Position numbers and translations under genes: made by a program
Part shown: piece by piece, positions 1 through 64,000 of the stretch
How the letters are laid out: each line of letters starts with the position of its first letter
Position numbering within the stretch: the stretch's first letter is position 1
Notes under the pieces: model-generated
Told to the model about the DNA's origin: nothing
Seen by the model: only the letters and a program-made list of their open reading frames with translations
Databases searched by the model: none
Source: Candidatus Spongiisociaceae bacterium
GTDB lineage: Bacteria; Actinomycetota; Acidimicrobiia; Spongiisociales; Spongiisociaceae
Reading direction: 5' to 3'
Length of the DNA: 64,000 bases
Assembly: GCA_965219685.1 (NCBI GenBank)
Contig: CBDCOH010000002.1
Coordinates: 2,688,001-2,752,000, forward strand

Positions 1-3000
1 GAATGTTGTCCCCCTTGACAATGGACTCGTATACCTTCACCCGGCCCAGCACGTCATCGGACTTGATGGTCAACAACTCCTGCAGCGCATAGGCGGCTCC
101 GTAGGCTTCCAAGGCCCATACCTCCATCTCTCCGAACCGCTGTCCCCCGAACTGAGCCTTCCCTCCCAGGGGCTGCTGGGTGATCATCGAATACGGACCC
201 GTCGAACGGGCGTGGAGCTTGTCGTCGACCAGGTGAACCAGCTTGAGTATGTAGAGGTAGCCGACGGTTATGGGTGTATCGAAGGCCAGTCCGGTGCGGC
301 CGTCGTACAGGATCGCCTTCCCGTCGTTGTCTATGAGACGGTCTCCGTCCCGGTTGGGCAGGCTGTTGGCGATGACCTTGGCGATCTCGTCCTCGCGGGC
401 TCCGTCGAATACCGGGGTCGCGACGCGGGACCAGGGAGGCATCCCGGCGGAGATCGGGCCGTCCGCGTTGAAACGCCTCCAACCCTGGGCGGCGGCCCAC
501 CCAAGGTGGGTCTCGAGTACCTGTCCCAGATTCATGCGGGAGGGAACACCCAGAGGCGAGAGGACGATGTCGACGGGTGTTCCGTCGGGGAGGAAGGGCA
601 TGTCCTCCTCGGGCAGGATCTTCGCGATCACACCCTTGTTCCCGTGACGGCCGGCCAGCTTGTCCCCCTCGGAGATCTTGCGCTGGCTGGCCACGTACAC
701 CCGCACCAGGTCGTTCACGCCGGGGGGCAGGTCGTCGTATCCCTCGGAGCGCCGGAACACCTTCACGTCGATCACCTTGCCGGTCTCTCCATGAGGAACC
801 TTGAGGGAGGAATCACGCACCTCGCGTGCCTTCTCCCCGAAGATGGCCCGCAGAAGCCGCTCCTCGGGGGTCATCTCCGTCTCCCCCTTGGGGGTCACCT
901 TCCCGACCAGGTAGTCGCCAGGGCCGACGTCGGCTCCAACGCGGATGATCCCCTCGTCGTCCAGGTCCCTGAGGACCTCTTCGGCGACGTTCGGGATGTC
1001 GCGGGTGATCTCCTCCGCCCCCAGCTTGGTGTCACGTGCATCGATCTCGTGCTCCTCGATATGGATCGATGTCAGCACGTCCTGTTTGACCAGGCGCTCG
1101 CTCAGCACGATGGCATCCTCGAAGTTATGACCCTTCCAGGGCATGAAGGCCGCCAGCAGGTTCTTGCCGAGCGCCAGTTCGCCGGCGTCGGTGGATGGCC
1201 CGTCGGCGATGACGGTGCCATTGGCGACCTGTTCTCCGATCACCACCAGCGGCTTCTGGTTGATCGACGTACCCTGATTGGAACGTTCGAACTTCCGCAA
1301 TGGGAAGCGGTGGGGCTCCCCGGTGGCGGACTCGACCACGACGATCTCGTCTCCCGTGACCGAGGTCACCACGCCGTCGATCCCGCAGATGATCAGATCA
1401 CCGGAGTCCTGGGCGGCTCTGGCCTCGACCCCGGTACCTACAAGGGGGGCTTCGGTCCGGAGTAGCGGGACGGCCTGGCGTTGCATGTTGGAGCCCATCA
1501 GCGCCCGGTTGGCGTCGTCGTGCTCCAGGAACGGTATGAGCGAGGTGGCGACCGAGACGATCTGCTTGGGGGATACGTCCATGTAGTCCACATCCTGGGG
1601 GCGGACCCGGTCGATGTCACCTCCGGCCCTGCGAACGAGCACCCGATCCCGGACGAAGGAGCCGTCGGGATTGAGAGCCGCGTTGGCTTGGGCTATAACG
1701 TACCGCTCCTCCTCGGATGCGGTCAGGTAGGTGATCGAATTGGTCACGCTGCCGTCCTCGACCTTCCGGTACGGAGTCTCGATGAAGCCAAAACGGTTGA
1801 CCCGGGCGTAGCTTGCGAGCGAGCCGATCAAGCCGATGTTCGGTCCCTCGGGAGTTTCGATCGGGCACATACGACCGTAGTGGGAAGGGTGGACGTCCCT
1901 CACCTCGAAGCCCGCCCGCTCCCGCGAGACCCCTCCCGGCCCGAGGGCTGACAACCGGCGCCGGTGGGTGAGGCCGGCCAGGGGGTTGGGCTGGTCCATG
2001 AACTGGCTGAGCTGACTGGACCCGAAGAACTCCTTGATCGAACCGACCACCGGCCGGATGTTGATGAGACTCTGCGGTGTGATGGAGTCGGGGTCCTGGG
2101 TGGTCATCCGCTCCCGGACCTGCCTCTCCATGCGGTTGAGCCCTACCCTGATCTGGTTCTGGACCAACTCGCCGACGGTGCGGACCCGCCGGTTCCCGAA
2201 ATGGTCCGTGTCGTCGGTCCGCACCGGTACGTCGTGACCGAGGGCGGTGGTCATGAGTTCCTTGCCCTCGTAAAGGTGGACCATGTACCGGATCGTGTCG
2301 ATCAGGTCGTCGTCGGCGAGCAATCCGTTGTCGGAGGCATGACCGTCGGGATTCTGGAACTTCTGGTTCACCTTGTAGCGCCCGACGTGGGTGAGGTCAT
2401 AGCGCTTCGGGTTCCTGAAAACGGACTGGATGAGACCGCGGGCCGACTCCACCGTGGTCGGCTCGCCAGGACGTTGCTTCCGGTACAGATCGAGCAGGGC
2501 CTCCTCCGGATCCTTGACCGGATCCCGCTCGAGGGTGTTGCGGATAACCTCGGCCCCGTCGAAAATCTCGATTATCTGCTCGTCCGTGTCCGCGACGCCG
2601 AGCGCCCGGATGAAGGCGGTCACGTACTGGCGGCGCTTGCGGTCCACCCTGACCCCGGCGGTATCCCGCTTGTCGATGTCGAACTGCATCCAAGCACCTT
2701 GCCCCGGGATGATCTTGGCGCCGAAGATGTCCTTGTCGGAGGTCTTGTCGATGGACTGATCGAAGTAGACACCGGGCGAGCGCACCAACTGGCTCACCAC
2801 CACCCGCTCCGTCCCGTTGATGATGAAGGTCCCGTTGCGGGTCATCATCGGAAAGTCGCCCAGGAACACTCTCTGCTCCTTGATCTCCCCGGTACCGCGG
2901 TTCACGAACCGGGCGATCACATGGAGAGGCTTGGAGTAACTGGTATCCCGCTCCTTGGCCTCCTCAACCGTCATCAGGGGCTCGCCGAAGTAGTGATCGC

Positions 3001-3184
3001 TCAAGTCCAAGGCAAGCGATCCGGAGAAGTCCTCGATAGGCGACAGCCGCTCGAAGATACGGCTCAGACCCTCCTCCAGAAACCACGAGAAGGACTCCTT
3101 CTGGACCGCGATCAGATCAGGCAACTCCAGCACTTCGGGGATCTTGGAGAACGACAGGCGCTCGTCGGCGTGAACTATGACCAA
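1..3184 (-). CDS. rpoB: DNA-directed RNA polymerase subunit beta (3' end lies beyond the window)
   Basis: Minus-strand frame from TTG at 3184 (AGGAGG upstream) reads [24 protein letters not shown] and later [35 protein letters not shown] and [25 protein letters not shown]. Not in the ORF track because it runs off the edge. Confidence 0.98.
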
Positions 3185-3481
3185 AGCTTCCTCCTAGAGA
3201 ACTACCCGACCGGACCCGACCCGGTCTCTACGATGCACCCGGTCCCGAGTCCTTTCGCACTCCGACCGCCCTTGGCACAGACTGTTTCGCTCCGTCTTCG
3301 TCGGGGCTGACCCACCCCTGCTTCGGCGGCAACCGCCCTGGCAAGTGGAACGGCTTCACACACGGCAAAAGGCAGGATAGCGCGCGGCTAACCTGCCCTA
3401 CCGGGCTGAAGTGCGATTCAACTGGTATCGACGGACTCCCGTTGCATTTTCCTCCGGGCAAAACCGTCCACTTCTCGTCTG

Positions 3482-3510
3482 ATGCTAGAGGCGATGGCGA
3501 AGCCAGTCAA
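3482..3510 (-). promoter_or_regulatory. Candidate sigma-A promoter for rpoB
   Basis: Minus strand TTGACT (3510-3505), 17-bp spacer, TAGCAT (3487-3482); implies a ~290-nt 5' leader. Confidence 0.6.
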
Positions 3511-3574
3511 GCACTGATCAGGAGCCAGTGGTCGGCATCGCCAAGCGTACGAATGATACAAATCGTCACGATCC

Positions 3575-3615
3575 ACTAGCAACTAGCAACTAGCAACTAG
3601 CAACTAGCAACTAGC
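3575..3615. repeat. Heptamer tandem repeat (ACTAGCA)x5 plus partial, overlapping the rplL stop
   Basis: actagca repeated; on the minus strand it reads TAGTTGC starting at the rplL TAG. Confidence 0.95.
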
Positions 3616-3994
3616 GTATCTCTACGCTGCCTCCGACGGCCTCGATCTTGCCCTTGGCGGCCTCGGCCTCCTCCTTGGAGACCGCCTCGAGCACGGTGTT
3701 GGGGATGCCGTCCACGACCGCCTTGGCCTCCTTGAGGCCGAGACGGGTGAGAGCGCGGACCTCCTTGATCACCTGGATCTTCTTGTCTCCCGAGGAGGTG
3801 AGCACGACGTCGAACTCCACCTGTTCCTCTTCGGGCTCGGCGGACGCGTCCTCGCCGGGCGCCATGGCAACCGCCATCGAAGCCGCCGCGGTCACATCGA
3901 AGTGACTCTCGAAGGCGTCCAAGAACTCTTTGAGCTCGAGGACCGTCATCTCCTCGAAAACGCTCAACAAGTCTGCGGTACTCATCGTGGCCAT
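3611..3994 (-). CDS. rplL: 50S ribosomal protein L7/L12
   Basis: EFDVVL...[21 protein letters not shown] motif; position next to rplJ. Confidence 0.98.
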
Positions 3995-4027
3995 GGTTCT
4001 CCTCCTGCGTGGGTGGTTTCCAGTGGT

Positions 4028-4582
4028 TTAGGGGGAATCGGACCCGGATACGGATCCGCCCTCCCCTGCTTCCTTCTTCTCGAGTAGTTGAGAGAACACG
4101 GAGGCGGCTTCGCGGCTGAGCGAACCCAGAAGGAACGCCGCCTTGGAAAGCGGTCCCTTCACTGCCCCGGCGATCTTCCCGAGTAGTGCCTCGCGGCCCT
4201 CGATCCTGGCGATGACCTCGATCTGGTGGGAGGCGATCACCTGGTCCTTCAGCAGCCCGGCCTTGACCACCAGGCCCTCGTTGTCCTTCCCGAAGTCCAC
4301 CAGAGCCTTGGCGGCGGGAACCGGATCATCGTCTACAAAAGCAACGGCGGTAGGGCCGGTCAACCATTCGTCGAGACCCTCATGACCGAGTTCGTGCAGT
4401 GCCCTGCGCGTGAGGGTCATCTTCAACACCTTGTAACGGGCGCCGGCCTCCCCGAGGGCGCGACGGAGTTCTTGCTGGCGAGCGACCGTCAGGCCGCGGT
4501 ACTCGGTGAGGAACGACGCCGAGGAACCGGCGAAGTAGTCCTTGATCTCTGCAACCGCCTTAACCTTCTCCGGTCGTGGCAT
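4028..4582 (-). CDS. rplJ: 50S ribosomal protein L10
   Basis: MPRPEKVKAVAEI...TEYRGLTV...GPTAVAF; synteny. Confidence 0.97.
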   Translation of the reverse strand: MPRPEKVKAVAEIKDYFAGSSASFLTEYRGLTVARQQELRRALGEAGARYKVLKMTLTRRALHELGHEGLDEWLTGPTAVAFVDDDPVPAAKALVDFGKDNEGLVVKAGLLKDQVIASHQIEVIARIEGREALLGKIAGAVKGPLSKAAFLLGSLSREAASVFSQLLEKKEAGEGGSVSGSDSP

Positions 4583-4681
4583 GAATCCTCCGCAGTCTTG
4601 GTGGCAGCGCCTGTGGTGGTATCAAGGCGAGCACCCTCCGATGAGCGAGACAGACGAGGGTACCCGAGAGACATCTCGAAT

Positions 4682-4770
4682 CAACCTCGGCAGGCGGATC
4701 CGTGTGGATCCCTTAAACCTTCAGAGCGGGAGTCGTCCCGTACCGCGGGTTACCGGCTGTCTGCGGCCCA
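4682..4770 (-). ncRNA. L10 leader (r-protein autoregulatory RNA)
   Basis: Minus strand CCGCAGACAGCCGGT...TTTAAG...CCTGCCGAGGTT upstream of rplJ resembles the L10-leader consensus. Confidence 0.75.
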
Positions 4771-4832
4771 TGGTTCCGGAACCTCTCCGGAGCCGTGCCG
4801 CAGCATAGACGGACGATGCGCGAAGGCCAAGT

Positions 4833-4913
4833 TGGTGGGTGGTGAATGGTGAGTGGTGAGTGGTGAATGGTGAGTGGTGAAGGCTCTACACACCACCAAT
4901 CACCAACTACCGA
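4833..4913. repeat. Bipartite heptamer array: (TGGTGRR)x7 left arm and CCACCAA-TCACCAA-CTACCGA right arm
   Basis: Left arm 4833-4881; right arm 4893-4913 includes the rplA stop; the arms are complementary. Confidence 0.9.
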
Positions 4914-5617
4914 CGCACTAGGCGATCAAGCCGGGAAGCGTCGACTTTCACTCCCGGACCCATGGTCGACGAGAGGGCGAGGTTCCTCAGATAGGTTCCC
5001 TTGGCAGCGGGCGGTTTTACCCTGACAATCTCGCCCACCAGAGCGGAGAGATTCTCGTGGAGCATGGCATCGTCGAACGAGACTTTCCCGATCGGGGCTG
5101 CGATGTTGCCGTAGCGGTCGTTCCGGTACTCGATCTTCCCGCCCTTGAACTCCCGCACGGTCCGGGCCACATCGCGAGTAATGGTGCCGGCCTTCGGGTT
5201 GGGCATGAGACCGCGGGGACCCAGCAGCCGCCCCAGGCGGCCCACCCTCGGCATCATGTCCGGGGTGGCGATAGCCACGTCGAAGGCGATCTCGCCCCCA
5301 GATGCGAGCATGTCGGCCAGATCCTGCCCGCCCACGACTTCGGCCCCGGCCTCCTCGGCCTCGAATTGCTTGTCCCCCCCTGCGAACACCGCAACGCGGA
5401 CCGAGCGGCCCGTTCCGTGCGGGAGGACGACCGTTCCCCTGACCAACTGGTCTGCCCTGCGAGGGTCGATTCCCAGCTTCATCACTGCCTCTACCGTCTC
5501 GTCGAAGCGGGCCGACGCCATGGTCCGGACCATCCGTATGGCTTCCGAGGGCGGGTAGGACAGGTACTTGTCGAACGTCGCGGCCATCTGGTTGTACCGC
5601 TTGCCTCTGCGGGCCAT
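4907..5617 (-). CDS. rplA: 50S ribosomal protein L1
   Basis: MARRGKRY...FDETVE...LPHGTG...[13 protein letters not shown]; ATG at 5617 with AAGGAGG SD. Confidence 0.98.
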
Positions 5618-5635
5618 GGTTCCTCCTTGTGGTGT

Positions 5636-5682
5636 TAGTGGTCTGCCTGCAAAACAACCTGTCGTGCCCTGCCAGCCAGGGA
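5636..5682 (-). promoter_or_regulatory. Possible L1-binding regulatory site before rplA
   Basis: TGGCAGG...GGCAGACCA stem with internal loop directly upstream of the rplA SD, in a long rplK-rplA spacer. Confidence 0.35.
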
Positions 5683-5844
5683 CGCCCCCGGCGGCGCATG
5701 CCACGACGCGATTTCACAGACAAAACCACTGGCGCCCCTGTCGGCCGAATGTCTTGGCATGCAACCGACGGACCACCGGCGAGCCGCCATGCAGCGGCTC
5801 TCCCAGCTATCTGTAACTTGTAGTGTCGGTCGAGCCCGACTGAC

Positions 5845-6273
5845 TCAGTCTGCGATGACGATCCCCATCGACCGGGCGGTACCGGCCACGATCTTCATCG
5901 CTCCCTCGACATCCGTCGTATTGAGATCGGGGAGCTTGGTCTCGGCGATCTGGCGAAGCTGATCCCGGGAAAGCGTGGCGACCTTCTCCCGGTTGGGCTC
6001 CGGAGAGCCCTTCTCGATCCTGGCCGCCTGCCGCAGCAGAACCGCGGCGGGCGGTGTCTTCGTCACGAACGTGAAGGACCGGTCGGCGTATATCGTAACC
6101 TCAGCCGGAACGATGGTCCCCAACTGGGTCTTGGTCGCCTCGTTGTAGGACCTGACGAACTCCATGATGTTTATCCCGTACTGGCCTAGCGCCGGACCGA
6201 CCGGCGGCGCGGGGCTGGCCTCCCCTGCCGGAATCTGGAGTTTCAGGATGGCTGTAACCCGTTTTCTACCCAT
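5845..6273 (-). CDS. rplK: 50S ribosomal protein L11
   Basis: [21 protein letters not shown]...GTARSMGI. Confidence 0.98.
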
Positions 6274-6349
6274 GATGGCCGATGTCCTTCGATCTTCCTC
6301 TTCAGTGTTCGGTGTGGAGCATCCCGGTCAAAAGGCCCGAGCCGCCCGC

Positions 6350-7198
6350 TCATTGCTTCTGGATCTCCTCGAATCCCAACTCCATCGGAGTGTCCCGGCC
6401 GAAGATCTCGACGAGCACGGTGACCTTCTGCCGATCGACGTTGATATCCTCAACCACTCCGTTGAAGTCGGCGAACGGACCCGATGAAACCCGCACCGTC
6501 TCCCCGATCTCCCATGCCGGCCGGAAACGAGGGGGCTTCTTGGCCGCCTCCTTCTTGAGACCGAGGAAGCGCTCGACCTCTCGCTTCGACAGGGAGGTCG
6601 GCTTGTTTCCTGTCCCCATCCCGACGAACGAGGTGACGCCCGGCGTGTTGCGAACTGCATGCCAGGAGTCGTCGTCCAGGTACATCCGGATGAGTAGGTA
6701 ACCGGGGAACATCCGCTTCTCAACCTCGACCTTGCGTCCCCCTTTGATCTCCACCACCTTCTCGGTCGGTATCACGACCTCGAAGATCCGGTCCTCCATG
6801 TGCATGGACGATGTACGAGTGGCCAGTCTCGCCTTGACCTTCTTCTCGTAGCCCGAATAAGCGTGGATCACGTACCAGGAACCCGGCTTGTCATACGGGC
6901 TGATCGGCTCCTCCTCGACCAGCTCCGCGACCTCGGTCGTGGCGGGTGGCTCGACGACTGGCTTGGGCTTGGCCGGCCGGGGCTTGGAGACCGTGCGGGG
7001 CTTGACAGCAGGTGCGGCGGTGGGATCCGGTTCAGGCGCTTGCGGCACCTCAGGCGGCACTTCCGGCAAGGAGCCATCGCTACCGAACCCTGCCGACAGC
7101 AGGGCCGCCCCCAGGGAGCCTACCGCTTCCTCCCCAGCCTCCCCTTGGGGCTCAGCGTCGAGGTCCTCGTCGACCGGAGGATGGGTACGGTCCGCCAC
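6350..7198 (-). CDS. nusG: Transcription termination/antitermination factor NusG with ~105-aa low-complexity N-terminal extension
   Basis: WYVIHAYSGYEKKVK...FPGYLLIRM...VRNTPGVTSFVG and KOW GPFADFNGVV. Confidence 0.96.
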   Translation of the reverse strand: MADRTHPPVDEDLDAEPQGEAGEEAVGSLGAALLSAGFGSDGSLPEVPPEVPQAPEPDPTAAPAVKPRTVSKPRPAKPKPVVEPPATTEVAELVEEEPISPYDKPGSWYVIHAYSGYEKKVKARLATRTSSMHMEDRIFEVVIPTEKVVEIKGGRKVEVEKRMFPGYLLIRMYLDDDSWHAVRNTPGVTSFVGMGTGNKPTSLSKREVERFLGLKKEAAKKPPRFRPAWEIGETVRVSSGPFADFNGVVEDINVDRQKVTVLVEIFGRDTPMELGFEEIQKQ

Positions 7199-7200
7199 GC

Positions 7201-7521
7201 CTAACCCGTCAATTCTCGGATCAGGGCCAGCACCGTGCGGCTGAACGCCAAGTCGACAACGAACACGTAGCCGGTCAGCACCCCCGCCGTCACGACCGTG
7301 ACCGCGGTGAAAGCGACCATCTGCTGGCGGCTTGGCCAGCCGACGCGACTGAGTTCGACCCGTACTTCGCGAAGGAACTGCACGAGGCGCGCCAAGCGGC
7401 CCCGTGGCTGGCCACCTTGACCCCCGGACCCTCCAACGATCGGAGAACGACGGCTCCGGGTGTCCTTCTGTTTGCTGCGTCGCTCCTCCCGCTCGGCGAG
7501 CCGACGCATCTCGCGGTTCAT
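7201..7521 (-). CDS. secE: Preprotein translocase subunit SecE
   Basis: FLREVRVELSRVGWPSR plus one TM helix; lies between tRNA-Trp and nusG; start chosen at MNREMRR. Confidence 0.92.
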   Translation of the reverse strand: MNREMRRLAEREERRSKQKDTRSRRSPIVGGSGGQGGQPRGRLARLVQFLREVRVELSRVGWPSRQQMVAFTAVTVVTAGVLTGYVFVVDLAFSRTVLALIRELTG

Positions 7522-7573
7522 ATCGATTCCTGTCCTATGTGGTTCCACCGGCGGGTTTCGCCGCGAACGAGTG

Positions 7574-7651
7574 TGGCAGGGGCGGAGGGATTCGAACCCC
7601 CAACCTCCGGTTTTGGAGACCGGCGCTCTAACCAGTTCGAGCTACGCCCCT
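7574..7651 (-). tRNA. tRNA-Trp (CCA)
   Basis: AGGGGCGTAGCTCGAACTGGTTAGAGCGCCGGTCTCCAAAACCGGAGGTTGGGGGTTCGAATCCCTCCGCCCCTGCCA. Confidence 0.97.
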
Positions 7652-7666
7652 CAGCCGTGGGGGGTG

Positions 7667-7696
7667 AGTATACGAAGAGGTCGGCCCCAGTGTAAA
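7667..7696 (-). promoter_or_regulatory. Candidate sigma-A promoter for tRNA-Trp/secE/nusG
   Basis: TTTACA-18 bp-TATACT on the minus strand just upstream of the tRNA. Confidence 0.55.
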
Positions 7697-7705
7697 CCGA
7701 GTGCC

Positions 7706-7818
7706 GGTTGTCCGTTGTCGGTTGCCCGTCGGGTGACCGGGCAGCGCGGGGAGTGCCGTGGCACTCCGAGCATGTCAGGGGTCAGCGGAGGCATACCGCT
7801 GGCAACCGGCAACCGGCT
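7706..7818. repeat. Bipartite heptamer array: GGTTGTC-CGTTGTC-GGTTGCC left arm and (GGCAACC)x2 right arm
   Basis: Left 7706-7726, right 7801-7814 next to the anti-sigma stop (7819); arms complementary. Confidence 0.7.
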
Positions 7819-8220
7819 TCAGCTCGCCTGGGATCTGAGCCGGCGGCCCGCCACGACGACCAGTCCGATAGCGGCGACCGACGCGGCCGAGGCGATGGCG
7901 GCCACCAATGGACGGCGCCTGTCAGCCGGCATATCGGCGGGATCGTCGTCCGTGACCTGGATCGTGGGTTGGTCGAGAACCGACGTCATGTCGTAGGGAA
8001 GGGGCTCGAACTCCTGCCGTAGAGACGCTAGGCCCCTCATCACCTGGCGCTGGCGAACTGTCGCGGCCTGGCAGAGCAGGCACTCACTTCGGTGCCGCTC
8101 GAGCGGCTGGGGCAAGGTGATCGTTCCCGACTCCACTCCATACAGCACCAAGCGGGTCATCCTGCAAGCCGCTCCCCGAGGCAACCGGTCCGTGGCCGTC
8201 TTAGCAAGAGGTTGGCTCAC
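7819..8220 (-). CDS. Putative zinc-binding (ZAS) anti-sigma factor with C-terminal TM helix
   Basis: HRSECLLC (HxxxCxxC); hydrophobic C-terminus; overlaps the ECF sigma stop. Confidence 0.7.
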   Translation of the reverse strand: MSQPLAKTATDRLPRGAACRMTRLVLYGVESGTITLPQPLERHRSECLLCQAATVRQRQVMRGLASLRQEFEPLPYDMTSVLDQPTIQVTDDDPADMPADRRRPLVAAIASAASVAAIGLVVVAGRRLRSQAS

Positions 8221-8780
8221 ACCACCCCCCTCAACATATCCCGCAGGCGGAGATGAGCCCGGTGAAGTCGTACCTTGGAAGCTGCCACAGAGATGGACAT
8301 CGAGTCAGCGATCTCGCGGTGCGACCACCCGTAGACGTCCTTGAGTATGACGATGGCCCTCTGGTGGTGGGGTAAGCGGCTCAGCGCAGCCTTCAGGTTG
8401 GCTCTCAACTCAGCCCGCTCGCCGGCAACCTCGGGATTCCCGCTGGCATCCGCATGGGGCTGGCGGATCATCTGGTCTAGGTCGTAGGTGGCCTGGCGCG
8501 CCGCCCGGCCCTTGAGTGTCCAGGCAACGTTAGCCGTGATCCGATAGATCCAGGTGCTGAAGCTGGAATCCCCCCGGAACCGGCCGATGGCTCTCCATGC
8601 CCGCACCAGCGCCTCCTGGGTGACATCTGCGGCCAGGGTTCGATCCCCGACCAAGCGAACCGCCAATGTGTAAACCTCGTGTTGGTGAAGCCGAGCGAGT
8701 TCTCCGAATGCGGCCCGATCACCCTTTCTTGACCGTTCCACCAACTCGCCTATATCGGCTTCGACCCGTCGACCTGACAT
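8217..8780 (-). CDS. ECF RNA polymerase sigma factor (sigma-70 group 4)
   Basis: GDRAAFGEL...ADVTQEALVRAWRAIGRFRGDSSFSTWIYRIT; region 4 SHREIADSMSISVAASKVRLHRA. Confidence 0.95.
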   Translation of the reverse strand: MSGRRVEADIGELVERSRKGDRAAFGELARLHQHEVYTLAVRLVGDRTLAADVTQEALVRAWRAIGRFRGDSSFSTWIYRITANVAWTLKGRAARQATYDLDQMIRQPHADASGNPEVAGERAELRANLKAALSRLPHHQRAIVILKDVYGWSHREIADSMSISVAASKVRLHRAHLRLRDMLRGVV

Positions 8781-8800
8781 CTGGTTACAGGCTCCCGCTC

Positions 8801-9670
8801 CTAGCCGGTCCTGGCCGTGATGGTAGCAACAACATGTGTCCCGGCGTCTGAGACGACGGCCGTCTTGATAGCGGCTCGGCCGCCGGAACAGTCATCGACG
8901 GCTGCCGTCACCTCTGCCGCCGTATCCGGATAGAGGGGGCGCCGGAAACGAAAACGACCACTGACCAACGGATCCAAGCGATCGATCACCGCCGCGGCGG
9001 GCTGGGTGGCCCACGCAGCCATCAGCAGGCCGTGACAAATGACACCCCCTACTCCGGAGGCAACGCCCCGACCGTGATCCCAGTGGACCGGGTTGAAGTC
9101 CTCGCTGGCAGCCGCATAGCGCACGAGGTCGGAGCGCGAAGCCGACTTGGGAAGCCCGGGCAGGGCAGTCCCGGGAGTCAACGTCCCCCCTCCGGCCGGT
9201 CGAGCATTCGCCCGACGAGCCTCCGGCTCGGGTTCCTCCCGCTCCTCCGACCCGCCACCAGGCGGCACGCCGGCCGACATGAGGAAGAGCGACCTCGATG
9301 ACAGCACGCCCTGGTCCCGGTCATCCTTCACATCCACCACGAAGGTGACGAACGCTGTGTCACCGCGGCGGCGCAGGCGGTCCACCCTGCCCTCGATCGA
9401 AAGCGAAGAGCCTACCCGCCAGGGCGCCAACCAGGAGAAGGTCTGCTCGCCATGGATGAGCAGGCGCGCATGTGTCGACACGTCGGGGTCGGCGAAGAAC
9501 GCAGGCGCCGCCTTGAAGAGGACAGCCCCCGCGAACGAGGGTGGTGCATGGGTGTCCCACCGTCGCGGATCATCGCCAGTGGCTTCCACGTATGCGGCAA
9601 CTTGCGCAGCACTGACCCGGAATGCGAAGGGTCCATAGGAGCGACCTGAGAGGGCCCCGAGATCACTCAA
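8801..9670 (-). CDS. Double hot-dog MaoC-family dehydratase (HadA/HadB-like fusion)
   Basis: N-terminal LIHGEQTF; C-terminal RYAAASEDFNPVHWD...VICHGLL hydratase motif; same locus as mycobacterial hadABC. Confidence 0.85.
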   Translation of the reverse strand: MSDLGALSGRSYGPFAFRVSAAQVAAYVEATGDDPRRWDTHAPPSFAGAVLFKAAPAFFADPDVSTHARLLIHGEQTFSWLAPWRVGSSLSIEGRVDRLRRRGDTAFVTFVVDVKDDRDQGVLSSRSLFLMSAGVPPGGGSEEREEPEPEARRANARPAGGGTLTPGTALPGLPKSASRSDLVRYAAASEDFNPVHWDHGRGVASGVGGVICHGLLMAAWATQPAAAVIDRLDPLVSGRFRFRRPLYPDTAAEVTAAVDDCSGGRAAIKTAVVSDAGTHVVATITARTG

Positions 9671-9680
9671 CTCCTACGGC

Positions 9681-9863
9681 CTACCGTATCTCGCGATGGA
9701 GGGTGTGACGTCGTAGGAATGGATTGTACTTCTTGAGTTCCAGCCTGCTCCGCGTGTTATTACGGTTCTTGGTGGTTATGTAACGGGACGGCGGCTTACC
9801 TTCGCCCCGTGCCTCTGTGCACTCAAGTGTTATCTTGATTCGGCTGCCCTTTTTCTTGGCCAT
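9681..9863 (-). CDS. rpmG: 50S ribosomal protein L33, zinc-free (C-) type
   Basis: [10 protein letters not shown]...[10 protein letters not shown]...[21 protein letters not shown]. Confidence 0.95.
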
Positions 9864-9915
9864 GGCACCCTTCCCACTCCTTCAGTATCCAGTTCCGAGG
9901 ACTCCCAGCCTCCCG

Positions 9916-11103
9916 TTATTTTGTGATTTTGGTGACAGTGCCCGCACCCACAGTACGACCACCCTCACGAATCGCAAACCGCAACCCCTCATCCATAGCA
10001 ATAGCCGAACCCAACTCCACCGACATACGAGTGTTATCACCCGGCATCACCATCTCCACCCCATCAGGCAACGCAACCCGACCAGTCACATCCGTCGTAC
10101 GGAAATAAAACTGCGGCTGATACCCAGCAAAAAACGGATTATGCCGACCACCCTCATCCTTAGTCAACACATACACCTGAGCCTCGAACCCAGTATGCGG
10201 CGTGATCGACCCCGGAGCAGCCAACACCTGACCCCGCTCCACCTCCGTCTTGCGCACCCCCCTCAACAACACCCCCACATTGTCACCAGCCCGACCCTCA
10301 TCCAACAACTTACGGAACATCTCCACCCCCGTCGCCACCGTACGACGAGTCTCCCGAATCCCCACCACCTCAACCGGATCACCCACATGAACCACCCCAG
10401 CCTCAACCTTCCCAGTCACCACCGTCCCCCGACCAGTAATCGAAAACACATCCTCGATCGGCATCAAAAACGGCCGATCCACCGGACGGTCCGGAACCGG
10501 AACATACGAATCCACCGCATCCATCAACTCCAGCACACCCCCCGCAGCAGCCTCATCCCCCTCCAAAGCCGCCAACGCCGACACCGGCACCACCGGCACG
10601 TCATCCCCCGGAAACCCATAATCATCCAACAACTCCCGAACCTCCAACTCCACCAACTCCAACAACTCCTCATCATCCACCAAATCAACCTTATTCAACG
10701 CCACAACAATACAAGGCACCCCCACCTGACGCGCCAACAACACATGCTCCCGCGTCTGAGGCATCGGACCATCAGCCGCCGACACCACCAACACCGCACC
10801 ATCCACCTGAGCAGCACCCGTAATCATATTCTTGATATAATCCGCATGCCCCGGCATATCCACATGCGCATAATGACGACCCACAGTCTCATACTCCACA
10901 TGCGCAATAGCAATCGTAATACCCCGCTCACGCTCCTCCGGCGCCTTATCAATCTCATCAAACACCGTAAACGTATTCCCAGCCACCCGCTCAGACAACA
11001 CCCGAGTAATCGCAGCAGTCAACGTCGTCTTACCATGATCAATATGACCCATAGTCCCAACATTCACATGCGGCTTAACCCGCTCAAACCTCGCCTTAGC
11101 CAT
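9916..11103 (-). CDS. tuf: Elongation factor Tu
   Basis: [29 protein letters not shown]...DMPGHADY...NKVD; 395 aa from ATG at 11103. Confidence 0.99.
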
Positions 11104-11184
11104 GGTGTCCGTTTCCCCTCTTGGTGTCCTGTGTGTCCATACATTGCATCGGTCGGCAATCATCACCGACAGCCGACCGTTTCG

Positions 11185-11258
11185 TAGCGGCGGGCAGACT
11201 TGAACTGCCGACCTCTCGATTATGAGTCGAGCGCTCTTACCGACTGAGCTACGCCGCC
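11185..11258 (-). tRNA. tRNA-Met (CAT), probably elongator
   Basis: GGCGGCGTAGCTCAGTCGGTAAGAGCGCTCGACTCATAATCGAGAGGTCGGCAGTTCAAGTCTGCCCGCCGCTA. Confidence 0.93.
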
Positions 11259-11302
11259 CCGGGGGATGGCCGCCCGGCATGCCGCCCGGCGTCACCCGCT
11301 CG

Positions 11303-11376
11303 AGCCCCCTTCCGGATTCGAACCGGAGACCTCCTCCTTACCATGGAGGCGCTCTGGCCTGCTGAGCTAAGGGGGC
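11303..11376 (-). tRNA. tRNA-Thr (GGT)
   Basis: GCCCCCTTAGCTCAGCAGGCCAGAGCGCCTCCATGGTAAGGAGGAGGTCTCCGGTTCGAATCCGGAAGGGGGCT. Confidence 0.95.
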
Positions 11377-11407
11377 ACTTCCGTGGGCACAAACCGCCCA
11401 CCCTCGG

Positions 11408-11490
11408 TGCCGGGAGAAGGATTCGAACCTCCGTAGGCATCTACCGGCAGATTTACAGTCTGCTCCCTTTGGCCGCTCGGGCATCCCGGC
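11408..11490 (-). tRNA. tRNA-Tyr (GTA)
   Basis: GCCGGGATGCCCGAGCGGCCAAAGGGAGCAGACTGTAAATCTGC..., long variable arm, GGTTCGAATCC T-loop. Confidence 0.95.
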
Positions 11491-11612
11491 CCTGAACGCT
11501 GACGCCACCAAGCGTAGCGGGAGGATTCTAGTCGCTGCCGACCGGAGTCAAAACCGGCGAACGCCGCGGGAGCCCTGACCGGGGCTTTGTCATGGGAGCC
11601 CTTCCGCTCGCC

Positions 11613-12470
11613 TCAGGTGCGGTAGTACATCTCCTCGAGACGGCGGATCCGTTCCTCGATGGGCGGATGGGTGGAGAACAGTCCGCCTCGCCCGCCGCCC
11701 CTGCGGCCGAACGCCTTGAGTGGATCGGCGATGAACAGCTGGCTCACAGCCGGATTGACCTCCATGGGAATGCGCCCGCTGGCCGTGCCGATCTTGTCCA
11801 GGGCCCGGGCGAGGCTGAGGGGCTGGCCGGTCATCTCGGCTCCGGACCGGTCGGCCTGGTACTCCCGCGCCCGGGAGATGGCCATCTTGATGATCATCCC
11901 CGCGATCGGCGCCAGGATCATCGCCGCGATCGCTATCACCAGGCCGGCCGGGTTGTTGCGGTCCCGGCCCCCGCCTCCGAACCAGAAGGCTATCCGGCTG
12001 AAGATGGTCAGGGCCGCGGCCAGCATCGCCGCGATCGACGAGATCAGGATGTCCCGGTTCCGGACGTGGGAGAGTTCGTGGGCCAGCACACCCTCCAACT
12101 CGTCGTCCCTCATGATCCGGAGGATCCCGGTGGTCACCGCCACCGCGGCGTGTTTCGGGTTGCGTCCGGTCGCGAAGGCGTTGGGCTGCGGCGAATCGAT
12201 CAGGTGGATCGAGGGCATCGGCATATCGGAGGAGGCCGCCAAGCGCCGGATCATGCCGTAGACGTTGGGAAGCTCGTGCTCGGCGACGGGCTTGGCCCGG
12301 CTCATCGCAAGCGCCATCTTGGCCGAGAAGAAATAGGCGACGAAGTTGAGGCCGACCGCGAAGAGCAGGCCGATCACCATTCCCTCAACACCGCCGAACA
12401 GCACCAACCCCAGCCACCAGACGAGGGCGCTCATCAGGCTCAACAGGCCTACGGTCTTCAGGTTGTTCAT
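11613..12470 (-). CDS. htpX: Zinc metalloprotease HtpX (M48)
   Basis: QPNAFATGRNP...AHELSHV...SRAREYQAD...FSTHPPIEERI. Confidence 0.95.
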   Translation of the reverse strand: MNNLKTVGLLSLMSALVWWLGLVLFGGVEGMVIGLLFAVGLNFVAYFFSAKMALAMSRAKPVAEHELPNVYGMIRRLAASSDMPMPSIHLIDSPQPNAFATGRNPKHAAVAVTTGILRIMRDDELEGVLAHELSHVRNRDILISSIAAMLAAALTIFSRIAFWFGGGGRDRNNPAGLVIAIAAMILAPIAGMIIKMAISRAREYQADRSGAEMTGQPLSLARALDKIGTASGRIPMEVNPAVSQLFIADPLKAFGRRGGGRGGLFSTHPPIEERIRRLEEMYYRT

Positions 12471-12544
12471 CTCGGCCCCGATCCTACCCGCAGATCTGCC
12501 CTAACCGGAGGTCGGAGCGAACACCTCGACCCAATGGCCGCCCA

Positions 12545-13597
12545 TCACCGGCGCGCCACCAGCACCAGGAAGTCGCCCAGTCCGCGCGGGTGGAGGAGGG
12601 TCTCGATCTCCTTCACCTTGCTGCGGACCCGGAGCCGCTCGAGAGGATCGCCTCTCCGGGCCAGATCGAGTTCCTCGGCCCGAAGACTTCTCAGCCGGTC
12701 GCCGAGTCCCAGATCGGCCAGGAACTCGCGCTGCCGGACCAACTCGCAGTCCAGACCTCTCTCGCGCGCCACCCCGAGCAGCGCGGAGAAGTCGACATCG
12801 GCGGTCAAATCGGTCGACCCCGGGTCGTCGAGCGGGTGCGGTCCCAGGTGATGGGACCGGTACGTACGAAGGGTCCCTTCCCGGCGCCGTTTCGTCAATC
12901 CGGCCGACGTGTCGCCGTAGTCGATCACCAGTATGGACCCGGCTACCAGCCGCCCGATCATGCGCCCCAGCCAGGCCGCCGCCTCCAGCTGGCATTCCAC
13001 CACTCCACCCTCGGGAGCACCGGTCGCGTTCGAGTCCAGCCATGCCAGAACCTCCCGGCGGGCCGGGACACGGGTCAGCGCCAGGTCGGGACCGCTGAGC
13101 GTCACCCAGCGCTCAGTCCAGCCATCGGGATCCCGGACTGCGATAGCCATCGGGAGGTTGTCCGTGAGTTCGTTGGCGATCACCACCCCCCGTAGCCGCC
13201 TGAGCAAACGGCCCGGAGACACAACCGCGACCTCGGGGAGGCGGGTCGCGATGGCTTCCCGGGCGGCGCGAGAAGCCTCCACGGCCATCGCCCGGGGGGT
13301 GAAGCCGAGCCCGCCCAGCAGCGCCTCCAGGAGGGATCCCGACCCGGCGCCGGCTTCCAGGACCGTGAAGTCGTCGGGGCGACCGAGCCGGTCGTACTCG
13401 CGCTCCACGTACCGGGCGAGGGTCGCCCCGAACTCGGGGCTGACCTCCGGGCTGGTGAGAAAGTCCCCCTGCTCGTGGGACCGGAGCGGGCCGGTGGCGA
13501 AGTAACCCCCGCGGGGATCGTAGAGCGCCATGTCCATGAACCGCTCGAACGGGATGGGTCCACCCCGATCGATCTCGCCGGCGATGCGGTCCCTCAA
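12545..13597 (-). CDS. SAM-dependent methyltransferase, MidA/NDUFAF7 family
   Basis: GPIPFERFMDMALYDP.GGYF...GDFLTSPEVS...EAGAGSG...ANEL.DNLP...DLTADVDF; start set at TTG 13597. Confidence 0.9.
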   Translation of the reverse strand: MRDRIAGEIDRGGPIPFERFMDMALYDPRGGYFATGPLRSHEQGDFLTSPEVSPEFGATLARYVEREYDRLGRPDDFTVLEAGAGSGSLLEALLGGLGFTPRAMAVEASRAAREAIATRLPEVAVVSPGRLLRRLRGVVIANELTDNLPMAIAVRDPDGWTERWVTLSGPDLALTRVPARREVLAWLDSNATGAPEGGVVECQLEAAAWLGRMIGRLVAGSILVIDYGDTSAGLTKRRREGTLRTYRSHHLGPHPLDDPGSTDLTADVDFSALLGVARERGLDCELVRQREFLADLGLGDRLRSLRAEELDLARRGDPLERLRVRSKVKEIETLLHPRGLGDFLVLVARR

Positions 13598-13607
13598 GCG
13601 GGCGCCG

Positions 13608-15542
<1,935 letters not shown>

Positions 15543-16367
15543 CTACAACCTCGGCAGCAGGGTATCCAACAGGTCCCGGAAGCGGTCGGCGGCCTGCTCG
15601 GCGCATTCGATCACTTCCTCTGCCGTGATCCTGCGCCCGGCCAGGCCCGCGGCCCGGTTGGTGCACAGCGAGATGGCCAGCACCTCAGCGCCCATGTGGC
15701 GCGCAGCCGTCGCCTCCGGGACGGTCGACATGCCCACCAGCGATGCACCCAGGGTTATCGCCATCCTGATCTCGGCCGGGGTCTCGAACATGGGTCCGTG
15801 CCACCAGAGGTACACGCCCTCGCCCAGGCTCACGCCCACTTCGGCGGCCGCGGCGCGAGCCTTGTCGCGCAGGGCCGGGGTGTACACGTCCGTCATGTCG
15901 GGAAAGCGGGGACCGAGTCGCTCGTCATTGTCGCCCTTGAGTGGGCTCACTCCGGAGAGGTTGATGTGGTCCGTGATGAGGACCAGGTCCCCCGGCTCGA
16001 TCCCGTCGGCACATCCTCCGGAAGCATTGGTCAGCACGACCTTCCGGCACCCTGCCAGTACCGCGGTCCGGACAGCGAAGGTGAGCGCCTCCGGCGCGTA
16101 GCCCTCGTACGCATGGACCCGCCCGGAGAACAGCAGCACCCGGTTGTCGCCCCGTTCCACGGAAAAGGCGGTGCCCGAATGGCCCGGCGCCCCCGGAGCC
16201 GGGAAGCCCGGGATGTCCTCGTACGGTATCGCCACCGCGCCGTCGAGAGTATGCGGGTAGCCGCCCAGGCCGGAGCCCAGGACCACCGCCACGTCGTGCC
16301 GGTCGCGGCCGGTGCGCCGGGCGATCGTATCGGCGGCCACTGTGAGACGTCCGTGGAGACTGGTCAT
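15543..16367 (-). CDS. punA: Purine-nucleoside phosphorylase, trimeric PunA/XapA type
   Basis: VVLGSGLG...GRVHAYEG...LTNASGG...GPMFETPAE...VGMSTVPE...CTN (Asn suggests 6-oxopurine preference). Confidence 0.9.
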   Translation of the reverse strand: MTSLHGRLTVAADTIARRTGRDRHDVAVVLGSGLGGYPHTLDGAVAIPYEDIPGFPAPGAPGHSGTAFSVERGDNRVLLFSGRVHAYEGYAPEALTFAVRTAVLAGCRKVVLTNASGGCADGIEPGDLVLITDHINLSGVSPLKGDNDERLGPRFPDMTDVYTPALRDKARAAAAEVGVSLGEGVYLWWHGPMFETPAEIRMAITLGASLVGMSTVPEATAARHMGAEVLAISLCTNRAAGLAGRRITAEEVIECAEQAADRFRDLLDTLLPRL

Positions 16368-16400
16368 CCTCCGCACCGTAGTGCCGCGGTCACGATGTGC

Positions 16401-17123
16401 TCAGCAGTCGATAAGGGCATCGAGGCCGATCCCTATCATCGCCTCCACCGCTTCGTACACCACCGTGCGATGGGGATCGTATACCTTCTCGCGGTGCATA
16501 GGGTTGCCGTCCGCCACCAGGACAGCTCCCGTCTCGACCGAGTTGAGCGCTCCGTTGACGAACAGGGCGGCGCACTCCATCTCAACGGCAACCGCGCCGG
16601 CTTGATGCCAGAGTCCCAGGTCTCCGCCCAGTACTTCACCCGGGTAGAACAACGAATGCGTCAGCACGATCCCTTCGTGTGCCACTCGCCCGGCGGCTGC
16701 GGCCGCCCTCCGAAGCGCCACGATGACGTCCACCGAAGCGACTGCCGGAAACGCCGGCGGAACCATCGAGTCCGTAACCCCGTCCGCCCGGACGGCCGCG
16801 GTCACGATCACCAGATCTCCGTCCTCGACCTCGACCTTGAGCCCGCCGCATGTACCTGTACGAATGATCCGTGTCGCTCCCGCCCGGGCCAGTTCCTCGA
16901 AGGTAATGGCCGCGCCCGGAGCCCCGACACCGTGGGAGGACACCGCGACGTCCACGCCGCGGTGCTTTCCCCCGAACGTGACGTACTCACGGAACCGTCC
17001 CAGCAGGCGGGTCTCCTGCAGTTGGGACGCGGCAAGTTCGGCCCGGGCTGGATCACCCATGACCAGCACCCTCTCGGGAAGCTCATCGGGATCTACCCTC
17101 AGGATCGGGGTTCTGTCGGTCAC
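16401..17123 (-). CDS. Nucleoside phosphorylase, hexameric Udp/DeoD family
   Basis: VMGDPARA...FREY...SHGVGAPGA...IIRTGTCG...AVEMECA; GTG start after GGAGG. Confidence 0.9.
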   Translation of the reverse strand: MTDRTPILRVDPDELPERVLVMGDPARAELAASQLQETRLLGRFREYVTFGGKHRGVDVAVSSHGVGAPGAAITFEELARAGATRIIRTGTCGGLKVEVEDGDLVIVTAAVRADGVTDSMVPPAFPAVASVDVIVALRRAAAAAGRVAHEGIVLTHSLFYPGEVLGGDLGLWHQAGAVAVEMECAALFVNGALNSVETGAVLVADGNPMHREKVYDPHRTVVYEAVEAMIGIGLDALIDC

Positions 17124-17179
17124 CAGTACACCTCCTCGGGTGGGACGCCGGGGCTGGACGAGTAGTTCCAAGGGATCTG

Positions 17180-17250
17180 ACCGGAAGGACTATACTCTAC
17201 TATGTTCTACACAACGCTGTACAACACATTTATAACTCGAATGTGTCTGT
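17180..17250 (-). promoter_or_regulatory. AT-rich promoter/operator region upstream of the phosphorylase genes
   Basis: Local AT-rich patch with inverted repeat ACACATT...AATGTGT and TGT...ACA motifs. Confidence 0.4.
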
Positions 17251-17357
17251 TCCTGGACTCGGACCCCTCGCAGCCGCTATCGCGAAGAGCCCCCCTCGGC
17301 GTAACCGCGAGACCAAACAGTGCTATGGAGGATGGCAAATGATCCGACCTCACGGTA

Positions 17358-17406
17358 ACTACCGATTGCCAACTATAGACTACAGACTACCGACTAGGAA
17401 CTAATC
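17358..17406. repeat. Degenerate heptamer array (ACTANNN)x7 abutting the hipA stop
   Basis: ACTACCG ATTGCCA ACTATAG ACTACAG ACTACCG ACTAGGA ACTAATC. Confidence 0.8.
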
Positions 17407-17408
17407 AT

Positions 17409-18632
17409 CTAGGCACGGAGTTGCTCGGCCCGCGCCGACATGTCGTCATGAAGCCGGGCGGTCGTGGGCGCATCGAAGCCGATTTCGCCGACCCGGTCTA
17501 TCCAAGCCGTGCTCTTCTCGCAGATCTCCTGGATCTTGCGGCGGGTGAGGCGGGGCGGAATATCGAAAGATCCGGCGAAACGAACCAGATCACGGCCGCG
17601 GATACGGTTGGCCCGACCGTCGACATGCAGGGCCAGGAGGTCGTCCACAGGGTAGGGACGGGTAGATACCAAGTCGTACGCCGGGGTGGGTTCCACGATC
17701 GATTCGGAGGGCACCCACCGCACGCTGATGTTCTTGGCGTGCATATCGCCGTTCACTATCAGGTAGGAAAACGCGGTCAGGCGGACCAACTCCAGAATAG
17801 CCGCCTTGGGTGACGAAGCCACTGTGGCCACCCTCCGAATGACCTCACGCATCGACAGACGATACTTGTCCGCCGGCCAGCGTCCAGACAACTGGCAGGC
17901 ATCTTCCTGAGCTATGCGGCTGACCACTCCCTCCTCGGTAACCCGGTCGAACCGCTCTACCAGCAGGCCCGACTTCCCCAAGCGATCCTGAACGACCCGT
18001 AGCGGCGGTACCCGGAACCCGCACGACGACGCCATGGCGAGGAAGAACGCCTCGTTCTCGACCAGTAGCGGATAGCGCTCAGGGGTGAGTTTCAGAATTG
18101 CCGGCCCACCTCCCGCCCTGACCGGGAAGGAAATGAGAGCATCGGAGAGCTTGTCCTGTACCCCTGGAATCGCGGTGTCGAACTGCTGGTCGGTCACGGA
18201 GACCGAGCGGGCGAACAACTCGGCGAACGAGACATCCGTAGGATCCTGCACGCCCGGGGTGGCACCCGGATCGAGAGGACGCTCTCCGACGGGCACCACC
18301 GTCACATCCCCGACCGCGTCACCGGCCACCACCAGCAGGAGAGACATCTCGTCGTCTGCAGAGGTCTTGGCGCCCGATATGATCGCCTGGAGCCGCGCCC
18401 CCTCGGGTAGCAACCCGGCAAAGAAGGCGGGAACCGCGCCTCCCGGAGTGCGGTACGGTTCTCGACGTACAGGAAGGGTCGATGCCACCCTTCGACCCCC
18501 CGCCCGCAAGTATCCCGGTTCATACGCGAACTCGACATGATCGGTCATCCGCCGAAGGCGCCCGGCGAGGACATCACGCTTGAACACATCGGCGACATCC
18601 ACCGCCTTGGCTTCGGAGGCGTCGCTGATCAA
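17409..18632 (-). CDS. hipA: HipA-family Ser/Thr kinase toxin
   Basis: N-terminal FFAGLLPEG; IPGVQDKLS; LLVERFDR; QEDACQ; NGDMHAKNIS; PAYDLVS. Confidence 0.93.
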   Translation of the reverse strand: MISDASEAKAVDVADVFKRDVLAGRLRRMTDHVEFAYEPGYLRAGGRRVASTLPVRREPYRTPGGAVPAFFAGLLPEGARLQAIISGAKTSADDEMSLLLVVAGDAVGDVTVVPVGERPLDPGATPGVQDPTDVSFAELFARSVSVTDQQFDTAIPGVQDKLSDALISFPVRAGGGPAILKLTPERYPLLVENEAFFLAMASSCGFRVPPLRVVQDRLGKSGLLVERFDRVTEEGVVSRIAQEDACQLSGRWPADKYRLSMREVIRRVATVASSPKAAILELVRLTAFSYLIVNGDMHAKNISVRWVPSESIVEPTPAYDLVSTRPYPVDDLLALHVDGRANRIRGRDLVRFAGSFDIPPRLTRRKIQEICEKSTAWIDRVGEIGFDAPTTARLHDDMSARAEQLRA

Positions 18633-18847
18633 GGCCTACGCACCGGGTAGCGGGGTCGGGAGACGATGTCCAGACCCACGGCGTCGCAGATGGCAATCAG
18701 GTTGCGGAGGGTGACGGAGGAGGAGCCACGCTCCACCTCCGAGACCAGGCGACGATTGACGCCGATCAGTTCGGCCACATCGGCCTGGGTGAGCCGCAAC
18801 ACCTTCCGTCGCCGCCGGATCTCGATCCCGATCTCTTCGACACTCAA
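18629..18847 (-). CDS. hipB: HipB-like XRE HTH antitoxin
   Basis: IRRRRKVLRLTQADVAELIGVNRRLVSEVERG; 4-bp overlap with hipA. Confidence 0.88.
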   Translation of the reverse strand: MSVEEIGIEIRRRRKVLRLTQADVAELIGVNRRLVSEVERGSSSVTLRNLIAICDAVGLDIVSRPRYPVRRP

Positions 18848-18863
18848 CGATACCCCCCGAACT

Positions 18864-18942
18864 AGCGAGATATATGTAACATACAGGGTAGTGTCCGGGT
18901 TGTCCTCGGTAGGAGGCGGACAAGAAGCGAACTATATGTAGC
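18864..18942. promoter_or_regulatory. Two candidate HipB operator repeats
   Basis: AGCGAGATATATGTAAC (18864-18880) and AGCGAACTATATGTAGC (18926-18942), 14/17 identical, upstream of hipB. Confidence 0.5.
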
Positions 18943-19006
18943 TCTTTGTCGAGCGGCGGGGGTGGTGGCACGGTGGCGGTGCCCTCAGGACCAACCTCTT
19001 GGAAAA

Positions 19007-19046
19007 GCATCGATTTTGAGAGGCGTCGATTTTGAGAGGCATCGAT
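19007..19046. repeat. 16-bp direct tandem repeat x2.5
   Basis: GCATCGATTTTGAGAG GCGTCGATTTTGAGAG GCATCGAT. Confidence 0.85.
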
Positions 19047-19089
19047 CCTTCTTCAACCCTCATGATGGCCACACGGACGCGGCGCCGCC

Positions 19090-21060
19090 TCACACAACCC
19101 GTTCGTTCCCTCCGTCAACAGGGATCTGGGCGCCCGTCGTGGCGGCGAAGGTAGCGCTGCACAGTTCCGTCACAACGCCGGCTACCTGCTTCGAGGTCAC
19201 TTCAGTGGCCAGCAGGTTGCGCGTGCGGTATTCCTCCGCCGTCATCCCGTACACGGCGGCGCGCCCGGCGATGAGCTCATCGCTCCAGAGGCCTGTGTCG
19301 AACACGCCGTCAGGGTGGACTACGTTCACCCGGATACCGTCTGCCGCCCACTCGAGCGCCGCCACCCTCGCCAGTTGCGTCACAGCCGCCTTCGAGGCGG
19401 AGTAGGCCGCCGCACCACGGCCTGGCGCCGGCACGTTCTTCGAGCCGACCACGACCACCCGGCCGCCGACCGGGGAGCGGGCAAGCAACGGGTGCACCGA
19501 TGCCAGCAGGCTCGCCACCGCGTCCGTGTTGACGGCCTGAACCGAACGCCACCGGGCGGTGTCGAGGTCACTGAGAGGCCCCGGCCGGCCGAACACCCCT
19601 GCCGCAGCCACGGCGATGTCGACGCCTCCGAACCGTTCCACCGTACGGTCGAGTGCCAGTCGCTGAGCTTCGCGATCGGTCACGTCGACTTGAATCCCGT
19701 ACCAGGCCGGACCCGTAAACCTACCGCCCACGCCCGGATCCAGATCGAACCCGGCCACGGCGCACCCGCCGGAGAGTAGTTCAGCGGCGCAGGCGGCTCC
19801 GATCCCGGACGCGGCGCCCGTGACAAGCGCCACCATCCCCGCGAACCTCGGCGGCTCACCGGCCCGACGGAGTTTCGCCTGCTCCAGATCCCAGTACTCC
19901 ACTTCGAACAGATCGCCGGAACCGAGGGCAACGTAACCGCCGAGGTGGTCCTCGGCGCGTTCGAGGACCGGCATGGTGTGGTGGTAGATGTCGGCCGCGA
20001 TCCGGGAGGCCTTGGCGCTCTCACCGATTGTCAGCAGGCCCAGGCCCGGGTCTAACACCACTCTGGGCGCGGGATCGAGCATGGTCAGTTCAGTCCGTCC
20101 CCGGTGGCGGTTTTCCTCGAAGTACCTCCCGTAGGCATCGACATACGCGTCGACATCGGCTCCGACCATGGGCAGGCGCTTGGTCCTGATCACGTGGTCG
20201 GGGGTGAGCGGGCCCCGGGACGCCAGGCTATCCAGGTCGGCACGGCGCACGAACCGGCTAGTGGTCCGGTCGGTATGGCGGGCCATGATCATCGGTTTGC
20301 CGGCCGCTTCCGAGATCCGGAGACGCAGGCTGGCCAGTTCCACCGAGCAGGCCGGAGGGAGTGTGTCCGGGTCCGGATCAGCCTGACGGGCATGCGCCTC
20401 CAGCCAGCGCTCGGCAGCCGTAATCAGCCGGATGTGGCGGGTGTAGGCAGCCTTGGTAGTCGACCCGAAGGTGAACAGCCCGTGGTTGAGGAGCACGAGA
20501 CCTTCCATCCCCTCCCGGTACTGCTCCCGCCAGATGGCCACGATCGCCCGGGCCAGGTCGAAGCCCGGCATCACATAGGGGACTATCCCGACCCTCTGGC
20601 CGAACACCTCCCTTACCCGCGCCTCGCCGTCGGCCAGGTTGGTGAGGGTGACGATGGCGTCGGCATGGCTGTGCTGGACCGCACGGTAAGGGAGGAAAGC
20701 ATGCAGGAGGGTCTCCACGGACGGCTGGGGCGCGGCGGGATCCAGCCGGGCGGCCGACAGCTCCCGCATCATGTCGGGGTCGGACAGCCTTTCGAGAGCG
20801 AGCAGATCATGCAGGCGGTCGAGGGGCAGCGGCGTGAACCCGGGCGCTTCGATCGCTCCCAGGTCCCACCCGGAACCCTTCACGTAGAGGGCGTCGATGG
20901 TCCGCCCGGTGATGTCCTCGAACGGCGCCTTGACCGAGGTGTTGCCGCCTCCGTGCAGGACAAGGTAGGGGTCGGAGCCCAGCAACCTGGACCCGTAGAC
21001 ACAGCCACCGAGGGGCCCATCGAATGCAGCCGCCTCAGCGTCTCGCCATCTGTTTTTCAT
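19090..21060 (-). CDS. Bifunctional class II aldolase / short-chain dehydrogenase (RhaD-SDR-like family)
   Basis: HGGGNTSVK...PSVETLLHA...HSHAD...NHGL aldolase domain; VTGAASGIG...YSASK...NVVHPD SDR domain. Confidence 0.92.
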   Translation of the reverse strand: MKNRWRDAEAAAFDGPLGGCVYGSRLLGSDPYLVLHGGGNTSVKAPFEDITGRTIDALYVKGSGWDLGAIEAPGFTPLPLDRLHDLLALERLSDPDMMRELSAARLDPAAPQPSVETLLHAFLPYRAVQHSHADAIVTLTNLADGEARVREVFGQRVGIVPYVMPGFDLARAIVAIWREQYREGMEGLVLLNHGLFTFGSTTKAAYTRHIRLITAAERWLEAHARQADPDPDTLPPACSVELASLRLRISEAAGKPMIMARHTDRTTSRFVRRADLDSLASRGPLTPDHVIRTKRLPMVGADVDAYVDAYGRYFEENRHRGRTELTMLDPAPRVVLDPGLGLLTIGESAKASRIAADIYHHTMPVLERAEDHLGGYVALGSGDLFEVEYWDLEQAKLRRAGEPPRFAGMVALVTGAASGIGAACAAELLSGGCAVAGFDLDPGVGGRFTGPAWYGIQVDVTDREAQRLALDRTVERFGGVDIAVAAAGVFGRPGPLSDLDTARWRSVQAVNTDAVASLLASVHPLLARSPVGGRVVVVGSKNVPAPGRGAAAYSASKAAVTQLARVAALEWAADGIRVNVVHPDGVFDTGLWSDELIAGRAAVYGMTAEEYRTRNLLATEVTSKQVAGVVTELCSATFAATTGAQIPVDGGNERVV

Positions 21061-21247
21061 CGGTTATCCGTTGCCCGTTGTCGCTTGCCCGTTGTACCGG
21101 GTGTCATGCGCGTGCTATCGGCTCGCTGTCCTAGCTGTCAACGCATCGTAGAGACTCGATGACCGACCACCACTCACCACTCACCACTCACCACTCACCA
21201 CTCACCACTCACCACTCACCACTCACCACTCACCACTCACCACTCAC
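21061..21247. repeat. Bipartite heptamer array: degenerate (CCGTTGY)x5 left arm and perfect (CACTCAC)x11 right arm
   Basis: Left 21061-21095 abuts the aldolase ATG; right 21171-21247 abuts the SDR stop. Confidence 0.93.
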
Positions 21248-22029
21248 TAATACGGTGTATCGCCGCCGTCGACGTTGATGGCCTGACCCCTGATGATCAG
21301 CGCATCGTCCGAAAGGAGAAAGGCGATCACCCTGCCCACCTCCAGCGCGCTCACCCTCCTCGCCAGTTGCGCAGGGCCCATACCCGACAGTAGCTGGTCG
21401 GCCGGTATGTCGAGGCGGGGGGACAACCACTCAGCCACGCCGCGTAGCATCGGGGTGTCGACGCCTCCTGGGCACACCGCGTTCACATTTATACGGTCTT
21501 CGGCCCACTCCATCGAAAGCGACCGGGTGAGACCGATCACCGCGGCCTTGGAGGCGTTATAGGCGGCCATGTTGCGGTAACCGACCTTGCCGCAGTTGGA
21601 CGAGACGTTGACGATGGAGCCTCCGCCGGTGGTCCTCAAGTGCATGCCGACGGCCTTCGCGACCAGGAAGGACCCGGTCACATTGACGTCCAACTGGCGG
21701 TTCCAATCGGAGGCGGTCGCGTCCCAGGCCTCGTCCAGCATCACCGCTCCAGCGTTGTTGACCGCACCGTCGAGGCGCCCGAACCGGTCCAACGTCCCCC
21801 GGACCGCAGCAGCGACATCTTCGACCGAGGAGACATCCCCCTGCAACGCACAGGTCGCGGAGCCATCGGGGTCTACCATCGCGGCGACCCTCTCCGCTCG
21901 GCCGAGATCCAGGTCCACGAGCGCCACCCGGCCACCCTCCTCCAGGATCGCTTGGGTGATGCCGGCCCCGATCCCTCCGGCGGCGCCGGTCACAAGGAAG
22001 ACCCGTCGCGCCAACCTGGGGGCGCTCAT
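21247..22029 (-). CDS. SDR family oxidoreductase (sugar/polyol dehydrogenase-like)
   Basis: VTGAAGGIG...NNAG...SSNCGK...YNASK...NAVCPGGVDT; start MSAPRL at 22029. Confidence 0.92.
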   Translation of the reverse strand: MSAPRLARRVFLVTGAAGGIGAGITQAILEEGGRVALVDLDLGRAERVAAMVDPDGSATCALQGDVSSVEDVAAAVRGTLDRFGRLDGAVNNAGAVMLDEAWDATASDWNRQLDVNVTGSFLVAKAVGMHLRTTGGGSIVNVSSNCGKVGYRNMAAYNASKAAVIGLTRSLSMEWAEDRINVNAVCPGGVDTPMLRGVAEWLSPRLDIPADQLLSGMGPAQLARRVSALEVGRVIAFLLSDDALIIRGQAINVDGGDTPY

Positions 22030-22039
22030 CGCAGCGCTC

Positions 22040-22813
22040 TCACCAGGTGGGCCGGCTGAGTACGCCGCCGTCCACCACCAGGTTGGCGCCGGTGATCCAG
22101 CGGGCCAGGTCAGAGCACAGGAAGACGCAAGCGTCGCCAATGTCCTCCGGTGTACCGAGCCTCCCCATCGGGCACGCGTCCCGCCACCGCCGGACCCCCT
22201 CCGGCCAGGCCGACACAATCCCCGGGCGGCTTATCAGACCGGGCGAGACGGTGTTCACCCGGATGCCCTCAGGTCCGTACGCGAGCGCCGCTGCCCGGGC
22301 GTGCATGATAAGGCCGGCCTTGGAGACCGAGTAGTGACCATGGCCCGGCGCCGGATTGGTCCCCTCGATCGACGAGATGTGGACGATCGAGCCACCCCCT
22401 CCCCGGGTACCCATGGCAGATGCGGCCGCCTGGGTGAGGCGGTGGACCGCGGTCAGGTTGGTGTCGATCATCTCCGACCATTGGGCATCGGTGAGATCCG
22501 CGAAGGGCGCTACAGGTTGGATGCCGGCGTTGTTGACCAGCGCGTCAAGGCGACCGAGGTTCTGCACGACCATATCCACCAGCTCACGCGGACCGTCGAC
22601 CGTGGTCAGGTCCGCCTCCACTCCGGGCAGGGCCTGCCCGCTCCGGTCGCGCAGGTGGCTCACCGGCGAGGAGCGTGTGTGGGCCACCACCGTGGCGCCC
22701 GCTGCCACGAACCGGCGCGCTATCCCGGACCCAATGTTGCCCCCTGCACCTGTGACGACCACAACCCGGCCCGCAAGGTCGATCATGTCGGCCGGAGAGG
22801 GGAGATCACTCAT
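22040..22813 (-). CDS. SDR family oxidoreductase
   Basis: VTGAGGNIG...NNAGIQP...HYSVSKAG...NTVSPGLI. Confidence 0.92.
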   Translation of the reverse strand: MSDLPSPADMIDLAGRVVVVTGAGGNIGSGIARRFVAAGATVVAHTRSSPVSHLRDRSGQALPGVEADLTTVDGPRELVDMVVQNLGRLDALVNNAGIQPVAPFADLTDAQWSEMIDTNLTAVHRLTQAAASAMGTRGGGGSIVHISSIEGTNPAPGHGHYSVSKAGLIMHARAAALAYGPEGIRVNTVSPGLISRPGIVSAWPEGVRRWRDACPMGRLGTPEDIGDACVFLCSDLARWITGANLVVDGGVLSRPTW

Positions 22814-22852
22814 GGCATGGTCCTCTCGGCTGTTCGCGCCCGGAACACTGGA

Positions 22853-23299
22853 CTACTCCCTAACGTAACGGGGGATCCGGCCGGCGGCAGCCGGGTAGCG
22901 GTCCATGAGTTCGGCCGCTTCGCCGAGCTCGAATCCTTCCTCGCGGTAGGGCGGGGCCATGGTGGCGCCCACGAGGGACCAGGCACCCACTGTTCGAGCG
23001 CCCATCCACACTCCGGCCCGCACCGCCAAACACGGTCGCTGCCCTGCGGCCAGATCGTCGCCGAGGACAGGCGCCCGCACTCCTCCCTCCGGTTCCAGCA
23101 GCAGCATCGCCACCGGATCCCCCGCGTAGTGATGCCACAGTTCGGCTGCATCCAGCCGGTGGATGGCCGAGAAATCGCCGGGCTGGAGCAGGTAGTAGAT
23201 ACCGCTCCCGTGTTCGTCCTTCCAAGTGCGAGCCCACATCCCCCCTTCGACGGGGAGCGGTGCCAGACCGAGAAGGGCGACCACTTCGGCGCCGGTCAC
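22853..23299 (-). CDS. Cupin, DUF985/cupin_5-like
   Basis: L.PLPVEGG...IYYLL...HRLDAAELWHHYAGDP...WSLVGATMAPPY...FELG. Confidence 0.88.
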   Translation of the reverse strand: MTGAEVVALLGLAPLPVEGGMWARTWKDEHGSGIYYLLQPGDFSAIHRLDAAELWHHYAGDPVAMLLLEPEGGVRAPVLGDDLAAGQRPCLAVRAGVWMGARTVGAWSLVGATMAPPYREEGFELGEAAELMDRYPAAAGRIPRYVRE

Positions 23300-24600
23300 C
23301 GGGCCAGCCGCCTGGCCCGGCGACCCATCTCCGCGTGGACAGGCGCGGCGTCGATCGAGACAACCCGTCCATCGTCCACCACCTGGCGTCCGCCCACCCA
23401 GACCGACCGGACGGCTCCGGGCGATCCGGACCAGACGACGCGGGAGATGGGATCGTCCTCGTCCGGGATCACCGGCTTCAATGCCGGCTCATCACCGTAG
23501 ATCGCCACCATGTCCGCCCATGCACCGGAGGCGAGGCGCCCAAGGTCAGGACGGTCTATGCAGTCGGCAGCCCCGGCGGTGGCCATATGAAGGGCCTGAT
23601 GGGCCGGGAGTACGGCAGCGTCCCCTGCTTTCAGGCGCGCCAGGCGGATCGCCATCCGCATCTCCTCGAACAGATCGAGGCGGTGGTGGGACGCGGGCCC
23701 GTCGGTCCCCAGACCGACCCGGACGCCCGCCTCTACGAGTTCCGGTACTCGAGCAACACCGGAGCCGTGCTTGGCGTTCGAACACGGGCAGTGGGCCACC
23801 GCCGTCCCGTTCCGGGCGAGGATCTCGATGTCATCGTCCGCCATCCATACCGCATGGGCAGCCAGGGCCCGGCCTTCCAGGAGCCCCAGTGACTCGAGGT
23901 ACGCCGGCGCGGACATCCCGGACCGCTCCCGCACCGCACCGTCCTCCCACTCCTGCTCTGCAACGTGGATATGCACCAGCATTCCGGTCTCGGAACCGAT
24001 GGCGGCGATCCGGCGCAGGCACTCGTCGGACAGCGAGTAGGCGGCGTGCGGACCGAGACCCACCTCGATCAGATCGTTCGACGCCCAACGCTCCCATGTG
24101 GCCACCATCTCTTCCAACTGAGCCTGCCAGGTACCGAAGCGGTCGAGTTGGGCATCCTCGATCACCGGCGCTGTCACGAGACACCTGAGGCCGGCATCGG
24201 CGGCGCCTGCCGCCACGGCATCCCCGTGGAAGTACATCTCGACCGAACTGGTGATCCCGTTGGCGAGCAACTCGATAGCACCCGCCTGCATCCCGACCCG
24301 CACGTCCTCCGGGGTCAGGCGAGCTTCTCGCGGCCACATGACCTCGTGGAGCCAACGGTCCACCGGCAGACCCTCCCCCGCTCCCCTGAGCAGCACCATC
24401 GGCGTATGACAGTGGATGTTGACCATTCCCGGCATGAGGACGCCGTCGATGCGATGAACCGTGGCGTCACCAGGGTCGGGCGCCTCGGAAACCGGCCCCG
24501 ACCAGACGACCCGTCCCTCCTCTACGTCCACCACCCCGTCCGGGATCGGACGCTGGTCGCCGGACATGGTCAGCAGCGTGTCTGCTAGGTAACGGTCCAT
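23296..24600 (-). CDS. Amidohydrolase, MTA/SAH (5'-deoxyadenosine) deaminase-like
   Basis: PGMVNIHCH...GPHAAYS...HIHVAE...AHAVW...HCPCSN.K...GLGTDG; start MDRYL at 24600. Confidence 0.88.
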   Translation of the reverse strand: MDRYLADTLLTMSGDQRPIPDGVVDVEEGRVVWSGPVSEAPDPGDATVHRIDGVLMPGMVNIHCHTPMVLLRGAGEGLPVDRWLHEVMWPREARLTPEDVRVGMQAGAIELLANGITSSVEMYFHGDAVAAGAADAGLRCLVTAPVIEDAQLDRFGTWQAQLEEMVATWERWASNDLIEVGLGPHAAYSLSDECLRRIAAIGSETGMLVHIHVAEQEWEDGAVRERSGMSAPAYLESLGLLEGRALAAHAVWMADDDIEILARNGTAVAHCPCSNAKHGSGVARVPELVEAGVRVGLGTDGPASHHRLDLFEEMRMAIRLARLKAGDAAVLPAHQALHMATAGAADCIDRPDLGRLASGAWADMVAIYGDEPALKPVIPDEDDPISRVVWSGSPGAVRSVWVGGRQVVDDGRVVSIDAAPVHAEMGRRARRLAR

Positions 24601-24767
24601 GCGGCCTCCTGGATGGTGGGCGTCTTGCCCCACCAGTATCCGTTGATGCACTTCGCTTAGGGCTCGGCGACTCGATGATAAGGGACGATCGGGCAAACGA
24701 CACAGCTCAAAGGCACCGACCTCCGTGCGGCCCCGCCACGTAGCCACCGGCCACTATCCTACGGCCC

Positions 24768-25832
24768 GTGGGATCTCTCGGAGGCCGTTCACTCGACTGG
24801 ATCGACGGAGCCGTGCTCATGGTCGATCAGACCCGGCTCCCGGACTCGTACGAAACGCTGCGGATCGAATCGGTGCCGGACATGGTGGCCGCTATTCGCC
24901 GCCTCTCGGTCCGGGGCGCCCCGGCGATCGGGGTGGCGGGAGCGCTGGGAGTGGTCCTGGCGATCCAGGCTCACGGCACATCGGGAGGGGAACTCGACTC
25001 CGCGATAGCCTTCCTGCGTCAGGCCCGCCCCACCGCCGTCAACCTGGCACGGATGGTGGATCGGGTGGCGGCGGTGGCCCGGCACGGTCTCGACCGGGCC
25101 TTGCGGGAGGCCCTGCGCATACGGGATGAGGAGATCGCCGCGTCGGTGTCGATGGGCGAGTACGGCGCCGACCTGGTCCTAGAGCTGGTCGGCAGGCCCA
25201 GCGCGCGGGCCATGACCATCTGCAACACCGGCGGGCTGGCCACGATAGAACGCGGGACGGCATTAGCGGTGATCCAGACTCTGCATGAGCGGGGGACTCT
25301 TGCGGAAGCCCTGGCCCTGGAAACCAGGCCCCTCCTTCAAGGAGCTCGCCTCACCACGTGGGAACTCGGCCGGATGGGCGCTCCGCACCGTCTGCTAGTG
25401 GACTCGGCGGCCCCGTTCATGCTGGCCCGCCGCCAGGCAGATGTGGTCCTGACCGGAGCCGACCGGGTTGCCGCCAACGGCGACACCGCCAACAAGATCG
25501 GGACCTTCTCCTTGGCCCTCGGAGCGCGAAACGCCGGGGTCCCCTTCATCGTGGTGGCGCCCGAGTCGACCCTCGACTTCGACACGCCCGACGGCGCTTC
25601 GATACCGATCGAGGACCGGGATGGCGAAGAGGTGGTGACCGTCCGGGCCGCGAGCACGGCCCCGGACAACACGCGGGCGGCCAACCCGGCCTTCGACATA
25701 ACGCCGGCCGCGTTGATAACCGCGATCGTGACCGACCGCCGGGTAGTTCGCCTGGATAGGGGTGATAGCTTGGGCTCGGTCCCACTGGGGGAGCTACGCC
25801 GACCGCTGACCCCCGGAGCAATGAAGCCATGA
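24768..25832 (+). CDS. mtnA: S-methyl-5-thioribose-1-phosphate isomerase
   Basis: DQTRLP...VRGAPAIG...RPTAVNL...TICNTGGLAT...ETRPLLQGARLT...GADRVAANGDTANKIGT. Confidence 0.95.
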   Translation: MGSLGGRSLDWIDGAVLMVDQTRLPDSYETLRIESVPDMVAAIRRLSVRGAPAIGVAGALGVVLAIQAHGTSGGELDSAIAFLRQARPTAVNLARMVDRVAAVARHGLDRALREALRIRDEEIAASVSMGEYGADLVLELVGRPSARAMTICNTGGLATIERGTALAVIQTLHERGTLAEALALETRPLLQGARLTTWELGRMGAPHRLLVDSAAPFMLARRQADVVLTGADRVAANGDTANKIGTFSLALGARNAGVPFIVVAPESTLDFDTPDGASIPIEDRDGEEVVTVRAASTAPDNTRAANPAFDITPAALITAIVTDRRVVRLDRGDSLGSVPLGELRRPLTPGAMKP

Positions 25833-25902
25833 ACCATAAACTCGGTCTCGCGCGGCCAGGGGCCGCGCGCCGACCCAAAGAGAAGAAAGCGAGGACCGCA
25901 TC

Positions 25903-26994
25903 ATGAAACGAACCTGGAGAATCCTCATCCTCACCCTACTCCTCGCCATGGTCGGTGTGGCCTGCGGCGATGACGCAGCGGAGGAACCTACGACCACCGC
26001 TGCTGCTCCGCAGACAACCGCCGCCCCGGTCACGGAGGCAACCACCACGACTGCGGCTGCCGAACCGGTCAGCCTGATCTATGTCAGCCCCAACCCGTTG
26101 GGGGTGAACAACTTTCTGATTCTGGGCGAGGTGGGTACCCAGCGGGTGGCCGAGCGGCGAGGCGGAACTTGGAAGACCTTCGAGTCGGTGGACGATTCCA
26201 CCCGGCGCGCCAACATCGAGGCGGCCATCGACGAGGCGCCGGACGTCATCGTTCTGACCACGTTCACGCTCGTCGAGATGGCCGACGAGTACTCGAAGGC
26301 CAATCCCGACCAGAAGTTCATCATCATCGACGCCTGCCCGGACGAGCCGGCGCCCAACCTGCACTGCGGAGTCTTCCGGGAGCACGAAGGCGCCTTCCTG
26401 CTCGGAGTGATGGCCGGCCATCTCTCCGAGGCCAAGCAGATCGGATCGGTTGCGGCGCTCGACATCCCCTTCTTCAAGCGGTGGTGGCAGAGCTTCGCCG
26501 AGGGAGCGCAGTCGGTTGATCCCGATATCGCCAACTCGGTGGTGTTCATCGCCGGCGACAACCCGTTCTCCGATCCCGCCCGCGCCAAGGAACTCGCACT
26601 TTCGCTGGCGGCGCAGGGTCCCGACCATATCTTCGCGGTCGGCGCCGGGTCCAACGGCGGTGTGTTCGAAGCCGCCCAGGAGGCCGGTTTCCTCTCGTAC
26701 GGCGTGGACGTCAACGAGTGCCCCAGCGCGCCCGGCTACATCGTCGACAACAACCTGAAGGTGGTCGATGCGGTAGTCGAGCAACTCCTTGACCAGGTGC
26801 TGGACGGAACGGCCGGTCCCGTGGTGTCCTTCGGACTGGCCGAGGGCGGCACCGGAGTGATGGCCCTCCAGCCGGACCTTGCTGACAGCCAGTGCGTCAT
26901 CGCCGACCACCCCGAGATCGTCGAAGAGGTCCGCGCGGTAGCCGACGGCATCATCGACGGCTCGATCGTGGTCAACGATCCCTTGTTCGGCTGA
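25903..26994 (+). CDS. BMP-family ABC transporter substrate-binding lipoprotein (nucleoside-type)
   Basis: Lipobox VGVAC, Thr/Ala-rich linker, FREHEGAFLLG, F.DPARAKE, YGVD. Confidence 0.9.
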   Translation: MKRTWRILILTLLLAMVGVACGDDAAEEPTTTAAAPQTTAAPVTEATTTTAAAEPVSLIYVSPNPLGVNNFLILGEVGTQRVAERRGGTWKTFESVDDSTRRANIEAAIDEAPDVIVLTTFTLVEMADEYSKANPDQKFIIIDACPDEPAPNLHCGVFREHEGAFLLGVMAGHLSEAKQIGSVAALDIPFFKRWWQSFAEGAQSVDPDIANSVVFIAGDNPFSDPARAKELALSLAAQGPDHIFAVGAGSNGGVFEAAQEAGFLSYGVDVNECPSAPGYIVDNNLKVVDAVVEQLLDQVLDGTAGPVVSFGLAEGGTGVMALQPDLADSQCVIADHPEIVEEVRAVADGIIDGSIVVNDPLFG

Positions 26995-27046
26995 TCGGGA
27001 GTCGTTCGGCCTTCCGGGAAAAAACCGTGATAGCGGCTGATAAGCC

Positions 27047-28570
27047 GTGACACCGGCTCTTGAGTTCCGGGGAGTAACCAAGCGGTTCCCGGGAGTGCTT
27101 GCCAACGACGCGATCGACATGACGGTGCGCGCCGGGGAGATACACGCCGTGGTCGGGGAGAACGGGGCCGGCAAGACGACCCTGATGTCGATCCTGTTCG
27201 GCTTGTTCCCGGCCGATGCGGGCCACATCCTGGTCAACGGTAAGCCGGCGCGGTTCGCATCCGCTCTGGACGCAATACGGGCCGGACTCGGAATGGTGCA
27301 TCAGGCCTTCCGGCTCTTCCCCACGTTGACCGTGGCTGACAACGTGGTATTCCGGGAGGAGCCCACCCGGAGTGGCCTGGTGGACCGGTCCGAGAGCATT
27401 CGACAGGTGAGCGATGTTGCGAACCGGTATGGACTGGCGGTCGACCCGACCGCGGTGGTCGAGAATCTCCCGGTGGGAGTGTTGCAGAGGGTCGAGATCC
27501 TCAAGGCCCTCTACCGGGATGCGCAGATCCTCATCCTGGATGAACCGACCGCGGTGCTGACCCCCCAGGAGCGCGACAAGCTGTTCGAGGTGATCAGGCT
27601 ATTGAGGGACTCCGGACGCACGATCCTTTTCATCACCCACAAGCTCGGCGAGGTGATGTCCCTGTCGGATCGAGTCACGGTGCTCCGGGACGGCAGGTCG
27701 GTGGCCCATCTCATCACCGCCGACACGAACCCTGAGGAGATCGCTCGACACATGACCGGACGCGATGTCGATCTGGACCGGCGGGCGCCTAGGCACAGCC
27801 CGGGGAGAACGGTGCTGACCGTATCGGACCTCAGCGCAACCGGGGAGCATGGGCGGCCAGCTGTTCATGAGGCGACGTTGAAGGTTCGTTCAGGCGAGAT
27901 CGTCGGGATAGCAGGCATCGCAGGCAACGGCCAGAGCGAGCTCATCGAGGTGATTGCCGGGTTACGGATACCGGAGACGGGATCGGTCGACCTCAACGGC
28001 GTCGATATCACCCACGCCGAGGTGTCGGCCCGCCGGGCCGCCGGCATGGCCTACGTGCCGGAGGATCGCCACGGGGTGGGGACCAGCCACCGGGCCTCGG
28101 TATGGGCCAACCTGCTGATGAGTCACCAGCGCGGACCGGAGTTCCAGCGGCGAGGCTGGTTCAACCTGCGGGCCATCCGGAACCATGCCCGCAGTCTTAT
28201 CAGCGCCTACGACATCCGATCGGGTCCGATCGGCAGTCCCGTCTCCACTCTGTCGGGCGGTAACCTCCAGAAGGTCGTCGTAGCGCGCGAGATGTCGCAC
28301 GGAGCTCCTCTACTCATCGCCGAGCAGCCCACCAGAGGGCTCGACATCGCTGCGATCGAGTTCATCCACAGCCGACTCATACAGTTCCGGGACAGGGGTG
28401 GAGCCGTCTTGATGGTGTCGGCCGAGTTGTCCGAGATCCTTGCTCTGAGCACCCGGATCCTGGTCATGTTCGGAGGGCGGATCGTCGTCGAGTTGGACCC
28501 GGCCGAAGTTACCGAGGCCGGGATCGGGCTGTACATGACGGGAGCACACCAGGAGCACGCTGATGGCTGA
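27047..28570 (+). CDS. Nucleoside/sugar ABC transporter ATP-binding protein (two ABC domains)
   Basis: GENGAGKTT; LILDEPTAVL; LSGGNLQK; EQPTRGLD. Confidence 0.95.
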   Translation: MTPALEFRGVTKRFPGVLANDAIDMTVRAGEIHAVVGENGAGKTTLMSILFGLFPADAGHILVNGKPARFASALDAIRAGLGMVHQAFRLFPTLTVADNVVFREEPTRSGLVDRSESIRQVSDVANRYGLAVDPTAVVENLPVGVLQRVEILKALYRDAQILILDEPTAVLTPQERDKLFEVIRLLRDSGRTILFITHKLGEVMSLSDRVTVLRDGRSVAHLITADTNPEEIARHMTGRDVDLDRRAPRHSPGRTVLTVSDLSATGEHGRPAVHEATLKVRSGEIVGIAGIAGNGQSELIEVIAGLRIPETGSVDLNGVDITHAEVSARRAAGMAYVPEDRHGVGTSHRASVWANLLMSHQRGPEFQRRGWFNLRAIRNHARSLISAYDIRSGPIGSPVSTLSGGNLQKVVVAREMSHGAPLLIAEQPTRGLDIAAIEFIHSRLIQFRDRGGAVLMVSAELSEILALSTRILVMFGGRIVVELDPAEVTEAGIGLYMTGAHQEHADG

Positions 28571-29672
28571 TAGCCGATCGACCCGGCGCCGCGGCGCCGG
28601 CGCCACGATCGAGGCGGCACTGGCCCATCCGGTTGTCTTTTCGCTGGTCTTCGCTTTCGCCCTGGGCTGGGCGATCGTCTACCTGACCGGGAACGACCCC
28701 GGCTTCGCGTACCGCGAGATGTTGGACGGGGCGGTCGCCGGCTCCGGGCTCCGCAACACCCTCGGGAGAGCCGTTCCGATCGTCGGGATGGCGCTTGCGG
28801 TGTCGGTTGCCTTCCGGGCAGGGGTCATCAACCTCGGTGGGGAAGGCCAGATGGTCATGGGGGGCCTGGCGGGGAGCCTGGTGGCGATCTACGTACCGGG
28901 ACCGGGCGAGATCGTTATTCCCCTGGCGATGGTCGTGGGGGGATTGGCCGGAGCGATGTGGGCGATGCTACCCGCCTTCGGACAGACCCGCCTCCGCCTA
29001 CCTATCCTCATCACCAGCCTGCTGCTCAACTACGTGGCCAGAGCTGTGACCGGATACCTGGTTCGGTTCCACTTCCTGGACGACTCCGTGACTCTGACCT
29101 CAACGCGCCAGGTTCCCGAGACCGCACGGATGCCCAAGCTGCCGCTATTCGGAGGCGTAAGCCTGTCGCTCGTGCTGGTTGTCCTCGCGGTAGTGGTGGC
29201 GTGGGTGTTCTATCGACGGACCGTGCCCGGTTACGAGACGCAGATGGCCGGCTTCAACGGACGGTTCGCCCGCTACGGGGGAATACAGGTGGAACGCCAA
29301 ACCGTTGGAGTGATGGTCGTGGCCGGCGCCATCGGCGGGGCGATCGGAACCCATATGATCATCGGCGACGCCTACCGCTTCATCGATGGGGAACTGGTGG
29401 TGAGCGGTCTGGCCTGGACCGGCCTCCTGGTTGCGCTGCTGGCCGCCAACCATCCACCGATGATCCTGGTGGCCGGACTGCTGTTCTCGGGCCTCCAGAT
29501 AGGGGGATTGGCCATGCAGCGCAACGCCGATGTGTCATGGCGCCTGTCCCAGGTACTCCAAGCACTGGTGATCGTCGCGGTGGCCAGCCGTCTGACCTTC
29601 GACCTGTTCAGGCGGCGGCGGAAGGGCCCCACCACCGGCGAGCTCGAGTCTGCCGCCGTGGGAGAAGTGTGA
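28563..29672 (+). CDS. Nucleoside ABC transporter permease 1
   Basis: AFRAGVINLGGEGQ; multiple TM helices. Confidence 0.92.
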   Translation: MADSRSTRRRGAGATIEAALAHPVVFSLVFAFALGWAIVYLTGNDPGFAYREMLDGAVAGSGLRNTLGRAVPIVGMALAVSVAFRAGVINLGGEGQMVMGGLAGSLVAIYVPGPGEIVIPLAMVVGGLAGAMWAMLPAFGQTRLRLPILITSLLLNYVARAVTGYLVRFHFLDDSVTLTSTRQVPETARMPKLPLFGGVSLSLVLVVLAVVVAWVFYRRTVPGYETQMAGFNGRFARYGGIQVERQTVGVMVVAGAIGGAIGTHMIIGDAYRFIDGELVVSGLAWTGLLVALLAANHPPMILVAGLLFSGLQIGGLAMQRNADVSWRLSQVLQALVIVAVASRLTFDLFRRRRKGPTTGELESAAVGEV

Positions 29673-30592
29673 TGTTCGAGCAACTGTTCGACGCAGCCCT
29701 TCTGGAATCAGTGATCAGGGCAATGGTCCCGATCCTGCTAGCCGCCCTGGGCGGGATGATCTGCGAACGAGCCGGCGTGTTCCAGATCGCAATGGAAGGA
29801 ATGATGCTGGCCGGGGCCTTCGCGGCGATGGCCGGTTCGTACCTGGCCGTCTCCAGCGGCCTGGGGGTGGTGTTCGGAGTGATCGCCGGGGTGCTGGTGT
29901 CCCTGATGCTGGCATTCGGGACCGTCAGCCGGAAGGGGGATCCCATCGTGCTTGGCATCGCTCTCAACCTGATGGCGCTGGGGCTCACCGGATTCCTGCT
30001 CCCACAGATCTTCGGCGTGCGCGGCACGTTCCGCCACGAACGTATCGACGGACTGGATCGGCTACCGATTCCGGGCCTGTCGGAGATCCCGTGGATCGGG
30101 TCGGTCCTCTTCGACCAGACGATTCTCGGCTACCTGGCCTTCCTTCTGGTGCCGGCCATCTGGCTCGTCCTGTTCCGCACGCCGCTGGGTCTGCGCCTTC
30201 GGGGAGTGGGCGAGCGCCCTCTGGCGGCCGAGTCATTGGGTGTCAGCCCCACCGCCTACAAGTATGGCGCGGTGATCGTTTCGGGCGTCCTGTCGGGAAT
30301 GGCCGGAGCGCAGCTGGCATTGGGCAACCTGGTGCTGTTCGCCGAGGGCATGTCGGCGGGACGGGGCTGGGTCGCGGTGGTGGCGGTGATGCTCGGGAGA
30401 GCCCATCCCTTCGCTGTGTTCGGCGCCAGTCTCCTCTTCGCGTTCGCCGAGGGTCTCGGGTTCCGGCTGCAGGGCAACGGCCTACCCGTGCAGATAACCG
30501 ATGCCCTCCCCTTCGTGGTCACCCTCATCGCATTGATCGCCGCCCGCAAACGGTTCGTTCGGCTCCTGGACCTCACCACTGCCACGAATTGA
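29672..30592 (+). CDS. Nucleoside ABC transporter permease 2
   Basis: ATG at 29672 coupled to the upstream TGA; ERAGVFQIAMEG...GLRLRGVGE.P.AAES.G...AGRGWVA. Confidence 0.92.
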   Translation: MFEQLFDAALLESVIRAMVPILLAALGGMICERAGVFQIAMEGMMLAGAFAAMAGSYLAVSSGLGVVFGVIAGVLVSLMLAFGTVSRKGDPIVLGIALNLMALGLTGFLLPQIFGVRGTFRHERIDGLDRLPIPGLSEIPWIGSVLFDQTILGYLAFLLVPAIWLVLFRTPLGLRLRGVGERPLAAESLGVSPTAYKYGAVIVSGVLSGMAGAQLALGNLVLFAEGMSAGRGWVAVVAVMLGRAHPFAVFGASLLFAFAEGLGFRLQGNGLPVQITDALPFVVTLIALIAARKRFVRLLDLTTATN

Positions 30593-30639
30593 CAGGGCGG
30601 CTTCCGACTCCGGTAACGGTGGCCGGAGCCCGCCGGCTT

Positions 30640-31578
30640 TCAAGGCGTCGAGGGCGAGAAGGCCAGAGGGTTGGCGTCCTGGTCGACCGGTGGATTTGAG
30701 GGATCCGAACCGACCAACTCGAGAAGTCTGGCGGCCCGTGGATCGAGATCGCTGTCGACTCTCCATACGGCCTCGATGACCCTGAGCGCCACCAGCGGCC
30801 CTTCGTCCAGGGGAGAGCCAGGCTCGGCTTCCGCCACCTGCCGCGGGAGCACCGTACTCGCGTAGCCCAGCACCGCCATCTGGCGGAGCACCGTGGGGTG
30901 GGCGGACTCGAGAGCCACCTCCGGGCGGATACCGAGTTGCGCCAGGCCCTGATCGATCAGGAGCCGGGTGCGGGACCCGGGAGGGTACAGCGCCCAGCCT
31001 TCAGCAGTCGGCTCGTAGCCGCCCGTGTCGCCAGGCGCGACCGGGGGATCGTGTGCCAGGGAATAGACATGCATCCGCTCGACGGTGACGCGCCTCGAGT
31101 TGTAACGAGCCCCGGCCGGCCCCACGACGAAGGCCAGGTCCACCTGGTAGTCGTCGAGCATCGACAGCAGTTCGGCGGACTCGGCCACCACCAACTGCAG
31201 ATCGATGTCGGGGAGATCCTCCTGCAGCCGCCGCAGCCCGGACGGGAGGGTGTACAGACCGACCGTGTCGATCATCCCCACCCGGAGGGAACCGACCTCG
31301 CCACGCTCCCAACTCTCCAGCCACCTGAGCAGATCGGTCGTCTGGCCTATGACCTGGTCCGCGTAGCGGGCCACCCGCAGTCCGGCCTCGGTCAGCACCC
31401 GCCGCCGACCGTCCCGTCTGAACAGGGGTGCTCCCAGGCGCCTGGCGAGCTCCGCCAGTGAGTGGGACAGAGCCGGCTGGCTGATGCCCAGCCCCCAAGC
31501 GGCCTCAGTGAACGAACCGGATCGCTCGACCTCTTGGAGGTAGCGCAGGCTCCTGAAATTGAGTGGCGGGATATCCAT
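30640..31578 (-). CDS. LysR-family transcriptional regulator
   Basis: GSFTEAAWGLGISQPALSHSLAELARRLGAPLFRRDGRRRVLTEAG. Confidence 0.95.
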   Translation of the reverse strand: MDIPPLNFRSLRYLQEVERSGSFTEAAWGLGISQPALSHSLAELARRLGAPLFRRDGRRRVLTEAGLRVARYADQVIGQTTDLLRWLESWERGEVGSLRVGMIDTVGLYTLPSGLRRLQEDLPDIDLQLVVAESAELLSMLDDYQVDLAFVVGPAGARYNSRRVTVERMHVYSLAHDPPVAPGDTGGYEPTAEGWALYPPGSRTRLLIDQGLAQLGIRPEVALESAHPTVLRQMAVLGYASTVLPRQVAEAEPGSPLDEGPLVALRVIEAVWRVDSDLDPRAARLLELVGSDPSNPPVDQDANPLAFSPSTP

Positions 31579-31645
31579 AAGTAATCCTAATCATAAGCCA
31601 TAGAACTATCTATTTGACTGATGAGAAGTCGAGGTCAGACTGTAG
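31575..31645. promoter_or_regulatory. Divergent LysR/ino1 promoter with T-N11-A box
   Basis: AT-rich spacer with TAAGTAATCCTAA (T-N11-A), repeated CATAAG, and TTGACT -35-like hexamer at 31614. Confidence 0.55.
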
Positions 31646-31669
31646 TCACCAGATGCAGAGGATGTAAGA

Positions 31670-32737
31670 ATGAACGAAATAAGGGTGGCGATCGTGGGAG
31701 TCGGCAACTGTGCCTCCTCCTTCGTGCAGGGGGTGGAGTTCTACCGGGACGCACCAGCGGACCAGACCATCCCGGGGCTGATGCACCCCGTGCTGGGCGG
31801 CTACCACATCGGGGACATCCGTTTCGTGGCTGCGTTCGACGTGGACGCGGCCAAAGTGGGCCAGGACCTCTCCAAGGCGATCACCGCGGGTCAGAACAAC
31901 ACTGTTTCGTTCTGCGATGTCCCCGACCTCGACGTGGCGGTGCAGAGAGGCCCGACCCTGGACGGGATCGGCGCCTACATCGCCGGGGTGGTGGAGGAGT
32001 CAGCGGCCGTCGAGGTGGATGTGGCAGAGGTGCTGCGCCAAGCCCGGGCAGATGTGGTGATCTCGTACCTGCCTGTCGGGTCGCAAGCGGCGACCGAGTA
32101 CTACGTGGAGCAGGCGCTGGCGGCGGGATGTGCCTTCGTGAACTGCATTCCGGTGTTCATCGCCCGCACCGATGAGTGGGCGGACCGGTTCCGGGAGGCG
32201 GGACTCCCGATAGTGGGCGACGACATAAAGTCCCAGGTGGGTGCCACGATCCTGCACCGGACCCTCGTGAACCTCTTTCAGGATCGGGGGGTGAAGGTGG
32301 ACCGCACCTACCAACTCAACTTCGGGGGCAACACCGACTTCCTCAACATGTTGGAGAGAAGTCGCCTCGTGTCCAAGAAGGAGTCCAAGACCAAGGCGGT
32401 CACCAGCCAACTCGAGACCCGCATGCCGGTCGAGGACATCCATGTCGGGCCCTCGGACCATGTTCCGTGGCTGACCGACCGCAAGTGGGCCCACATCCGG
32501 CTCGAGGGCACCTCCTTCGGCAACACCCCGTTGGATGTCGAGGTCAAGTTGGAAGTATGGGACAGCCCCAACTCAGCCGGGGTGGTGATAGATGCCGTCC
32601 GCTGCGCGAAGCTTGGTCTGGACAGGGGACTATCAGGTCCACTTTATGAAGCCAGTGCGTACTTCATGAAGTCCCCACCCCGCCAGATGCGGGACGGTGC
32701 AGCAAGGGAAGCAGTGGAGCGGTTTATTCGTGGATAG
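31670..32737 (+). CDS. ino1: Inositol-3-phosphate synthase
   Basis: [13 protein letters not shown]...SYLPVGS...[12 protein letters not shown]...[13 protein letters not shown]...WDSPNSAG. Confidence 0.96.
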
Positions 32738-32747
32738 CGGCTGGCGG

Positions 32748-33002
32748 ATGGTGAATGGTGAATGGTGAATGGTGAATGGTGAATGGTGAATGGTGAATGG
32801 TGAATGGTGAATGGTGAATGGTGAATGGTGAATGGTGAATGGTGAATGGTGAATGGTAGACACAGCACGTAGATGCATAGTTTCAAGCTGTACCGCGAAT
32901 GCGATTGCCCTCCCCTCGGTGGCCCGCTCGAACTCGGACAGCCCTTGTCGACACCGGGGAAACTATGTGAACTGGCTCTAACCGTCGACTAACAACTAAC
33001 AA
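32748..33002. repeat. Bipartite heptamer array: perfect (ATGGTGA)x15 left arm and CTAACCG...(CTAACAA)x2 right arm
   Basis: Left 32748-32857 is 10 bp after the ino1 stop; right 32978-33002 overlaps the stop of the convergent Mo enzyme. Confidence 0.93.
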
Positions 33003-35302
33003 CTGATGATCGGTGGGGGAGCGAAGGCGGAGTGGATGGGGACCTCTCCCAGCCACTTCTCAACGCGGACCAGGCAGGTGTGGGCGGCGGGCCCTTGCGC
33101 CAAGCTGGACGTTCCGAGATCGGATGTGAGGGCATTGGGATTGCCGTGAAGGCAGGTGCGATCGAGATCCGGCTCGGGTCCGGGCGAGTACCAGGCGCCC
33201 GTCGCCAACTCCACCACGCCCCTGCGAAGCCGATCCGTAGTCGAGACCCCTGCCAGGCACGCTCCCCTGGCGTTGAAGACCCGCACGACATCGCCCGCCT
33301 CTATGCCGCGCACGTCCGCGTCGTCGGGATGCATGCGGATCGACTCGAGACCGGCGATCTTGGCTCTCCGACTTGTCGACCCGTGGTCCCACTGGCTGTG
33401 GAGCCGGGTCCGGGGCTGGTTGGACACGAGGTGAAGGTCGAGTTCGCCGGCCTCGCCCAACCACTCTCGCGGCGCCATCCAGGTTGGATGGGGTGGGCAG
33501 TCGTCGTATCCGAATCCGGCAATCGCCGACGAGTACAACTCGATGCGGCCCGACGGGGTAGACAGCGGGTGGCGCTCCGGATCCTCGCGGAAGTCCTCTA
33601 GCAGGATCCGCTTGGGCTGATCACCCGCATACCGCCGGTCCAGGAACCCTGCTTCCCAGAACTCCTCGAACGCGGGGCAACCCGGCTCACGCTGCCGCAG
33701 CTTCTCGTAAAGATGCCGTACCCATTGATCCGAGGTCCGTCCCTCGGAGAAACCGTCACCAACTCCGAGCCGGTCCGCCAGCCCGCCGAAGATCTCGTAG
33801 TCGTTCCGGGCTCCACCCACCGGGGCGAGGGCCTGCTGGATGGCGAAGATATGAGTGTCGGTAGGAGCTCCGCCCAGATCGTTCCGCTCGAGCGCAGTCG
33901 TAGACGGTAGGACCACGTCGGCGTGCTTGGCCGTCGCCGTCCAGAAAGGCTCGTTGACGACCACCGTGTCCGGACGCTGCCAGGCCGTGCGTAGCCGGTT
34001 CAGGTCTTGGTGGTGATGGAAGGGGTTCCCTCCTGCCCAGTAGACCAGCCGGATGTCCGGGAAGGTGTAGGTGCCGCCGTCGTACGTGAACTCGTCGCCT
34101 GGATGGAGCAGCATGTCGGAGATGCGCGCCACCGGTATGAACGAGTCGATCGGCCGCCTCCCCCAGGGAAGGAAGGGAAGCCATGAGTTCGTTGATCCGT
34201 TACCGACCGAGGCCATCGCCCCGTACCCGATGCCGAGACCTCCACCAGGAAGGCCGATCTGGCCGACCGCCGCCGCAAGGGCGATGGCCGCCCAGATCAC
34301 ATGCTCGCCGTGGTGGGACCTCTGGAGTGACCAACTGACGTTGATCATCGATCGCCGCTCGACCAGCGAGCGGGCCAACGACCGGATCTCGGAAGGGCGG
34401 ATCGTGGTGATGCCGGAAGCCCACTCGGCGTCCTTGGCGATCCCGTCCTCGGAGCCGGTTACGTAGGCGGCGAGGGCGTCCCAACCGGTGCAGTGGTCGC
34501 GAACAAAAGCGCGGTCGTAGGAGCGGTCGGCTATGAGCGTGTGGATGAGCGCCAGCATGAGAGCGATGTCGGTACCCGGCCTGATGGGCACCCAGGCCGG
34601 CCGGAGCGAATCTCCCAGGTCGTCGGCTATGGGTGAGACGTTGACAAAACGCGCACCCCCGTCCGCCCAGCGGCGCAACCAGCCTCGGAGTTCATGACGG
34701 CCTACCCCTCCGTGCTCGATCTGGGCGTTCTTGAGAGGGATGCCCCCGAAGGCCACCACCAGTTCGGTGCTCTCTGCGATCACATCCCAGGAGGTAAGCG
34801 CGTTCTGGAAGCGCCACCAGCCGAGCCCGAGCACATGGGGCAGGATGACCTCGGCAGCAGCGAGGCTGTACGTGTTGACCGACCGCGTGTACCCGCCGAT
34901 CGAGTTCATGAACCGGTGAAGCTGGGTGGGCGCATGGTGGAAGCGGCCCGCACTGGCCCAGCCGTACGAGCCCGCATAGATGGATTCGTTGCCGAACTCC
35001 GTCCGCACGCGGTCCAATTCGGCAGCCACGAGATCGAGCGCACGGTCCCATCCGAGCTCCACGAACCTGTCTTTCCCGCGCCTCTCGGGAGCAGTCCCCG
35101 GCCCACCTTCCAGCCAACTCTCCCTCACCGACGGCATCCTGACCCGGCACCGCTCCACACCGACCATCGAGTACCCGATCGGGGAAGGATCCGGGTCGTC
35201 CCTAAACGGTCGCACCGCGCGAATGGACCGTCCCTCGGTCTCCACCTCGTAGGCACCCCAATGGGTGAGGGTCAAGGTCGAGTTTCGTTTCGCATCGCTC
35301 AA
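32996..35302 (-). CDS. Molybdopterin oxidoreductase, BisC/TorA (DMSO reductase) family, apparently cytoplasmic
   Basis: THWGAY...SYGWASAGRFH...TYSLAA...WAGGNPFHHHQD...RLHSQ; no twin-arginine signal seen. Confidence 0.92.
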   Translation of the reverse strand: MSDAKRNSTLTLTHWGAYEVETEGRSIRAVRPFRDDPDPSPIGYSMVGVERCRVRMPSVRESWLEGGPGTAPERRGKDRFVELGWDRALDLVAAELDRVRTEFGNESIYAGSYGWASAGRFHHAPTQLHRFMNSIGGYTRSVNTYSLAAAEVILPHVLGLGWWRFQNALTSWDVIAESTELVVAFGGIPLKNAQIEHGGVGRHELRGWLRRWADGGARFVNVSPIADDLGDSLRPAWVPIRPGTDIALMLALIHTLIADRSYDRAFVRDHCTGWDALAAYVTGSEDGIAKDAEWASGITTIRPSEIRSLARSLVERRSMINVSWSLQRSHHGEHVIWAAIALAAAVGQIGLPGGGLGIGYGAMASVGNGSTNSWLPFLPWGRRPIDSFIPVARISDMLLHPGDEFTYDGGTYTFPDIRLVYWAGGNPFHHHQDLNRLRTAWQRPDTVVVNEPFWTATAKHADVVLPSTTALERNDLGGAPTDTHIFAIQQALAPVGGARNDYEIFGGLADRLGVGDGFSEGRTSDQWVRHLYEKLRQREPGCPAFEEFWEAGFLDRRYAGDQPKRILLEDFREDPERHPLSTPSGRIELYSSAIAGFGYDDCPPHPTWMAPREWLGEAGELDLHLVSNQPRTRLHSQWDHGSTSRRAKIAGLESIRMHPDDADVRGIEAGDVVRVFNARGACLAGVSTTDRLRRGVVELATGAWYSPGPEPDLDRTCLHGNPNALTSDLGTSSLAQGPAAHTCLVRVEKWLGEVPIHSAFAPPPIISC

Positions 35303-35405
35303 GACGTCGGTCCTCCGACTGCTGGAAGCATCCCACGACCGGCCCCAGGCCGGCTGGGCAACCGTCCCAAACCCTACCGAGGCCCGCTCGTCACAGATGG
35401 AAATC

Positions 35406-36176
35406 TCACTCCGGCGTGACGTAGGCGGCGGTTATCCCCCCGTCGACCATCAGGTTGGCGCCGGTGACATAGGAGGACTCATCCGACGCCAGGAACAGGG
35501 CCGCGGCGGCCACCTCGTTCGCTTCGCCGAATCTCCCCATGGGTACATGGACGAGCCGCCGCTGCCTCTTCTCCTCCGTGTCGAGGAAGGACATCAGCAA
35601 TTCGGTGCATAGCGGCCCGGGCGAGAGTGCGTTGATCCGGATGTTCTCCCGGGCGTGGAGAACCGCCAGCTCACGGGTCAGGGAAAGCACCGCGCCCTTC
35701 GAGGCCGTGTATGCGATCTGCGGGGTGGCCGCACCCATGGAGGCCACGAAGGAGGCCGTGTTGATGATGGAGCCGCCGCCCGAGCGCCGCATGGCGGGGA
35801 CCGCGTGCTTGCAGCCATAGAGGACACCCTTGAGGTTGACGGCCAGCGTCTTGTCGATCGTCTCCTCGCTGGTGGAGACGGCGCCGGCGTCGTCGGCGAG
35901 CATGACGCCGGCGTTGTTGAACGCGATGTCGAGCCGTCCGTACGCCGCCTCGGCGGTCCCTACCGCACGGGCGACCTCGCTGTCAACGGACACGTCGGCG
36001 CGCACCGCAGTGGCCTCGCCTCCGTTGCTTCGGATGATCTCGACGGTCTCATGGTTGTCGTCCGAAATGTCGGCCGCCACGATCCTGGCGCCCTCCTCGG
36101 CGAAGAGAACGGCAGCGGCCCGTCCGATGCCGCTGGCCGTTCCGGTGATGAACGCCACCTTCCCGTCGAGTCTCAT
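35406..36176 (-). CDS. SDR family oxidoreductase
   Basis: ITGTASGIG...FNNAG...QIAYTASKG...RRLVHVPMGRFG. Confidence 0.93.
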   Translation of the reverse strand: MRLDGKVAFITGTASGIGRAAAVLFAEEGARIVAADISDDNHETVEIIRSNGGEATAVRADVSVDSEVARAVGTAEAAYGRLDIAFNNAGVMLADDAGAVSTSEETIDKTLAVNLKGVLYGCKHAVPAMRRSGGGSIINTASFVASMGAATPQIAYTASKGAVLSLTRELAVLHARENIRINALSPGPLCTELLMSFLDTEEKRQRRLVHVPMGRFGEANEVAAAALFLASDESSYVTGANLMVDGGITAAYVTPE

Positions 36177-36438
36177 AGCGGTTCCTTCCGCTCGGCTTCA
36201 GGTCCGGCGTCTCCCGGCGTCTGCCACCGCATCATCGCTAACGCGAGAGGGTATTCAACGGCGCTCGATCATGCATCACCGGAGGGCACCGACCGAGCCG
36301 GCGGTAACCTTGCCGAGCGGCTACCGGTTGTAGTGGACGGCGGACCACACACTGCCGCTCGACCCGGTTCCGTGACCGTGATCGATCGAAGGGAACGCCG
36401 TCCGCGCAACGCGGCGGAAAAGGTGGAGACGAGCATTG

Positions 36439-37236
36439 ATGGGCGCATTCGACAAGTCTGCCATCGACAAGGACGCGCGGCAGTACGCCACCAGGGTGAG
36501 GAAGGGCGAGGTGGCCCGGTACGTGCTGCTGCCGGGAGATCCCGCCCGCGTCGACCGGATCGGGACCCACCTCGATGATGTGACCCCGGTGGCGAACAGC
36601 CGGGAGTTCCATACGATCACGGGTTCCTACAAGGGCATCCCGGTCAGCGCTACCTCCACCGGTGTCGGTTGCCCGTCGGCCTCGATCGCCGTCGAGGAAC
36701 TCGCCAACGCGGGCGCCACCCACTTCATCAGGGTGGGCAGTACTGCCGCACTCCAGCCACATATCCGGACCGGAGACATCGTCATCAACACGGGTGTCGT
36801 CCGCAACGACGGTACGACCCGAGCCTACGTTCCCGACACTTACCCGGCCATTGCCGATCACTTCCTCGTCCACGCCCTCATAGAGACGGCTCGGGACCTC
36901 CGCTCGGAGGCAGGGTTCGAGATGCACATCGGCCTGGGCGCATGCGACGACGCATTCTACGCGGAGACTCCGGAGTGGATCGAACGCCATTCCCGCCTCG
37001 GGCTGCTGAACATCGAGATGGAGAGTTCCGCCATCTTCACGGTGGCTCAGCTCCGTGGCGTCCATGCGGCGATGGTGTGCGGTGTGTCCGGCAGCCTGGT
37101 GGTGGCCGACTTCGACTACGACCGGGGAGAGCACGGCAACCAGCGCCTGGTGGCAGCCTGGGAAAACGCGATCGCGATCGCCCTGGAGGCGGTCCTCCGG
37201 TACGACGCGGAGTACTCCGCGCCCCTCCCGGCATGA
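36439..37236 (+). CDS. Nucleoside (uridine-type) phosphorylase
   Basis: VLLPGDPARV...SREF...STGVGCPSASIAVEEL...IRVGST...NIEMESS. Confidence 0.92.
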   Translation: MGAFDKSAIDKDARQYATRVRKGEVARYVLLPGDPARVDRIGTHLDDVTPVANSREFHTITGSYKGIPVSATSTGVGCPSASIAVEELANAGATHFIRVGSTAALQPHIRTGDIVINTGVVRNDGTTRAYVPDTYPAIADHFLVHALIETARDLRSEAGFEMHIGLGACDDAFYAETPEWIERHSRLGLLNIEMESSAIFTVAQLRGVHAAMVCGVSGSLVVADFDYDRGEHGNQRLVAAWENAIAIALEAVLRYDAEYSAPLPA

Positions 37237-38348
37237 ATGTGAACGACGGAGCAACTCCGCACGACCTGGACGCCTTCATCGAGGAGATGCCCAAGGCCGA
37301 ACTGCACGTTCATCTCGAAGGGACGATGCAGCCATCCACAGCAGTCGAGTTGGCCGCACGCCACGATCTGACCCAGACCCTTCCCACCACGGATCCGGAG
37401 CGACTGTCCGGGTGGTTCGAGTTCACGGACTTCGCGGACTTCATTCGCGTGATCGTCGCCTCGCAGAACCTGATTCGTACATCCGATGATTTTGCGCTGG
37501 TCACCTACCAGGCCGGCGCCGACATGGCTCGGCAGAGCATCCGCTACCGGGAATTGACCGTCTCCCCGTACAACCACACCCACTACTTCGACAAAGGGCT
37601 ATCTTTCCGCGACCTCCTCAACGGCCTGGAAGAGGGACGGAGGAGCGTCAGAGCGGACTTCGGCGTGGAGATACGCTGGGTGTTCGACATCGGCCGAAAC
37701 CTCTGTTTCTCCGGCCCCGACCGTGCGTACGATCCCGAACCGGCCGATACGACCCTGCGTTACGCACTCGCCGGACGCGAGTACGGGGTGATCGGATTGG
37801 GCATAGGCGGCGACGAGGAGGGCCGCCCTCCGGAACCGTTCACCCATGCTTTCCGGGCGGCGAAGCGGGAGGGTCTCGCAAGCGTGCCTCACGCCGGGGA
37901 ATCGCTGCGGGATTGGAGTGCGGACCACGTAAGGGGATCGATCTACGCCCTTGGAGCCGACCGGATCGGGCACGGGGTCGGGGCGATCAGGGATCCCCAC
38001 GTCCTCGCCCTCCTGCACGACCGGGCCATTCCCCTGGAAGTGTGTCCCACCAGCAACCTCAAGACCCGTGTGTGCCGCGATCTCCGCCTGCATCCCTTCC
38101 CCCATCTCGACGCCATGGGACTGACCCTCACGGTCAACAGCGACGACCCTCCGTTCTTCGGAACCACGCTGACCGACGAGTACAGGCTCCTGGCCACTGA
38201 GTTCGGTTACGGACCCGAGGACCTCGTGCGGATCGCCCGCAACGCTTTCGTATCGGCCCTATGCGGGCCTGCCCTACGCCGGGCCCTCCTCGATGAGTTC
38301 GACGCGTGGGTTCGTGAGCACACCATGGAGGCAAGCCCCGAGAATTGA
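37233..38348 (+). CDS. add: Adenosine/adenine deaminase
   Basis: PKAELHVHLEG...HAGE...RIGHG...VCPTSN...NSDDP; ATGA overlap with the upstream stop. Confidence 0.92.
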   Translation: MNVNDGATPHDLDAFIEEMPKAELHVHLEGTMQPSTAVELAARHDLTQTLPTTDPERLSGWFEFTDFADFIRVIVASQNLIRTSDDFALVTYQAGADMARQSIRYRELTVSPYNHTHYFDKGLSFRDLLNGLEEGRRSVRADFGVEIRWVFDIGRNLCFSGPDRAYDPEPADTTLRYALAGREYGVIGLGIGGDEEGRPPEPFTHAFRAAKREGLASVPHAGESLRDWSADHVRGSIYALGADRIGHGVGAIRDPHVLALLHDRAIPLEVCPTSNLKTRVCRDLRLHPFPHLDAMGLTLTVNSDDPPFFGTTLTDEYRLLATEFGYGPEDLVRIARNAFVSALCGPALRRALLDEFDAWVREHTMEASPEN

Positions 38349-38449
38349 TTCCTCCCTGGATGGCTCCGTCAGCCGGAGTCGTCGTGGACGAGACGAACGG
38401 TGTCCCGGGCGATCAGCGACTCCTCGTCGGTGGGTATCACCCAGATGTC

Positions 38450-39799
38450 GGCCCTGCGCGGAAATGTGGGATGGGTGGGTTGAAATCCTTGGATTGGGGG
38501 TGAGGCCCCGCTGGAATCGGTGAAGACCAAATCGCCGAATCCCAGGAGGGGCCTCGATGTCTGATGTTATGTCTGTTCGTCTGCACTTGTCGGGTGTTCG
38601 CGTTAAGGGGGTGCCGGTCGATTCCGTTGATCGCCTCGAGGTTGAGGTGGAATCGACCAGGGAGTGGTCCCGGTGTCCTCATTGTGGGTTCCGCTGCTCC
38701 AAGGTGTGGGACCGGCGAGCGAAGCGGGTTCGTGACTTGGAGGTGAGCGGCCGGCGCACGACTCTGGTGTGGCGTCGCCGCCGGTTCTGGTGTGGTAACT
38801 GTGAGGAGCGGCACCTGGAGGACCACGACCAGTTCCGGGCGGGGTTGACTCGCCGGTTCGCGCAGCGTCTTGTTCAGGACGCCAGGCGGATGTCGATTAG
38901 GGCGGCTTCCCGTCATCACGGGGTGGGTTGGCATCGGATCATGGGCCTGGTGAGAGCTGAGGCGGCTCGGGTAGCGAAGCGTCGCCGCTCCCGACCCTGT
39001 CGGGTGTTGTTGGTGGACGAAACGTCGATCCGGCGCCGGCATCGTTATGTGACCGTGGTTGCTTGTGGCGACACCGGCAAAGTGTTGGCGATGATCCCAG
39101 GCCGGACGAAAGCGTCTCTGACCAGGTTCTTCAGAGACCAGGGGGCATGGTGGTGTCGGCAGGTGGAGATCGTCGTCTCCGACGGATCACGCTCATACCA
39201 GGCAGCCATCGCCCAGTACCTGCCCGACGCCCGCCACGTCCTCGACCGGTTCCACGTCGCGCGGTGGTTTACCGAAGGCTTGACCCTGGTACGCCGTGAA
39301 CTGCAACGCCGCCCCCCAGATCAGCGGCCCCCCACATACGAGCCGGACCTTTTCCGAGCCCGGTTCACCCTCCTACGGCGGGCGGATCATCTCACAGACG
39401 GGCACCACAAGCACCTCGACCGCCTATTCGACGCTCACCCCCGGCTCCGCACCGCCTGGGACGCTCTCCAAGAGCTCTACCAGCTGTACCAATCCGAAGA
39501 CCTCGACGGCGCCAACCAGGCGCTGGGGCGGTTCGCCGACCTCTACGCCACCGGTCAGATCCCCGAATACCACGACATCGTGGACACCATCATCGCCTGG
39601 GGAGAAGAGATACTGGCCTACCACCGCAGCAGACGAGCAACCAACGGACCCATCGAAGGAATCAACAACCTGCTCCAAGTCCTACGCCGCGTCGCTCACG
39701 GGTTCACCAACACCAACAACTTCGCAGCCCGAGGAATCCTCGTAACATGACCCACCACACCGACCACAGCGCCCAAAACCCACGAAATCGCGAAGCCTC
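38450..39799 (+). mobile_element. ISL3-family insertion sequence, 1350 bp, 8-bp target duplication CAGATGTC
   Basis: CAGATGTC at 38442-38449 and 39800-39807; imperfect terminal IRs GGCCCTGCGCGGAAATGTGGG / GAGGCTTCGCGATTTCGTGGG. Exact ends are uncertain by 1-2 bp. Confidence 0.9.
38557..39750 (+). CDS. ISL3-family transposase
   Basis: CPHCG...CGNC zinc finger; VDETS; SDGS; LDRFHV; TNGPIEGINN. Confidence 0.95.
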   Translation: MSDVMSVRLHLSGVRVKGVPVDSVDRLEVEVESTREWSRCPHCGFRCSKVWDRRAKRVRDLEVSGRRTTLVWRRRRFWCGNCEERHLEDHDQFRAGLTRRFAQRLVQDARRMSIRAASRHHGVGWHRIMGLVRAEAARVAKRRRSRPCRVLLVDETSIRRRHRYVTVVACGDTGKVLAMIPGRTKASLTRFFRDQGAWWCRQVEIVVSDGSRSYQAAIAQYLPDARHVLDRFHVARWFTEGLTLVRRELQRRPPDQRPPTYEPDLFRARFTLLRRADHLTDGHHKHLDRLFDAHPRLRTAWDALQELYQLYQSEDLDGANQALGRFADLYATGQIPEYHDIVDTIIAWGEEILAYHRSRRATNGPIEGINNLLQVLRRVAHGFTNTNNFAARGILVT

Positions 39800-40986
39800 C
39801 AGATGTCGGTGGGACTCCCGTCGGAGGCGATCGACCGCTCTCCCCCACCGCGGTTGCGAACGGGATCCACCACCAGGCCCAAGTGCTCCAGACCTTCCAA
39901 GACCATCGAACGGACCTCGCCGCTGTTCTCACCGATCCCTCCCGAGAAGACCACTCCGTCGCAGGGACCGACCTGCGCAATGAAGGCGCCCAGATACCGG
40001 CGGACCCGGTGGACGAAGGCTTCGATGGCCAGGGAGGCAGATCCCTCACCGGCCCGGGCAAACTCGGCCACCCGGCGGAAGTCAGCGGAGAGCCCGCTGA
40101 GGCCGCGCAACCCTCCCTCCCTCTCCAGGCCGTTGCGGATCTCGGCAGCCGGAAACCCCGCCTCCATCAGGTGGAAGACGACCGCCGGATCGATGTCTCC
40201 GCTGCGCGTGCCCATCACCAGCCCTTCCAGGGGAGTCATCCCCATCGAGGTGTCGACAGCCCGACCTTTCCGGACCGCGCACGCGGAGGCCCCGGCGCCG
40301 AGATGGAGCGACACCAGGTTAGGTCGGGGCTTGTCCCAGATCCTCGCGGCCCGCTCGGCCAGGTAGCGGTGGCTGATCCCGTGGAATCCGTAGCGCCGCA
40401 CTCCGTGATCTCGCCACCAGTGGGTGGGTACCGCGTAGCGGTAGGCGTGAGGCGGCAGCGTCGTGAAGAAAGCGGTGTCGAACACGGCCACACCCATTGC
40501 CGCGGGGAGGAATTCTCCGGCGGCTCGGATGCCGGCTAGGTTGGCCGGGTTGTGGAGAGGGGCGAGGCTCGCCAGGGTGTCGATCGCTTCGATCACCGGG
40601 CTGTCGATCATCACGGACTCCGTGAAGCGTTCGCCGCCATGTACGACCCGATGTCCCACCGCCGTGATCTCGTTCAAGCGGCCGAGCGCCGGGGGCGATC
40701 CGATCTCCATGAGCGCCTCTAGGAGCCGTCGCACGGCAAGGCGGTAGTCGCGGACCTCTGCCTCGACCGTGGCCTCCCGGTCACCCACGCGATGCCGGTG
40801 CCGACCCCGGCCGGTACCCACTTCCTCGATGATGCCCGCCGCTAGGGAGCGCTCCGCTCCCGGCCCGTACAGCCTGTACTTGACCGATGAACTCCCGCAG
40901 TTGATGACAAGTATCCGCATGAACTCCTCGACCGATGCAGCCCGTTCTGCTCAAACTACCGGCGAGAGTCCGCATCTCCCGGACGC

Positions 40987-41131
40987 GGTGTCTGGATGTC
41001 CGATGTCGGTTGTCCGATGTACGTCGTCGGTTGTCCGATGTCGGCACTCACTCAGCTACCGGGGAGGGTTCCGACCACGAATCGACGAGGCGTGATAGCC
41101 CTTACCGGCAACCGGCAACCGGCAACCGGCG
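40987..41131. repeat. Bipartite heptamer array: degenerate (SGWTGTC)x8 left arm and (ACCGGCA)x4 right arm
   Basis: Left 40987-41042; right 41104-41131 next to the hybrid kinase stop (41135). Confidence 0.88.
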
Positions 41132-41134
41132 ACG

Positions 41135-43540
41135 TCAGGGCTTGGCGAGGCGGTACCCGACGCCGGACTGGGTGAAGATGTAGGAAGGGTTCCTGGCGTC
41201 GTCTCCCAACTTGTGGCGCAAGTTCTTGATGAACGAGCGGAGTAGGCGGTGGTCGGCCGGATGGTCCTCGCTCCAAACTCTGGTCAGCAGCTCGTCGTGG
41301 GTGAGCACCCGGCCGGGATGTCGGGAGAGTTCAAGGAGCAGCTTGTACTCGGTCGGGGTGAGTGGCACGGGTTTGCCTCCCAAGGTCACCGCGCGCTCCA
41401 GGTGGTCGACAGCTAAGTCGCCACACATGTAAGGCTCGATCCCGCCATGCGGATGCGCCACCGCCTGCCGCAGTGCGGCTCCGACCCTGGCGACGAGCTC
41501 CACCGGAGAGAATGGCTTGACCACAAAGTCCGCGGCGCCCAACTCGAATGCCCTGGCGATGGCCTGGCCCCGGCCCCGCCCGGACAGAACGATGACCGGC
41601 GTGTCGGAGTCGGAACGGATGCGTTTCAACAACTCGAACCCGTCGACTCCGGGAAGGACGAGATTCACCAGTACGAGTTGTGGGCTCTCCGACTCGAGCA
41701 GCTTGCTCACATCGTCCACCTCACCGGTGACCACCGGTGTGTATCCCGCCTTGGAGAGGGTGTTTCGGACGTAGCGCAGTATCTGGGGATCATCGTCTAC
41801 CACCAGGATGCGGTCGCGCGTCCGGGACTCGACCCCGGGATCCGTGGAACCCTCGGTGGTGTCGATCCGCCGGTCGGGTACGGTTCCATTGACAGTCGGG
41901 ATGGTGAAGATGAACCGTGTCCCTTTTCCCTCCCCGTCGCTCTCCGCCCAGATGCGGCCTCCGTGGGCTTCCACGATGCCCCGGCAGATGGCAAGGCCGA
42001 GACCGTGACCTCCGACACGGTGGTCTGCCTCGGCGTCGATCCGCGAGAACTTGGTGAACAGGTGCGGGAGGTGCTCGCCCGCTATGCCCCGACCGGCATC
42101 GTCAACCGAGATCACTACATGCGTGTCCTCCAACCAGCCGGTCACCCGGATCGGAGACCACTCTCGGGAGTACTTGGAAGCGTTGGAGAACAGGTTGTGA
42201 AGCACTTGGACTATCCGCTGGCCGTCCGCGGCCACCCGCGGCAGGTTGGGCGCCACCTCGATGTCGAGGCTGTTGCGGTAGCCACCGCTGAGGAACGCGT
42301 TCCTAGCCTGGTCGATCAAGGCCGCGATATCGGTCGGCTCGGCAACGACCGAAAGGGTCCCGGCCTCGATTCGGGTCAGGTCCAGCAGGTTGTTTATCAG
42401 GTCCCGCATCTGGTCGGCCTGCTCCTCGATGATGCGGAAGAACTGGCGTGTCTCCGCCGGGTCAAGCGGTGATGTGGTGCCCAGCACGGTGGCGGCGGAA
42501 CCCTTGATCGAGGTCAAAGGCGTTCTCAGTTCGTGGCTGACCATTCCCAGGAAATCGGTGCGCAGCCGCTCCAACTCCTCCAGCGGGGTGATGTCCTGGA
42601 TCGTAGCTACGACCGCGACGAGTTGGCCGTCCTCGGCATGGATCGGTGTGGTGTTGATGAGGGTGGTCACCCGCTCACCGGAGGGAAGGCCGATCACCAG
42701 TTCCTCGGCCCGTACGGTCTCACCGGTGCGCACCGATCGTTCATGGGGGATGTCGTCGGGCGACACGACAGTTCCGTCCATGCGCCGGAACTCAAGGCTC
42801 TCAAGGACAAGCGTACTGTCCTGATCCTCACCGGATCGGAAACCCATGATACGGCGGGCCTCGTTGTTGACCTTGACCACTTTCCGGGTGAGGACATCTA
42901 AGACTAGAACTCCCACCGGCGATGTATTGACCAGGGCTTCGAGATCGGCTTTGGCCCGTTGCTCGTCGCCGTAACGGCGCGCGTTGGTTATCGCCAGCGC
43001 CGCCTGGTTGGCGAACATCTTGAGGGTCTCCTCATCCTCCAAGCTGAACTCGTCGACGGTTGCCCCCGTGCTGATGTAGATGTCGCCGACGTGCCTGTCT
43101 CCAACCCGGATTGGCGTACCCATGCACGCCCCCACCTCAACGGGGAAGTCAGGGAAGCCGGCAGCATCCGCGTAGGCCACCAGATCACGGGTTCTCAACG
43201 GTTCCGGCAACTTGATGAGATACTCGAGGAAGGCCCAGCCCTTCGGGTATTGCGACACCCGCTCTCTTTCCTCGTCGCTCAGACCGGAGAACAGCAGGTC
43301 TTGAGGCTCGCCGGCCTCGCTGTGGGTGGAGAGCACGCTGTAGCGCGCTTCGGTCAGGGTCCGGGCACTGTCAACGACCTCCTGAAGGACGGTGTCGAGG
43401 TCGAGGTCCTCGCTGATCCGCAGGATTGCCTCGGTCAGGTTGGAGAGCCGAGCCCGCAGAGTCTCGATCTCGGCGCGCAGACGCTCGCCGTCGACCGTAC
43501 CCATCACGGCGTCACCGACAGGGTTGCCACGCGGATCCAC
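41135..43540 (-). CDS. Fused sensor kinase-response regulator: GAF-PAS-HisKA-HATPase-REC-OmpR/KdpE-type wHTH
   Basis: SHELRTPL H-box; NLFSNASKY; D.GRGI; GLGLAIC; RILVVDDD; LTPTEYKLL...LRHKLGDDARNPSYIFTQSGVGYR. Start may be 43504. Confidence 0.92.
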   Translation of the reverse strand: MDPRGNPVGDAVMGTVDGERLRAEIETLRARLSNLTEAILRISEDLDLDTVLQEVVDSARTLTEARYSVLSTHSEAGEPQDLLFSGLSDEERERVSQYPKGWAFLEYLIKLPEPLRTRDLVAYADAAGFPDFPVEVGACMGTPIRVGDRHVGDIYISTGATVDEFSLEDEETLKMFANQAALAITNARRYGDEQRAKADLEALVNTSPVGVLVLDVLTRKVVKVNNEARRIMGFRSGEDQDSTLVLESLEFRRMDGTVVSPDDIPHERSVRTGETVRAEELVIGLPSGERVTTLINTTPIHAEDGQLVAVVATIQDITPLEELERLRTDFLGMVSHELRTPLTSIKGSAATVLGTTSPLDPAETRQFFRIIEEQADQMRDLINNLLDLTRIEAGTLSVVAEPTDIAALIDQARNAFLSGGYRNSLDIEVAPNLPRVAADGQRIVQVLHNLFSNASKYSREWSPIRVTGWLEDTHVVISVDDAGRGIAGEHLPHLFTKFSRIDAEADHRVGGHGLGLAICRGIVEAHGGRIWAESDGEGKGTRFIFTIPTVNGTVPDRRIDTTEGSTDPGVESRTRDRILVVDDDPQILRYVRNTLSKAGYTPVVTGEVDDVSKLLESESPQLVLVNLVLPGVDGFELLKRIRSDSDTPVIVLSGRGRGQAIARAFELGAADFVVKPFSPVELVARVGAALRQAVAHPHGGIEPYMCGDLAVDHLERAVTLGGKPVPLTPTEYKLLLELSRHPGRVLTHDELLTRVWSEDHPADHRLLRSFIKNLRHKLGDDARNPSYIFTQSGVGYRLAKP

Positions 43541-44086
43541 CCGCTACCCGTGTCACGTGTCTCCGCCGTCTCTACCGCTACCACCCCTAGCCTCCACTAT
43601 ACGTTTATGCTCCGGTGTCCCTTTACGTGTCCAACTGTTCACGTATCACGCGTCGCCCACTCTCCGGCAAGCCGAAGGTGATGTGCTGATGAGGCCGGTA
43701 AGCCCATCAGAACACTCCGATCACCGATGGTGTGACACGACGGGCAGGGTCCAGTTGTCTCAAGCCCGCGCAGCAGAACCAGTACCGACCCGCCACTATT
43801 CATTGTACAGAGGGGACGTCGGCATTGATGCAGTATGAAGTGTCTCTATATTTGTGCTAGTAAAAGTGAATAGATCCTCATGTTATTTTGTTTGTTGAGC
43901 GCCCAAAGCCGGCTCAAGCGGGTTCGGTTGATTGGCATATGTGCCATTCCAGTCCCTCGTGGACTTCCACCTACAACGAAGGCCCACAGATGTGGGCAGT
44001 TGCCAACGTCGAATCAATACTGAGCACTGCTAGCTGGTCTCCGCGGGGGGATACCGACCTGCTGTAGCCCGTCGGTGTGGGCCTCG

Positions 44087-45853
44087 TCAGAACGCCCACA
44101 GGCGAGGAATGAAGATGACGGACAGGATGCAAAAGAGAATGTTGAGCGGCATCCCGGCGCGTAGAAAGTCCGTGTACCGGTATCCCCCGGGGTTGTAGAT
44201 CATGGTGTTGGTCTGGTAGCCGACCGGCGTGGAGAACCCGGTGGAAGCGGCGAAGGTAATGGCCATCAGCAAGGGCCGGGGATCCACTCCGATCTGCTCC
44301 GCGGTGGAGATGGCTATGGGAGCCAGCAGCACCGCCGCCGCCGCGTTGCTCATGGTCTCGGTCATGAGGGCGGCCAGCAGGTAGATGGCCGCCAGGACGG
44401 CTACGGGTCCCATAGCCCCCACCAATCCGACCGCGTATTCGGCCATGAAGCCCGCCGCTCCGCTGGTGTGCATGGCGATGCCCAGGGGGAGCACCCCCGC
44501 CAGAAGGAAGATGACCTGCCAGTTGATGGCCTGATAGACCTCCTCGGGGCGGAGAATGCGGGTCATCACCAGGGCGACGCAGCCGAGCAGGGCGGCGGCC
44601 AGGATCGGCAGCACGTCGAAAGCCGCTAGGCCCACGACCACCGCGAGTATCCCGATGGCCAACGGGGCCTTGCGCCGTAGGACGGAGCCGGGCACCTCGT
44701 TGAGGACAATGAAGTCGCTGCTGCGGCGCATGTCCCGTATCGCCGCCTCCTGCGCCTGTACCAGCAAGGAGTCGCCCACGTCGAGTTTGATCGATCTGAG
44801 CTTGTCGTTGATGGTCTCGCCCCTGCGCTGCATGGCCAGCACCAGCGCCCTGTATCGGCTCCGGAAATCCAGGTCCTTGAGGGTGCGCCCTATCAGCGCC
44901 GAATCAGGTGCTACCAGGACTTGGACGAGGCGCAGGTCCTCGGTCTGGAGGGTCTCGTCGCGCAACGTGAAGTCGGCGTCTATCCGCAGCCCCATCGTGC
45001 CGCGGAGGCGTATCAGGTCCGGCAGGGAACAATGCACGAGCAGCACGTCCTCGGGCTGGATGACCCGGCGAAGGGGAGCCCATCCTTCCTCGCCCGCATT
45101 GAGGACCCGCAAGACCGTTATATCGTGGTCCTCCCCGAGCTTGCTGTCGAGCACCGACTTGCCCACCAGCGGGGAGTTGTGCCGGACCCTCAGTTCCGTC
45201 ACGTACTCGCCCAGGTGATACGTGGCCGCCAGTTCCTGCGCCTGGCGGTCGGGCAACAGCCACCGCCCGAAAACCAGGAAGTAAGCGGCCCCCGCTACGA
45301 AGAGGATCAAACCCATCCGTGTGAACTCGAACATGCTGAACGATCCGTACCCGGCCTGCTCGGAGATCGAACTGACCAGGAGATTCGTGGAAGTGCCGAT
45401 CAGGGTGCACACCCCGCCGAACTGGGAGGCGTAGGAGAGGGGTATCAGGAGCCTGGAGGCTGACATCTGCCGACGGTTGGCGAGGAGGGTCACCAGGGGA
45501 ATGAACACCGCAACCGCAGCCGTGTTGTTCACGAAGGCGGACATGATGGTGATCGTCACCATGATGACCACCAGAGCCGTGTAATGGTTCCGGCTGTATC
45601 GCACCATGAGCCGTCCCACCGCAGCGGTGGCACCGGTTTTCTGCAGTCCGGCACCTAGGACGAACATGCAGGCCACGGTCAGGGTCGCCGGGTTGCTGAA
45701 GCCGGAGAATCCCTCATGGAGCGTGACCAAACCGAGAACCAGCAGGAGTCCCAGCCCCAGCATGGCCACAATATCCAGGGGGTACTTCTCGGAGACGAAC
45801 AGCGCCACGATCCCGACGAGAATGACGACGACCAGGATGCCCTCGAAGGTCAC
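44087..45853 (-). CDS. SLC13/CitMHS-family anion permease with TrkA-C domains
   Basis: SAFVNNTAAV...GGVCTLIGTSTNL...TPVGYQTN...GYRYTDFLRAG. Confidence 0.93.
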   Translation of the reverse strand: MTFEGILVVVILVGIVALFVSEKYPLDIVAMLGLGLLLVLGLVTLHEGFSGFSNPATLTVACMFVLGAGLQKTGATAAVGRLMVRYSRNHYTALVVIMVTITIMSAFVNNTAAVAVFIPLVTLLANRRQMSASRLLIPLSYASQFGGVCTLIGTSTNLLVSSISEQAGYGSFSMFEFTRMGLILFVAGAAYFLVFGRWLLPDRQAQELAATYHLGEYVTELRVRHNSPLVGKSVLDSKLGEDHDITVLRVLNAGEEGWAPLRRVIQPEDVLLVHCSLPDLIRLRGTMGLRIDADFTLRDETLQTEDLRLVQVLVAPDSALIGRTLKDLDFRSRYRALVLAMQRRGETINDKLRSIKLDVGDSLLVQAQEAAIRDMRRSSDFIVLNEVPGSVLRRKAPLAIGILAVVVGLAAFDVLPILAAALLGCVALVMTRILRPEEVYQAINWQVIFLLAGVLPLGIAMHTSGAAGFMAEYAVGLVGAMGPVAVLAAIYLLAALMTETMSNAAAAVLLAPIAISTAEQIGVDPRPLLMAITFAASTGFSTPVGYQTNTMIYNPGGYRYTDFLRAGMPLNILFCILSVIFIPRLWAF

Positions 45854-46141
45854 GTCAGCCTATCGCTTGAGAACGAGAGGATCGGCACGGCTTTCATCCG
45901 GAACCGAGACTACCTGCTACTCAGTCGTCCGTATCCACTGGAGTTCCCTTTGAGTTCGCCCGGTGACCGGACACTTCCAAAGCGAGAGCGCGTTGTCGCC
46001 GACAGGGGCGAGGTGCAGAGTGCCGCGTCGTGCAGCCACCGCACCAGCCGGTGCACCTCAACGACGATGCTCAGCTCTGCCGAGCCTTTGGCATCCGTCG
46101 GTGGCACGGACCGGTTCTACCGTCACCGACCGGCCCGGCGC

Positions 46142-46561
46142 TCAGCTATCGACCACTATCGGCACCGCTTGAATCCGATTCGAGTACACAGCAACGAGAA
46201 GCGGGCCTGGGCGCGAACACTCCTCGACAATCCGGGGGAGGTTCCGCAGAAAGCGATCGGCCATCTCGCTGGCATCAAGGTTCTGCTTCGTGAGGTAGAA
46301 GCAGCGCACCTTGAACTTGACGATAGCCATCCGCTGACTCCGGAGCCGGCCGATCCGCTTGTCCTTGGTAAACGCTATCCAACCCCTTGAGCCCACGAGT
46401 TCGAGCCACTCGGCATCGGGGACATCCTGATCTCTCGGTCGGCCGTAGTGTTCCGTCAGGGTGATCAAGGTCAAGCCGGAGTCCCGAAGGATTCGCGGGA
46501 CCTGTACAGGCCCCAGACTTCGATCGAGAAAGAGCTCAGGCAGCCCTTCGGGATGCGACAC
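46142..46561 (-). CDS. PIN-like toxin, VapC45 type
   Basis: LFLDRSLG...D.EWLE.VG.RGWIAFTKDKRI; overlaps the DUF433 antitoxin. Confidence 0.82.
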   Translation of the reverse strand: MSHPEGLPELFLDRSLGPVQVPRILRDSGLTLITLTEHYGRPRDQDVPDAEWLELVGSRGWIAFTKDKRIGRLRSQRMAIVKFKVRCFYLTKQNLDASEMADRFLRNLPRIVEECSRPGPLLVAVYSNRIQAVPIVVDS

Positions 46562-47255
46562 GGATGGCGTCCTCTATATGGTCCACAGGTACTCCGAACT
46601 CGTCCGTGAGTTCGGAGATCGACTCGCCGGCCAAGAATCGATGAACGATGTCCTCCACGCGGTACCCACCGGTGACGAATATCGGCGCGCCGGACGACCG
46701 GGTCGGATCAACGACAACCTCGGCATAGCGATAAGCGGGAACTCGGAAGACTTCGACGTAGCCGTCCTCGGAGTACCGGAAGCCCTGTAGGTACTCCTCA
46801 ATCACCTCTGCGAACACGCGCTGATCGTTACGGATGACGACCAATCGGCGCGCGGCTCGGCCAGCCTCTTCATCAGGATGACGCTCCGAGAAGTCGTATA
46901 GCAGCTCGGCGCCGTCCGTAAACAGCTTCTTGTGGGCCAAGGCATGGCGCAGGCCAAGTCCCTCCTGGAGCTTCTCCAAGGCGGGCCTGACCCGTTGCAT
47001 GGGAACCCCGCTCCTTCGGATGGCGGCCAGCGCCGTCGCTTCGGCGAGCCCGACGAAGGGGATGTAGGGGTGTCTCGACCGGTACGTCGGCGCGTGGGTG
47101 ATGAGGGGCTCGCCCCGGACCTCAGGGCGGCCGGGCGGTCGCCTCACGTAGCCCCGCGCCCATGTGGTAAGCGTGGTGGGAGGCACTTTGACGATGTCAG
47201 CCGCCTCTGTGATGGTGTACAGCGGGTCAACAAACCTGGCTTGGTCGAAGGTCAT
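46536..47255 (-). CDS. VapB45-like antitoxin (HTH plus DUF433)
   Basis: PLYTITEAA...TL.TW..GY...FVGLAEA...RRSGVPMQR.R...VVDP.RSSGAPIF...RF.AGESI.EL..EFG. Confidence 0.85.
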   Translation of the reverse strand: MTFDQARFVDPLYTITEAADIVKVPPTTLTTWARGYVRRPPGRPEVRGEPLITHAPTYRSRHPYIPFVGLAEATALAAIRRSGVPMQRVRPALEKLQEGLGLRHALAHKKLFTDGAELLYDFSERHPDEEAGRAARRLVVIRNDQRVFAEVIEEYLQGFRYSEDGYVEVFRVPAYRYAEVVVDPTRSSGAPIFVTGGYRVEDIVHRFLAGESISELTDEFGVPVDHIEDAIRVASRRAA

Positions 47256-47319
47256 GGTCGGTTCCTCCTGCCCTACGCCTCATTCAAGCATCGGGAGCGT
47301 ACCTATCACGACAATCGTG

Positions 47320-47662
47320 GCCCGGGGGTGGGGGTATTCGATGCCAGCGGCGACCGTCCGTCGAATAGCTGTCGCGAACGTTCCCTGCAAGTGCGGGCGA
47401 CAGCCGAGATCGACCATACCGGTCTCCTCGGCGCGTGTACTTCCACGTACTCCTCCTGTGCCAACATGGCCGGTGGGGCTCCCTCTCCTCGCTGCCGGAT
47501 CTCACGCCCCACCAGCTCGGAGAAGACCACACTCAACGTTTGGGAATCGGGGTCACAGGGTGGGGACTCTCGGTGATCGCCAACACGACTGTCTGCTCCC
47601 TAGGACCTCGCAGCCGGAGATGCATCAGGCCGAGCCCGCCGTATTGTCAGAAGCGGAGACAT
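47320..47662 (-). pseudogene. Possible decayed GNAT acetyltransferase
   Basis: Fragments in different frames: MSPLLTIRRARPD..., HAPRRPVWSISAV, PHLQG; stops and frameshifts between them. Confidence 0.3.
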
Positions 47663-47876
47663 CCTGATGAGCACAGTCTGCCCGTACGTTAAGGGTCGCG
47701 CGTGCATAGTGAACCACCGCCGATCCACCGTTCGCTCGGTTTCCAAACGCGATGGGCCCTCCCTTCGCGAGGCACCTCGGAGCCGAGTGCTTGGAACCAC
47801 CGACTACCGCCTCCTCGACAGTCGACTCCGAACCTCCAGCTCAAGCGGAGCGTTTCTTGCGGGGACGGAAAGCTGG

Positions 47877-48884
47877 TCATGCGGTCGGTTCTGCCAGCAG
47901 GTTGACGACGAGGCGGATCATCAGGTCCTTGCTGCGTGGAGGGCTCTCGGCGATGAGCAGGGTCAGAGCGGTTAGGGCCTGGGGATTGAGTTGGTGCTCC
48001 ACGCCCTCCTGTTCGAGATAGACCAGGAACAGCAGCGAGCCGATGCGCTTGTTGCCGTCAGTGAAGGGATGGTCCTTCACCAGGAAGTAGAGAAGGTTCG
48101 CCGCTTTCTCCTCCCTGGAGCGGTAGAGCGGCTCCCCGAACATGGTCTGCTCGACGTTGCCGAGGATGGCATCGAGCATGTCACCGCGGAGGCTGCCGAA
48201 GAGGTGGGTGGCCTCCCCGCGCACCATCAACTCCCGCTTGAACTCGGCGATCGTCTCAACCGCGCGGTCGTATTCCAATGCGGTATTGGCAGGTTTCGCG
48301 CCTGCCAGCGTCCCGAGCCGATCCTCGTCGTACTCCAAGAGCAGGCGCCATGTGGCGGCATAACCGGAGATGAGATCCAGGACAGCGCTCCCGGTGTCAT
48401 CGACCAGAGCCTGGTTCCGCAACGTCCGGGCCAGGAGATCCAGCGTTTCCCGCGCCTCGCTCAGCCCACGCTCGGCCAGCCGCCGCTCGTTCAGCGTGTA
48501 GCCTCGAACGAGGTGTTCGCGCAAGGTATGCGTGGCCCACTGACGAAATCGCACAGCCTGGCGCGAGTTGACCCGGTAGCCCACGGAGATGATGGCGTCG
48601 AGGTCGTAGTGCCTGATGCGGCGCCTTACCTGTCTCCCGCCCTCAGATCGAACTAGTAAGAAATCCTTGGTAGTTGCTTCCTCGTCCAGTTCGTCGTCGG
48701 CGAACACGTTCTGAAGATGCATCAGCACGTTCTGGGGAGTGGTGTCGAACAAGTCCGCCATCTGGCGCCGGGTCAGCCACACCGTCTCCCGGTCGAGGCG
48801 GACATCCACTTGCACAGCACCGTCCGCGGCCCCATAGACCACGATCTCCCCACCCGGGGACCGTTCCGCTGTTGCTCGGCTCAT
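47877..48884 (-). CDS. RhuM/Fic-DOC family protein
   Basis: ETVWLT..QMA.LF...YDLDAIISVGYRVNS...FRQWAT; Fic motif KDHPFTDGNKRIG. Confidence 0.93.
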   Translation of the reverse strand: MSRATAERSPGGEIVVYGAADGAVQVDVRLDRETVWLTRRQMADLFDTTPQNVLMHLQNVFADDELDEEATTKDFLLVRSEGGRQVRRRIRHYDLDAIISVGYRVNSRQAVRFRQWATHTLREHLVRGYTLNERRLAERGLSEARETLDLLARTLRNQALVDDTGSAVLDLISGYAATWRLLLEYDEDRLGTLAGAKPANTALEYDRAVETIAEFKRELMVRGEATHLFGSLRGDMLDAILGNVEQTMFGEPLYRSREEKAANLLYFLVKDHPFTDGNKRIGSLLFLVYLEQEGVEHQLNPQALTALTLLIAESPPRSKDLMIRLVVNLLAEPTA

Positions 48885-48999
48885 GGTTCACATCGTACCG
48901 CCAGGCTGTGACACGCCGACGCGACCGCTAGGCGGATATGCGCTCAAAGGGCCGAGACACGAACGCCGCGGCACCCGACCGGGACAGTCCCGTAGAGGG

Positions 49000-49215
49000 T
49001 TGTTGATTTGGCTAACTTTCGTGATGCGGCCCTGCTACATCAGACTGAAGGTGTGCATATCTTTGCACCGGTTGCCTTCGGGGTTAGCTCGCTTCCCGAA
49101 ATGCGTTCCGGGATGTGCCGGGTCGCGACCGAACGATCACACCCGAGCTGGTCGGCCATCTGCCGCTGGGTCAGCCAGACCGTGTCCTGAACGACGCGCA
49201 CGTCGAGGCTTCCGG
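49000..49215 (-). pseudogene. Degenerate rhuM N-terminal fragment
   Basis: SLDVRVVQDTVWLTQRQMADQLGCDRSVATRHI, then frameshifted ELTPKATGAK..AHLQ; paralogous to the start of the 48884 gene. Confidence 0.75.
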
Positions 49216-49244
49216 GCAGTTCAAACCCGCCCTACCAGCCCACC

Positions 49245-49620
49245 TCAGAGAGGAGTCATGCCATCGGCTTTTTCCGCTTCGGCCCACTGCTCTCGTGCAT
49301 TGCGCGCTGTTTCGACAGTGTCTACCGATCCGAGGCTCTGGTCGAGAAAGAGCCTAGGCAGCCCTTCCGGATGCGACATGGATCGCGTCCTCCACATGAG
49401 CTGCCGGCACACGGAACTCCACCGTCAGTTGCTGCACCGTCTCGCCGGCGCGGTATCGATACAAGACATCCTTTACGCGGCACCCTCCCCTTGCGAAAAT
49501 CGGAGCGCCAGCCGACCGGTACGGATCAACGACAACCTCAGCCCGCTCATATCCGGGTACTCGGATGAGCTTCACATAGCCGTCTCCGGCATACTCGAAT
49601 CTCTGTAGGTAGTCGACGAT
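49245..49620 (-). pseudogene. Truncated vapB45/vapC45 paralog (antitoxin C-terminal half plus first ~19 codons of toxin)
   Basis: DYLQRFEYAGDGYV..IRVPGY..AEVVVDP.RS.GAPIF...HVEDAIHVASGRAA* parallels the 46536 gene; MSHPEGLPRLFLDQSLGSV parallels the toxin start and then diverges. Confidence 0.85.
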
Positions 49621-49717
49621 GGGGAGAGATCGCGCGACGGCAATCTTCGGACGGAGGCTGGCCAACTCTACGGTGGACTTCCGCTTGCCACGGGATCGAG
49701 CCGTCGGATGCCGGGGG

Positions 49718-51217
49718 TCAGATGCCGGCGGTTACGACCTTGGCGGCTTCGGCGAAGATGCCGGCGAGTTGGAAGGGGAGCACACCGGCCACGATCACAA
49801 ACAGGGCGGATATGCCCAGGGCCAGGGCGAGGGAACCGCTGAGAGGCCGGGTCCCCAGGGCGGGGTCGGGGGCGTCCTCGGGGAGGGGGTCCATCCACAT
49901 GGTCTTGGCGACCCGGGCGTAATAGACGAGGGCGATAACCGCGTTGACCGCGGCTATCACCGCCAGCGCGGTCGCCCATGCGTTGGCGGGGCGGAGGATG
50001 GCCAGGAACATGGCGAACTTGGCGTACCAGCCGGCCAGTGGTGGGATCCCGGCCAGCGAGAAGAAGAAGATGGCGCCGAGGGTGGCGACGCGGGGCGAGT
50101 AACGCCACATCCCGGCCCAGCCGTCGATCATCGCGGTGCCGGTACGGCGGGCTGCGGCTATCACCACTCCGAAAGCGCCCAGGTTCATGAAGGCGTAGAT
50201 GATCACGTACACGATGGTGGCCGACGCGGCCTCCTGGATCACACCGGCGTCGCTGGTGACAGACGCGGCGGCGAACGGCACCAGGATGAAACCACCCTGC
50301 GCTATCGACGAGTAGGCCAGCATCCGCACGATGTTGTCCTGGCGGAGCGCGGTCAGGTTGCCCAGCGTCATCGACAGCGCAGCCAGAACCCACAGCGCCG
50401 GTCCCCAGATCTCGGTCACCGACGGGAACGCCTTGTAGCAGAGGAGCAACAGACCCACGAAACCGGCGGCCTTCGAACCGACCGACAGGTAGGCGGTCAC
50501 CGGTGTGGGGGAACCCTCGTAGGTGTCCGGCGCCCAGAAGTGGAACGGGACCGCGGTGATCTTGAAACCGAACCCCACCAGGGTGAACAGTACGGCCAGC
50601 CGGAAGGCGCCGCTGTCCAGGAGGTCCGCCCCGGCGGTGCGGATGCCCTCGAACGTCACCGACCCGGTCAAGCCGTAGAGGAAAGACATGCCGTATAGGA
50701 GGATGGCGGTGGAGAGCACCCCGAGGATGAAGAACTTCAGTGAAGCCTCGTTGGACTTCTCATCTCCCTTGCGCCAGCCCGCCAACAGGAACAGCGGGCC
50801 CGTGACCAACTCGAGACCCACGAACACCGTGATCAGATCGCGGGAGGAGGCCATGATCAGCGAACCGAGAATCGAGGTGAGCAGCAGCAGGTAGTACTCG
50901 CCCTGGTAATACCGGTCGCTCTCGATGTAGGAGACGGACATCAGCAGCACCAGGTACCCGCCCACGATGAACACCGCCTTGAGCACCAGGGCGAAGTCGT
51001 CCACCACGTAGGCGCCACCCAGCATCGACCTGGCATCCGGGCCCCCGCCGAACGCCAGGGTGACCAGCGGGACGGCCGCCAGGGCCAGGCCCACCACCCC
51101 GGCGAAGGCGGTCCAGTACTTGCGGGGTCTGGGCAGGGCCACGTCCAGACCTAGCACCACGAGGATGGTGGCGGCTACGACGATCTCGGGCGCCAGGGCG
51201 TGGTAGTCGAGGTCCAC
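49718..51217 (-). CDS. nuoN: NADH-quinone oxidoreductase subunit N
   Basis: EASLKFFILG...GFKITAVPFHFWAPDTYEG...RMLAYSSI. Confidence 0.95.
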   Translation of the reverse strand: MDLDYHALAPEIVVAATILVVLGLDVALPRPRKYWTAFAGVVGLALAAVPLVTLAFGGGPDARSMLGGAYVVDDFALVLKAVFIVGGYLVLLMSVSYIESDRYYQGEYYLLLLTSILGSLIMASSRDLITVFVGLELVTGPLFLLAGWRKGDEKSNEASLKFFILGVLSTAILLYGMSFLYGLTGSVTFEGIRTAGADLLDSGAFRLAVLFTLVGFGFKITAVPFHFWAPDTYEGSPTPVTAYLSVGSKAAGFVGLLLLCYKAFPSVTEIWGPALWVLAALSMTLGNLTALRQDNIVRMLAYSSIAQGGFILVPFAAASVTSDAGVIQEAASATIVYVIIYAFMNLGAFGVVIAAARRTGTAMIDGWAGMWRYSPRVATLGAIFFFSLAGIPPLAGWYAKFAMFLAILRPANAWATALAVIAAVNAVIALVYYARVAKTMWMDPLPEDAPDPALGTRPLSGSLALALGISALFVIVAGVLPFQLAGIFAEAAKVVTAGI

Positions 51218-51221
51218 CCGG

Positions 51222-52805
51222 TCAGCCTCCGAACGCGGTCCGGGCCAGGTTCACGACCGCGTCGGTGGTGGCGCCGAACACGATCCTCGGGTACACGCCG
51301 ATCGCCACGATGGCAACGATGAGGGGCGCCCACGCCAGCCACTCGTAGGTGCCGACATCGGCGAACTCGTGACCCGACCACTCTTCCTTGGGCTCGCCCA
51401 GGTTCACCCGCTGCAGCATCCACAGCATGTACCCGGCGGTGAGCACGGTGCCGACGGCGCCGATCACCATGTAGGTCTGGAACTGGTTGACGTTCAGTCC
51501 GCGCAGCGGCTGGTAGGCGCCCACCAGGGACATGAACTCGCCCCAGAAGCCCGCCAGACCGGGCAGGCCCAGGGAGGCCATGGCGGTGAACGCCAGGATG
51601 CCGCCCATCCAGGGCATCAGCTTCTGGTTGCCCCCGAGCCGGGCGATCTCCCTCGTGTGGTACCGGTGATGCAGGGACCCCGCCAGGAAGAACAGAAGCC
51701 CCGTGATCAGGCCGTGGGCCACCATGCCGATCAGCGAGGCGTTGAACCCGATATCGGTCATCGTGGCGATGCCGAGCATCACGAAGCCCATGTGGCCGAC
51801 CGAGGAGAAGGCGATGAGCCGCTTCACATCGGTCTGGGCGAGGCAGGCCAGCGAGCCGTAGATGATCCCGATCACCGCCAGCAGACCGATGAAAGGCGCC
51901 CACTGGCGGGCCATGTCGGGGAGGATCGGGATCGAGATGCGGAGGAAGGCGTAGGAACCGAGCTTCAGGAGGATGGCCGCCAGCAGGACCGAACCCACCG
52001 TCGGCGCCGCGGTGTGCGCGTCGGGCAGCCACGTGTGGAAGGGCCACATCGGCACCTTCACCGCGAAGCCCAGGAACATGGCCCCGAACACCAGGAAGGC
52101 GAAGGTCCCGCTCCCGAAGGCGTTCTCGGCCCCCAGCGCGATCAGCGCCGGGATGTCGAACGTGTTGTCGCCCAAAAAGTCACCGGAGCGGAAGTAGAGG
52201 GCCAGGAAGCCGAGGAGCATGAAAGCCGACCCGAACAGGGTGAAGATGAAGAACTTGATGGCGGCGTAGAGGCGCATCGTCACGGTGCGGCCCAGCACCG
52301 GGATCCGCCGCTCGCTGCTGTCTCCCCAGATGCCGATCATGAAGTACATCGGCAGGAGCACCAGCTCGAAGAAGATGAAGAACAGCACCAGGTCGAGCGC
52401 GACGAAGGTCCCGTTCATGCCGGTGAGCAGCAGCAGCATCAGGGCCAGGAACCCCCTGACGTTGCGCGGCTCGTCCCAGTGGTCCCAGGAGTAGACGACG
52501 GCCAGGAAGGTCACCACCGCCGATAGCACGAGGAGCGGCAGGCTGATGCCGTCCACCCCTATGTGGTAATTGGCCCCGATGGCGGGGATCCAGCTCTCGG
52601 TCACCTCGAACTGGAAGCGCTCCGCGGACCGGTAGTCGAAGGAGGCCGCCGCTAGTACCGCCAGCAGGCTGGTGGCTCCCGTAACGACCAGCGCGGTCCA
52701 CTTCTGGGCCGTCTCGTTCGCTTTGGGGAAGGCGAACAGTACCAGCGCACCTACCGCCGGCAGGAACACGATGAGGCTGAGCCCCGCGGATTCGAACCAG
52801 GCCAT
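51222..52805 (-). CDS. nuoM: NADH-quinone oxidoreductase subunit M
   Basis: GVDGIS...KVPMWPFHTWLPDAH...KRLIAFSSVGHMG; start MAWFES. Confidence 0.95.
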   Translation of the reverse strand: MAWFESAGLSLIVFLPAVGALVLFAFPKANETAQKWTALVVTGATSLLAVLAAASFDYRSAERFQFEVTESWIPAIGANYHIGVDGISLPLLVLSAVVTFLAVVYSWDHWDEPRNVRGFLALMLLLLTGMNGTFVALDLVLFFIFFELVLLPMYFMIGIWGDSSERRIPVLGRTVTMRLYAAIKFFIFTLFGSAFMLLGFLALYFRSGDFLGDNTFDIPALIALGAENAFGSGTFAFLVFGAMFLGFAVKVPMWPFHTWLPDAHTAAPTVGSVLLAAILLKLGSYAFLRISIPILPDMARQWAPFIGLLAVIGIIYGSLACLAQTDVKRLIAFSSVGHMGFVMLGIATMTDIGFNASLIGMVAHGLITGLLFFLAGSLHHRYHTREIARLGGNQKLMPWMGGILAFTAMASLGLPGLAGFWGEFMSLVGAYQPLRGLNVNQFQTYMVIGAVGTVLTAGYMLWMLQRVNLGEPKEEWSGHEFADVGTYEWLAWAPLIVAIVAIGVYPRIVFGATTDAVVNLARTAFGG

Positions 52806-52837
52806 CTCGCTCGTTCCTCCTCTTTCTGCCTTCTTGA

Positions 52838-54904
52838 TTACTGCGTGACGAGCACGAAAACGACGACGAGCAGCAGCGCTCCCACGACGAAGGCGCCTGC
52901 ATATTGCTGCACCTTGCCCGTCTGTACCAAGCCGAGCCGCTTGCCCGCTCCCCTGGTACCTCCCGCCGCCGCATTGAGCACCAGATCGATGCCCTGCTGG
53001 TCCAGCCGGCCGTAGACCAGATGGCCCAGCCAAGCGGTCACGAATCCGGCGCCGTTGACGACCGCGTCGATCACGTAGCCGTTCACCCAGTCGACACCCC
53101 GGGCGATGGGGCCCTTGATCGGGTTAACCACCCCGTTCATGTACAGGTCGTCGAGGTAGTACTTGCGGCGCAGGAGCGGGTAGAGGACCGGAACCTCCAG
53201 CCTGTCGCGAGCCGCCTGGGTGGCGGCCTCCGGCGAGAAGATCAGCCATCCCAGCACGATCCCGGCCACGGCCGCGGCCAGCCCGTAGGCCGCCAGGTCC
53301 CACTCGATGGCCGAAGGGTGGTAGTCGCCCATGGGGACGATCCGGGCGCCCAACCAATCGGTGAAGTTGCGGATCGGACCCCAGGACACGCCCGGGATGT
53401 TCAGGAGACCGGCGATGATACTGGGGATGGCCAGCGCGACCAGCGGACCGGTCATCACCCTCGGTGATTCGTGGGGGTGGCCGTGGCCCTTGTACGTCCC
53501 GAAGAAGGTCAGCGCCACCGCCCGGGTCATGTAGAAGGCGGTCACGAACGCGCCGGCGATGGCCACCCACATGAACCCGGTGTAGCCCTCGTGGCCGAGG
53601 GTGGCCAGGATCTCGTCCTTGGACCAGAACCCGGCGAACGGGATCACCCCCGCCAGCGACACCGACCCGATCACGAAGGTCCAGAAGGTGACCGGCATGT
53701 CGCGGCGCAGGCCGCCCATGTCGCTCATGTTGTTGGAGTGGACAGCATGGATGACCGAACCGGCCCCGAGGAACAGCAGGGCCTTGAAGAAGGCATGGGT
53801 GAAGAGGTGGAACAGCCCGGCCGTGTACCCGCCGGCCGCCACCGCCGCCATCATGTATCCCAACTGGGAGACCGTCGAGTAGGCCAGGACGCGCTTGAGG
53901 TCGTCGGCCACCAGGGCCAGGAAACCGAGAACGAACAGCGTGATGACCGCGATCGTCACCATCCATGGCCGCGCCTCGGTCGCCATCTCGTGGTACAGGG
54001 GAAAGGTCCGCGCCATCAGGTAGATGCCGGCCGTCACCATGGTGGCGGCGTGCATGAGGGCCGAGACGGGGGTGGGACCGGCCATGGCGTCGGGCAGCCA
54101 GACATGGAGCGGGAACTGGGCGGACTTGCCCATCGCTCCGAAGAACAGGAGCAGACCGCCTGCAAGCGCTACCGCTCCGAGGGTGTTGGCGTGCGCGGCG
54201 GCCGCCTCGTTTAGGGCCGAGAAGCGGAAGGACCCAAGGGCGGTTCCCAGCAGGATGGTCCCGAGAACCAGGCCCACGTCGGCCACCTTGTTGGTCAGGA
54301 AGGCCTTGACGGCTGCGTCGCTGTTCTCCTTGTGTTCCCAGTAGTGACCGATGAGCAGGTAGCTGGCCAGGCCCACCCCCTCCCAGCCGATGATCAGCTG
54401 GATCAGGTTGGGCGCCCCGACCAGCACGAGCATCGACCCGGCGAAGAGCGACAGGGAGGCGAAGAACCACGGGACCCGGACATCACCCTGCATGTAGCCC
54501 ACCGCGTAGACGAAGACCAGGAAGCCCACGAAGGCCACCACCCAGTACATCATGATCGACAACCCGTCCACCACGAAGCCCAACTCGTACGACAGGCGGT
54601 GGCCGGCGATGGTCCCGATCTCCCCGATGGTCAGGTTCACCTCGCGATAGATCCCCCCGACCATGTTCTGGACGAACAGAACCGAAGCCCACACCAGGTT
54701 GATGCCCATCGCGCCGACCGCCAACTCGGAACCCTGGCCCTTCATGCGCTTGCCCACCAGCACGATCGCCAGGAAGGCCACGAACGGGAGCACCAGCATG
54801 ATCCAGGCCGTGCCGGCGAAGAACCCGCCGGAAGAGAGTTCCGCGGCTTTGCCCTCGGTCTCGGCGGCCAGGACCAGAGGAGCGGAGGCGATCGGGCTCA
54901 ACAC
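52838..54904 (-). CDS. nuoL: NADH-quinone oxidoreductase subunit L
   Basis: GWEGVG...GKSAQFPLHVWLPDAMAGPTPVSAL.HAATMV...HAFFKALLFL. Confidence 0.96.
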   Translation of the reverse strand: MLSPIASAPLVLAAETEGKAAELSSGGFFAGTAWIMLVLPFVAFLAIVLVGKRMKGQGSELAVGAMGINLVWASVLFVQNMVGGIYREVNLTIGEIGTIAGHRLSYELGFVVDGLSIMMYWVVAFVGFLVFVYAVGYMQGDVRVPWFFASLSLFAGSMLVLVGAPNLIQLIIGWEGVGLASYLLIGHYWEHKENSDAAVKAFLTNKVADVGLVLGTILLGTALGSFRFSALNEAAAAHANTLGAVALAGGLLLFFGAMGKSAQFPLHVWLPDAMAGPTPVSALMHAATMVTAGIYLMARTFPLYHEMATEARPWMVTIAVITLFVLGFLALVADDLKRVLAYSTVSQLGYMMAAVAAGGYTAGLFHLFTHAFFKALLFLGAGSVIHAVHSNNMSDMGGLRRDMPVTFWTFVIGSVSLAGVIPFAGFWSKDEILATLGHEGYTGFMWVAIAGAFVTAFYMTRAVALTFFGTYKGHGHPHESPRVMTGPLVALAIPSIIAGLLNIPGVSWGPIRNFTDWLGARIVPMGDYHPSAIEWDLAAYGLAAAVAGIVLGWLIFSPEAATQAARDRLEVPVLYPLLRRKYYLDDLYMNGVVNPIKGPIARGVDWVNGYVIDAVVNGAGFVTAWLGHLVYGRLDQQGIDLVLNAAAGGTRGAGKRLGLVQTGKVQQYAGAFVVGALLLVVVFVLVTQ

Positions 54905-54911
54905 AGGATGC

Positions 54912-55217
54912 TCACCACCTCATCAGGTCCAGTTCGTCGATGTTGCTGGAAGCGCGGTTGCGGAACACCAGCAGGATTATGGCCAGGCCGATCCCCACCT
55001 CGGCGGCGGCGATGGTGATCACGAAGATGGCGAAGATCTGCCCGTGGGCGGCCGCCGTGTTCCAGAAGGCTTCGAAGGCCACCAGGTTGATGTTGACCGC
55101 CGCCAGCATCAGTTCCACCGCCAGCAGCACGGTGACCGCGTTGCGGCGGGAGAGCAGCCCGTAGATACCGATCGAGAACAGGATCGCCCCGAGGACCAGG
55201 AACTGGGTGAGGATCAT
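54912..55217 (-). CDS. nuoK: NADH-quinone oxidoreductase subunit K
   Basis: [13 protein letters not shown]...[10 protein letters not shown]. Confidence 0.95.
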
Positions 55218-55230
55218 CGGGGCTGTTCCC

Positions 55231-55797
55231 TCATACGCGTTGCCCCTCTTCCTCCTCGAGCGGGGTGAGGTCCTTGCGGGCCAGGGTCACTCCACCGATC
55301 AGGGCCGCCAGGAGGACGAAACCCACTGCCTCGAACGGGATCAGGTAACGGTTGATGAAGCCTTCTCCGAGCACGCCGGTAGCCGTGGCGACGCCCACCG
55401 CGGGGAGCGGTTCCCCGAAACCTGCCACCTCCTCGGAAACGGCGATGATCAACCAGAGTGTCACTGCCAGCACGGCTACGGAGGCCAGGGCCGCCGGCCA
55501 CCTGGTGTCGTGGCTCAGGTTGGTCTCCCGGCCGATCGGAGCCCTGGTAATCATGATGCCGAACAGGAACAGGACGATCACCGCGCCGATGTAGACCAGC
55601 ACCAGCACCCAGGCCACGAACTCGGCGGACAGGAGGATGAACAGGCCGGCGGAGGCGGCCAGGGCCAGGACCAGGAAGAGGGCGGCATGCACCACGTTGC
55701 GGCTCGTGACAACCCGCAGCGCCGCCACCACCATCGGCACCGCCATCGCCAGGAAGGCCCAGTTGACGGGCTCGGCGATCCAGTCCGCGAAGGTCAT
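55231..55797 (-). CDS. nuoJ: NADH-quinone oxidoreductase subunit J
   Basis: [10 protein letters not shown]...[18 protein letters not shown]...PFEA. Confidence 0.93.
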
Positions 55798-55834
55798 CCC
55801 GTCCTCTCCCGGACGTCTCCTGCCGGACCGGGGT

Positions 55835-56356
55835 TCATGACTGCGCTCCCAGGCCCGGGGGGACGGTCGGCATCCAATCCTGGAGCCGGTCCATGTCGTG
55901 CATCATCGGTCCCATGTCGTACTCGGAGTACTCGTACTCGGGGGTCCAGAAGAGAGCGTCGAACGGACAGACCTCCACGCATATCCCGCAGTACATGCAC
56001 AGCGCGTAGTCGATGTCGAAGCGGTCGAGGGTGGCCCTGGCCCGGGGGCGCCCGCCGGGGCGAGTGGGTGGCTTCATCTCCTTGTGCCCCTCGATGTAGA
56101 TGCACCAGTCGGGACAGGACCGGGCGCACAGCATGCACACGGTGCAGGCCTCCTGCTCGAGCGCTATCACGCCTCTCGCTCTCGGAACCGGCGTCTCCTT
56201 GATCTTCGGGTAGTTGACCGTCGCCCGCAGGCCCACCCTGCCACCGCTCAGGTTGAATGCCCAGGTACGCAGCATGGTCGTGAACGTGACCCTCATACCG
56301 GTCAGCATCCCGAGCTTGGGAACCTCCCGAAGGTTGGGCAGAGCGGGAAGTTTCAT
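55835..56356 (-). CDS. nuoI: NADH-quinone oxidoreductase subunit I
   Basis: CTVCMLCARSCP and CMYCGICVEVCP 4Fe-4S motifs. Confidence 0.95.
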   Translation of the reverse strand: MKLPALPNLREVPKLGMLTGMRVTFTTMLRTWAFNLSGGRVGLRATVNYPKIKETPVPRARGVIALEQEACTVCMLCARSCPDWCIYIEGHKEMKPPTRPGGRPRARATLDRFDIDYALCMYCGICVEVCPFDALFWTPEYEYSEYDMGPMMHDMDRLQDWMPTVPPGLGAQS

Positions 56357-57364
56357 CTAGACCACCACCTTTAGGACCGCCGTGACGATGATGTTGAGGA
56401 TCGAGATCGGGATCAGCCACTTCCAGGCCAGCGTCTGGAGCTGGTCCTCGCGGAGCCTGGGAAGGGTCCAGCGGAGCCAGATCATCAGGAACACCAGCGC
56501 TCCCACCTTGGCGAAGACGATCAGCGGGGACAGCAGGCTGTCGGTGGGGATCCCCCAGAGGCCGTATCCGCCCAGGAAAAGCGTCACAGCGATGGCCGAC
56601 ATCGTGAACATGTTGGCGAACTCGGCCAGGAAGAAGAACAGGAAGCGGAACCCGGAGTACTCGGTGACGTAACCCATTACCAGCTCCGACTCGGCGATCG
56701 GCATGTCGAAGGGGAGCCGGGTCAACTCGGCGAGCGCGGCGATCATGAATATGACCAGACCGACGAACTGGGTCAACAGGAAGGGCCAGCCTTGGGAGAC
56801 CTGCGCTTGGACGATCCCCTGCATCGACATCGTGCCCGCCTGGATGACCACTCCTACCGTGGCGAGGACCAGTGGCAACTCGTATGCGATGAGCTGCCCC
56901 GCGGCGCGCAGGCCTCCGATCATGGAGTACTTGTTGGCGGACGACCAGCCGGCCATGAGCACGCCGATCGTTCCGACCGACGAGATGGCGAGGGCGTAGA
57001 AGATCCCTAGATCGAGGTCGCGGACGATCCCGTAACGGGACGGATGGAGCGGAATGACAACGAACAGGGCCATGGTCCCCAGGAGCACGAGAGCCGGCGC
57101 CCACTTGAACACGGGACGGTCGGCCTCGGCGGGGACTATGTCCTCCTTCTGGATGAACTTGACGCCGTCGGCGATGAGCTGCGCCCACCCGTAGCGGCCA
57201 CCTGCGAAGTAGGGTCCCACCCGGCTCTGCATGTGGGCCGACAGCTTCATCTCGGCGTAGCCGATCACCATCCCGATGGCAGGTACGGCCGCAGCGACCA
57301 CCGCCAGCTTGATCCCAAGCTCAAGCCAGAAGACCAGCGCCAGCGTCATCGGGCCAGGAGTCAT
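56357..57364 (-). CDS. nuoH: NADH-quinone oxidoreductase subunit H
   Basis: MQSRVGP...ADGVKFIQKED...NKYSMIGGLR...PFDMPIAESEL; ATG overlaps the nuoD stop. Confidence 0.95.
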   Translation of the reverse strand: MTPGPMTLALVFWLELGIKLAVVAAAVPAIGMVIGYAEMKLSAHMQSRVGPYFAGGRYGWAQLIADGVKFIQKEDIVPAEADRPVFKWAPALVLLGTMALFVVIPLHPSRYGIVRDLDLGIFYALAISSVGTIGVLMAGWSSANKYSMIGGLRAAGQLIAYELPLVLATVGVVIQAGTMSMQGIVQAQVSQGWPFLLTQFVGLVIFMIAALAELTRLPFDMPIAESELVMGYVTEYSGFRFLFFFLAEFANMFTMSAIAVTLFLGGYGLWGIPTDSLLSPLIVFAKVGALVFLMIWLRWTLPRLREDQLQTLAWKWLIPISILNIIVTAVLKVVV

Positions 57365-58545
57365 CGGTCGACGTCTCCCAGCACGAAATCGAGGGAGCCC
57401 ATGATGGCGATGAAGTCGGGAACGAGGGCGCCATCCAGTATCCAGGGGAGGATGGACAGGTTGGAGAAGGAGGCCGAGCGGATCTTCAGCCGGTAGGGTC
57501 CGAGACCGCCGAGCGAAACCAGGTGGTAACCCATCTCGCCCTTGGGGTTCTCGGCCCGCACGTAGGTCTCCCCCGCCGGCACCTTGATGATGCGGGGCAC
57601 CTTTGCCTGCAACGGACCCGACGGGATGCCGTCGATGGCCTGGCGGATGATCCGGGCCGACTGGCGGATCTCCTCCAGGCGCACCCACCACCGGTCCCAG
57701 CAGTCTCCGTTCTCCCCGACGGGGATGTCGAAGTCGAAGTTGTCGTAAGGGAGGTAGTCCGACACCTTGCGCAGGTCGAAGGCGCATCCCGAGGCGCGCA
57801 GGTTGGGACCGGACACACCGTAGGAGGCGCCCACATCCACGGGCATGATCCCTACACCCTTGGTGCGGGCCAGGAACACCTCGTTTCCCGCCACCAGTCG
57901 CTCGAGCTCGTCGCAGGTGTCCTCCACCTTGCCCATCGCGTCGCGCGTCTCGGCGAGGAAACCGGAGGGGATGTCCATCCCCGCCCTCTTGGTCGTGGGC
58001 CCCGCCGCGTAGACCGGCTTGACCCCGCCGATCCGGTTGAAGTTGGGATGGAACCGGCCCCCGGTGACCGACTCGAGCAGATCCAGCACCCGTTCCCGCT
58101 CCCTCAGCGCGAAGAAGAGCGGGGTGGCGGCGCCCAACTCCAACGGGTACGAGGCCATGAACACCAGGTGGGACGATATGCGGGCCATCTCCGTGAGCAC
58201 CAGCCTGATCCACTGCGCCCGATCCGGCGCCTCCACCCCCATGAGCCGTTCGGCCGCCACGATGAAGGGAACCTCGTTGGCGAACCCGGAAACCCAGTCG
58301 ATCCGGTTGATGATCGTGGTGATCTGCGGGTAGGTACGCACCTCGGAGAGCTTCTCGTAGCCGCGGTGCATGTACCCGATGACCGGGCGGACGTTGGTCG
58401 CCCGCTCCCCGTCGACCGTGGCCACCAGGCGGAGCACGCCATGGGTCGAGGGGTGCTGGGGACCGATGTTGAGGGTCATCCCCTCGGTCTCGAGTTCCAC
58501 CGAGACCGCAACCTCGGAGAGGTGGTGTGCCAGCGTTCGGTCCAT
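57361..58545 (-). CDS. nuoD: NADH-quinone oxidoreductase subunit D
   Basis: NIGPQHPSTHGVLRL...GYMHRGYEK...ENPKGE...GSLDFVLGDVDR. Confidence 0.96.
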   Translation of the reverse strand: MDRTLAHHLSEVAVSVELETEGMTLNIGPQHPSTHGVLRLVATVDGERATNVRPVIGYMHRGYEKLSEVRTYPQITTIINRIDWVSGFANEVPFIVAAERLMGVEAPDRAQWIRLVLTEMARISSHLVFMASYPLELGAATPLFFALRERERVLDLLESVTGGRFHPNFNRIGGVKPVYAAGPTTKRAGMDIPSGFLAETRDAMGKVEDTCDELERLVAGNEVFLARTKGVGIMPVDVGASYGVSGPNLRASGCAFDLRKVSDYLPYDNFDFDIPVGENGDCWDRWWVRLEEIRQSARIIRQAIDGIPSGPLQAKVPRIIKVPAGETYVRAENPKGEMGYHLVSLGGLGPYRLKIRSASFSNLSILPWILDGALVPDFIAIMGSLDFVLGDVDR

Positions 58546-58585
58546 CAGCGGTTTGCCTGGGAAACGGCGTCGTGAAGGCGGACCA

Positions 58586-59209
58586 TCACGTTCCCGGGTT
58601 CTCGGTGCTGGGCGCGCCGTTCTCGGGCATATCCTCGACGTCCACCTTGCCGGGCCAGGGCTTCACCTCCCGGCTGAGCAGCGGGTAGCTCTTCCGCAGC
58701 GGAAACCCCTCGAACGCGTCCGGAAGGTAGAGCTTGATGAGATCGGGATGGCCGACGAAGTCGATCCCGAACATCTCCGCTGCTTCCCGCTCGTGCCAGT
58801 TGGCCCCGGCGTACACATCGGTGACGCTGTCGATCGACGGGGCGTCGTGTTCCACATCGGTCGAGATCACCACCAGGTCTCCGTCGGTGAGGTCGGAGAT
58901 CGCGCACAGCAACTCGTAACGCTCCGCCACCGGCTCATCGTGCCCGTCGCCCACCGCCACGTCGTTCGACCAGTCGATTGCGGAGAGCCACGACAGGAAC
59001 ACCAGCCCCAAATCGTCCCTGGCGACGGTCAGCGCCTCTCTCCATGCATCGGGAGACACCCGTACCTTGGCAGTACCGTGCGCCACATCGGCGTGACCAC
59101 CCACCGCGGACGCCACGGACTCCGCGAACGCGCCGAGCGGGTCGGTCGATCCGGGTGCGGTGGACTCAGACTGGTTGGCGGTCACGCTGCTTCCACTTCT
59201 CGCGGACAT
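58586..59209 (-). CDS. nuoC: NADH-quinone oxidoreductase subunit C
   Basis: [20 protein letters not shown]...FPLRKSYPL; start may be a few codons downstream. Confidence 0.92.
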
Positions 59210-59666
59210 CTTCCTGGCTGATTTTCTCCTGCAGCAGGACGATCCCGTCCATCAGGGCCTCCGGACGGGGTGGGCAGCCCGGTACGTAGACATCCACCGG
59301 GATGATCTGGTCGACTCCCTTGGTCACCGAGTAGGAGTCCCAGTACGGCCCCCCGCAGTTGGAACAGGAGCCCATCGAGATCACGTACTTGGGCTCGGGC
59401 ATCTGCTCGTACAGCCGCTTGACGGCCGGAGCCATCTTGTCGGTCACGGTCCCCGCCACCACCATCAGATCCGCCTGCCGTGGTGAGGCGGGCAGGGGGA
59501 TGATGCCGAAGCGCATGAAGTCGTATCGGGGACCGGACGCGGCCATCATCTCGATGGCACAGCAGGCGAGTCCGAACTGGAACAGCCACAGCGAGTACCG
59601 ACGCGACCAGTTCAGGAGCCACGAGACCGGCTTGAGCCCGCCGAACCGCTCGGCGACTACGCCCAC
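59166..59666 (-). CDS. nuoB: NADH-quinone oxidoreductase subunit B
   Basis: GLACCAIEM...SPRQAD...MGSC...[14 protein letters not shown]. Confidence 0.96.
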
Positions 59667-59682
59667 GACCGCGCCTCCGTCC

Positions 59683-60048
59683 TCACTCCCACTTCAGCAC
59701 CCCCTTGCGCACCGCGTAGAGAAGCCCTTCGAGCAGGGTGAGGATGAAGATGATGACGGCGATCACCCCCGGCAGGCCGAGATCCTCCGCAACGATCGCC
59801 CACGGGAAGATGAACACCGCCTCCACGTCGAACAGAACGAACAGCAACCCGAATATGTAGTAGCGGACGAAGGTCTGGTTCCACCCGTCGCCCACCGGAT
59901 CGACGCCGCACTCGTAGGTGGACATCTTCTCCTTGCCCGGGTTGGAGGGTCGCACGAGGTAGGTGATCCCGAGCGTGAGAGCCACCAGGACGACACCGAA
60001 AGCGGCGAAGGCAGCCACCGCGATGTAGTCCTGGAAGTATTCGCTCAC
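59683..60048 (-). CDS. nuoA: NADH-quinone oxidoreductase subunit A
   Basis: K...YECG.DP...RYY...[15 protein letters not shown]; GTG start at 60048. Confidence 0.93.
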
Positions 60049-60281
60049 GATCGCTCCGCTGTCGCTCGCCGCTTGCCTGGTAGGGCCGCCGGGACGTGGG
60101 CTCCGATCCGTCCCGTGCGGGCCGCGTCGGGACACACTCCTGCATCTGCCGAACCCTGGCGAGTATAGGTGCCAACCCCGTCCCCATGAATTCGGCCGGT
60201 GCTCCGCCCGGGTCCGCGGAGCAGGCGCTGCGGCGCGGCGACCGAACGGGATTCCACAGGCACGCCGCTACCGTTCGGCCG

Positions 60282-61406
60282 GTGACCATCCCCTCCGATC
60301 TCCTGGCTCCCGACTACTCGGGGGGATCCCTCAACAACCTGGTCGCCGAGTTGGAATGGCGCCTGGCCGGGTCCGCGCCCTCCCCCCGGCTCCGCACCGA
60401 CGTAGCGGATTGCATTCCAACCGCAGCCACCTACATCCTCTTCCTGATCGACGGGCTCGGCGTGCATCAACTCCGCCATCCGGCCGCAGGAGGGCTCGCG
60501 TCCTCGCATCGGGGGACTATCCACGCCCCCTTCCCGACCACCACGACCGTGAGCCTGGCGTGTGTCGCCACCGGCCTTCCTCCGGCTCGGCATGGCTTCA
60601 TCGGACACTTCCTCCTTCTCGACGGCCATCCTCGCCCCGTCAACGGGCTCAGGTGGATCGACACCGCCGGCCGCCCGGTTGGGTCCTACGCTGCGGGCCT
60701 CCTCCCGGCCCCCAACCTGTGGGAGCGGCTCGGCGCGGCCGGCGTCGAGGCGGTCACCGTCCAGCCGGACGCCTTCGCCGGAACCCCCCTGACAAAATCC
60801 CTCTACCGGGGTTGCCGGTTCGAGGGGGTGACGGGGACCGACGAACTGGTGCGGGCTGCGGTCGAGCTTGCCCGGGTGCCCGGGCGGCTCCTCTTCGTCT
60901 ACTACCACCTAGTCGACGTAGCGGCCCATATGCAGGGCCCGTCGAGCCGCGCCTACGCGCATGCGCTGGCCGATGCTTCCAACGCCTGGGATCGCATCGC
61001 GGCCCGCCTCCCCAGCCACGTCGCCATGATCGGGACCGCGGATCACGGGGTGCTCTCGATTCCAGAACCGGGGAAGCTCCGGCTGCGCAGCCGGGACACA
61101 CCGGGCCTGACCCTCTTCGGCGACCCCCGGTCCCTCTACGTCACCGGGCCCCGTGAGCGGATAGAGGACTTGGGCCGGTGCCTGCCCGCCACTTGGCACC
61201 CGCTCGAAGCGCTTGCATTGCTGTGGGGCGCCGGATCAGACCTCGGAACGAGGGTCCAACCGAGTCGTGTACGCAAACCGAGCGGCGCGTTCCTCGCTGA
61301 CCGTGGTCGCGTGCTTCTCCCCGGCCATATGGATACGCGCCTGGTCGGCTACCACGGGGGCCTGGAACCGGAAGAGGTGGAAATACCCATCCTACTTTCC
61401 GGATGA
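60282..61406 (+). CDS. Alkaline phosphatase superfamily / nucleotide pyrophosphatase-phosphodiesterase
   Basis: LIDGLG...FPTTT...TG.PP..HG...D.AAH..G...TADHG...HGGL.PEE; GTG start inferred. Confidence 0.85.
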   Translation: MTIPSDLLAPDYSGGSLNNLVAELEWRLAGSAPSPRLRTDVADCIPTAATYILFLIDGLGVHQLRHPAAGGLASSHRGTIHAPFPTTTTVSLACVATGLPPARHGFIGHFLLLDGHPRPVNGLRWIDTAGRPVGSYAAGLLPAPNLWERLGAAGVEAVTVQPDAFAGTPLTKSLYRGCRFEGVTGTDELVRAAVELARVPGRLLFVYYHLVDVAAHMQGPSSRAYAHALADASNAWDRIAARLPSHVAMIGTADHGVLSIPEPGKLRLRSRDTPGLTLFGDPRSLYVTGPRERIEDLGRCLPATWHPLEALALLWGAGSDLGTRVQPSRVRKPSGAFLADRGRVLLPGHMDTRLVGYHGGLEPEEVEIPILLSG

Positions 61407-61626
61407 GCAACCCGGCGCCGGGTTCCGGCCTCTCAGCAGTCCATCTGGCTGCCTCCTGGAGACCGGCACGCACCGCCACCCGCGGCGGCTGATCACGAGG
61501 TGCACGAACCACGCACGGCTTCCGGTGTGAAGCCGGTGCGGTACTCGGGGTCGCCCGCCGGATCGGCCCTTTCACGGCGGACTCTGTCCAGGTTCTCCGA
61601 TATAGGGAACCACGTGTATATGGGTG

Positions 61627-62970
61627 CTACGTGCAGAGAGGCTCGTACCTGAGCCGGTGCAAGGCCAGTTCCTCCAGAATGATCTCCAGGCCGCGGACCG
61701 TCTGGGCGCGGTTACCGCCTCCGTCGTGCATCAGGACCACCGATCCATCGGTGAGGCGAGTCAGTATCCGATCGGCGATGGCTTCGCCATCGAGACCTTC
61801 CCAGTCGTTGGCGCTGACCGACCACAGATGCACCTCGAGCCCGTGCTCGGCCGCCCAGGTCCGAGTGTGTGTACGGGTCGCCCCATAAGGGGGTCGCAAG
61901 CACGGAGTGGCGTAGTCACCGAGGATCTCCTGTGTCCTCCCTATCGTCTGGTCGAACTGCTGGCGGGACAGCTTGGCGAGGTTCTCGTGGTTCCACGTGT
62001 GGTTCGCCACCGTGTGGCCCTCGGAGATGATCCTTTGGAAGAGATCCGGATAGCCGGCCACCAGCCTGCCGACCACGAAGAACGTGGCCCGAGCGTTGTA
62101 ACGAGCGAGTATGTCGAGGATGTGGGGGGTGTTGCGCGGGTCGGGACCGTCGTCGAAGGTCAGGTACACCACGCTCCCGGGCTCGATCGAGGATCTCGTG
62201 GAGATGGGCGGGGGTGGCAGGACACGTATTGTCAACGCGTAGTCGTTGAAGTCGTCGCGCGTGGAGACCACTCCCACCGTCCACGAACCCCCGGAGGGCA
62301 GCGCTGTCTCCACCCGCTGCGACCGCTCTTCCTCGGAGACGATCACCTCCTCATCGAGCCGTAGGTCGATCCATACGCCATCGCGGGCATCGACAGCGGC
62401 CAGCAGCGACTGGCCCGCAGCGGCGTGGACCGTGTAGGCCAGGCGGCGGTCCGGCCCGATCGAGCCGACCACCGTGGCGTGTATCTCCCCCCGGTCGAAC
62501 CGCACGTCTGAGTCCGGCCGGTACCGTCCCGAGAGCAGTATGTCCGATGCCAACGAGAGACGGCTACGCGAGACCTCGGGAGCCGCCCCCACCGGGTCAG
62601 GGGATGGATCCTCAACGGTGACGGGAGTCTCTTCCCCGTTCCGGGCGGAGGAGGCGGTCTCGGGCTGCTCGACCGGCTCGGTGACCGTTTGGGAAACCTC
62701 TTCCCGTGTCACCTCGCCCTCGGAAGCGGGCGCGGTCGTCGGGAGGGTCGACGCGGGAACGGTCCCGTCTTGACGGTCGTCCGGAACAGTCGAGGCTTCT
62801 AGGTTCCCGGCCGGGTCTCGTTCGGCCTCCTGGGCCGATTCGCGGACCGCTTCGACGGGATCCTCTCCGAATTCGGCGCCGCCCGAGTCGCTCGGAGTAT
62901 CCGAACACGCAACCACCAGCAGCAGCGCCAGACCGGCCACCGCACAACCGACCTTCCACCAGCGGTTCAT
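61627..62970 (-). CDS. Polysaccharide deacetylase (NodB/CE4) lipoprotein
   Basis: Lipobox LLLVVAC; acidic/Pro/Thr linker; YLTFDDGP...ATFFV...NHTWNH...RPPYG...LMHDGGG. Confidence 0.9.
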   Translation of the reverse strand: MNRWWKVGCAVAGLALLLVVACSDTPSDSGGAEFGEDPVEAVRESAQEAERDPAGNLEASTVPDDRQDGTVPASTLPTTAPASEGEVTREEVSQTVTEPVEQPETASSARNGEETPVTVEDPSPDPVGAAPEVSRSRLSLASDILLSGRYRPDSDVRFDRGEIHATVVGSIGPDRRLAYTVHAAAGQSLLAAVDARDGVWIDLRLDEEVIVSEEERSQRVETALPSGGSWTVGVVSTRDDFNDYALTIRVLPPPPISTRSSIEPGSVVYLTFDDGPDPRNTPHILDILARYNARATFFVVGRLVAGYPDLFQRIISEGHTVANHTWNHENLAKLSRQQFDQTIGRTQEILGDYATPCLRPPYGATRTHTRTWAAEHGLEVHLWSVSANDWEGLDGEAIADRILTRLTDGSVVLMHDGGGNRAQTVRGLEIILEELALHRLRYEPLCT

Positions 62971-63047
62971 CCGAACAAACCATCCCCTCGAAACCCAAAC
63001 AGGCCTGATACGGAAACCTCCGCGATCACCATCACAAGATACACCCG

Positions 63048-63091
63048 GCTGGACCCTATCCGGTGCCTATCCGGGTAGGCAGCAGTCCAGC
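63048..63091. terminator. Stem-loop downstream of qor (possible terminator)
   Basis: GCTGGAC...TGCCTA-TCCGGG-TAGGCA...GTCCAGC nested inverted repeat; no clear U-tract. Confidence 0.35.
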
Positions 63092-63102
63092 TGGTCGCGC
63101 CG

Positions 63103-63130
63103 TCAACCAACTACCAACTACGGACCAATC
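63103..63130. repeat. Degenerate heptamer array abutting the qor stop
   Basis: TCAACCA ACTACCA ACTACGG ACCAATC. Confidence 0.6.
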
Positions 63131-63132
63131 CC

Positions 63133-64000
63133 CTACGGTTCGATGAGGACCTTGCCCGTGGTCGCTCTGCCCTCAAGCGCCCGGTGGGCGTCGGCGGCTG
63201 ACTCCAAGGGGTAGCGCGCACCGATGCGGACCTCCAAACCGGCGGCGATCCAGTCGAAGAGCCGTTCGGACATGGCGAGCAGGGGATCGCGCTCCGCAAC
63301 GTGGTCGAACAGGGTGGGGCGGGTGAAGAACAGGGATCCGTTGGCGGTCAGGACCAGGGGATCGACGGGATCGACCGCGCCCGAGGCGTTCCCGAACGCC
63401 ACCATCAAGCCGAATCTACGTAGCAGCCCGAATCCCGTAGGGACCGTTGCCTTCCCGACCCCGTCATAGATCACATCCAGAGGGCGCTCCCCGCCGATCT
63501 CCCGGACCCGGTCCCCGAAGTCCTCCCTGCTGTAAACGATCACATGATCCGATCCTGCGGCACGGGAGATCTCAGCCTTGGCGTCGCTCCCGACCGTGGT
63601 GAAGACGGTGGCGCCCAGTTGCTTGGCCATCTGGGTGAGGATGAGACCCACGCCGCCGGCGCCCGCGTGGATCAGACAGGTCGATCCGTCCTCCAACGGG
63701 TAGGTCTCGGTGGCCAGGTACAGGGCGGTGAGTCCCTGCACCATCGATGCCGCCGCTTTGTCCAGGGACACCGCATCGGGAACCGGGACAAGCTGCTCGG
63801 CGGGAATCGCGATTCGTTCGGAGTAGGCGCCGAGGCGCGAGCAGAAGACCACGCGGTCCCCGCTCGACAGATCGTCGACGCCGCTCCCGACCGAGACCAC
63901 CGTCCCTGCGGCCTCGACGCCGGGCGTGAACGGCAACTCGACCGGGTACAGGCCGGTCCGGTGATACGTGTCGATGAAGTTCAGACCCGCCCCCGCTATC
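63133..64000 (-). CDS. qor: NADPH:quinone oxidoreductase (zeta-crystallin/MDR family), 5' end outside the window
   Basis: GLNFIDTYHRTG.YP...PGVEAAG...HAGAGGVG...YDGVGK...GNASG...TTGKVL. Confidence 0.92.
   Translation of the reverse strand, partial: IAGAGLNFIDTYHRTGLYPVELPFTPGVEAAGTVVSVGSGVDDLSSGDRVVFCSRLGAYSERIAIPAEQLVPVPDAVSLDKAAASMVQGLTALYLATETYPLEDGSTCLIHAGAGGVGLILTQMAKQLGATVFTTVGSDAKAEISRAAGSDHVIVYSREDFGDRVREIGGERPLDVIYDGVGKATVPTGFGLLRRFGLMVAFGNASGAVDPVDPLVLTANGSLFFTRPTLFDHVAERDPLLAMSERLFDWIAAGLEVRIGARYPLESAADAHRALEGRATTGKVLIEP

Follow-up and report, generated by a model that had tools for sequence, protein, structure and literature searches.

Heptanucleotide repeat arrays at gene ends in a 64,000-nt stretch of a Candidatus Spongiisociaceae genome

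Background

Tandem arrays of 7-nt units lie between the genes of the stretch of DNA analysed here (64,000 nt; hereafter the window), and many of them begin at a stop codon. What are these arrays, and why are they placed in this way? The earlier note on this DNA held that independent slippage would not give units of unrelated sequence a common period and a common polarity, and proposed an unrecognised process, such as an empty cassette or insertion site, a non-autonomous element or a transcript 3'-end signal.

Arrays in the window

Tandem Repeats Finder (TRF) gave 51 rows, of which 12 had period 7 (starts at 3575, 4840, 7707, 7801, 17372, 21068, 21168, 32748, 32988, 40995, 41104 and 63106). All 12 lie inside eight spacers between annotated genes, and every array listed in the earlier note was recovered. 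The arms are as follows.

3575..3615, minus strand: lone arm, (TAGTTGC) x5.9 on the rplL sense strand (TRF, 100% matches, score 82), in the rplL-rpoB spacer (426 nt); its first TAG is the rplL stop (3611-3613)
4889..4909, minus strand: stop-proximal arm of rplA, TAGTTGG TGATTGG TGGTGTG (G+T 0.90); its first TAG is the rplA stop
4833..4881, plus strand: distal arm of the rplA element, TGGTGAR x7 on the plus strand (TRF periods 7/14/21); C/A-rich on the transcribed minus strand, pairs with 4889-4909
7801..7818, minus strand: stop-proximal arm, GGTTGCC x2.4 (TRF), 1 nt past the TGA of an anti-sigma-like ORF (7819-8220)
7706..7729, plus strand: distal arm, GGTTGTC CGTTGTC GGTTGCC on the plus strand, complementary to 7801-7818; closes a branched fold that lies upstream of a promoter-like site (7696-7667) for tRNA-Trp
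17358..17411, minus strand: lone degenerate arm of hipA, TAGTNNN units (TRF); its first TAG is the hipA stop (17409-17411)
21168..21249, minus strand: stop-proximal arm of the SDR gene 21247-22218, TAGTGAG then TGGTGAG x10 (TRF, 11.4 copies, 100%); its TAG is the stop of that gene
21061..21100, plus strand: distal arm, CGTTGYC-type on the plus strand (TRF); C/A-rich on the sense minus strand, not complementary to 21168-21249, adjoins the ATG (21058-21060) of an aldolase/SDR gene whose start has no Shine-Dalgarno
32735..32860, plus strand: arm of ino1, TAG CGGC, TGGCGGA, then TGGTGAA x15 (TRF, 15.7 copies, 100%, score 220), in register with the ino1 TAG stop (32735-32737)
32988..33004, minus strand: short arm, TTGTTAG x2.4 (TRF), overlapping the last codons and TAG stop (32996-32998) of a convergent molybdopterin oxidoreductase gene
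41104..41134, minus strand: stop-proximal arm, GCCGGTT x3.9 (TRF), 4 nt past the TGA of a histidine kinase/response regulator gene
40987..41042, plus strand: distal arm, GATGTCC/GGTTGTC units on the plus strand (TRF), partly complementary to 41104-41134 and 66 nt upstream of ackA
63103..63121, minus strand: lone short arm, TAGTTGG x2.3 (TRF), 11 nt past the TAG of a zinc-ADH gene

The region 32748-33002, described before as one bipartite element, consists of two separate arrays, one for each of two convergent genes (ino1 and molybdopterin oxidoreductase).

Perfect period-7 arrays of at least 17 nt numbered seven; 200 Markov-1 simulations gave 0.10 on average and never more than one. The same scan of the window gave two arrays at period 4 (5.6 expected), one at period 5 (1.6 expected), four at period 6 (0.55 expected) and none at periods 8-12. 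Period 7 is the sole enriched non-coding period in the window, and the arrays described in the earlier note are real. Copy number spans 2.3 to 15.7 and the longest array measures 110 nt. Four arrays are 100% perfect by TRF (3575, 21168, 32748 and 41104), a pattern expected of recent expansion.

Read in the G/T-rich orientation, GTTG occurs at least twice in 8 of the 13 arms and GGTGA 6-15 times in 3 of the 13, and the motif TAGT recurs in six arms. Repeat grouping joined 4833 with 32748 and 21168, and 7707 with 21070 and 40995. The unit sequence had been called not conserved; the arrays of this genome are instead one loose unit family around GTTG or GGTGA on the G/T-rich strand. Within the eight degenerate arrays tested, no position-specific conservation was significant (p 0.07-0.65).

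Placement and polarity relative to stop codons

Nine gene ends run straight into an arm whose G/T-rich strand is the sense strand and whose units keep a 7-base register with the stop codon. Over the 35 nt that begin at the stop, 8 of 52 gene ends reached a threshold of 15 matches out of 28 at lag 7, and each of the other lags between 3 and 12 reached it at 0-1 ends; of the regions upstream of 51 starts, two did so at lag 7. In eight of the nine ends the periodic segment begins between -6 and +15 nt, counted from the stop's first base. At the ninth, rplA, the automated choice of segment fell on the distal arm, and the degenerate proximal arm begins at 0. Compared with uniform placement in the spacer, stop proximity at the eight ends scored (all but rplA) has a combined p of 1e-8. 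Placement is not random but linked to gene 3' ends, in agreement with the earlier note, which had also described the arms as starting at or near the stop codon with their G/T-rich strand on the sense side.

G+T in the first 28 nt after the stop is 0.61-0.86 at all nine array ends (binomial p 0.004), against 0.48 ± 0.12 at the other 43. G minus C is positive in each of the nine stop-proximal segments, with (G-C)/(G+C) of 0.05-1.00 versus a mean of -0.05 elsewhere, and the G-rich arm is transcribed first in five of five bipartite elements. The stop codon is TAG at 7/9 array ends and at 7/43 others (Fisher p 0.0007). Five of the nine proximal arms hold stops in all three frames and two more in two of three; the two GGTTGCC-type arms hold them in none of the three. 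A second in-frame stop, read by eye from the registers, lies 1-7 codons downstream at all seven TAG ends.

Folding of the arms

An arm-to-arm hairpin was found in only three of the eight spacers, at likely operon boundaries. The minus-strand folds are those of 4826-4909 (-23.7 kcal/mol, z -2.05, 5/200 shuffles as good), 7700-7821 (-58.8 kcal/mol, z -4.19, 0/200) and 40988-41137 (-62.3 kcal/mol, z -2.20, 4/200). The 4833 and 7706 arm pairs had been recognised as complementary, and those at 21061 and 32748 as not so, which the folds bear out: the whole spacer of the 21061/21168 arms has z +1.72 (193/200 shuffles fold as well), and that of the 32735/32988 arms has z +2.34 and hence no arm pairing. 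The 40987/41104 pair is complementary too, which the earlier note did not say. Long perfect arrays have less structure than shuffled sequence. For the lone arms, z was -0.21 at hipA (not significant) and -1.45 at zinc-ADH.

Terminator scans found no canonical terminator at the arrays. None of the 14 terminator-like sites coincides with an array and the sequence read after the 4833 and 7706 hairpins contains no U tract, so that terminator activity is a matter of conjecture. The proposal of a transcript 3'-end signal is plausible for the three spacers that fold into long hairpins at likely operon boundaries; the other five lack arm pairing.

Related loci and other lineages

The closest L1 relatives of the window are Acidimicrobiia (60-65% identity). 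The rplL C-terminus has equal length in 69 of 70 related loci; the array therefore begins at the ancestral stop, and arrays add downstream DNA with the stop unmoved. In the rplK-rplA spacer of locus L001 the conserved L1 leader follows the stop after ~14 nt, and at this place L004, L007 and L008 have inserted heptamer arrays of differing units and lengths. The element behind rplL is common to L004 and L007, with different copy numbers. Judged from these spacers, arrays are gained and lost between related species.

Ten of 72 related loci have unrelated genes, from unrelated families, inserted between rplA and rplJ. Four of the ten (L001, L004, L006 and L008) have any period-7 rows, none of them by TRF in the rplA-rplJ interval, and the other six have no such rows. 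Junctions in five of the ten are ordinary GC hairpins (with a T run in L001 and L009) and have no heptamer arms. The suggestion that relatives might carry genes between the arms thus found no backing at the junctions examined. At the matching place behind rplA, relatives carry ordinary terminator hairpins.

In other lineages, lag-7 periodicity was present at 9 of 417 conserved gene ends versus 0-2 for other lags, and units differ between lineages. The best-scoring segments of these nine ends have G+T of 0.24-0.57, so polarity is not kept outside this genome, and one of them holds stops in all three frames; in three of the nine, the segment scored is the distal arm.

Comparison with known systems

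The arrays are heptanucleotide simple-sequence repeats (SSRs), a class already catalogued in many bacteria. STRR repeats of heterocystous cyanobacteria are built of a few heptamers, repeated in tandem at numerous scattered intergenic positions. The units and the phylum are different here, the nearest L1 relatives of the window being Acidimicrobiia. STRR, mentioned through a Calothrix citation in PMC4692102, was the only known system in the earlier note, a list that is too narrow in view of the heptamers of Xanthomonas and Nostoc (PMC4692102).

For the G-rich heptamers of Xanthomonas (GGGAATC) and Nostoc (GGGGAYT), Rehm et al. 2015 already reported a heptamer excess and a placement rule: the G-rich strand is sense just after a stop or antisense just before a start, often in inverted pairs (PMC4692102). 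Array length varies between Xanthomonas species (PMC4692102). As here, those repeats are tandem 7-nt units, strongly intergenic, in a genome of ~65% GC, with the G-rich strand on the sense strand at most 50 bp after a stop (stop overlap included) or on the antisense strand upstream of a gene, and with many convergent inverted pairs (PMC4692102). Excess, stop-proximal sense placement and inverted pairs were thus known, and the argument against slippage fails because the units here are related and because the period-7 excess and the polarity rule are in print for Xanthomonas and Nostoc (PMC4692102). Units here, from a different lineage, contain GG at most and never GGG, so they cannot form the G-quadruplex of four tracts by which the Xanthomonas/Nostoc class is defined; those of the TAGTTGC family lack any run of G. 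In the part of PMC4692102 cited here, no mention was found of an exact stop register or a TAG bias.

Most repeat-rich genomes have more heptamers than any other kind of long SSR, and slippage of the polymerase has been proposed as the cause (Mrazek, Guo and Shah 2007, via PMC4679880 and PMC4692102). The 7-nt excess, the sporadic phylogenetic spread including Actinobacteria and the proposed slippage are shared (PMC4679880), but that survey describes a statistical class, whereas the element here has a defined position. The TAACTGA direct repeats of marine Beggiatoaceae, suggested targets of S1, Csp and CsrA binding (MacGregor 2015, PMC4679880), are likewise intergenic heptamers with stop triplets in the unit, occur also within ribosomal-protein operons, and in some cases adjoin starts without Shine-Dalgarno, as the 21061-21100 arm does here. 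They have a single unit in 2-6 copies, mostly just upstream of starts (PMC4679880), whereas the present arrays are stop-anchored, the arms upstream of the next gene are C/A-rich partners, and only 21061-21100 abuts a start.

With REP/BIME, intercistronic stem-loops and intrinsic terminators the arrays share extragenic hairpins after genes, in three of the eight spacers; REP/BIME-type hairpins sit at operon boundaries or inside operons. Unlike REP/BIME, the arrays have no conserved palindromic unit and the window has no REP-associated transposase, and unlike intrinsic terminators, they coincide with none of the 14 terminator-like sites and lack arm pairing in five of the eight spacers.

Origin and function

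The best explanation as a whole, to which we give an even chance, is that the arrays are heptanucleotide SSRs made by slippage, some of them forming hairpins at operon boundaries. We infer slippage as the most likely maker of the arrays in this organism from the period-7 enrichment, the four perfect arrays, the variation of unit and length among relatives and the lack of a shared core. The three arm-to-arm folds, of which that of 7700-7821 is followed by a promoter-like site, and the terminator hairpins of relatives behind rplA suggest that some arrays most likely act as hairpins at operon boundaries.

Arrays would arise and change size in place via replication slippage or template switching. 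They would be seeded where the local sequence already resembles the unit, at a stop triplet with a T/G-rich tail, and would persist only at harmless positions and in a harmless orientation: outside reading frames, with the back-up-stop strand on the sense side. With a complementary second arm (3/8 spacers), fold and position suggest that the transcript would form a long hairpin at the operon boundary, probably a terminator without U tract or a 3' stabiliser. Long perfect arrays lack structure and probably contribute little function by themselves.

Some observations fit local slippage poorly. Unit cores recur at 7-8 separate spacers, which is hard to explain by independent events, and neither the exact start at the stop (combined p 1e-8) nor the TAG bias (7/9 vs 7/43) is easily explained. 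The preference for 7 over 5 or 8, which recurs after conserved stops of unrelated lineages (9/417), is unexplained by slippage, and a back-up-stop benefit does not cover the two GGTTGCC-type arms (0/3 frames).

HutP reads UAG triplets at a spacing of four bases, and by analogy the arrays could be a periodic platform on which a single-stranded RNA or DNA binder with a footprint of ~7 nt (a cold-shock, S1 or OB-type protein, or a ring protein) coats the RNA after the stop; binding would then adjust termination or decay, or how well the next gene is translated. The strict register with the stop, the recurrence of a few related cores at separate loci, as for a recognised motif, and the unstructured long arrays (z +1.72 and +2.34) would suit such a binder, as would the 21061-21100 arm next to a start without Shine-Dalgarno, like the TAACTGA repeats (PMC4679880). 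In Nostoc, deletion of heptamers altered reporter output and a binding partner was postulated (bioRxiv 10.1101/2022.06.06.494920). We nevertheless regard this reading as unlikely: the degenerate arrays lack significant position-specific conservation, units vary and polarity is lost in other lineages, no candidate binder is present in the window, and the range of copy number argues against a fixed stoichiometry. Less likely again are fail-safe translation stops: units with TAG or TGA, which place a stop in every frame over 21 nt, would have been selected for halting ribosomes that read through or shift frame, stops by chance being scarce in a GC-rich genome. The frame counts of seven proximal arms, the second in-frame stops at the TAG ends (read by eye from the registers) and the TAG enrichment agree with this, but three units would suffice and arrays of 11 and 16 copies exist, the two GGTTGCC-type arms have no stops, distal arms are left unexplained, and three-frame stops occur in only 1/9 best-scoring segments of other species (3/9 scored on the distal arm). 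Rho requires C-rich unstructured RNA, and might set the orientation: the untranslated sense RNA, G-rich and C-poor, would offer no loading site, while the C-rich, G-poor antisense RNA would load Rho and end antisense transcription into the gene. The positive G minus C at every array end, the early transcription of the G-rich arm in all bipartite elements and the matching polarity of the Xanthomonas repeats (PMC4692102) point this way; since polarity fails in other lineages with arrays and period 7 is left unexplained, we think it very improbable.

A mobile or site-specific element, be it MITE- or REP-like and non-autonomous or the arms of an empty cassette, had been among the earlier suggestions. 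It would account for related arms at several loci (families D1, D4 and D11), for a 21-nt arm-like stretch within a coding region (36659-36679, 20/21 match) and for an rplA-rplJ boundary that accepts foreign genes in relatives (10/72 loci). Core comparison and repeat search in the window found no core shared between arms and no long flanking repeat, and the repeat search at a 12-nt seed listed no terminal inverted repeats or target duplications beside the arrays. A distance of 1.2 kb separates the window's sole transposase ORF (ISL3, 38557-39750) from the closest array, and the inserted genes of relatives are of unrelated families and without heptamer arms (by TRF, and at the junctions of 5/10). 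We consider such an element a distant prospect and retain slippage as the preferred origin. Short-read assemblers can mis-size perfect short repeats, yet it is barely conceivable that the arrays are assembly artefacts: the longest is 110 nt, their flanks join conserved gene ends correctly, and genomes of other species that were assembled independently, among them records labelled as complete chromosomes (L033), have arrays of like layout.

Period-7 arrays behind stop codons

Stop-anchored heptamer arrays are real and dense in the window. Tandem Repeats Finder (TRF), run on the whole window, gave 51 rows, of which 12 had period 7; the rows of periods 14 and 21 were the same arrays. All 12 period-7 rows fell in 8 spacers between annotated genes, which are named below by the start of the array.

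Spacers with period-7 arrays and the start positions of their TRF rows
Spacer 3575, behind rplL: 3575
Spacer 4833, behind rplA: 4840
Spacer 7706, behind the anti-sigma-like ORF: 7707 and 7801
Spacer 17358, behind hipA: 17372
Spacer 21061, behind an SDR gene: 21068 and 21168
Spacer 32748, between the convergent genes ino1 and an oxidoreductase: 32748 and 32988
Spacer 40987, behind a kinase/regulator gene: 40995 and 41104
Spacer 63103, behind a zinc-ADH gene: 63106

Perfect arrays with a span of two units and three bases or more were counted against 200 Markov-1 simulations. Period 7 gave 7 such arrays, whereas the simulations averaged 0.10 and never exceeded 1. The corresponding figures were 2 versus 5.6 for period 4, 1 versus 1.6 for period 5 and 4 versus 0.55 for period 6, and no perfect arrays of periods 8 to 12 were seen. 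The excess of period 7 over periods 5, 6 and 8, without which the idea of the earlier note would have fallen, was thereby confirmed. The density was 9 arrays per 36 free gene ends, as counted roughly by a script whose list includes a few artefacts of overlapping annotation. Head-to-tail 7-nt repeats beyond chance length, dispersed over 8 intergenic spacers in 64 kb with a small set of units, are what is seen in long simple sequence repeats (SSRs) and STRR-like repeats.

With every spacer printed seven bases to a row, read on the upstream gene's sense strand from the first base of the stop codon, the arrays were in 7-base register with that codon.

Rows of seven at the nine array ends, starting with the stop codon
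rplL: TAGTTGC, five times
SDR gene: TAGTGAG, then TGGTGAG ten times
ino1: TAGCGGC, TGGCGGA, then TGGTGAA 15 times
rplA: TAGTTGG, TGATTGG, TGGTGTG
Oxidoreductase gene: TAGTTGT, TAGTCGA
Anti-sigma-like ORF: TGAAGCC, then GGTTGCC twice
Kinase/regulator gene: TGACGTC, then GCCGGTT three times
hipA: TAGATGA-T, then TAGTNNN units
ADH gene: TAGGGGA, TTGGTCC-G, then TAGTTGG twice

In the first 35 nt after the stop, 8 of the 52 protein-gene ends had at least 15 of 28 matches at lag 7, and each of the other lags from 3 to 12 gave 0–1 such ends. Upstream of starts the lag-7 count was 2 of 51. In 8 of the nine ends, a script for the maximal periodic segment placed its beginning between −6 and +15 nt relative to the stop; at rplA it chose the stronger distal arm, i.e. 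the second arm of the element. With rplA left out, the 8 scored ends gave a combined p of 1e-8 under uniform placement of the arms in the spacers. The stop codon was TAG at 7 of the 9 array ends versus 7 of the 43 other ends (Fisher p 0.0007). The rplL protein ended at the identical residue in 69 of 70 related loci, which indicates an array that begins at the ancestral stop without having displaced it.

Polarity and unit sequences

The G + T content of the 28 nt after the stop was 0.61–0.86 at the nine array ends versus 0.48 ± 0.12 at the other 43. On the sense strand all nine proximal arms (those behind the stop) were G/T-rich, and all four distal arms, which precede the next gene of the same direction (4833, 7706, 21061 and 40987), were C/A-rich. 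The G/T-rich orientation was on the plus strand for 5 of the 13 arms and on the minus strand for 8. The polarity is therefore relative to the gene, and an explanation by replication strand was rejected.

The earlier note had described the units as unrelated in sequence, which proved wrong. In the G/T-rich orientation, GTTG occurs at least once in 10 of the 13 arms and at least twice in 8; we estimate that a random G/T-rich heptamer would contain it in some rotation with a chance of about one in nine. GGTGA occurs 6–15 times in three arms, and TAGT recurs in six. Repeat grouping placed 4833 with 32748 and, as reverse complement, with 21168, and put 7707, 21070 and 40995 together. Judged by these motifs, the units look like a small related family scattered over a single genome, a pattern shared with other repeat-rich bacteria.

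A 21-nt stretch within a purine-nucleoside-phosphorylase-like gene (36659–36679) matches the arm at 7712–7732 in 20 of 21 positions; this could be chance, or the trace of an arm within a coding region.

Folding and transcription signals

Arm-to-arm pairing was predicted on the transcribed strand in three of the eight spacers.

Spacers with arm-to-arm pairing
4826–4909, transcribed strand: −23.7 kcal/mol, z −2.05; boundary after rplA, where relatives have ordinary terminator hairpins
7700–7821, transcribed strand: −58.8 kcal/mol, z −4.19; boundary after the sigma/anti-sigma pair, directly before a promoter-like site for tRNA-Trp
40988–41137, transcribed strand: −62.3 kcal/mol, z −2.20; boundary between the kinase gene and ackA

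It is plausible that these three hairpins sit at operon boundaries. The lone arms gave no significant fold (z −1.44, −0.21 and −1.45). The spacers 21058–21249 and 32735–32998, the arms of which are not complementary, folded worse than 193 of 200 and 200 of 200 shuffles, respectively (z +1.72 and +2.34); the z of −3.81 for 32735–32880 reflects weak periodic A-U/G-U self-pairing (−27 kcal/mol over 146 nt). A hairpin as common feature of the arrays was therefore rejected.

A scan of 3000–22000 and 30000–45000 found 14 terminator-like sites, none of them on an array, and canonical terminators and promoters at the arrays of these two stretches were rejected. The GC-rich hairpin with U tract of an intrinsic terminator was not seen at these arrays; hairpins without a U tract could still terminate. 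One promoter-like match (3582–3553, 9/12) takes its TTGCTA from an array. Among the Rfam covariance models run on the window only 4 tRNAs reached the gathering score, and the arrays matched no structured RNA family.

The best promoter-like match of the region (TTTACA, 18 nt, TATACT; 10/12) lies on the minus strand at 7696–7667, between the heptamer hairpin and tRNA-Trp, and fits a promoter for tRNA-Trp-secE-nusG. At 21058–21100 the arm that is C/A-rich on the sense strand abuts the ATG of the aldolase/short-chain-dehydrogenase gene, and nothing resembling a Shine-Dalgarno sequence lies between them; the start call looks right, because the Pfam domain begins at residue 31.

Arrays in other lineages

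The window has a GC content of 61–69%. One set of its genes, all on the minus strand, comprises tRNA-Tyr, tRNA-Thr and tRNA-Met, tuf, rpmG, a MaoC dehydratase, an ECF sigma factor with the anti-sigma-like ORF, tRNA-Trp, secE, nusG, rplK, rplA, rplJ, rplL and rpoB; after this set come metabolic genes, a hipBA-like pair, an ISL3 transposase and a nuo operon of 11 genes. Gene order and the nearest L1 (rplA) relatives are actinobacterial (Acidimicrobiia). No close relative was found by a scan with the L1 protein of one genome per species, in which the top matches were Acidimicrobiia MAGs with 60–65% identity.

In 80 loci found with the L1 protein in genomes of other species, the stops of secE, nusG, rplK, rplA, rplJ, rplL and tuf were located, 417 ends in total. 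With a threshold of at least 25 of 45 matches directly after the stop, lag 7 was found at 9 of the 417 ends, lags 3, 5, 6, 8 and 9 at none, lags 4, 10 and 12 at 1 each and lag 11 at 2. The nine lag-7 ends belong to 7 of the 80 species (loci L004, L006, L007, L008 and L033, all five labelled Acidimicrobiia or a subgroup, as well as L067 and L080), and most are bipartite hairpins that reach from the stop to just before the next ribosome-binding site. Units and G/T polarity vary among these species, and G/T polarity as a general rule was rejected. GTTGG-like units in L031 and L067 resemble those of the window, a likeness that we treat as coincidence; most of the other arrays lack such units, and a unit shared across phyla was rejected.

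The rplK-rplA spacer of L001 has about 14 nt from the stop to the conserved L1 leader, and L004, L007 and L008 have arrays there, with differing units. An element behind rplL is common to L004 and L007 with different copy numbers. These comparisons show gain, loss and length changes of arrays over the time that separates species. In L007 the GC-rich terminator hairpin behind rplL occurs in two copies about 36 nt from each other (4990–5110), and in L004 in a single copy; the doubling is a local duplication beside the heptamer element.

The earlier note had suggested that the arrays mark a cassette or an insertion site. Of 72 related loci, 10 have more than 600 nt between rplA and rplJ (0.7–3.2 kb; L001, L004, L006, L008, L009, L013, L021, L024, L043 and L053), and this interval is filled with unrelated genes, among them genes for an NB-ARC/cyclase protein, an AMP-binding enzyme, alpha/beta hydrolases, a zinc ADH, GNAT acetyltransferases and an SDR. 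The rplKA/rplJL boundary is a recurrent site of gene gain. TRF found no period-7 array in these intervals, and at the junctions read in five of the loci there were GC hairpins of the ordinary kind, with a T run behind them in L001 and L009. The suggestion was therefore not upheld. Within the window there is no cargo between the arms, and none of the 68 ORFs scanned with Pfam is an integrase, which does not describe an integron-type cassette. The three GTTG-type elements align in their arms only (57% mean column identity, driven by the arms), and a repeat search of the window found no other sequence shared between elements, unlike MITE- or REP-like elements.

Relation to known repeats

STRR repeats proper, those of heterocystous cyanobacteria, have units which we take to differ from those of the window, and the host of the window is actinobacterial; the arrays do not belong to that class.

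Heptanucleotides are the commonest long SSRs in most repeat-rich genomes, including Actinobacteria, and polymerase slippage was proposed as their source (Mrazek, as summarised in PMC4679880 and PMC4692102). Rehm et al. (2015; PMC4692102) describe arrays of GGGAATC in Xanthomonas (65% GC) and of GGGGAYT in Nostoc, placed preferentially up to 50 bp after a stop on the sense strand, stop overlap included, or antisense upstream of a gene. They give 70–75 convergent inverted pairs per Xanthomonas genome and lengths that differ among species, and found no function. The sense G-rich placement near the stop and the inverted pairs recur here (9 of 9 proximal and 4 of 4 distal arms; 3 complementary pairs). 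However, those G-quadruplex heptamers need at least 4 runs of at least 3 G per array, and a G-quadruplex reading was rejected since TAGTTGC, TGGTGAR, GGTTGCC and TAGTNNN contain no GGG. The placement published for Xanthomonas and Nostoc is the polarity rule of the earlier note, which holds at the array ends of the window and fails in the other lineages compared here.

The TAACTGA arrays of MacGregor (2015; PMC4679880) adjoin start codons, mostly a few nt upstream, also within ribosomal-protein operons, and S1, Csp or CsrA-like binders were proposed for them. The window arrays, in contrast, lack TAACTGA and are anchored to stops (8 of 52 ends versus 2 of 51 starts). According to a Nostoc preprint (bioRxiv 10.1101/2022.06.06.494920), deletion of heptamers affects reporters, and an unidentified binder is postulated. 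Among the papers returned by a literature search, none deals with such arrays in Acidimicrobiia or settles their function.

With these arrays, a repeat class with published placement rules gains a new lineage and a new family of units. The bacterial heptamer excess has been recognised since 2007, without accepted cause or function, and the window adds a dense set from a high-GC, Acidimicrobiia-like lineage. It also sharpens the description, in that arrays start at and in register with the stop, favour TAG and have few related unit cores. No new mechanism is revealed, and the stop-anchored lag-7 rule is simple and testable in a genome-wide survey.

Origin of the arrays

With the period, placement, register, polarity, related units, hairpins in three of eight spacers and turnover as observations, we give about even chances to arrays born by slippage, kept by selection for harmless orientation and acting as hairpins where arms are paired. 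Arrays would arise and change length through slippage or template switching, probably seeded where the stop and a T/G-rich tail already resemble the unit. Selection would keep them only outside reading frames and in the harmless orientation, and complementary pairs may serve as terminator-like hairpins without U tract or as stabilising hairpins. This reading does not explain why 7 is preferred, why the anchoring is exact or why cores are shared. A conserved process with a 7-nt step, writing or maintaining arrays from the translation stop codon, would account for the same period after conserved stops in unrelated phyla, for the stop register and for the cores shared within a genome. Its link might be to the ribosome at termination or to RNA polymerase that has just become uncoupled, or it might act through a factor with a 7-nt footprint, and if true, heptamer arrays would be a widespread, unrecognised punctuation of gene 3' ends; we consider such a process quite improbable.

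A periodic binding platform is unlikely, although less so than the 7-nt-step process. Position-specific constraint in degenerate arrays (e.g. TAGT kept, NNN free) would speak for a binder, but the test for it gave no significant result (p 0.07–0.65, 8 arrays). Fail-safe stops rank marginally below the 7-nt-step process, and an orientation shaped by Rho lower again. A mobile element or cassette is very improbable and was rejected on the unrelated cores and on the inserted genes of relatives, which lack heptamer arms. That the arrays are an artefact is extremely unlikely, as they also occur in loci of other species and so are not confined to one assembly.

Other features of the window

The ORF at 7819–8220 (133 aa) has a GTG start overlapping the stop of the ECF sigma gene and gave no Pfam hit. 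An H-x3-C-x2-C motif and a hydrophobic segment at the C-terminus are present, presumably as in zinc-binding anti-sigma factors. GC skew was −0.27 at 10001–12000 (the tuf/tRNA stretch) versus about −0.07 to +0.06 in all other 2-kb windows.

A small ORF without Pfam match (18636–19010) precedes hipA. Immediately upstream of and overlapping its start, at 19007–19046, a 16-nt unit is repeated 2.5 times (91% matches, score 73), which looks like the operator repeats of a hipBA-type module.

The ISL3-family transposase ORF (38557–39750) overlaps the 3' end of ackA (39682–40920, opposite strand), and the Pfam match of ackA ends at profile position 379 of 392 (residue 373 of 412); the C-terminus of ackA may therefore have been replaced by the ISL3 insertion. 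No terminal inverted repeats of the element were found in 38300–39900.

At 45700–49700, beside the nuo operon, ORFs without Pfam hits surround an HTH_66/DUF433 gene, a RhuM-Fic gene and a second small DUF433 ORF (49354–49665), and 46505–46796 is repeated directly at 49323–49614 (292 nt, 72% identity). This region may be a toxin-antitoxin or mobile patch. The nuo operon itself (49718–60135) encodes subunits A–D and H–N only, with nuoH directly after nuoD and no E, F or G in between.

Follow-up and report, generated by a model that had tools for sequence, protein, structure and literature searches.

Gene conversion between the elongation factor genes tufA and tufB is familiar from work on Salmonella. 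Signals of this general kind can also vary along a gene, as in the polarity gradients of meiotic conversion in yeast and the 5'-to-3' decay of somatic hypermutation. Concerted evolution of tufA and tufB by gene conversion was described by Lathe and Bork (2001) and Kondrashov et al. (2007), both as cited in PMC6053082, where Actinobacteria are counted among the phyla with concerted tuf genes.

Here we analyze the tuf gene in a 64,000-nucleotide stretch ("the window") of the genome of a Candidatus Spongiisociaceae bacterium (G000). A first-pass annotation, made from the letters of the window, had pointed to an unusual choice of third codon positions in this gene and had proposed a strand-asymmetric mutation or repair signature acting on multi-copy DNA.

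Results

The tuf gene of the window stands between a tRNA cluster and rpmG (Table 1), and its product of 395 amino acids matches EF-Tu in Pfam (GTP_EFTU, 6.4e-63; D2, 2.7e-16; D3, 3.3e-38). We scored codon usage by K3, the share of codons that end in G or T. The third positions of the 395 sense codons comprise 226 G, 151 T, 15 C and 3 A, meaning that 377 codons end in G or T (K3 of 0.954). The extreme usage reported in the first pass is real: tuf lies 8.7 SD above the genome-wide mean of 0.468 (SD 0.056) over 3,333 crude in-house gene calls, among which the runner-up real gene reaches 0.75. (These calls replaced an initial ranking on raw ORFs, in which out-of-frame and antisense ORFs predominated.) No C- or A-ending codon occurs among the first 89, matching the run of roughly 85-90 seen earlier, and the reversal reported for the last eight or so codons also holds, with eight of the nine final codons (388-396, stop included) ending in C or A and with AAA and ACA replacing the AAG and ACC that are usual in this genome. 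Along the + strand, GC skew across tuf falls to -0.55 and GC content is 0.54-0.61, as compared to 0.62-0.74 in the flanks; GC3 is 0.61, as compared to 0.73-0.94 in neighbouring genes. A 456-aa ORF opposite tuf (9817-11187) was rejected as a gene and regarded as a by-product of the skew, since its first codon positions complement the third positions of tuf and no stop codon is possible there.

Table 1. Features of the window bearing on the codon skew of tuf (positions are those of the window)
Feature	Position	Strand	Evidence
tuf (EF-Tu), tRNA-tuf-rpmG position	9916..11103	-	translation 395 aa; Pfam; K3 0.954
Keto (G/T-rich) domain, codons 1-387	9943..11103	-	C-ending 11/387, A-ending 0
Amino (C/A-rich) domain, codons 388-396, 3' border of block	9916..9942	-	8/9 C/A-ending
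Homology block with second tuf copy (G000:C2:3517134-3518331)	9911..11108	.	self-BLAST 1198 nt, 99.9%
tRNA-Tyr, tRNA-Thr, tRNA-Met upstream of tuf	11184..11490	-	ARAGORN; unskewed
rpmG (L33), 3' of tuf, beyond homology block	9690..9860	-	Pfam Ribosomal_L33 4.1e-19
ISL3-family IS, one of two 100% identical copies	38447..39799	+	Pfam DDE_Tnp_ISL3 1.3e-60; self-BLAST

Neighbouring genes on the same strand have ordinary K3 values (rpoB 0.47, rplL 0.47, rplJ 0.48, rplA 0.47, rplK 0.56, nusG 0.55); the earlier description of these genes as dominated by C-ending codons is only roughly right, as they use both C- and G-endings (C3 0.36-0.47). Genes of the S10 operon have values of 0.38-0.54 in G000 and five relatives, and fusA, which lies 6 nt upstream of the second tuf copy in the same operon, has a K3 of 0.44. 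The skew runs against translational selection, as had been suspected, with ribosomal-protein genes at 0.38-0.56 and no single preferred codon per box in tuf.

The skew is found at the level of nucleotides and is not a codon preference. Leucine is encoded by TTG in 26 of 27 cases, and in the four-fold boxes (Ala, Gly, Thr and Arg) G and T are about equally frequent. Between the tuf genes of skewed species, G/T transversions make up from 11 of 22 to 58 of 79 synonymous differences, G/T differences being even along the gene (0.30-0.36), and the skewed EF-Tu proteins contain fewer K, E, I and T and more V, R and G residues. A gradient of synonymous conservation along tuf was discounted, as it consists mostly of C/T changes in the less skewed 3' part.

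A second tuf copy, identical at 1188 of 1188 bases, lies at G000:C2:3517139-3518326, as the first-pass annotation had anticipated for a homogenised pair. Identity ends 5 nt before the ATG and 1 nt past the stop codon; the flanks are unrelated, and flank comparison showed that the tRNA-Tyr/Thr/Met cluster is not common to the second copy. The two contexts, fusA-tuf-rpsJ and tRNA-tuf-rpmG, match a concerted tufA/tufB pair. The copies are identical in two relatives (G004 and G031) and differ by one codon in a third (G033), with the species differing from each other; tuf copies are closer within a genome than between species, and their homology stops at the gene. The skew ceases at the same border, within 5 nt of the coding sequence, whereas a skew driven by transcription or replication would be expected to extend over a whole transcription unit or replichore.

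Among order-level relatives with a scored tuf (n=78, related genomes that are not independent), K3 is at least 0.68 in 59 and at most 0.56 in 19, with zero genomes between. Two or three identical or near-identical tuf copies are present in 37 of the 59 skewed genomes. In 17 others tuf abuts a contig end or lies in pieces at contig ends, and in four the contig carrying rpmG ends 34-137 nt upstream of that gene, twice within the 3' end of tuf. These assembly signs, from which copy number in drafts was deduced, suggest a collapsed second copy in 21 skewed genomes; G115 makes up the remaining one of the 59. None of the 13 genomes in which a single, interior tuf was found is skewed (the near-closed G116, G123 and G159 are among them), and the comparison of single-tuf with two-tuf relatives came out in favor of the multi-copy proposal. 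Two genomes (G052 and G085) carry two diverged copies, both unskewed; those of G052 share 86.7% DNA identity, and the EF-Tu proteins of these genomes are 92-95% identical to that of the skewed G037, which belongs to the genus of G052. A counter-case is G025, where two copies differ in 7 of 396 codons and yet show only a short G/T domain (K3 of 0.85 over the first 40 codons and 0.56 over the whole gene).

A full-length tuf match was absent in 71 of 151 genomes, as the identity of the copies leaves the gene lost or fragmented in many short-read assemblies of the group. In Acidobacteria and other phyla, some tuf genes have a K3 of 0.6-0.72 with low T3, a weaker and G-rich form.

The pattern has two poles: G and T prevail from the 5' border of the homology block onward, and C and A at its 3' border, which refines the first-pass interpretation. 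Across 40 skewed orthologues K3 falls along tuf from.98 to.61, and the last 8 codons end in G, T, C and A at frequencies of.19,.06,.59 and.16, as compared to.40,.02,.56 and.03 in 15 unskewed orthologues; the 3' flip therefore exceeds a return to normal usage. K3 of the last 20 codons is 0-0.10 in eight genomes, as compared to 0.25-0.50 in 17 unskewed sequences. In the non-coding flanks common to tuf copies, 17 nt upstream of the gene in G031 are 82% G/T and 16 nt downstream of it in G004 are 6% G/T.

Internally duplicated genes for lipoprotein binding proteins show a gradient in 8 of 8 cases, starting not at the start codon but at the repeat unit, 41-202 codons further on. In these genes K3 is.45-.63 in the unique 5' part,.50-.87 in the first third of the unit and.05-.40 in the last 20 codons. 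Among orthologues, double genes have a K3 of.73-.86 and single ones of.52 and.38; a single-unit gene in G005 is nonetheless skewed (0.85), and overall G/T-richness is absent from three duplicated genes on the lagging strand.

Multi-copy transposases of G000 show the same two-pole pattern as tuf. In the ISL3-family element of the window (self-BLAST copies at 2726447-2727799 and 3037304-3038656), GC skew passes from +0.29 to -0.27 and AT skew from -0.22 to +0.40, with the switch near 39100-39200 and seen at all positions; its K3 drops from 0.73 in the first third to 0.23 in the last third, although identity between IS copies arises by transposition and their skew could have another cause. Over the genome, the excess of K3 in the first third of a gene over that in its last third amounts to +0.186 for 45 distinct repeated genes, as compared to +0.025 for 2,507 others (p = 3e-11), and 20 of the top 50 genes by this difference are repeats, as compared to a background of 2.1%. 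Whole-gene K3 shows no excess in repeats (0.451 in 65 repeated genes, 0.468 in 3,213 other genes), since the two poles cancel. The 78 relatives and these other repeats support the strand-asymmetric signature on multi-copy DNA that was first proposed.

To compare substitution rates we used the close, unsaturated pair G005/G006, because comparison of distant pairs is weakened by saturation under skewed composition. The values of d4, dY and dR are.079,.037 and.010 in tuf, and.201,.109 and.080 in nine neighbour genes. The raised substitution rate expected of RIP-like or deaminase hypermutation of repeats is not seen; instead, assuming equal T-to-C pressure in tuf and its neighbours, the lower synonymous divergence is better explained by a bias in fixation, probably through biased conversion or repair, than by additional mutation.

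G000 carries a nucS gene, a 219-aa ORF with NucS_N and NucS_C matches (G000:C2:3185006-3185665). Over the relatives, nucS presence does not fully track the skew. Searches with the Pfam model and the G000 protein detected no nucS in the three genomes of genus g57 (90-92% complete), and the single assembled tuf of that genus (G114) nevertheless has a K3 of 0.92; interspecies d4 within g57 is.41-.49, about as far as between G052 and G037 (.57), where the skew is gone. The gene was likewise undetected in G089 (96% complete), with a tuf K3 of 0.85, and in G025 (85% complete), of which a congener carries one. In family f5 (G022 and G038, unpublished genomes) there is no detectable nucS and tuf is unskewed (.44 and.42), even though G022 has two upstream contexts ending in tuf. 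MutL, sought as an alternative repair system, was not found in five relatives searched, all of which are without detectable nucS.

Discussion

The codon oddity of tuf may be a footprint of concerted evolution, in which the two copies would be kept identical by gene conversion. We infer that conversion bias rather than mutation bias is the source, with a heteroduplex correction in this lineage that favors one base class and depends on the strand. Where a strand has its 5' end at the block border, its G/T alleles would spread to the other copy and its A/C alleles would be erased. If nearly all conversion in tuf began at the 5' border, every site of the sense strand that the protein leaves free would become G or T, with no preference between the two; this drive would include CTG to TTG and some amino-acid changes, and the last few codons, beside the 3' border, would be pushed the other way, to C/A endings. 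NucS/EndoMS, the sole mismatch-repair enzyme of these bacteria, would be the most concrete candidate for a filter on base class: the mismatches it prefers consist of two keto bases, and its activity on the others is weak or nil. Strand-polar, keto-biased conversion between the tuf copies, with NucS as the candidate filter, is the best reading we can offer, tentative and with a little less than an even chance. We know of no repair enzyme besides NucS whose specificity falls along the keto/amino division.

As described in PMC8228993, NucS prefers G-T, G-G and T-T mismatches, acts weakly or not at all on A-C, and hinders homeologous recombination. According to PMC11551744, in vivo repair of mismatches brought in on oligonucleotides is nearly 100% for the kinds on which NucS is active, and PMC11276520 reports a severe gene-conversion defect upon nucS deletion in Haloferax. 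The broader proposition, that in NucS-only bacteria every intragenomic homology block would bear a two-pole keto/amino skew through the mismatch preference of NucS, seems to us rather doubtful.

The alternative that survives best, although rather unlikely, is recombination-linked mutation, in which repair synthesis running inward from the block borders would escape mismatch repair and, with G-T mispairs the commonest, the new strand would gain G and T. Such synthesis predicts the same sign and the same border-anchored two-pole pattern, requires no NucS and so fits g57 and G089, and the switch halfway along the ISL3 element is symmetric, as if two synthesis tracts met there; moreover, a preprint on M. 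tuberculosis paralogues (PMC13061034) proposes reduced NucS repair during recombination. However, tuf has 2.5 to 8 times less synonymous divergence than its neighbours in the unsaturated pair, whereas strong C-to-T input predicts more two-fold turnover. Conversion would also have to be very frequent, outrunning mutation and codon selection ~40-fold by our own order-of-magnitude estimate, and the unskewed f5 and, largely, G025 would be left unexplained.

Clearly unlikely as a cause is selection on the tuf mRNA, by which a C-poor, G/U-rich coding sequence would fold weakly and present few sites to Rho and RNase E, raising EF-Tu output. Rho and mycobacterial RNase E prefer C, the skew is confined to the ORF, and predicted folding is indeed weaker in tuf genes with a K3 of at least 0.89 (-0.24 to -0.29 kcal/mol/nt) than in unskewed orthologues (-0.34 to -0.39) or neighbouring genes (-0.31 to -0.45). 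Yet the 13 single-copy and both diverged-copy lineages, with equal need for EF-Tu, use normal C-ending codons; ribosomal-protein genes lack the skew; in the binding-protein genes it begins at the repeat unit, 41-202 codons past the start codon; the 3' flip to C/A goes beyond normal usage; and transposases and non-coding common flanks obey the same rule.

Horizontal transfer from a lineage with such codons is hardly credible, as is translational selection fitted to an unusual set of tRNAs, and both were rejected as refuted for practical purposes: a GC3 so far under that of the neighbours is a classic sign of foreign DNA, but the nearest proteins come from the same order, unskewed congeners are 92-95% identical, and only 5 of 80 loci across bacteria join a K3 of at least 0.69 to a TTG share of at least 39% among Leu codons (four with Acidimicrobiia-type labels, and L050, labelled Alphaproteobacteria), while NNT and NNC are read by one tRNA, four-fold boxes use G and T equally and ribosomal-protein genes are normal. 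None of the three outcomes that the first-pass annotation had named as speaking against a multi-copy signature occurred: single-copy, highly expressed genes (ribosomal proteins, rpoB, fusA) are without the bias, tuf groups with its own order, and a second copy exists.

If biased conversion between the tuf copies is indeed the cause, repair bias and not translation would decide which codons are used in the most highly expressed gene throughout a bacterial order, the EF-Tu protein sequence itself would be nudged by it, and a strand-polar, keto-class form would join the known GC-biased gene conversion. The footprint would then reveal conversion activity, initiation side and tract length in uncultured organisms. 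Should NucS be the filter, this would be a new biased gene conversion that overturns codon selection and even some amino acids, the poles and the switch point would record conversion start sites and tract reach, and the odd substrate range of NucS would be tied to genome composition. Skewed genes of this kind mislead codon-usage methods such as expression prediction, foreign-DNA detection and dN/dS estimates. A literature search, with subscription journals and supplementary files outside its coverage, found no published description of the pattern and no published link between NucS and paralogue base composition.

The tuf pair resembles concerted tufA/tufB systems in having copies after fusA and after a tRNA cluster that do not differ within a genome but do so from one species to the next. 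We know of no report of strand skew in such systems. The word "skew" is absent from the main text of PMC6053082, and codons of the skewed type occur in only 5 of 80 loci, which sets the present pair apart. NucS/EndoMS is alike in that its substrate range follows the keto/amino division seen here and in that it acts against homeologous recombination (PMC8228993).

As in yeast conversion polarity and somatic hypermutation, a recombination- or repair-linked signal peaks at one end of the gene and then decays; those systems, however, are eukaryotic, are not base-class specific in this way and have no described reversal at the far border. Replication and transcription strand skew has the same sign, the leading or coding strand being richer in G and T: both tuf copies are read in the direction of replication (origin near 3.46 Mb), and mean K3 is 0.484 in leading-strand and 0.447 in lagging-strand genes. 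The tuf skew, in contrast, is ~10 times larger, limited to homology blocks, two-poled and absent from the co-transcribed fusA. GC-biased gene conversion is likewise a fixation bias tied to recombination that resembles selection, can oppose codon selection and touches non-synonymous sites. Here, however, G and T are favored on one strand and not G and C on both: tuf shows no strand-independent G/C enrichment (C3 0.04, T3 0.38), its GC3 drops from ~0.9 to 0.61, and the bias is reversed at the other end of the block.

Keto-biased third positions in both copies of tuf

The first-pass annotation had described tuf as nearly devoid of C- and A-ending codons, with a reversed bias at its 3' end, and had proposed a comparison of third positions across all genes. 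The description holds: the third positions comprise 226 G, 151 T, 15 C and 3 A, codons 1-89 end in G or T without exception, and 8 of the last 9 codons end in C or A. The fraction of codons ending in G or T (K3) is 0.954 in tuf versus 0.75 in the next real gene, with a mean of 0.468 (SD 0.056) over 3,333 genes of the source genome (G000), called by a crude procedure of our own that scored ORFs on amino-acid composition, chose among them greedily and covered 83.5% of the genome. Genes neighbouring tuf in the window have ordinary values (0.47-0.56). Over tuf, the GC skew of the plus strand goes down to -0.55 and the GC content to 0.54-0.61.

Leucine is encoded by TTG in 26 of 27 codons, versus 10.8% genome-wide; two-fold pyrimidine codons are largely T-ending (GAT 25/28, CAT 11/11, TAT 8/8, TTT 10/13, ATT 12/16), and G and T share the Ala, Gly, Thr and Arg boxes roughly evenly. 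The skew is one of base class, keto (G/T) over amino (A/C), and not a codon preference. Because one tRNA decodes both the NNT and the NNC codon, and C is the ending used in ribosomal-protein genes, tRNA-based translational selection does not fit and was ruled out; the bias indeed runs counter to it, as had been noted from the sequence. The skew also accounts for an open frame of 456 aa opposite tuf: the first positions of that frame complement the third positions of tuf, so that a stop codon can never start there. The ECF sigma factor and MaoC-like genes interrupt an otherwise conserved tuf-rpmG-secE-nusG cluster.

A second tuf copy, expected by the annotation, was sought and found, sharing the skew. 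Identity between the copies stops 5 nt before the ATG and 1 nt past the stop codon. This copy lies 6 nt downstream of fusA (K3 0.44) and upstream of rpsJ (0.48), the genes of the S10 operon having values of 0.38-0.54, and five relatives show the same kind of contrast between tuf and adjoining genes. A skew caused by transcription only would run past the coding sequence, whereas that of tuf halts there. Both tuf copies are read in the direction of replication, the origin of which is near 3.46 Mb.

Features of the tuf locus and of repeated or decaying sequences (G000, source genome, with contigs C1 and C2; other G-numbers, relatives of the same order; L218, a single locus)
Feature	Location	Strand	Remarks
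tuf (EF-Tu, 395 aa, three usual domains)	window 9916-11103	-	translation and Pfam
tRNA-Tyr, tRNA-Thr, tRNA-Met	upstream of window tuf		
rpmG, MaoC-like gene, ECF sigma factor, tRNA-Trp, secE, nusG, rplKAJL, rpoB	downstream of window tuf		
ECF sigma factor and MaoC-like dehydratase genes	window 8217-9670	-	between rpmG and tRNA-Trp/secE
Open frame opposite tuf	window 9817-11187	+	
Second tuf copy	G000:C2:3517139-3518326		1188/1188 bases same as window copy
Duplicated lipoprotein gene 1	G000:C2:428611-430986		
Duplicated lipoprotein gene 2	G000:C2:938467-940710		
Duplicated lipoprotein gene 3	G000:C2:1822985-1825234		
Duplicated lipoprotein gene 4	G000:C2:2360761-2363259		
Duplicated lipoprotein gene 5	G000:C2:2508210-2510279		
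Duplicated lipoprotein gene 6	G000:C2:3242918-3245374		
Duplicated lipoprotein gene 7	G000:C2:3866430-3868598		
Duplicated lipoprotein gene 8	G000:C2:4304561-4306810		
Giant ORF, 7,916 codons	G000:C2:172364-196114		K3 0.66
Giant ORF, 7,552 codons	G000:C2:2993780-3016438		K3 0.63
ORF, 123 aa	G000:C1:6037-6408		K3 0.89
Decaying tuf copy	G089:C13:172621-173805		three in-frame TGA, diverged middle
Decaying tuf copy	G035, L218:1714-2896		frameshift
Decaying tuf copy	G158:C1:570304-571257		truncation near codon 310

Skew and copy number across the order

Among 78 genomes of the order, drawn from 31 relatives and an even sample of 151 genomes (each at least 90% complete, 80 with a full-length tuf match), 59 had a K3 of at least 0.68 (skewed) and 19 of at most 0.56 (unskewed), the gap between being empty. 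In these counts, in which related genomes are non-independent and contig ends serve to infer copy number in drafts, the skewed genomes comprised 37 with two or three identical or nearly identical tuf copies; 17 with tuf abutting a contig end or broken into pieces there, as a collapsed repeat would leave it; four (G043, G073, G110 and G140) in which the assembled tuf was the fusA-rpsJ copy and the rpmG contig broke off 34-137 nt upstream of rpmG, twice within the 3' end of tuf; and G115, assigned to none of these three classes. Thirteen of the 19 unskewed genomes carried one interior tuf, among them G116, G123 and G159 (3, 9 and 1 contigs); G052 and G085 had two diverged copies each (86.7% DNA identity in G052), G025 had two copies with 7 of 396 codons different, and in G022, G038 and G078 tuf lay at contig ends. 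Unpublished genomes (G022, G038, G152) underlie the statements on family f5 (G022, G038) and a single K3 value among the 59 skewed ones. Four further records agreed: two copies with K3 of 0.98 in G031 and 0.91 in G033, a frameshifted second copy in G035 (0.78), and one copy in G032 (0.45).

A foreign origin of tuf, also raised in the first-pass annotation, was not borne out. The loci nearest to that of G000 are Acidimicrobiia by their public titles, and EF-Tu of the unskewed G052 is 91-95% identical to that of the skewed G037 of the same genus; the skew state flips within one genus, which rules out gene transfer as its cause. Among 80 loci across bacteria, only five combined a K3 of at least 0.69 with frequent TTG, four labelled Acidimicrobiia-type and one (L050) Alphaproteobacteria.

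Tuf loci labelled Acidobacteriota, Vicinamibacterales or Deltaproteobacteria (L106, L107, L087, L088, L114, L115) have K3 of 0.63-0.72 with low T3, some with the last 20 codons C/A-rich as well, and may show a weaker, related effect in other lineages with concerted tuf. A full-length match was absent from 71 of the 151 sampled genomes, and in many others tuf was at a contig end; short-read assembly seems to fail at the identical copies, and tuf is therefore under-represented in assemblies of the order. In each of three decaying extra or second copies, what remains is still identical or skewed.

Two poles along the gene

Over twelve bins of 40 full-length skewed tuf sequences (partial sequences dropped), K3 runs.98,.96,.93,.98,.92,.97,.94,.90,.92,.87,.87 and.61, peaking at the 5' end and then decaying. 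The last 8 codons end in C at.59 and in A at.16, versus.56 and.03 among 15 unskewed sequences, AAA taking the place of AAG near the 3' end. K3 of the last 20 codons is 0-0.10 in G104, G004, G060, G115, G140, G158, G110 and G014, and 0.25-0.50 in 17 unskewed sequences; the 3' end of skewed tuf goes beyond a mere return to normal usage. In 'intermediate' genomes such as G004 (.97,.76 and.39 by thirds) the switch point is shifted and the skew has not faded. The non-coding flanks common to copies behave alike, with 82% G/T in 17 nt upstream (G031) and 6% in 16 nt downstream (G004). Taking the stretch common to two copies as a homology block, the common rule is that the strand running 5' to 3' inward from a block border is G/T-rich close to that border.

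Other homology blocks in the source genome

Self-BLAST of G000 retrieved eight genes with an in-frame tandem duplication (~0.9-1.2 kb, 92-100% identical), lipoproteins as judged by their N-termini and solute-binding proteins in the four run through Pfam. The duplication in each spans the whole mature domain. In all eight, K3 climbs where the repeat unit begins, 41-202 codons past the start codon, and drops toward the end of the unit: from.45-.63 in the unique 5' part to.50-.87 in the first third of the unit,.11-.72 in the last third and.05-.40 in the last 20 codons. Whole-gene K3 reaches at least 0.61 in 4 of the 8, versus 31 of all 3,300 genes (p = 3e-7 by Fisher's test). Orthologues of one of these genes are double in G006, G010 and G004 (K3.86,.73 and.76; halves 96-100% identical), and single-unit versions have.52 (G002) and.38 (a G010 paralogue), with the skewed single-unit gene of G005 (.85) as an exception. 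The double form is kept in these three relatives, another genus included.

Among main-contig genes of at least 200 codons, with identical copies collapsed, the difference in K3 between the thirds (first minus last) averaged +0.186 for 45 repeated genes, being positive in 84% of them, versus +0.025 for the 2,507 others (p = 3e-11 by Mann-Whitney test). The top 50 genes by this gradient include 20 repeats, for the most part transposases. Within the window, an ISL3 copy switches at all positions (GC skew +0.29 to -0.27, AT skew -0.22 to +0.40), and the transposase skew may have a cause different from that of tuf.

Both giant ORFs have a raised K3 and contain internal repeats, some stretches of which are strongly G/T-ending. 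Contig C1 (30,458 bases), in which 1-10,410 recurs at 20,186-30,458 with 99.8-100% identity, resembles a circular ~20.2-kb element that was assembled over one and a half turns; a Pfam search of its 123-aa ORF gave no match.

A probable bias in fixation

Between the closely related G005 and G006, divergence of tuf is.079 at four-fold,.037 at two-fold pyrimidine and.010 at two-fold purine sites, against.201,.109 and.080 in nine neighbouring genes. Strong extra C-to-T input should raise, not lower, turnover at two-fold sites. Between skewed species, G/T transversions account for 11/22 up to 58/79 of the synonymous tuf differences, spread evenly along the gene in same-length pairs of 75-97% protein identity; sites are therefore held within the keto class and free inside it. 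The amino-acid content of skewed EF-Tu, compared with unskewed, is displaced in the same direction (residues per protein: K -4.2, E -3.3, I -2.9, V +4.8, R +2.5, G +2.3; 51 versus 17 loci, non-independent). Together, the rates, the G/T turnover and the amino-acid shifts point to a force on fixation, like biased gene conversion.

Error-prone repair synthesis inward from both block borders would write a skew of the same geometry, with the mismatch-repair enzyme NucS (EndoMS) unnecessary, but sits badly with the low tuf divergence in G005/G006. Selection for weakly folded, C-poor mRNA agrees with predicted folding (-0.24 to -0.29 kcal/mol/nt for tuf with K3 of at least 0.89 versus -0.34 to -0.39 for unskewed orthologues), but fails on the single-copy lineages, the binding-protein genes, the 3' flip to C/A and the non-coding flanks.

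Recombination and a possible role of NucS

We link the skew to recombination with fair confidence. Near a border, the heteroduplex would pair a 3'-ended recipient strand with the complementary donor strand; if only keto-keto mismatches were corrected, toward the continuous donor strand, G/T alleles would spread and A/C alleles would not on the strand running 5' to 3' inward from the border. G and T would stay interchangeable, and the other border would yield the opposite skew, matching what is observed. NucS could be the base-class filter: it prefers G-T, G-G and T-T substrates, acts weakly or not at all on A-C, and hinders homeologous recombination (PMC8228993); oligonucleotide-borne mismatches of NucS-active kinds are repaired at nearly 100% in vivo (PMC11551744), and deletion of nucS in Haloferax causes a severe gene-conversion defect (PMC11276520).

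The nucS gene is present in G000 and was found in 138 of the 151 genomes of the wider sample. In a comparison with K3 set beforehand as a test, it was not found in the two-copy unskewed G022 and G025; a congener of G025 has it, and the absence in G025 may therefore reflect 85% completeness. Nor was it found in G038 (unskewed), in G042 and G157 (single tuf copy, unskewed), in G089, yet with K3 of 0.85, or in the three genomes of genus g57, whose sole assembled tuf (G114) has 0.92. Genomes within g57 differ at four-fold sites (.41-.49) nearly as much as G052 does from G037 (.57), so recent nucS loss is no easy way out. A search for MutL in five nucS-lacking genomes was negative. With so mixed a distribution, the NucS step is held with much less confidence than the link to recombination.

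No description of such a skew was found in full-text searches of the literature outside subscription journals. Concerted tuf evolution is documented, Actinobacteria included (PMC6053082), in a paper whose main text does not use the word 'skew'. The nearest idea found to keto-skewed tuf copies is that of a 2026 preprint on M. tuberculosis, in which recombination-associated repair asymmetries could reshape the composition of paralogues (PMC13061034).

Follow-up and report, generated by a model that had tools for sequence, protein, structure and literature searches.

The window we analysed is a 64,000-nucleotide stretch of DNA from Candidatus Spongiisociaceae bacterium, a member of the Acidimicrobiia, in which the genes of interest span positions 15543 to 38348, both coinciding with gene ends. 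Pfam and NCBIfam scans recovered all the genes listed in a first-pass annotation. Two groups of genes diverge from a 167-bp intergenic region (24601-24767) presumed to hold their promoters; there was no Rfam match in this region, and a conserved operator was looked for there and not found. On the plus strand, the gene for MtnA, a 5-methylthioribose-1-phosphate/5-deoxyribose-1-phosphate isomerase (24768-25832; TIGR00512, 358 bits, cut-off 279), is followed by a BMP-family ABC importer (25903-30592; PF02608, two ABC_tran and two BPD_transp_2 matches) composed of a binding lipoprotein (25903-26994), an ATPase (27047-28570) and two permeases (28563-29672 and 29669-30592). The minus-strand group begins with Amh, a TRZ/ATZ-type amidohydrolase (23296-24600; Amidohydro_1, 205 bits), and continues with a 128-aa Cupin_5 (DUF985) protein (22853-23239; PF06172, 108 bits), whose start we placed at the onset of conservation, the classical SDRs SDR1 (22040-22813; adh_short_C2, 204 bits) and SDR2 (21247-22029, ATG start at 22029; adh_short_C2, 190 bits), and AldSDR, an Aldolase_II domain fused to an SDR (19090-21060; NF006196, 930 bits, cut-off 831). 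It ends with two phosphorylases, the Udp/DeoD-like, hexameric-family UdpL1 (16401-17171; PF01048, below all NCBIfam cut-offs) and PunA, a trimeric purine nucleoside phosphorylase (PNP) (15543-16376; NF006054, 322 bits, cut-off 218; TIGR01697, 284 bits, cut-off 197). Between AldSDR and the phosphorylases, also on the minus strand, lie HipB (a 72-aa ORF, 18629-18847; HTH_3/HTH_31) and HipA (17409-18632; HipA_C, Couple_hipA), a pair that the first-pass annotation did not mention. HipBA was found at this junction in none of the orthologous loci; this toxin-antitoxin pair was inserted locally, breaks up the operon and stands outside the pathway.

Some 12 kb off, behind unrelated genes, a second Udp-like phosphorylase (UdpL2, 36436-37236, plus strand; TIGR01718, 207 bits, short of the cut-off of 280) is translationally coupled to an adenosine deaminase (Add, 37233-38348, plus strand; TIGR01430, 244 bits, cut-off 217), the stop codon of the former overlapping the ATG of the latter (ATGA). 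The pair had been counted into the pathway as a third phosphorylase with its deaminase. Both genes are indeed present and coupled, but we never saw them inside the conserved cluster: a UdpL2-like protein occurs in 3 of 80 cupin-seeded loci, at 35-36% identity, and in four of five relatives the orthologue of Add is found 14-20 kb away from the cupin, with synteny limited to close relatives. UdpL2-Add is probably a separate, neighbouring purine-salvage operon.

As for the cluster itself, conserved gene neighbourhoods in relatives had been proposed as a check, and they exist. Among the 80 loci of a survey seeded with Cupin_5, the six genes for MtnA, amidohydrolase, Cupin_5, SDR1, SDR2 and AldSDR occur together in 22; 18 of these add BMP and UdpL1, and 11 of the 18 add PunA as well. 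The amidohydrolase is present in 37 of the 38 loci that hold MtnA, and BMP (24 of 80) is always beside MtnA; UdpL1 occurs in 20 of the 80. MtnA shares the locus in 26 of 30 AldSDR-bearing cases, in support of the DHAP-shunt-like route with nucleoside import that was originally suggested. Cupin_5 and SDR1 form the tightest pair of the cluster: SDR1 is found in 69 of the 80 loci, 68 of the pairs lie within 300 bp, and in 33 loci the pair stands alone. SDR2, present in 29 loci and absent from several otherwise complete versions of the cluster (L056, L104, L120, G058), is an accessory gene. Their recurrence as a group in dozens of further genomes shows that the arrangement is more than chance. Within a class-wide sample of 121 genomes (Acidimicrobiia), AldSDR exceeded its cut-off in three, each with MtnA on the same contig at a distance of 5-9 kb, and all five genomes in which Cupin_5 stands alone (with or without SDR1) carry MtnA elsewhere, against a background of 23 in 121. 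Two observations count against a DHAP-shunt reading. An AldSDR-seeded survey of 32 loci (19 from Actinomycetota or unclassified MAGs, 13 non-actinobacterial) placed MtnA in 11, all among the 19, and near none of the 13 non-actinobacterial homologues (50-53% identity; cyanobacteria, gammaproteobacteria); and in the close relative L013/L046 neither MtnA nor the transporter lies within 9-10 kb of the Amh-to-AldSDR genes. Many cluster hosts are MAGs from marine invertebrate metagenomes according to their record titles; the titles of other cluster-bearing MAGs name no invertebrate host.

MtnA is encoded once in the source genome, which is 96.7% complete. That mtnB, mtnC, mtnD and mtnK are missing from the window had been noted before, and the statement extends to the whole genome, in which MtnB, MtnC, ARD/MtnD, MtnK and a RuBisCO-like protein all lacked a match; no canonical methionine-salvage set to which MtnA might be tied was found elsewhere. 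The best match to MTAP is PunA itself, at 76 bits for a cut-off of 275; for MTAN no match exceeds 32 bits (cut-off 74). SAH has its own route, since an SAH hydrolase is encoded. A genome that lacks every canonical downstream enzyme would also suit a non-canonical methionine salvage: the aldolase-like domain would play the part of an MtnB-type dehydratase and the cupin that of an ARD-like dioxygenase, and the SDRs would replace enolase-phosphatase chemistry to regenerate the keto-acid of methionine. ARD is a cupin, and MtnB shares the Pfam family PF00596 with the N-terminal domain of the fusion. Nevertheless, we regard this scheme as highly improbable: the MtnB model is unmatched anywhere in the genome, the fusion's closest characterised relative is an aldolase-dehydrogenase, a FucA-like aldolase fills its slot in the G058 operon, a Pfam scan of the cluster revealed no phosphatase or aminotransferase, and the fold neighbours of the cupin carry no specific ARD signal.

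The first-pass annotation placed deamination ahead of phosphorolysis, and this order is supported by the relatives of Amh, by PunA and by a sister cluster. The best solved relatives of Amh are 4gbd, 4dyk and 4f0r (219-228 bits), of which 4f0r is labelled an MTA/SAH deaminase, and we predict that Amh deaminates 5'-methylthioadenosine (MTA) as well as 5'-deoxyadenosine (5dAdo). It reaches none of the NCBIfam cut-offs (253 bits against 522 for 5'-deoxyadenosine deaminase, 205 against 779 for MTA/SAH deaminase), and the genome holds at least seven paralogues; both points count against the DHAP-shunt reading. PunA, a single-copy gene product and the sole trimeric PNP of the genome, was said to carry the Asn typical of 6-oxopurine enzymes. 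This holds: opposite its CTN motif, the two solved PNPs that match best have MTN or ITN and the third has ITD. The Asn, whose role in PNP is treated in PMC3214022, is kept in 25 of 25 distinct orthologous loci. PunA is predicted to split 5'-methylthioinosine and 5'-deoxyinosine by phosphorolysis into hypoxanthine and a 5-substituted ribose-1-phosphate. For UdpL1, the best NCBIfam match is uridine phosphorylase (153 bits, cut-off 280), and the solved chains closest to it (124 bits) carry the label PNP or putative uridine phosphorylase. Sister clusters bear on the substrate class: in G078 the gene beside MtnA, which overlaps the MtnA stop, encodes an MTAP-family enzyme (259-281 bits, slightly below the cut-offs), and in the Microthrix locus L056 the match to S-methyl-5'-thioinosine phosphorylase (237.6 bits) exceeds the cut-off of 223.

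The PunA of the window has Ala in place of the His of the NHEEV motif of solved PNPs, a residue that in human PNP is described as hydrogen-bonding the 5'-hydroxyl (PMC3214022, PMC4308819). Ala, Ser or Gly occupies this position in the window and in 14 further loci, 13 of which carry the AldSDR fusion. Eleven loci retain the His; all of them have Cupin_5 and the majority also Amh and MtnA, and the fusion was not found in the locus DNA examined for these 11. The change from His to a small residue therefore tracks one clade and may reflect lineage history. Scoring as an ordinary PNP and being the only trimeric one, PunA may just be the housekeeping enzyme, a point against the DHAP-shunt reading.

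The binding protein of the importer has 2fqw and 4pev among its best solved relatives. BMP proteins usually bind ordinary nucleosides, and as nutrients MTA and 5dAdo are scarce, two points against an import-fed route for them. It is conceivable that the cluster serves general ribonucleoside catabolism, in which imported adenosine or inosine would, after deamination and phosphorolysis, yield ribose-1-phosphate, an MtnA-like step would give ribulose-1-phosphate, and the fusion would produce DHAP and glycolaldehyde and then glycolate. The importer, the ordinary-looking PunA and Udp-like phosphorylases, the ordinary Add-phosphorylase pair nearby and the His retained by 11 orthologues of PunA that lie next to Amh and Cupin_5, mostly with MtnA, would all fit, as would the stand-alone aldolase of G058, which also matches the model of haloarchaeal ribulose-1-phosphate aldolase (168 bits, below the cut-off of 300). 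We nonetheless consider it unlikely. The isomerase exceeds the cut-off for MtnA but not the one for ribose-1,5-bisphosphate isomerase (142 bits against 314), and we know of no MtnA that uses ribose-1-phosphate. Sister clusters carry MTAP- or MTI-type phosphorylases, the PunA of the window is without the His that binds the 5'-hydroxyl, and the deaminase is of the MTA/SAH type, with a true adenosine deaminase encoded separately.

In G058, the operon runs Cupin_5-SDR1-MtnA and then a FucA-like class II aldolase that stands alone, and so contains the classic DHAP-shunt core. AldSDR has HSH and NHG motifs that can be aligned with the corresponding motifs of a FucA-like aldolase; the similarity of its aldolase domain to the FucA-like Ald2 is remote (E = 0.034), and this counts against the DHAP-shunt reading. 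Its SDR domain contains YSASK (YxxxK) and the Asp-type motif FDLD; in SDRs, an Asp-type motif indicates NAD and an Arg-type motif NADP. AldSDR is predicted to cleave 5-deoxy- or 5-methylthio-ribulose-1-phosphate into DHAP and an aldehyde, followed by NAD+-dependent oxidation. An alcohol had been expected as the product of the fused SDR. An acid is likelier, because RhaEW, the sole characterised relative of the fusion, is described as NAD+-dependent and inactive with NADH (PMC3870299) and an Asp-type motif is present in the fused domain; by the analogy with RhaEW, the domain probably oxidises the aldehyde. That AldSDR is itself a plain RhaEW of rhamnose catabolism in a coincidental neighbourhood could be argued from its 425-bit match to TIGR02632 (RhaD_aldol-ADH) over the full length. 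This score falls short of the cut-off of 568 whereas NF006196 is passed, rhamnose isomerase, kinase and mutarotase were not seen in Pfam and NCBIfam scans of the cluster, and MtnA is a recurrent companion of the fusion, so that we give this explanation hardly any credence.

Cupin_5 is present in a single copy in the genome. In a fold comparison of its structure model (pLDDT 92), the nearest folds were DUF985 structures, one crystal form of which contains GDP, and then a dTDP-sugar isomerase. SDR1 has an Arg-type (NADP) motif, HTRS, that is conserved in orthologues, and is a candidate aldehyde or keto reductase; SDR2 has an Asp-type (NAD) motif, VDLD. Our best guess is that Cupin_5 and SDR1, together with SDR2, form an accessory module of the pathway that handles an aldehyde or keto-sugar intermediate. 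Three SDR modules and a cupin exceed the needs of a DHAP shunt, which weighs against that reading. The first-pass annotation extended its proposal to non-ribose sugars. On such a reading, nucleoside analogues from the environment or a host, for instance xylo- or arabino-configured or halogenated 5'-deoxy nucleosides, would have their sugar re-configured by SDR1, SDR2 and the cupin (oxidation, epimerisation, reduction) before the DHAP-shunt steps. An NADP-type and an NAD-type SDR would suit an oxidise-then-reduce pair, and the dTDP-sugar isomerase fold, the GDP and the marine invertebrate origin of many host MAGs are in keeping with such a role. Against it, SDR2 is missing from the four cluster versions named above, the Cupin_5/SDR1 pair is also found by itself in 33 of the 80 loci, the cluster also occurs in MAGs with no invertebrate host in the record title, and no sequence feature indicates a particular analogue. 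We hold this extension to be distinctly unlikely; the evidence is in favour of ordinary 5'-deoxy and 5'-methylthio ribosides.

With this in mind, we propose, with a probability of roughly 0.6, that the cluster encodes a variant DHAP shunt for MTA and 5dAdo that is fed by import and begins with deamination, every step being deduced from sequence and gene context. According to this model, the BMP system would import nucleosides, and endogenous MTA and 5dAdo would join at the deamination step, where the amidohydrolase would convert them into 5'-methylthioinosine and 5'-deoxyinosine. PunA, perhaps with the Udp-like enzyme, would then release hypoxanthine and the 5-substituted ribose-1-phosphate, which MtnA would isomerise to the ribulose-1-phosphate. 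The aldolase domain of the fusion would cleave the latter into DHAP plus either acetaldehyde or 2-(methylthio)acetaldehyde, and oxidation of the aldehyde by the fused NAD-type SDR domain would give acetate or 2-(methylthio)acetate. If this is true, the cluster is the only recognisable route by which the cell disposes of MTA and 5dAdo, both by-products of S-adenosylmethionine chemistry, because neither MTAP, MTAN nor MtnK reaches its cut-off in the genome. The deaminase-first, import-fed, DHAP-shunt-like core of the earlier interpretation is thus retained; the alcohol product, the membership of the third phosphorylase and Add, and the status of a new pathway are not.

The DHAP shunt, or 5-deoxyribose salvage, is described in R. 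rubrum, extraintestinal E. coli and B. thuringiensis as entry by MtnP, or MtnN with MtnK/DrdK, followed by MtnA/DrdI and Ald2/DrdA; sugar transporters are part of some of the clusters described, and exogenous 5'-deoxynucleosides support growth of E. coli (PMC6079011, PMC10986504, PMC13474568). A 2026 review gives these two entries, MtnP or MtnN plus MtnK, as the characterised variations and describes the aldehyde-processing enzyme as unknown. The present cluster differs in its entry by a deaminase and a 6-oxopurine phosphorylase, in an aldolase of a different subfamily that is fused to an SDR, in a BMP nucleoside-type ABC importer, and in the embedded Cupin_5 with one or two further SDRs. In the R. 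rubrum MTA-isoprenoid shunt, a cupin methylsulfurylase is reported to act downstream of MtnA on a methylthio-keto compound (PMC6302742). A cupin is likewise associated with MtnA here, but the R. rubrum route needs the RuBisCO-like protein, absent from this genome. Moreover, to our knowledge, the methylsulfurylase is not of the Cupin_5/DUF985 family.

RhaEW of C. aurantiacus and B. subtilis, a rhamnulose-1-phosphate aldolase fused to an L-lactaldehyde dehydrogenase, shares the two-domain architecture of AldSDR over the full length and, as the report presents it, the chemistry we propose, from ketose-1-phosphate to DHAP and aldehyde and on to the acid with NAD+ (PMC3870299). The same report places RhaEW always in rha loci, whereas AldSDR sits with MtnA, a deaminase and phosphorylases and belongs to the separate NCBIfam equivalog NF006196. 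Deaminase-first routes for MTA and 5dAdo are described for Plasmodium (PfADA and PfPNP; PMC3214022), for P. aeruginosa (MTA deaminase and MTI phosphorylase) and for M. jannaschii (DadD and MtiP; PMC6302742). There, too, deamination to an inosine analogue precedes the phosphorolysis that releases hypoxanthine; Amh belongs to the family of the solved chain labelled MTA/SAH deaminase, and an MTI phosphorylase occurs in one sister cluster. Here, by contrast, all steps lie in one cluster, while these accounts describe no clustering with MtnA or an aldolase, and a PunA-type PNP replaces the MTAP-family MTI phosphorylase. Since deaminase-first entry and import-fed use have each been described elsewhere, the combination, first thought not to match any described pathway, is a variant rather than a new pathway type, and its unusual parts are the fused aldolase-dehydrogenase and Cupin_5.

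The cluster that extends to both sides of the divergent gene pair Amh (a TRZ/ATZ-type amidohydrolase) and mtnA is real and conserved. We read it, with a probability of roughly 0.6, as a deaminase-first, import-fed variant of the DHAP shunt, the salvage route built on MtnA and a class II aldolase. According to this reading, nucleosides would be taken up by the BMP ABC importer and deaminated by Amh to inosine analogues before phosphorolysis, which would release hypoxanthine; the predicted entry is formed by the amidohydrolase and PunA. MtnA would isomerise the phosphorylated sugar. The aldolase domain of an aldolase/SDR fusion is predicted from its sequence to carry out aldol cleavage to DHAP and either acetaldehyde or 2-(methylthio)acetaldehyde, and the fused SDR domain, by analogy with RhaEW, probably oxidises the aldehyde.

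Genes were chosen by codon-position G+C, since the window has a G+C content of ∼65%, and were identified from Pfam and NCBIfam; gene starts were refined to where conservation with orthologues begins. In transcription order, the minus-strand operon consists of Amh (23296-24600), a Cupin_5/DUF985 protein (22853-23239; PF06172, 108.4 bits, cut-off 25), two classical SDRs (SDR1, 22040-22813; SDR2, 21247-22029, its start refined to 22029), a 656-aa fusion of a class II aldolase and an SDR (19090-21060; NF006196, 930.1 bits, cut-off 831), a 72-aa HipB with an HTH_3 domain (18629-18847), its toxin-antitoxin partner HipA (17409-18632), a Udp/DeoD-like phosphorylase (UdpL1, 16401-17171) and a PunA-type purine nucleoside phosphorylase (15543-16376; NF006054, 322 bits, cut-off 218). 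Gaps in this operon are 10-186 bp, with the HipBA insert excepted and SDR2 counted from its refined start. By their coordinates, 167 bp separate Amh from the divergent, plus-strand mtnA (24768-25832; TIGR00512, 357.7 bits, cut-off 279), downstream of which lies the BMP-family ABC importer (25903-30592, plus strand). The Pfam and NCBIfam scans bore out the gene inventory of the first-pass annotation, whose sole omission was the HipBA pair between the fusion and UdpL1. HipBA is absent from that place in all orthologous loci and may therefore split transcription of the operon; it is a local insertion, outside the pathway. PunA is followed, with zero gap between stop and start, by glgB, which encodes a glycogen branching enzyme (13608-16376, minus strand), an adjacency kept in three other loci (L011, L012 and L014).

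A search of the whole window at gathering thresholds for known RNAs, including riboswitches before either operon, returned 4 tRNAs only, and no RNA family matched positions 24400-26000 at E ≤ 1. Comparison of 31 Amh/MtnA intergenic regions for a conserved operator yielded only coding-edge k-mers and -10-like elements. A LysR gene (30640-31578) was considered as a regulator of the cluster and rejected: its orientation is convergent to that of the transporter, and it stands divergently beside an inositol-3-phosphate synthase gene, which it probably regulates. In 5 of the 80 loci retrieved with the cupin seed (see below) this pair (30640-32737; the synthase scores 545 bits with TIGR03450, below the cut-off of 638) likewise stands beside the importer. 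Two relatives (G078 and G129) have a GntR-type regulator inside the cluster.

The first-pass annotation had also drawn a third phosphorylase and an adenosine deaminase into the pathway. These two plus-strand genes, Udp-like phosphorylase 2 (36436-37236) and Add (37233-38348), are translationally coupled, the ATG of Add overlapping the stop of the phosphorylase gene (ATGA). They are separated from the importer by ∼6 kb of unrelated genes: LysR, inositol-3-phosphate synthase, a BisC-type molybdoenzyme and another SDR. On the chromosomes of four of five relatives an orthologue of the Add/phosphorylase 2 pair is placed at a distance of 14-20 kb from the cupin; in the fifth it is missing. We read the pair as ordinary purine salvage, outside the cluster. 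Directly after Add there is an ISL3-family transposase gene (38557-40920 with its neighbour), the end of which overlaps that of a convergent acetate/propionate kinase gene (39682-40920). Further on are a minus-strand gene for an 801-aa protein with GAF, PAS, HisKA, HATPase, receiver and OmpR-type DNA-binding domains, a histidine kinase and a whole response regulator in one chain (41135-43540), and a minus-strand run of ORFs (49700-60200) with a third-position G+C of 0.84-0.93, where AT skew reaches 0.24 over 50-58 kb.

Conservation of the grouping was assessed with two independent seeds, the fusion and an alignment of Cupin_5 orthologues. The fusion retrieved 32 loci from one-genome-per-species contigs. 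MtnA adjoins it in 11 of these; the 11 fall within the 19 loci that come from unclassified MAGs or Actinomycetota, and none of the 13 loci of cyanobacteria, gammaproteobacteria, Magnetococcales or Chloroflexota has MtnA beside the fusion. Around 16 fusion loci that lack the full cluster, 108 ORFs annotated with Pfam gave no shared theme. The Cupin_5 seed gave 80 loci, kept from at least 555 relatives, all from Acidimicrobiia, Actinomycetota or unclassified MAGs, onto which the window proteins were mapped by tblastn (E ≤ 1e-10, at least half of the query covered). SDR1 was found in 69 of the 80, Amh in 44, MtnA in 38, the fusion in 30, SDR2 and the ABC ATPase in 29 each, PunA in 27, BMP in 24, UdpL1 in 20, and HipA in 2, elsewhere in the locus; since many contigs break off within the cluster, these counts are minima. 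MtnA, Amh, Cupin_5, SDR1, SDR2 and fusion occur together as a six-gene set in 22 of the 80 loci, 18 of which also have BMP and UdpL1, with PunA too in 11 of those 18. MtnA accompanies the fusion in 26 of 30 loci (three of the other four are cut by a contig end near the cluster, and the fourth is L046), and the amidohydrolase accompanies MtnA in 37 of 38. Among 121 genomes sampled across the class, each at least 85% complete, the fusion exceeds its cut-off in three (the present genome, G078 and G124), each time with MtnA on the same contig 5-9 kb away. The first-pass annotation had staked its grouping on co-conservation, and by both seeds and the 121-genome sample the genes are co-conserved. 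A close relative (OY760694.1, loci L013 and L046; ∼81% identity) keeps Amh, Cupin_5, SDR1, SDR2 and fusion; MtnA, importer and phosphorylases are absent within 9-10 kb, and the cluster is split there.

A rival explanation for MtnA is that it serves canonical methionine salvage with partners encoded elsewhere. MtnA is encoded once in the genome (4.42 Mb, 96.7% complete) and passes the TIGR00512 cut-off. The genome was searched for mtnBCD, as the first-pass annotation had proposed, and no match was obtained in this 96.7%-complete sequence for MtnB (TIGR03328), MtnC (TIGR01691), ARD/MtnD (PF03079), MtnK or a RuBisCO-like protein (PF00016). An incomplete genome cannot prove absence, and it is the five independent misses that make a canonical route unlikely. 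Two other class II aldolase genes were considered as MtnB and rejected: they leave the MtnB model unmatched, have no link to MtnA and stand in unrelated contexts, one beside ask/asd and the other in an amidohydrolase/aminotransferase cluster. The best genomic match to MTAP is PunA itself (76 bits, cut-off 275) and the best to MTAN scores 32 bits (cut-off 74). Since neither model reaches its cut-off, the cell has no other recognisable means of disposing of 5'-methylthioadenosine (MTA) or 5'-deoxyadenosine (5dAdo). SAH hydrolase is encoded.

The same genome carries a second cluster (C2:1832001-1848000) with several amidohydrolases, a class-III aminotransferase, a class II aldolase-like protein, DUF1989, an AA_synth protein and an isochorismatase-like protein, which looks like catabolism of a nitrogen-rich compound. 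Beyond the copies in the cluster described here it has 7 or more amidohydrolase paralogues, another 5 BMP-type binding proteins, 3 more nucleoside phosphorylases of the hexameric family, which brings these to 4, and 2 additional adenosine-deaminase-like genes, a wealth that suggests broad scavenging of nucleosides or heterocycles.

Four lines of evidence point to 5'-methylthio and 5'-deoxy ribosides as substrates: variant clusters, residues of PunA, the relatives of Amh, and the need to dispose of MTA and 5dAdo noted above. In G078, whose cluster is otherwise like that of the window, an MTAP-family gene (259-281 bits, just below the cut-offs) overlaps the MtnA stop. In a Microthrix locus the phosphorylase adjoining importer and MtnA exceeds the cut-off of the S-methyl-5'-thioinosine phosphorylase model (NF006599, 237.6 bits, cut-off 223), with which the window PunA scores 71.9 bits, below the cut-off. 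In a third relative (G058) the operon runs Cupin_5-SDR1-MtnA and continues with a stand-alone FucA-like class II aldolase, so that MtnA and aldolase form the classic DHAP-shunt pair. The best solved relatives of Amh are 4gbd, 4dyk and 4f0r (219-228 bits), of which 4f0r is labelled an MTA/SAH deaminase and 4gbd is probably the P. aeruginosa MTA deaminase; PMC5676521 gave none of the residues sought for a comparison of the ribose and 5' pocket. Amh scores 204.8 bits with the MTA/SAH deaminase model NF012037 (cut-off 779) and 253.3 bits with the 5'-deoxyadenosine deaminase model NF005557 (cut-off 522); as it lies below every NCBIfam cut-off, "divergent", the word of the first-pass annotation, is the right one.

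The window PunA is a trimeric 6-oxopurine phosphorylase by its family score and by the Asn that reads base O6, its CTN motif aligning to the Asn of the two best-matching solved PNPs. In human PNP this Asn donates a hydrogen bond to base O6 (PMC3214022), and the His of the NHEEV motif, which solved PNPs share, hydrogen-bonds the 5'-hydroxyl (PMC3214022, PMC4308819). In the alignment, Ala occupies the place of this His in the window protein. The Asn is the same in all 25 distinct orthologous loci, and the His position holds Ala, Ser or Gly in 14 (the fusion being present in 13) and His in 11 (the fusion seen in none, over the locus sequence covered). This split is suggestive and not independent evidence, because the two groups are two clades. 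Three PNP positions that we take, with some uncertainty, to decide the use of 5'-methylthioinosine in Plasmodium are Val, Ile and Phe in the window protein.

The fusion matches NF006196, a bifunctional aldolase/short-chain dehydrogenase equivalog without an assigned substrate, over residues 1-656 (657 profile positions). Its N-terminal PF00596 domain, encoded in a cluster with MtnA, keeps the HSH and NHG motifs, presumably metal ligands, when aligned with the FucA-like aldolase; at E = 0.034 the fusion aldolase and the FucA-like aldolase of G058 belong to different subfamilies. The SDR domain keeps the Ser/YxxxK site and an Asp-type dinucleotide motif. An Asp-type motif goes with NAD and an Arg-type motif with NADP; SDR2 has the Asp type and SDR1 a conserved Arg type. 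The sole characterised relative of the fusion, RhaEW, turns rhamnulose-1-phosphate into DHAP and lactate with NAD+, is inactive with NADH, and requires NAD+ for the aldolase step also (PMC3870299). By this analogy the product of the fused SDR is predicted to be an acid, and not the alcohol of the first-pass annotation. The fusion differs from RhaEW in that it falls below the cut-off of the RhaEW model (TIGR02632; 424.9 bits, cut-off 567.75) and lies outside any rha locus in the scanned region, where Pfam and NCBIfam identified no rha gene among 26 ORFs (11613-43540).

Cupin_5 and SDR1 are the tightest pair in the cluster, with 68 pairs within 300 bp, their matches a median of 18 bp apart, and they accompany MtnA whether or not the fusion is there. 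In 33 of the 80 loci Cupin_5 is on its own, accompanied by SDR1 or not; 84 ORFs around stand-alone pairs were variable and uninformative. All five genomes tested that have a stand-alone Cupin_5 carry MtnA elsewhere (class sample, 23 of 121), so that the modules reassort yet share genomes. In one of the five MtnA is divergent from the fusion, in another SDR2 and SDR1 are divergent from MtnA, and three (G126, G127 and G128) carry MtnA of a second type, which shares 39-40% identity with that of the window. In the annotated genome G126 the second type lies directly beside adenosylhomocysteinase (C1:128000-147000), and Cupin_5 and SDR1 are kept at another site. In the class sample, four Cupin_5 copies in genomes with cluster genes and one other score 106-117 bits, and seven score 137-159 bits. 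The predicted Cupin_5 model is confident (pLDDT 92), and a fold search with it returned the DUF985 structures 1yud, 1znp and 3loi (TM 0.73-0.87, normalised to the query), one matched DUF985 structure having a GDP-bound form, followed by a dTDP-sugar isomerase and then generic cupins, which we take as a lead only. A Protein Atlas search with the cupin returned DUF985 clusters only, and no function for DUF985 was found in the literature covered, mostly open-access main texts.

One may speculate that Cupin_5 and the NADP-type SDR1 form a hitherto overlooked module devoted to 5'-deoxynucleoside salvage, an idea that we consider rather improbable. In one version of it, the pair would process 2-(methylthio)acetaldehyde and perhaps free the methylthio sulfur for re-use. 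If true, this would be the first biochemical role for DUF985, a family with solved members from bacteria, yeast, Leishmania and amphioxus, and the DHAP shunt would have a third form, which starts with a deaminase, includes an aldehyde dehydrogenase of its own and makes the whole ribose skeleton assimilable.

Polyamine synthesis and radical-SAM reactions yield MTA and 5dAdo, which are inhibitory and need removal (PMC6079011, PMC10986504, PMC3214022). To the known means of removal the cluster would add a third entry route, by a deaminase and a 6-oxopurine phosphorylase, and a fused aldolase-dehydrogenase that turns the aldehyde into a usable acid; in aerobic E. coli the aldehyde ends as dead-end ethanol (PMC10986504). 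SDR1, SDR2 and Cupin_5 are clear candidates for the missing downstream chemistry, NF006196 gains a testable substrate, and DUF985 gains its first consistent metabolic context. For Acidimicrobiia, among them many MAGs from marine invertebrate metagenomes, the cluster suggests that these nucleosides are scavenged as sources of carbon and purines.

In the literature covered, again mostly open-access main texts, no description of this gene combination was found, nor any link between the fusion and MtnA. The paper examined for an SDR in connection with 5-deoxyribulose or methylthioribulose has one in an unrelated context, and the main text of a comparative genomics study of sponge Actinobacteriota (PMC11706023) contains none of six pathway words; its supplements may list the genes. 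According to a July 2026 review, there are two characterised variations of the shunt, and the enzyme reducing 2-methylthioacetaldehyde is unknown (PMC13474568). The known entry to the DHAP shunt is by MtnP (MTAP) or by MtnN and MtnK, whereas that of the window would be by the amidohydrolase and PunA. Import has precedents, as some DHAP-shunt clusters carry sugar transporters (PMC6079011) and exogenous 5'-deoxynucleosides support growth of E. coli (PMC10986504), and deaminase-first entry is known from Plasmodium (PMC3214022), P. aeruginosa and M. jannaschii (PMC6302742). The present cluster is a recombination of these known pieces together with a fused aldehyde dehydrogenase, a BMP importer and a cupin/SDR module.
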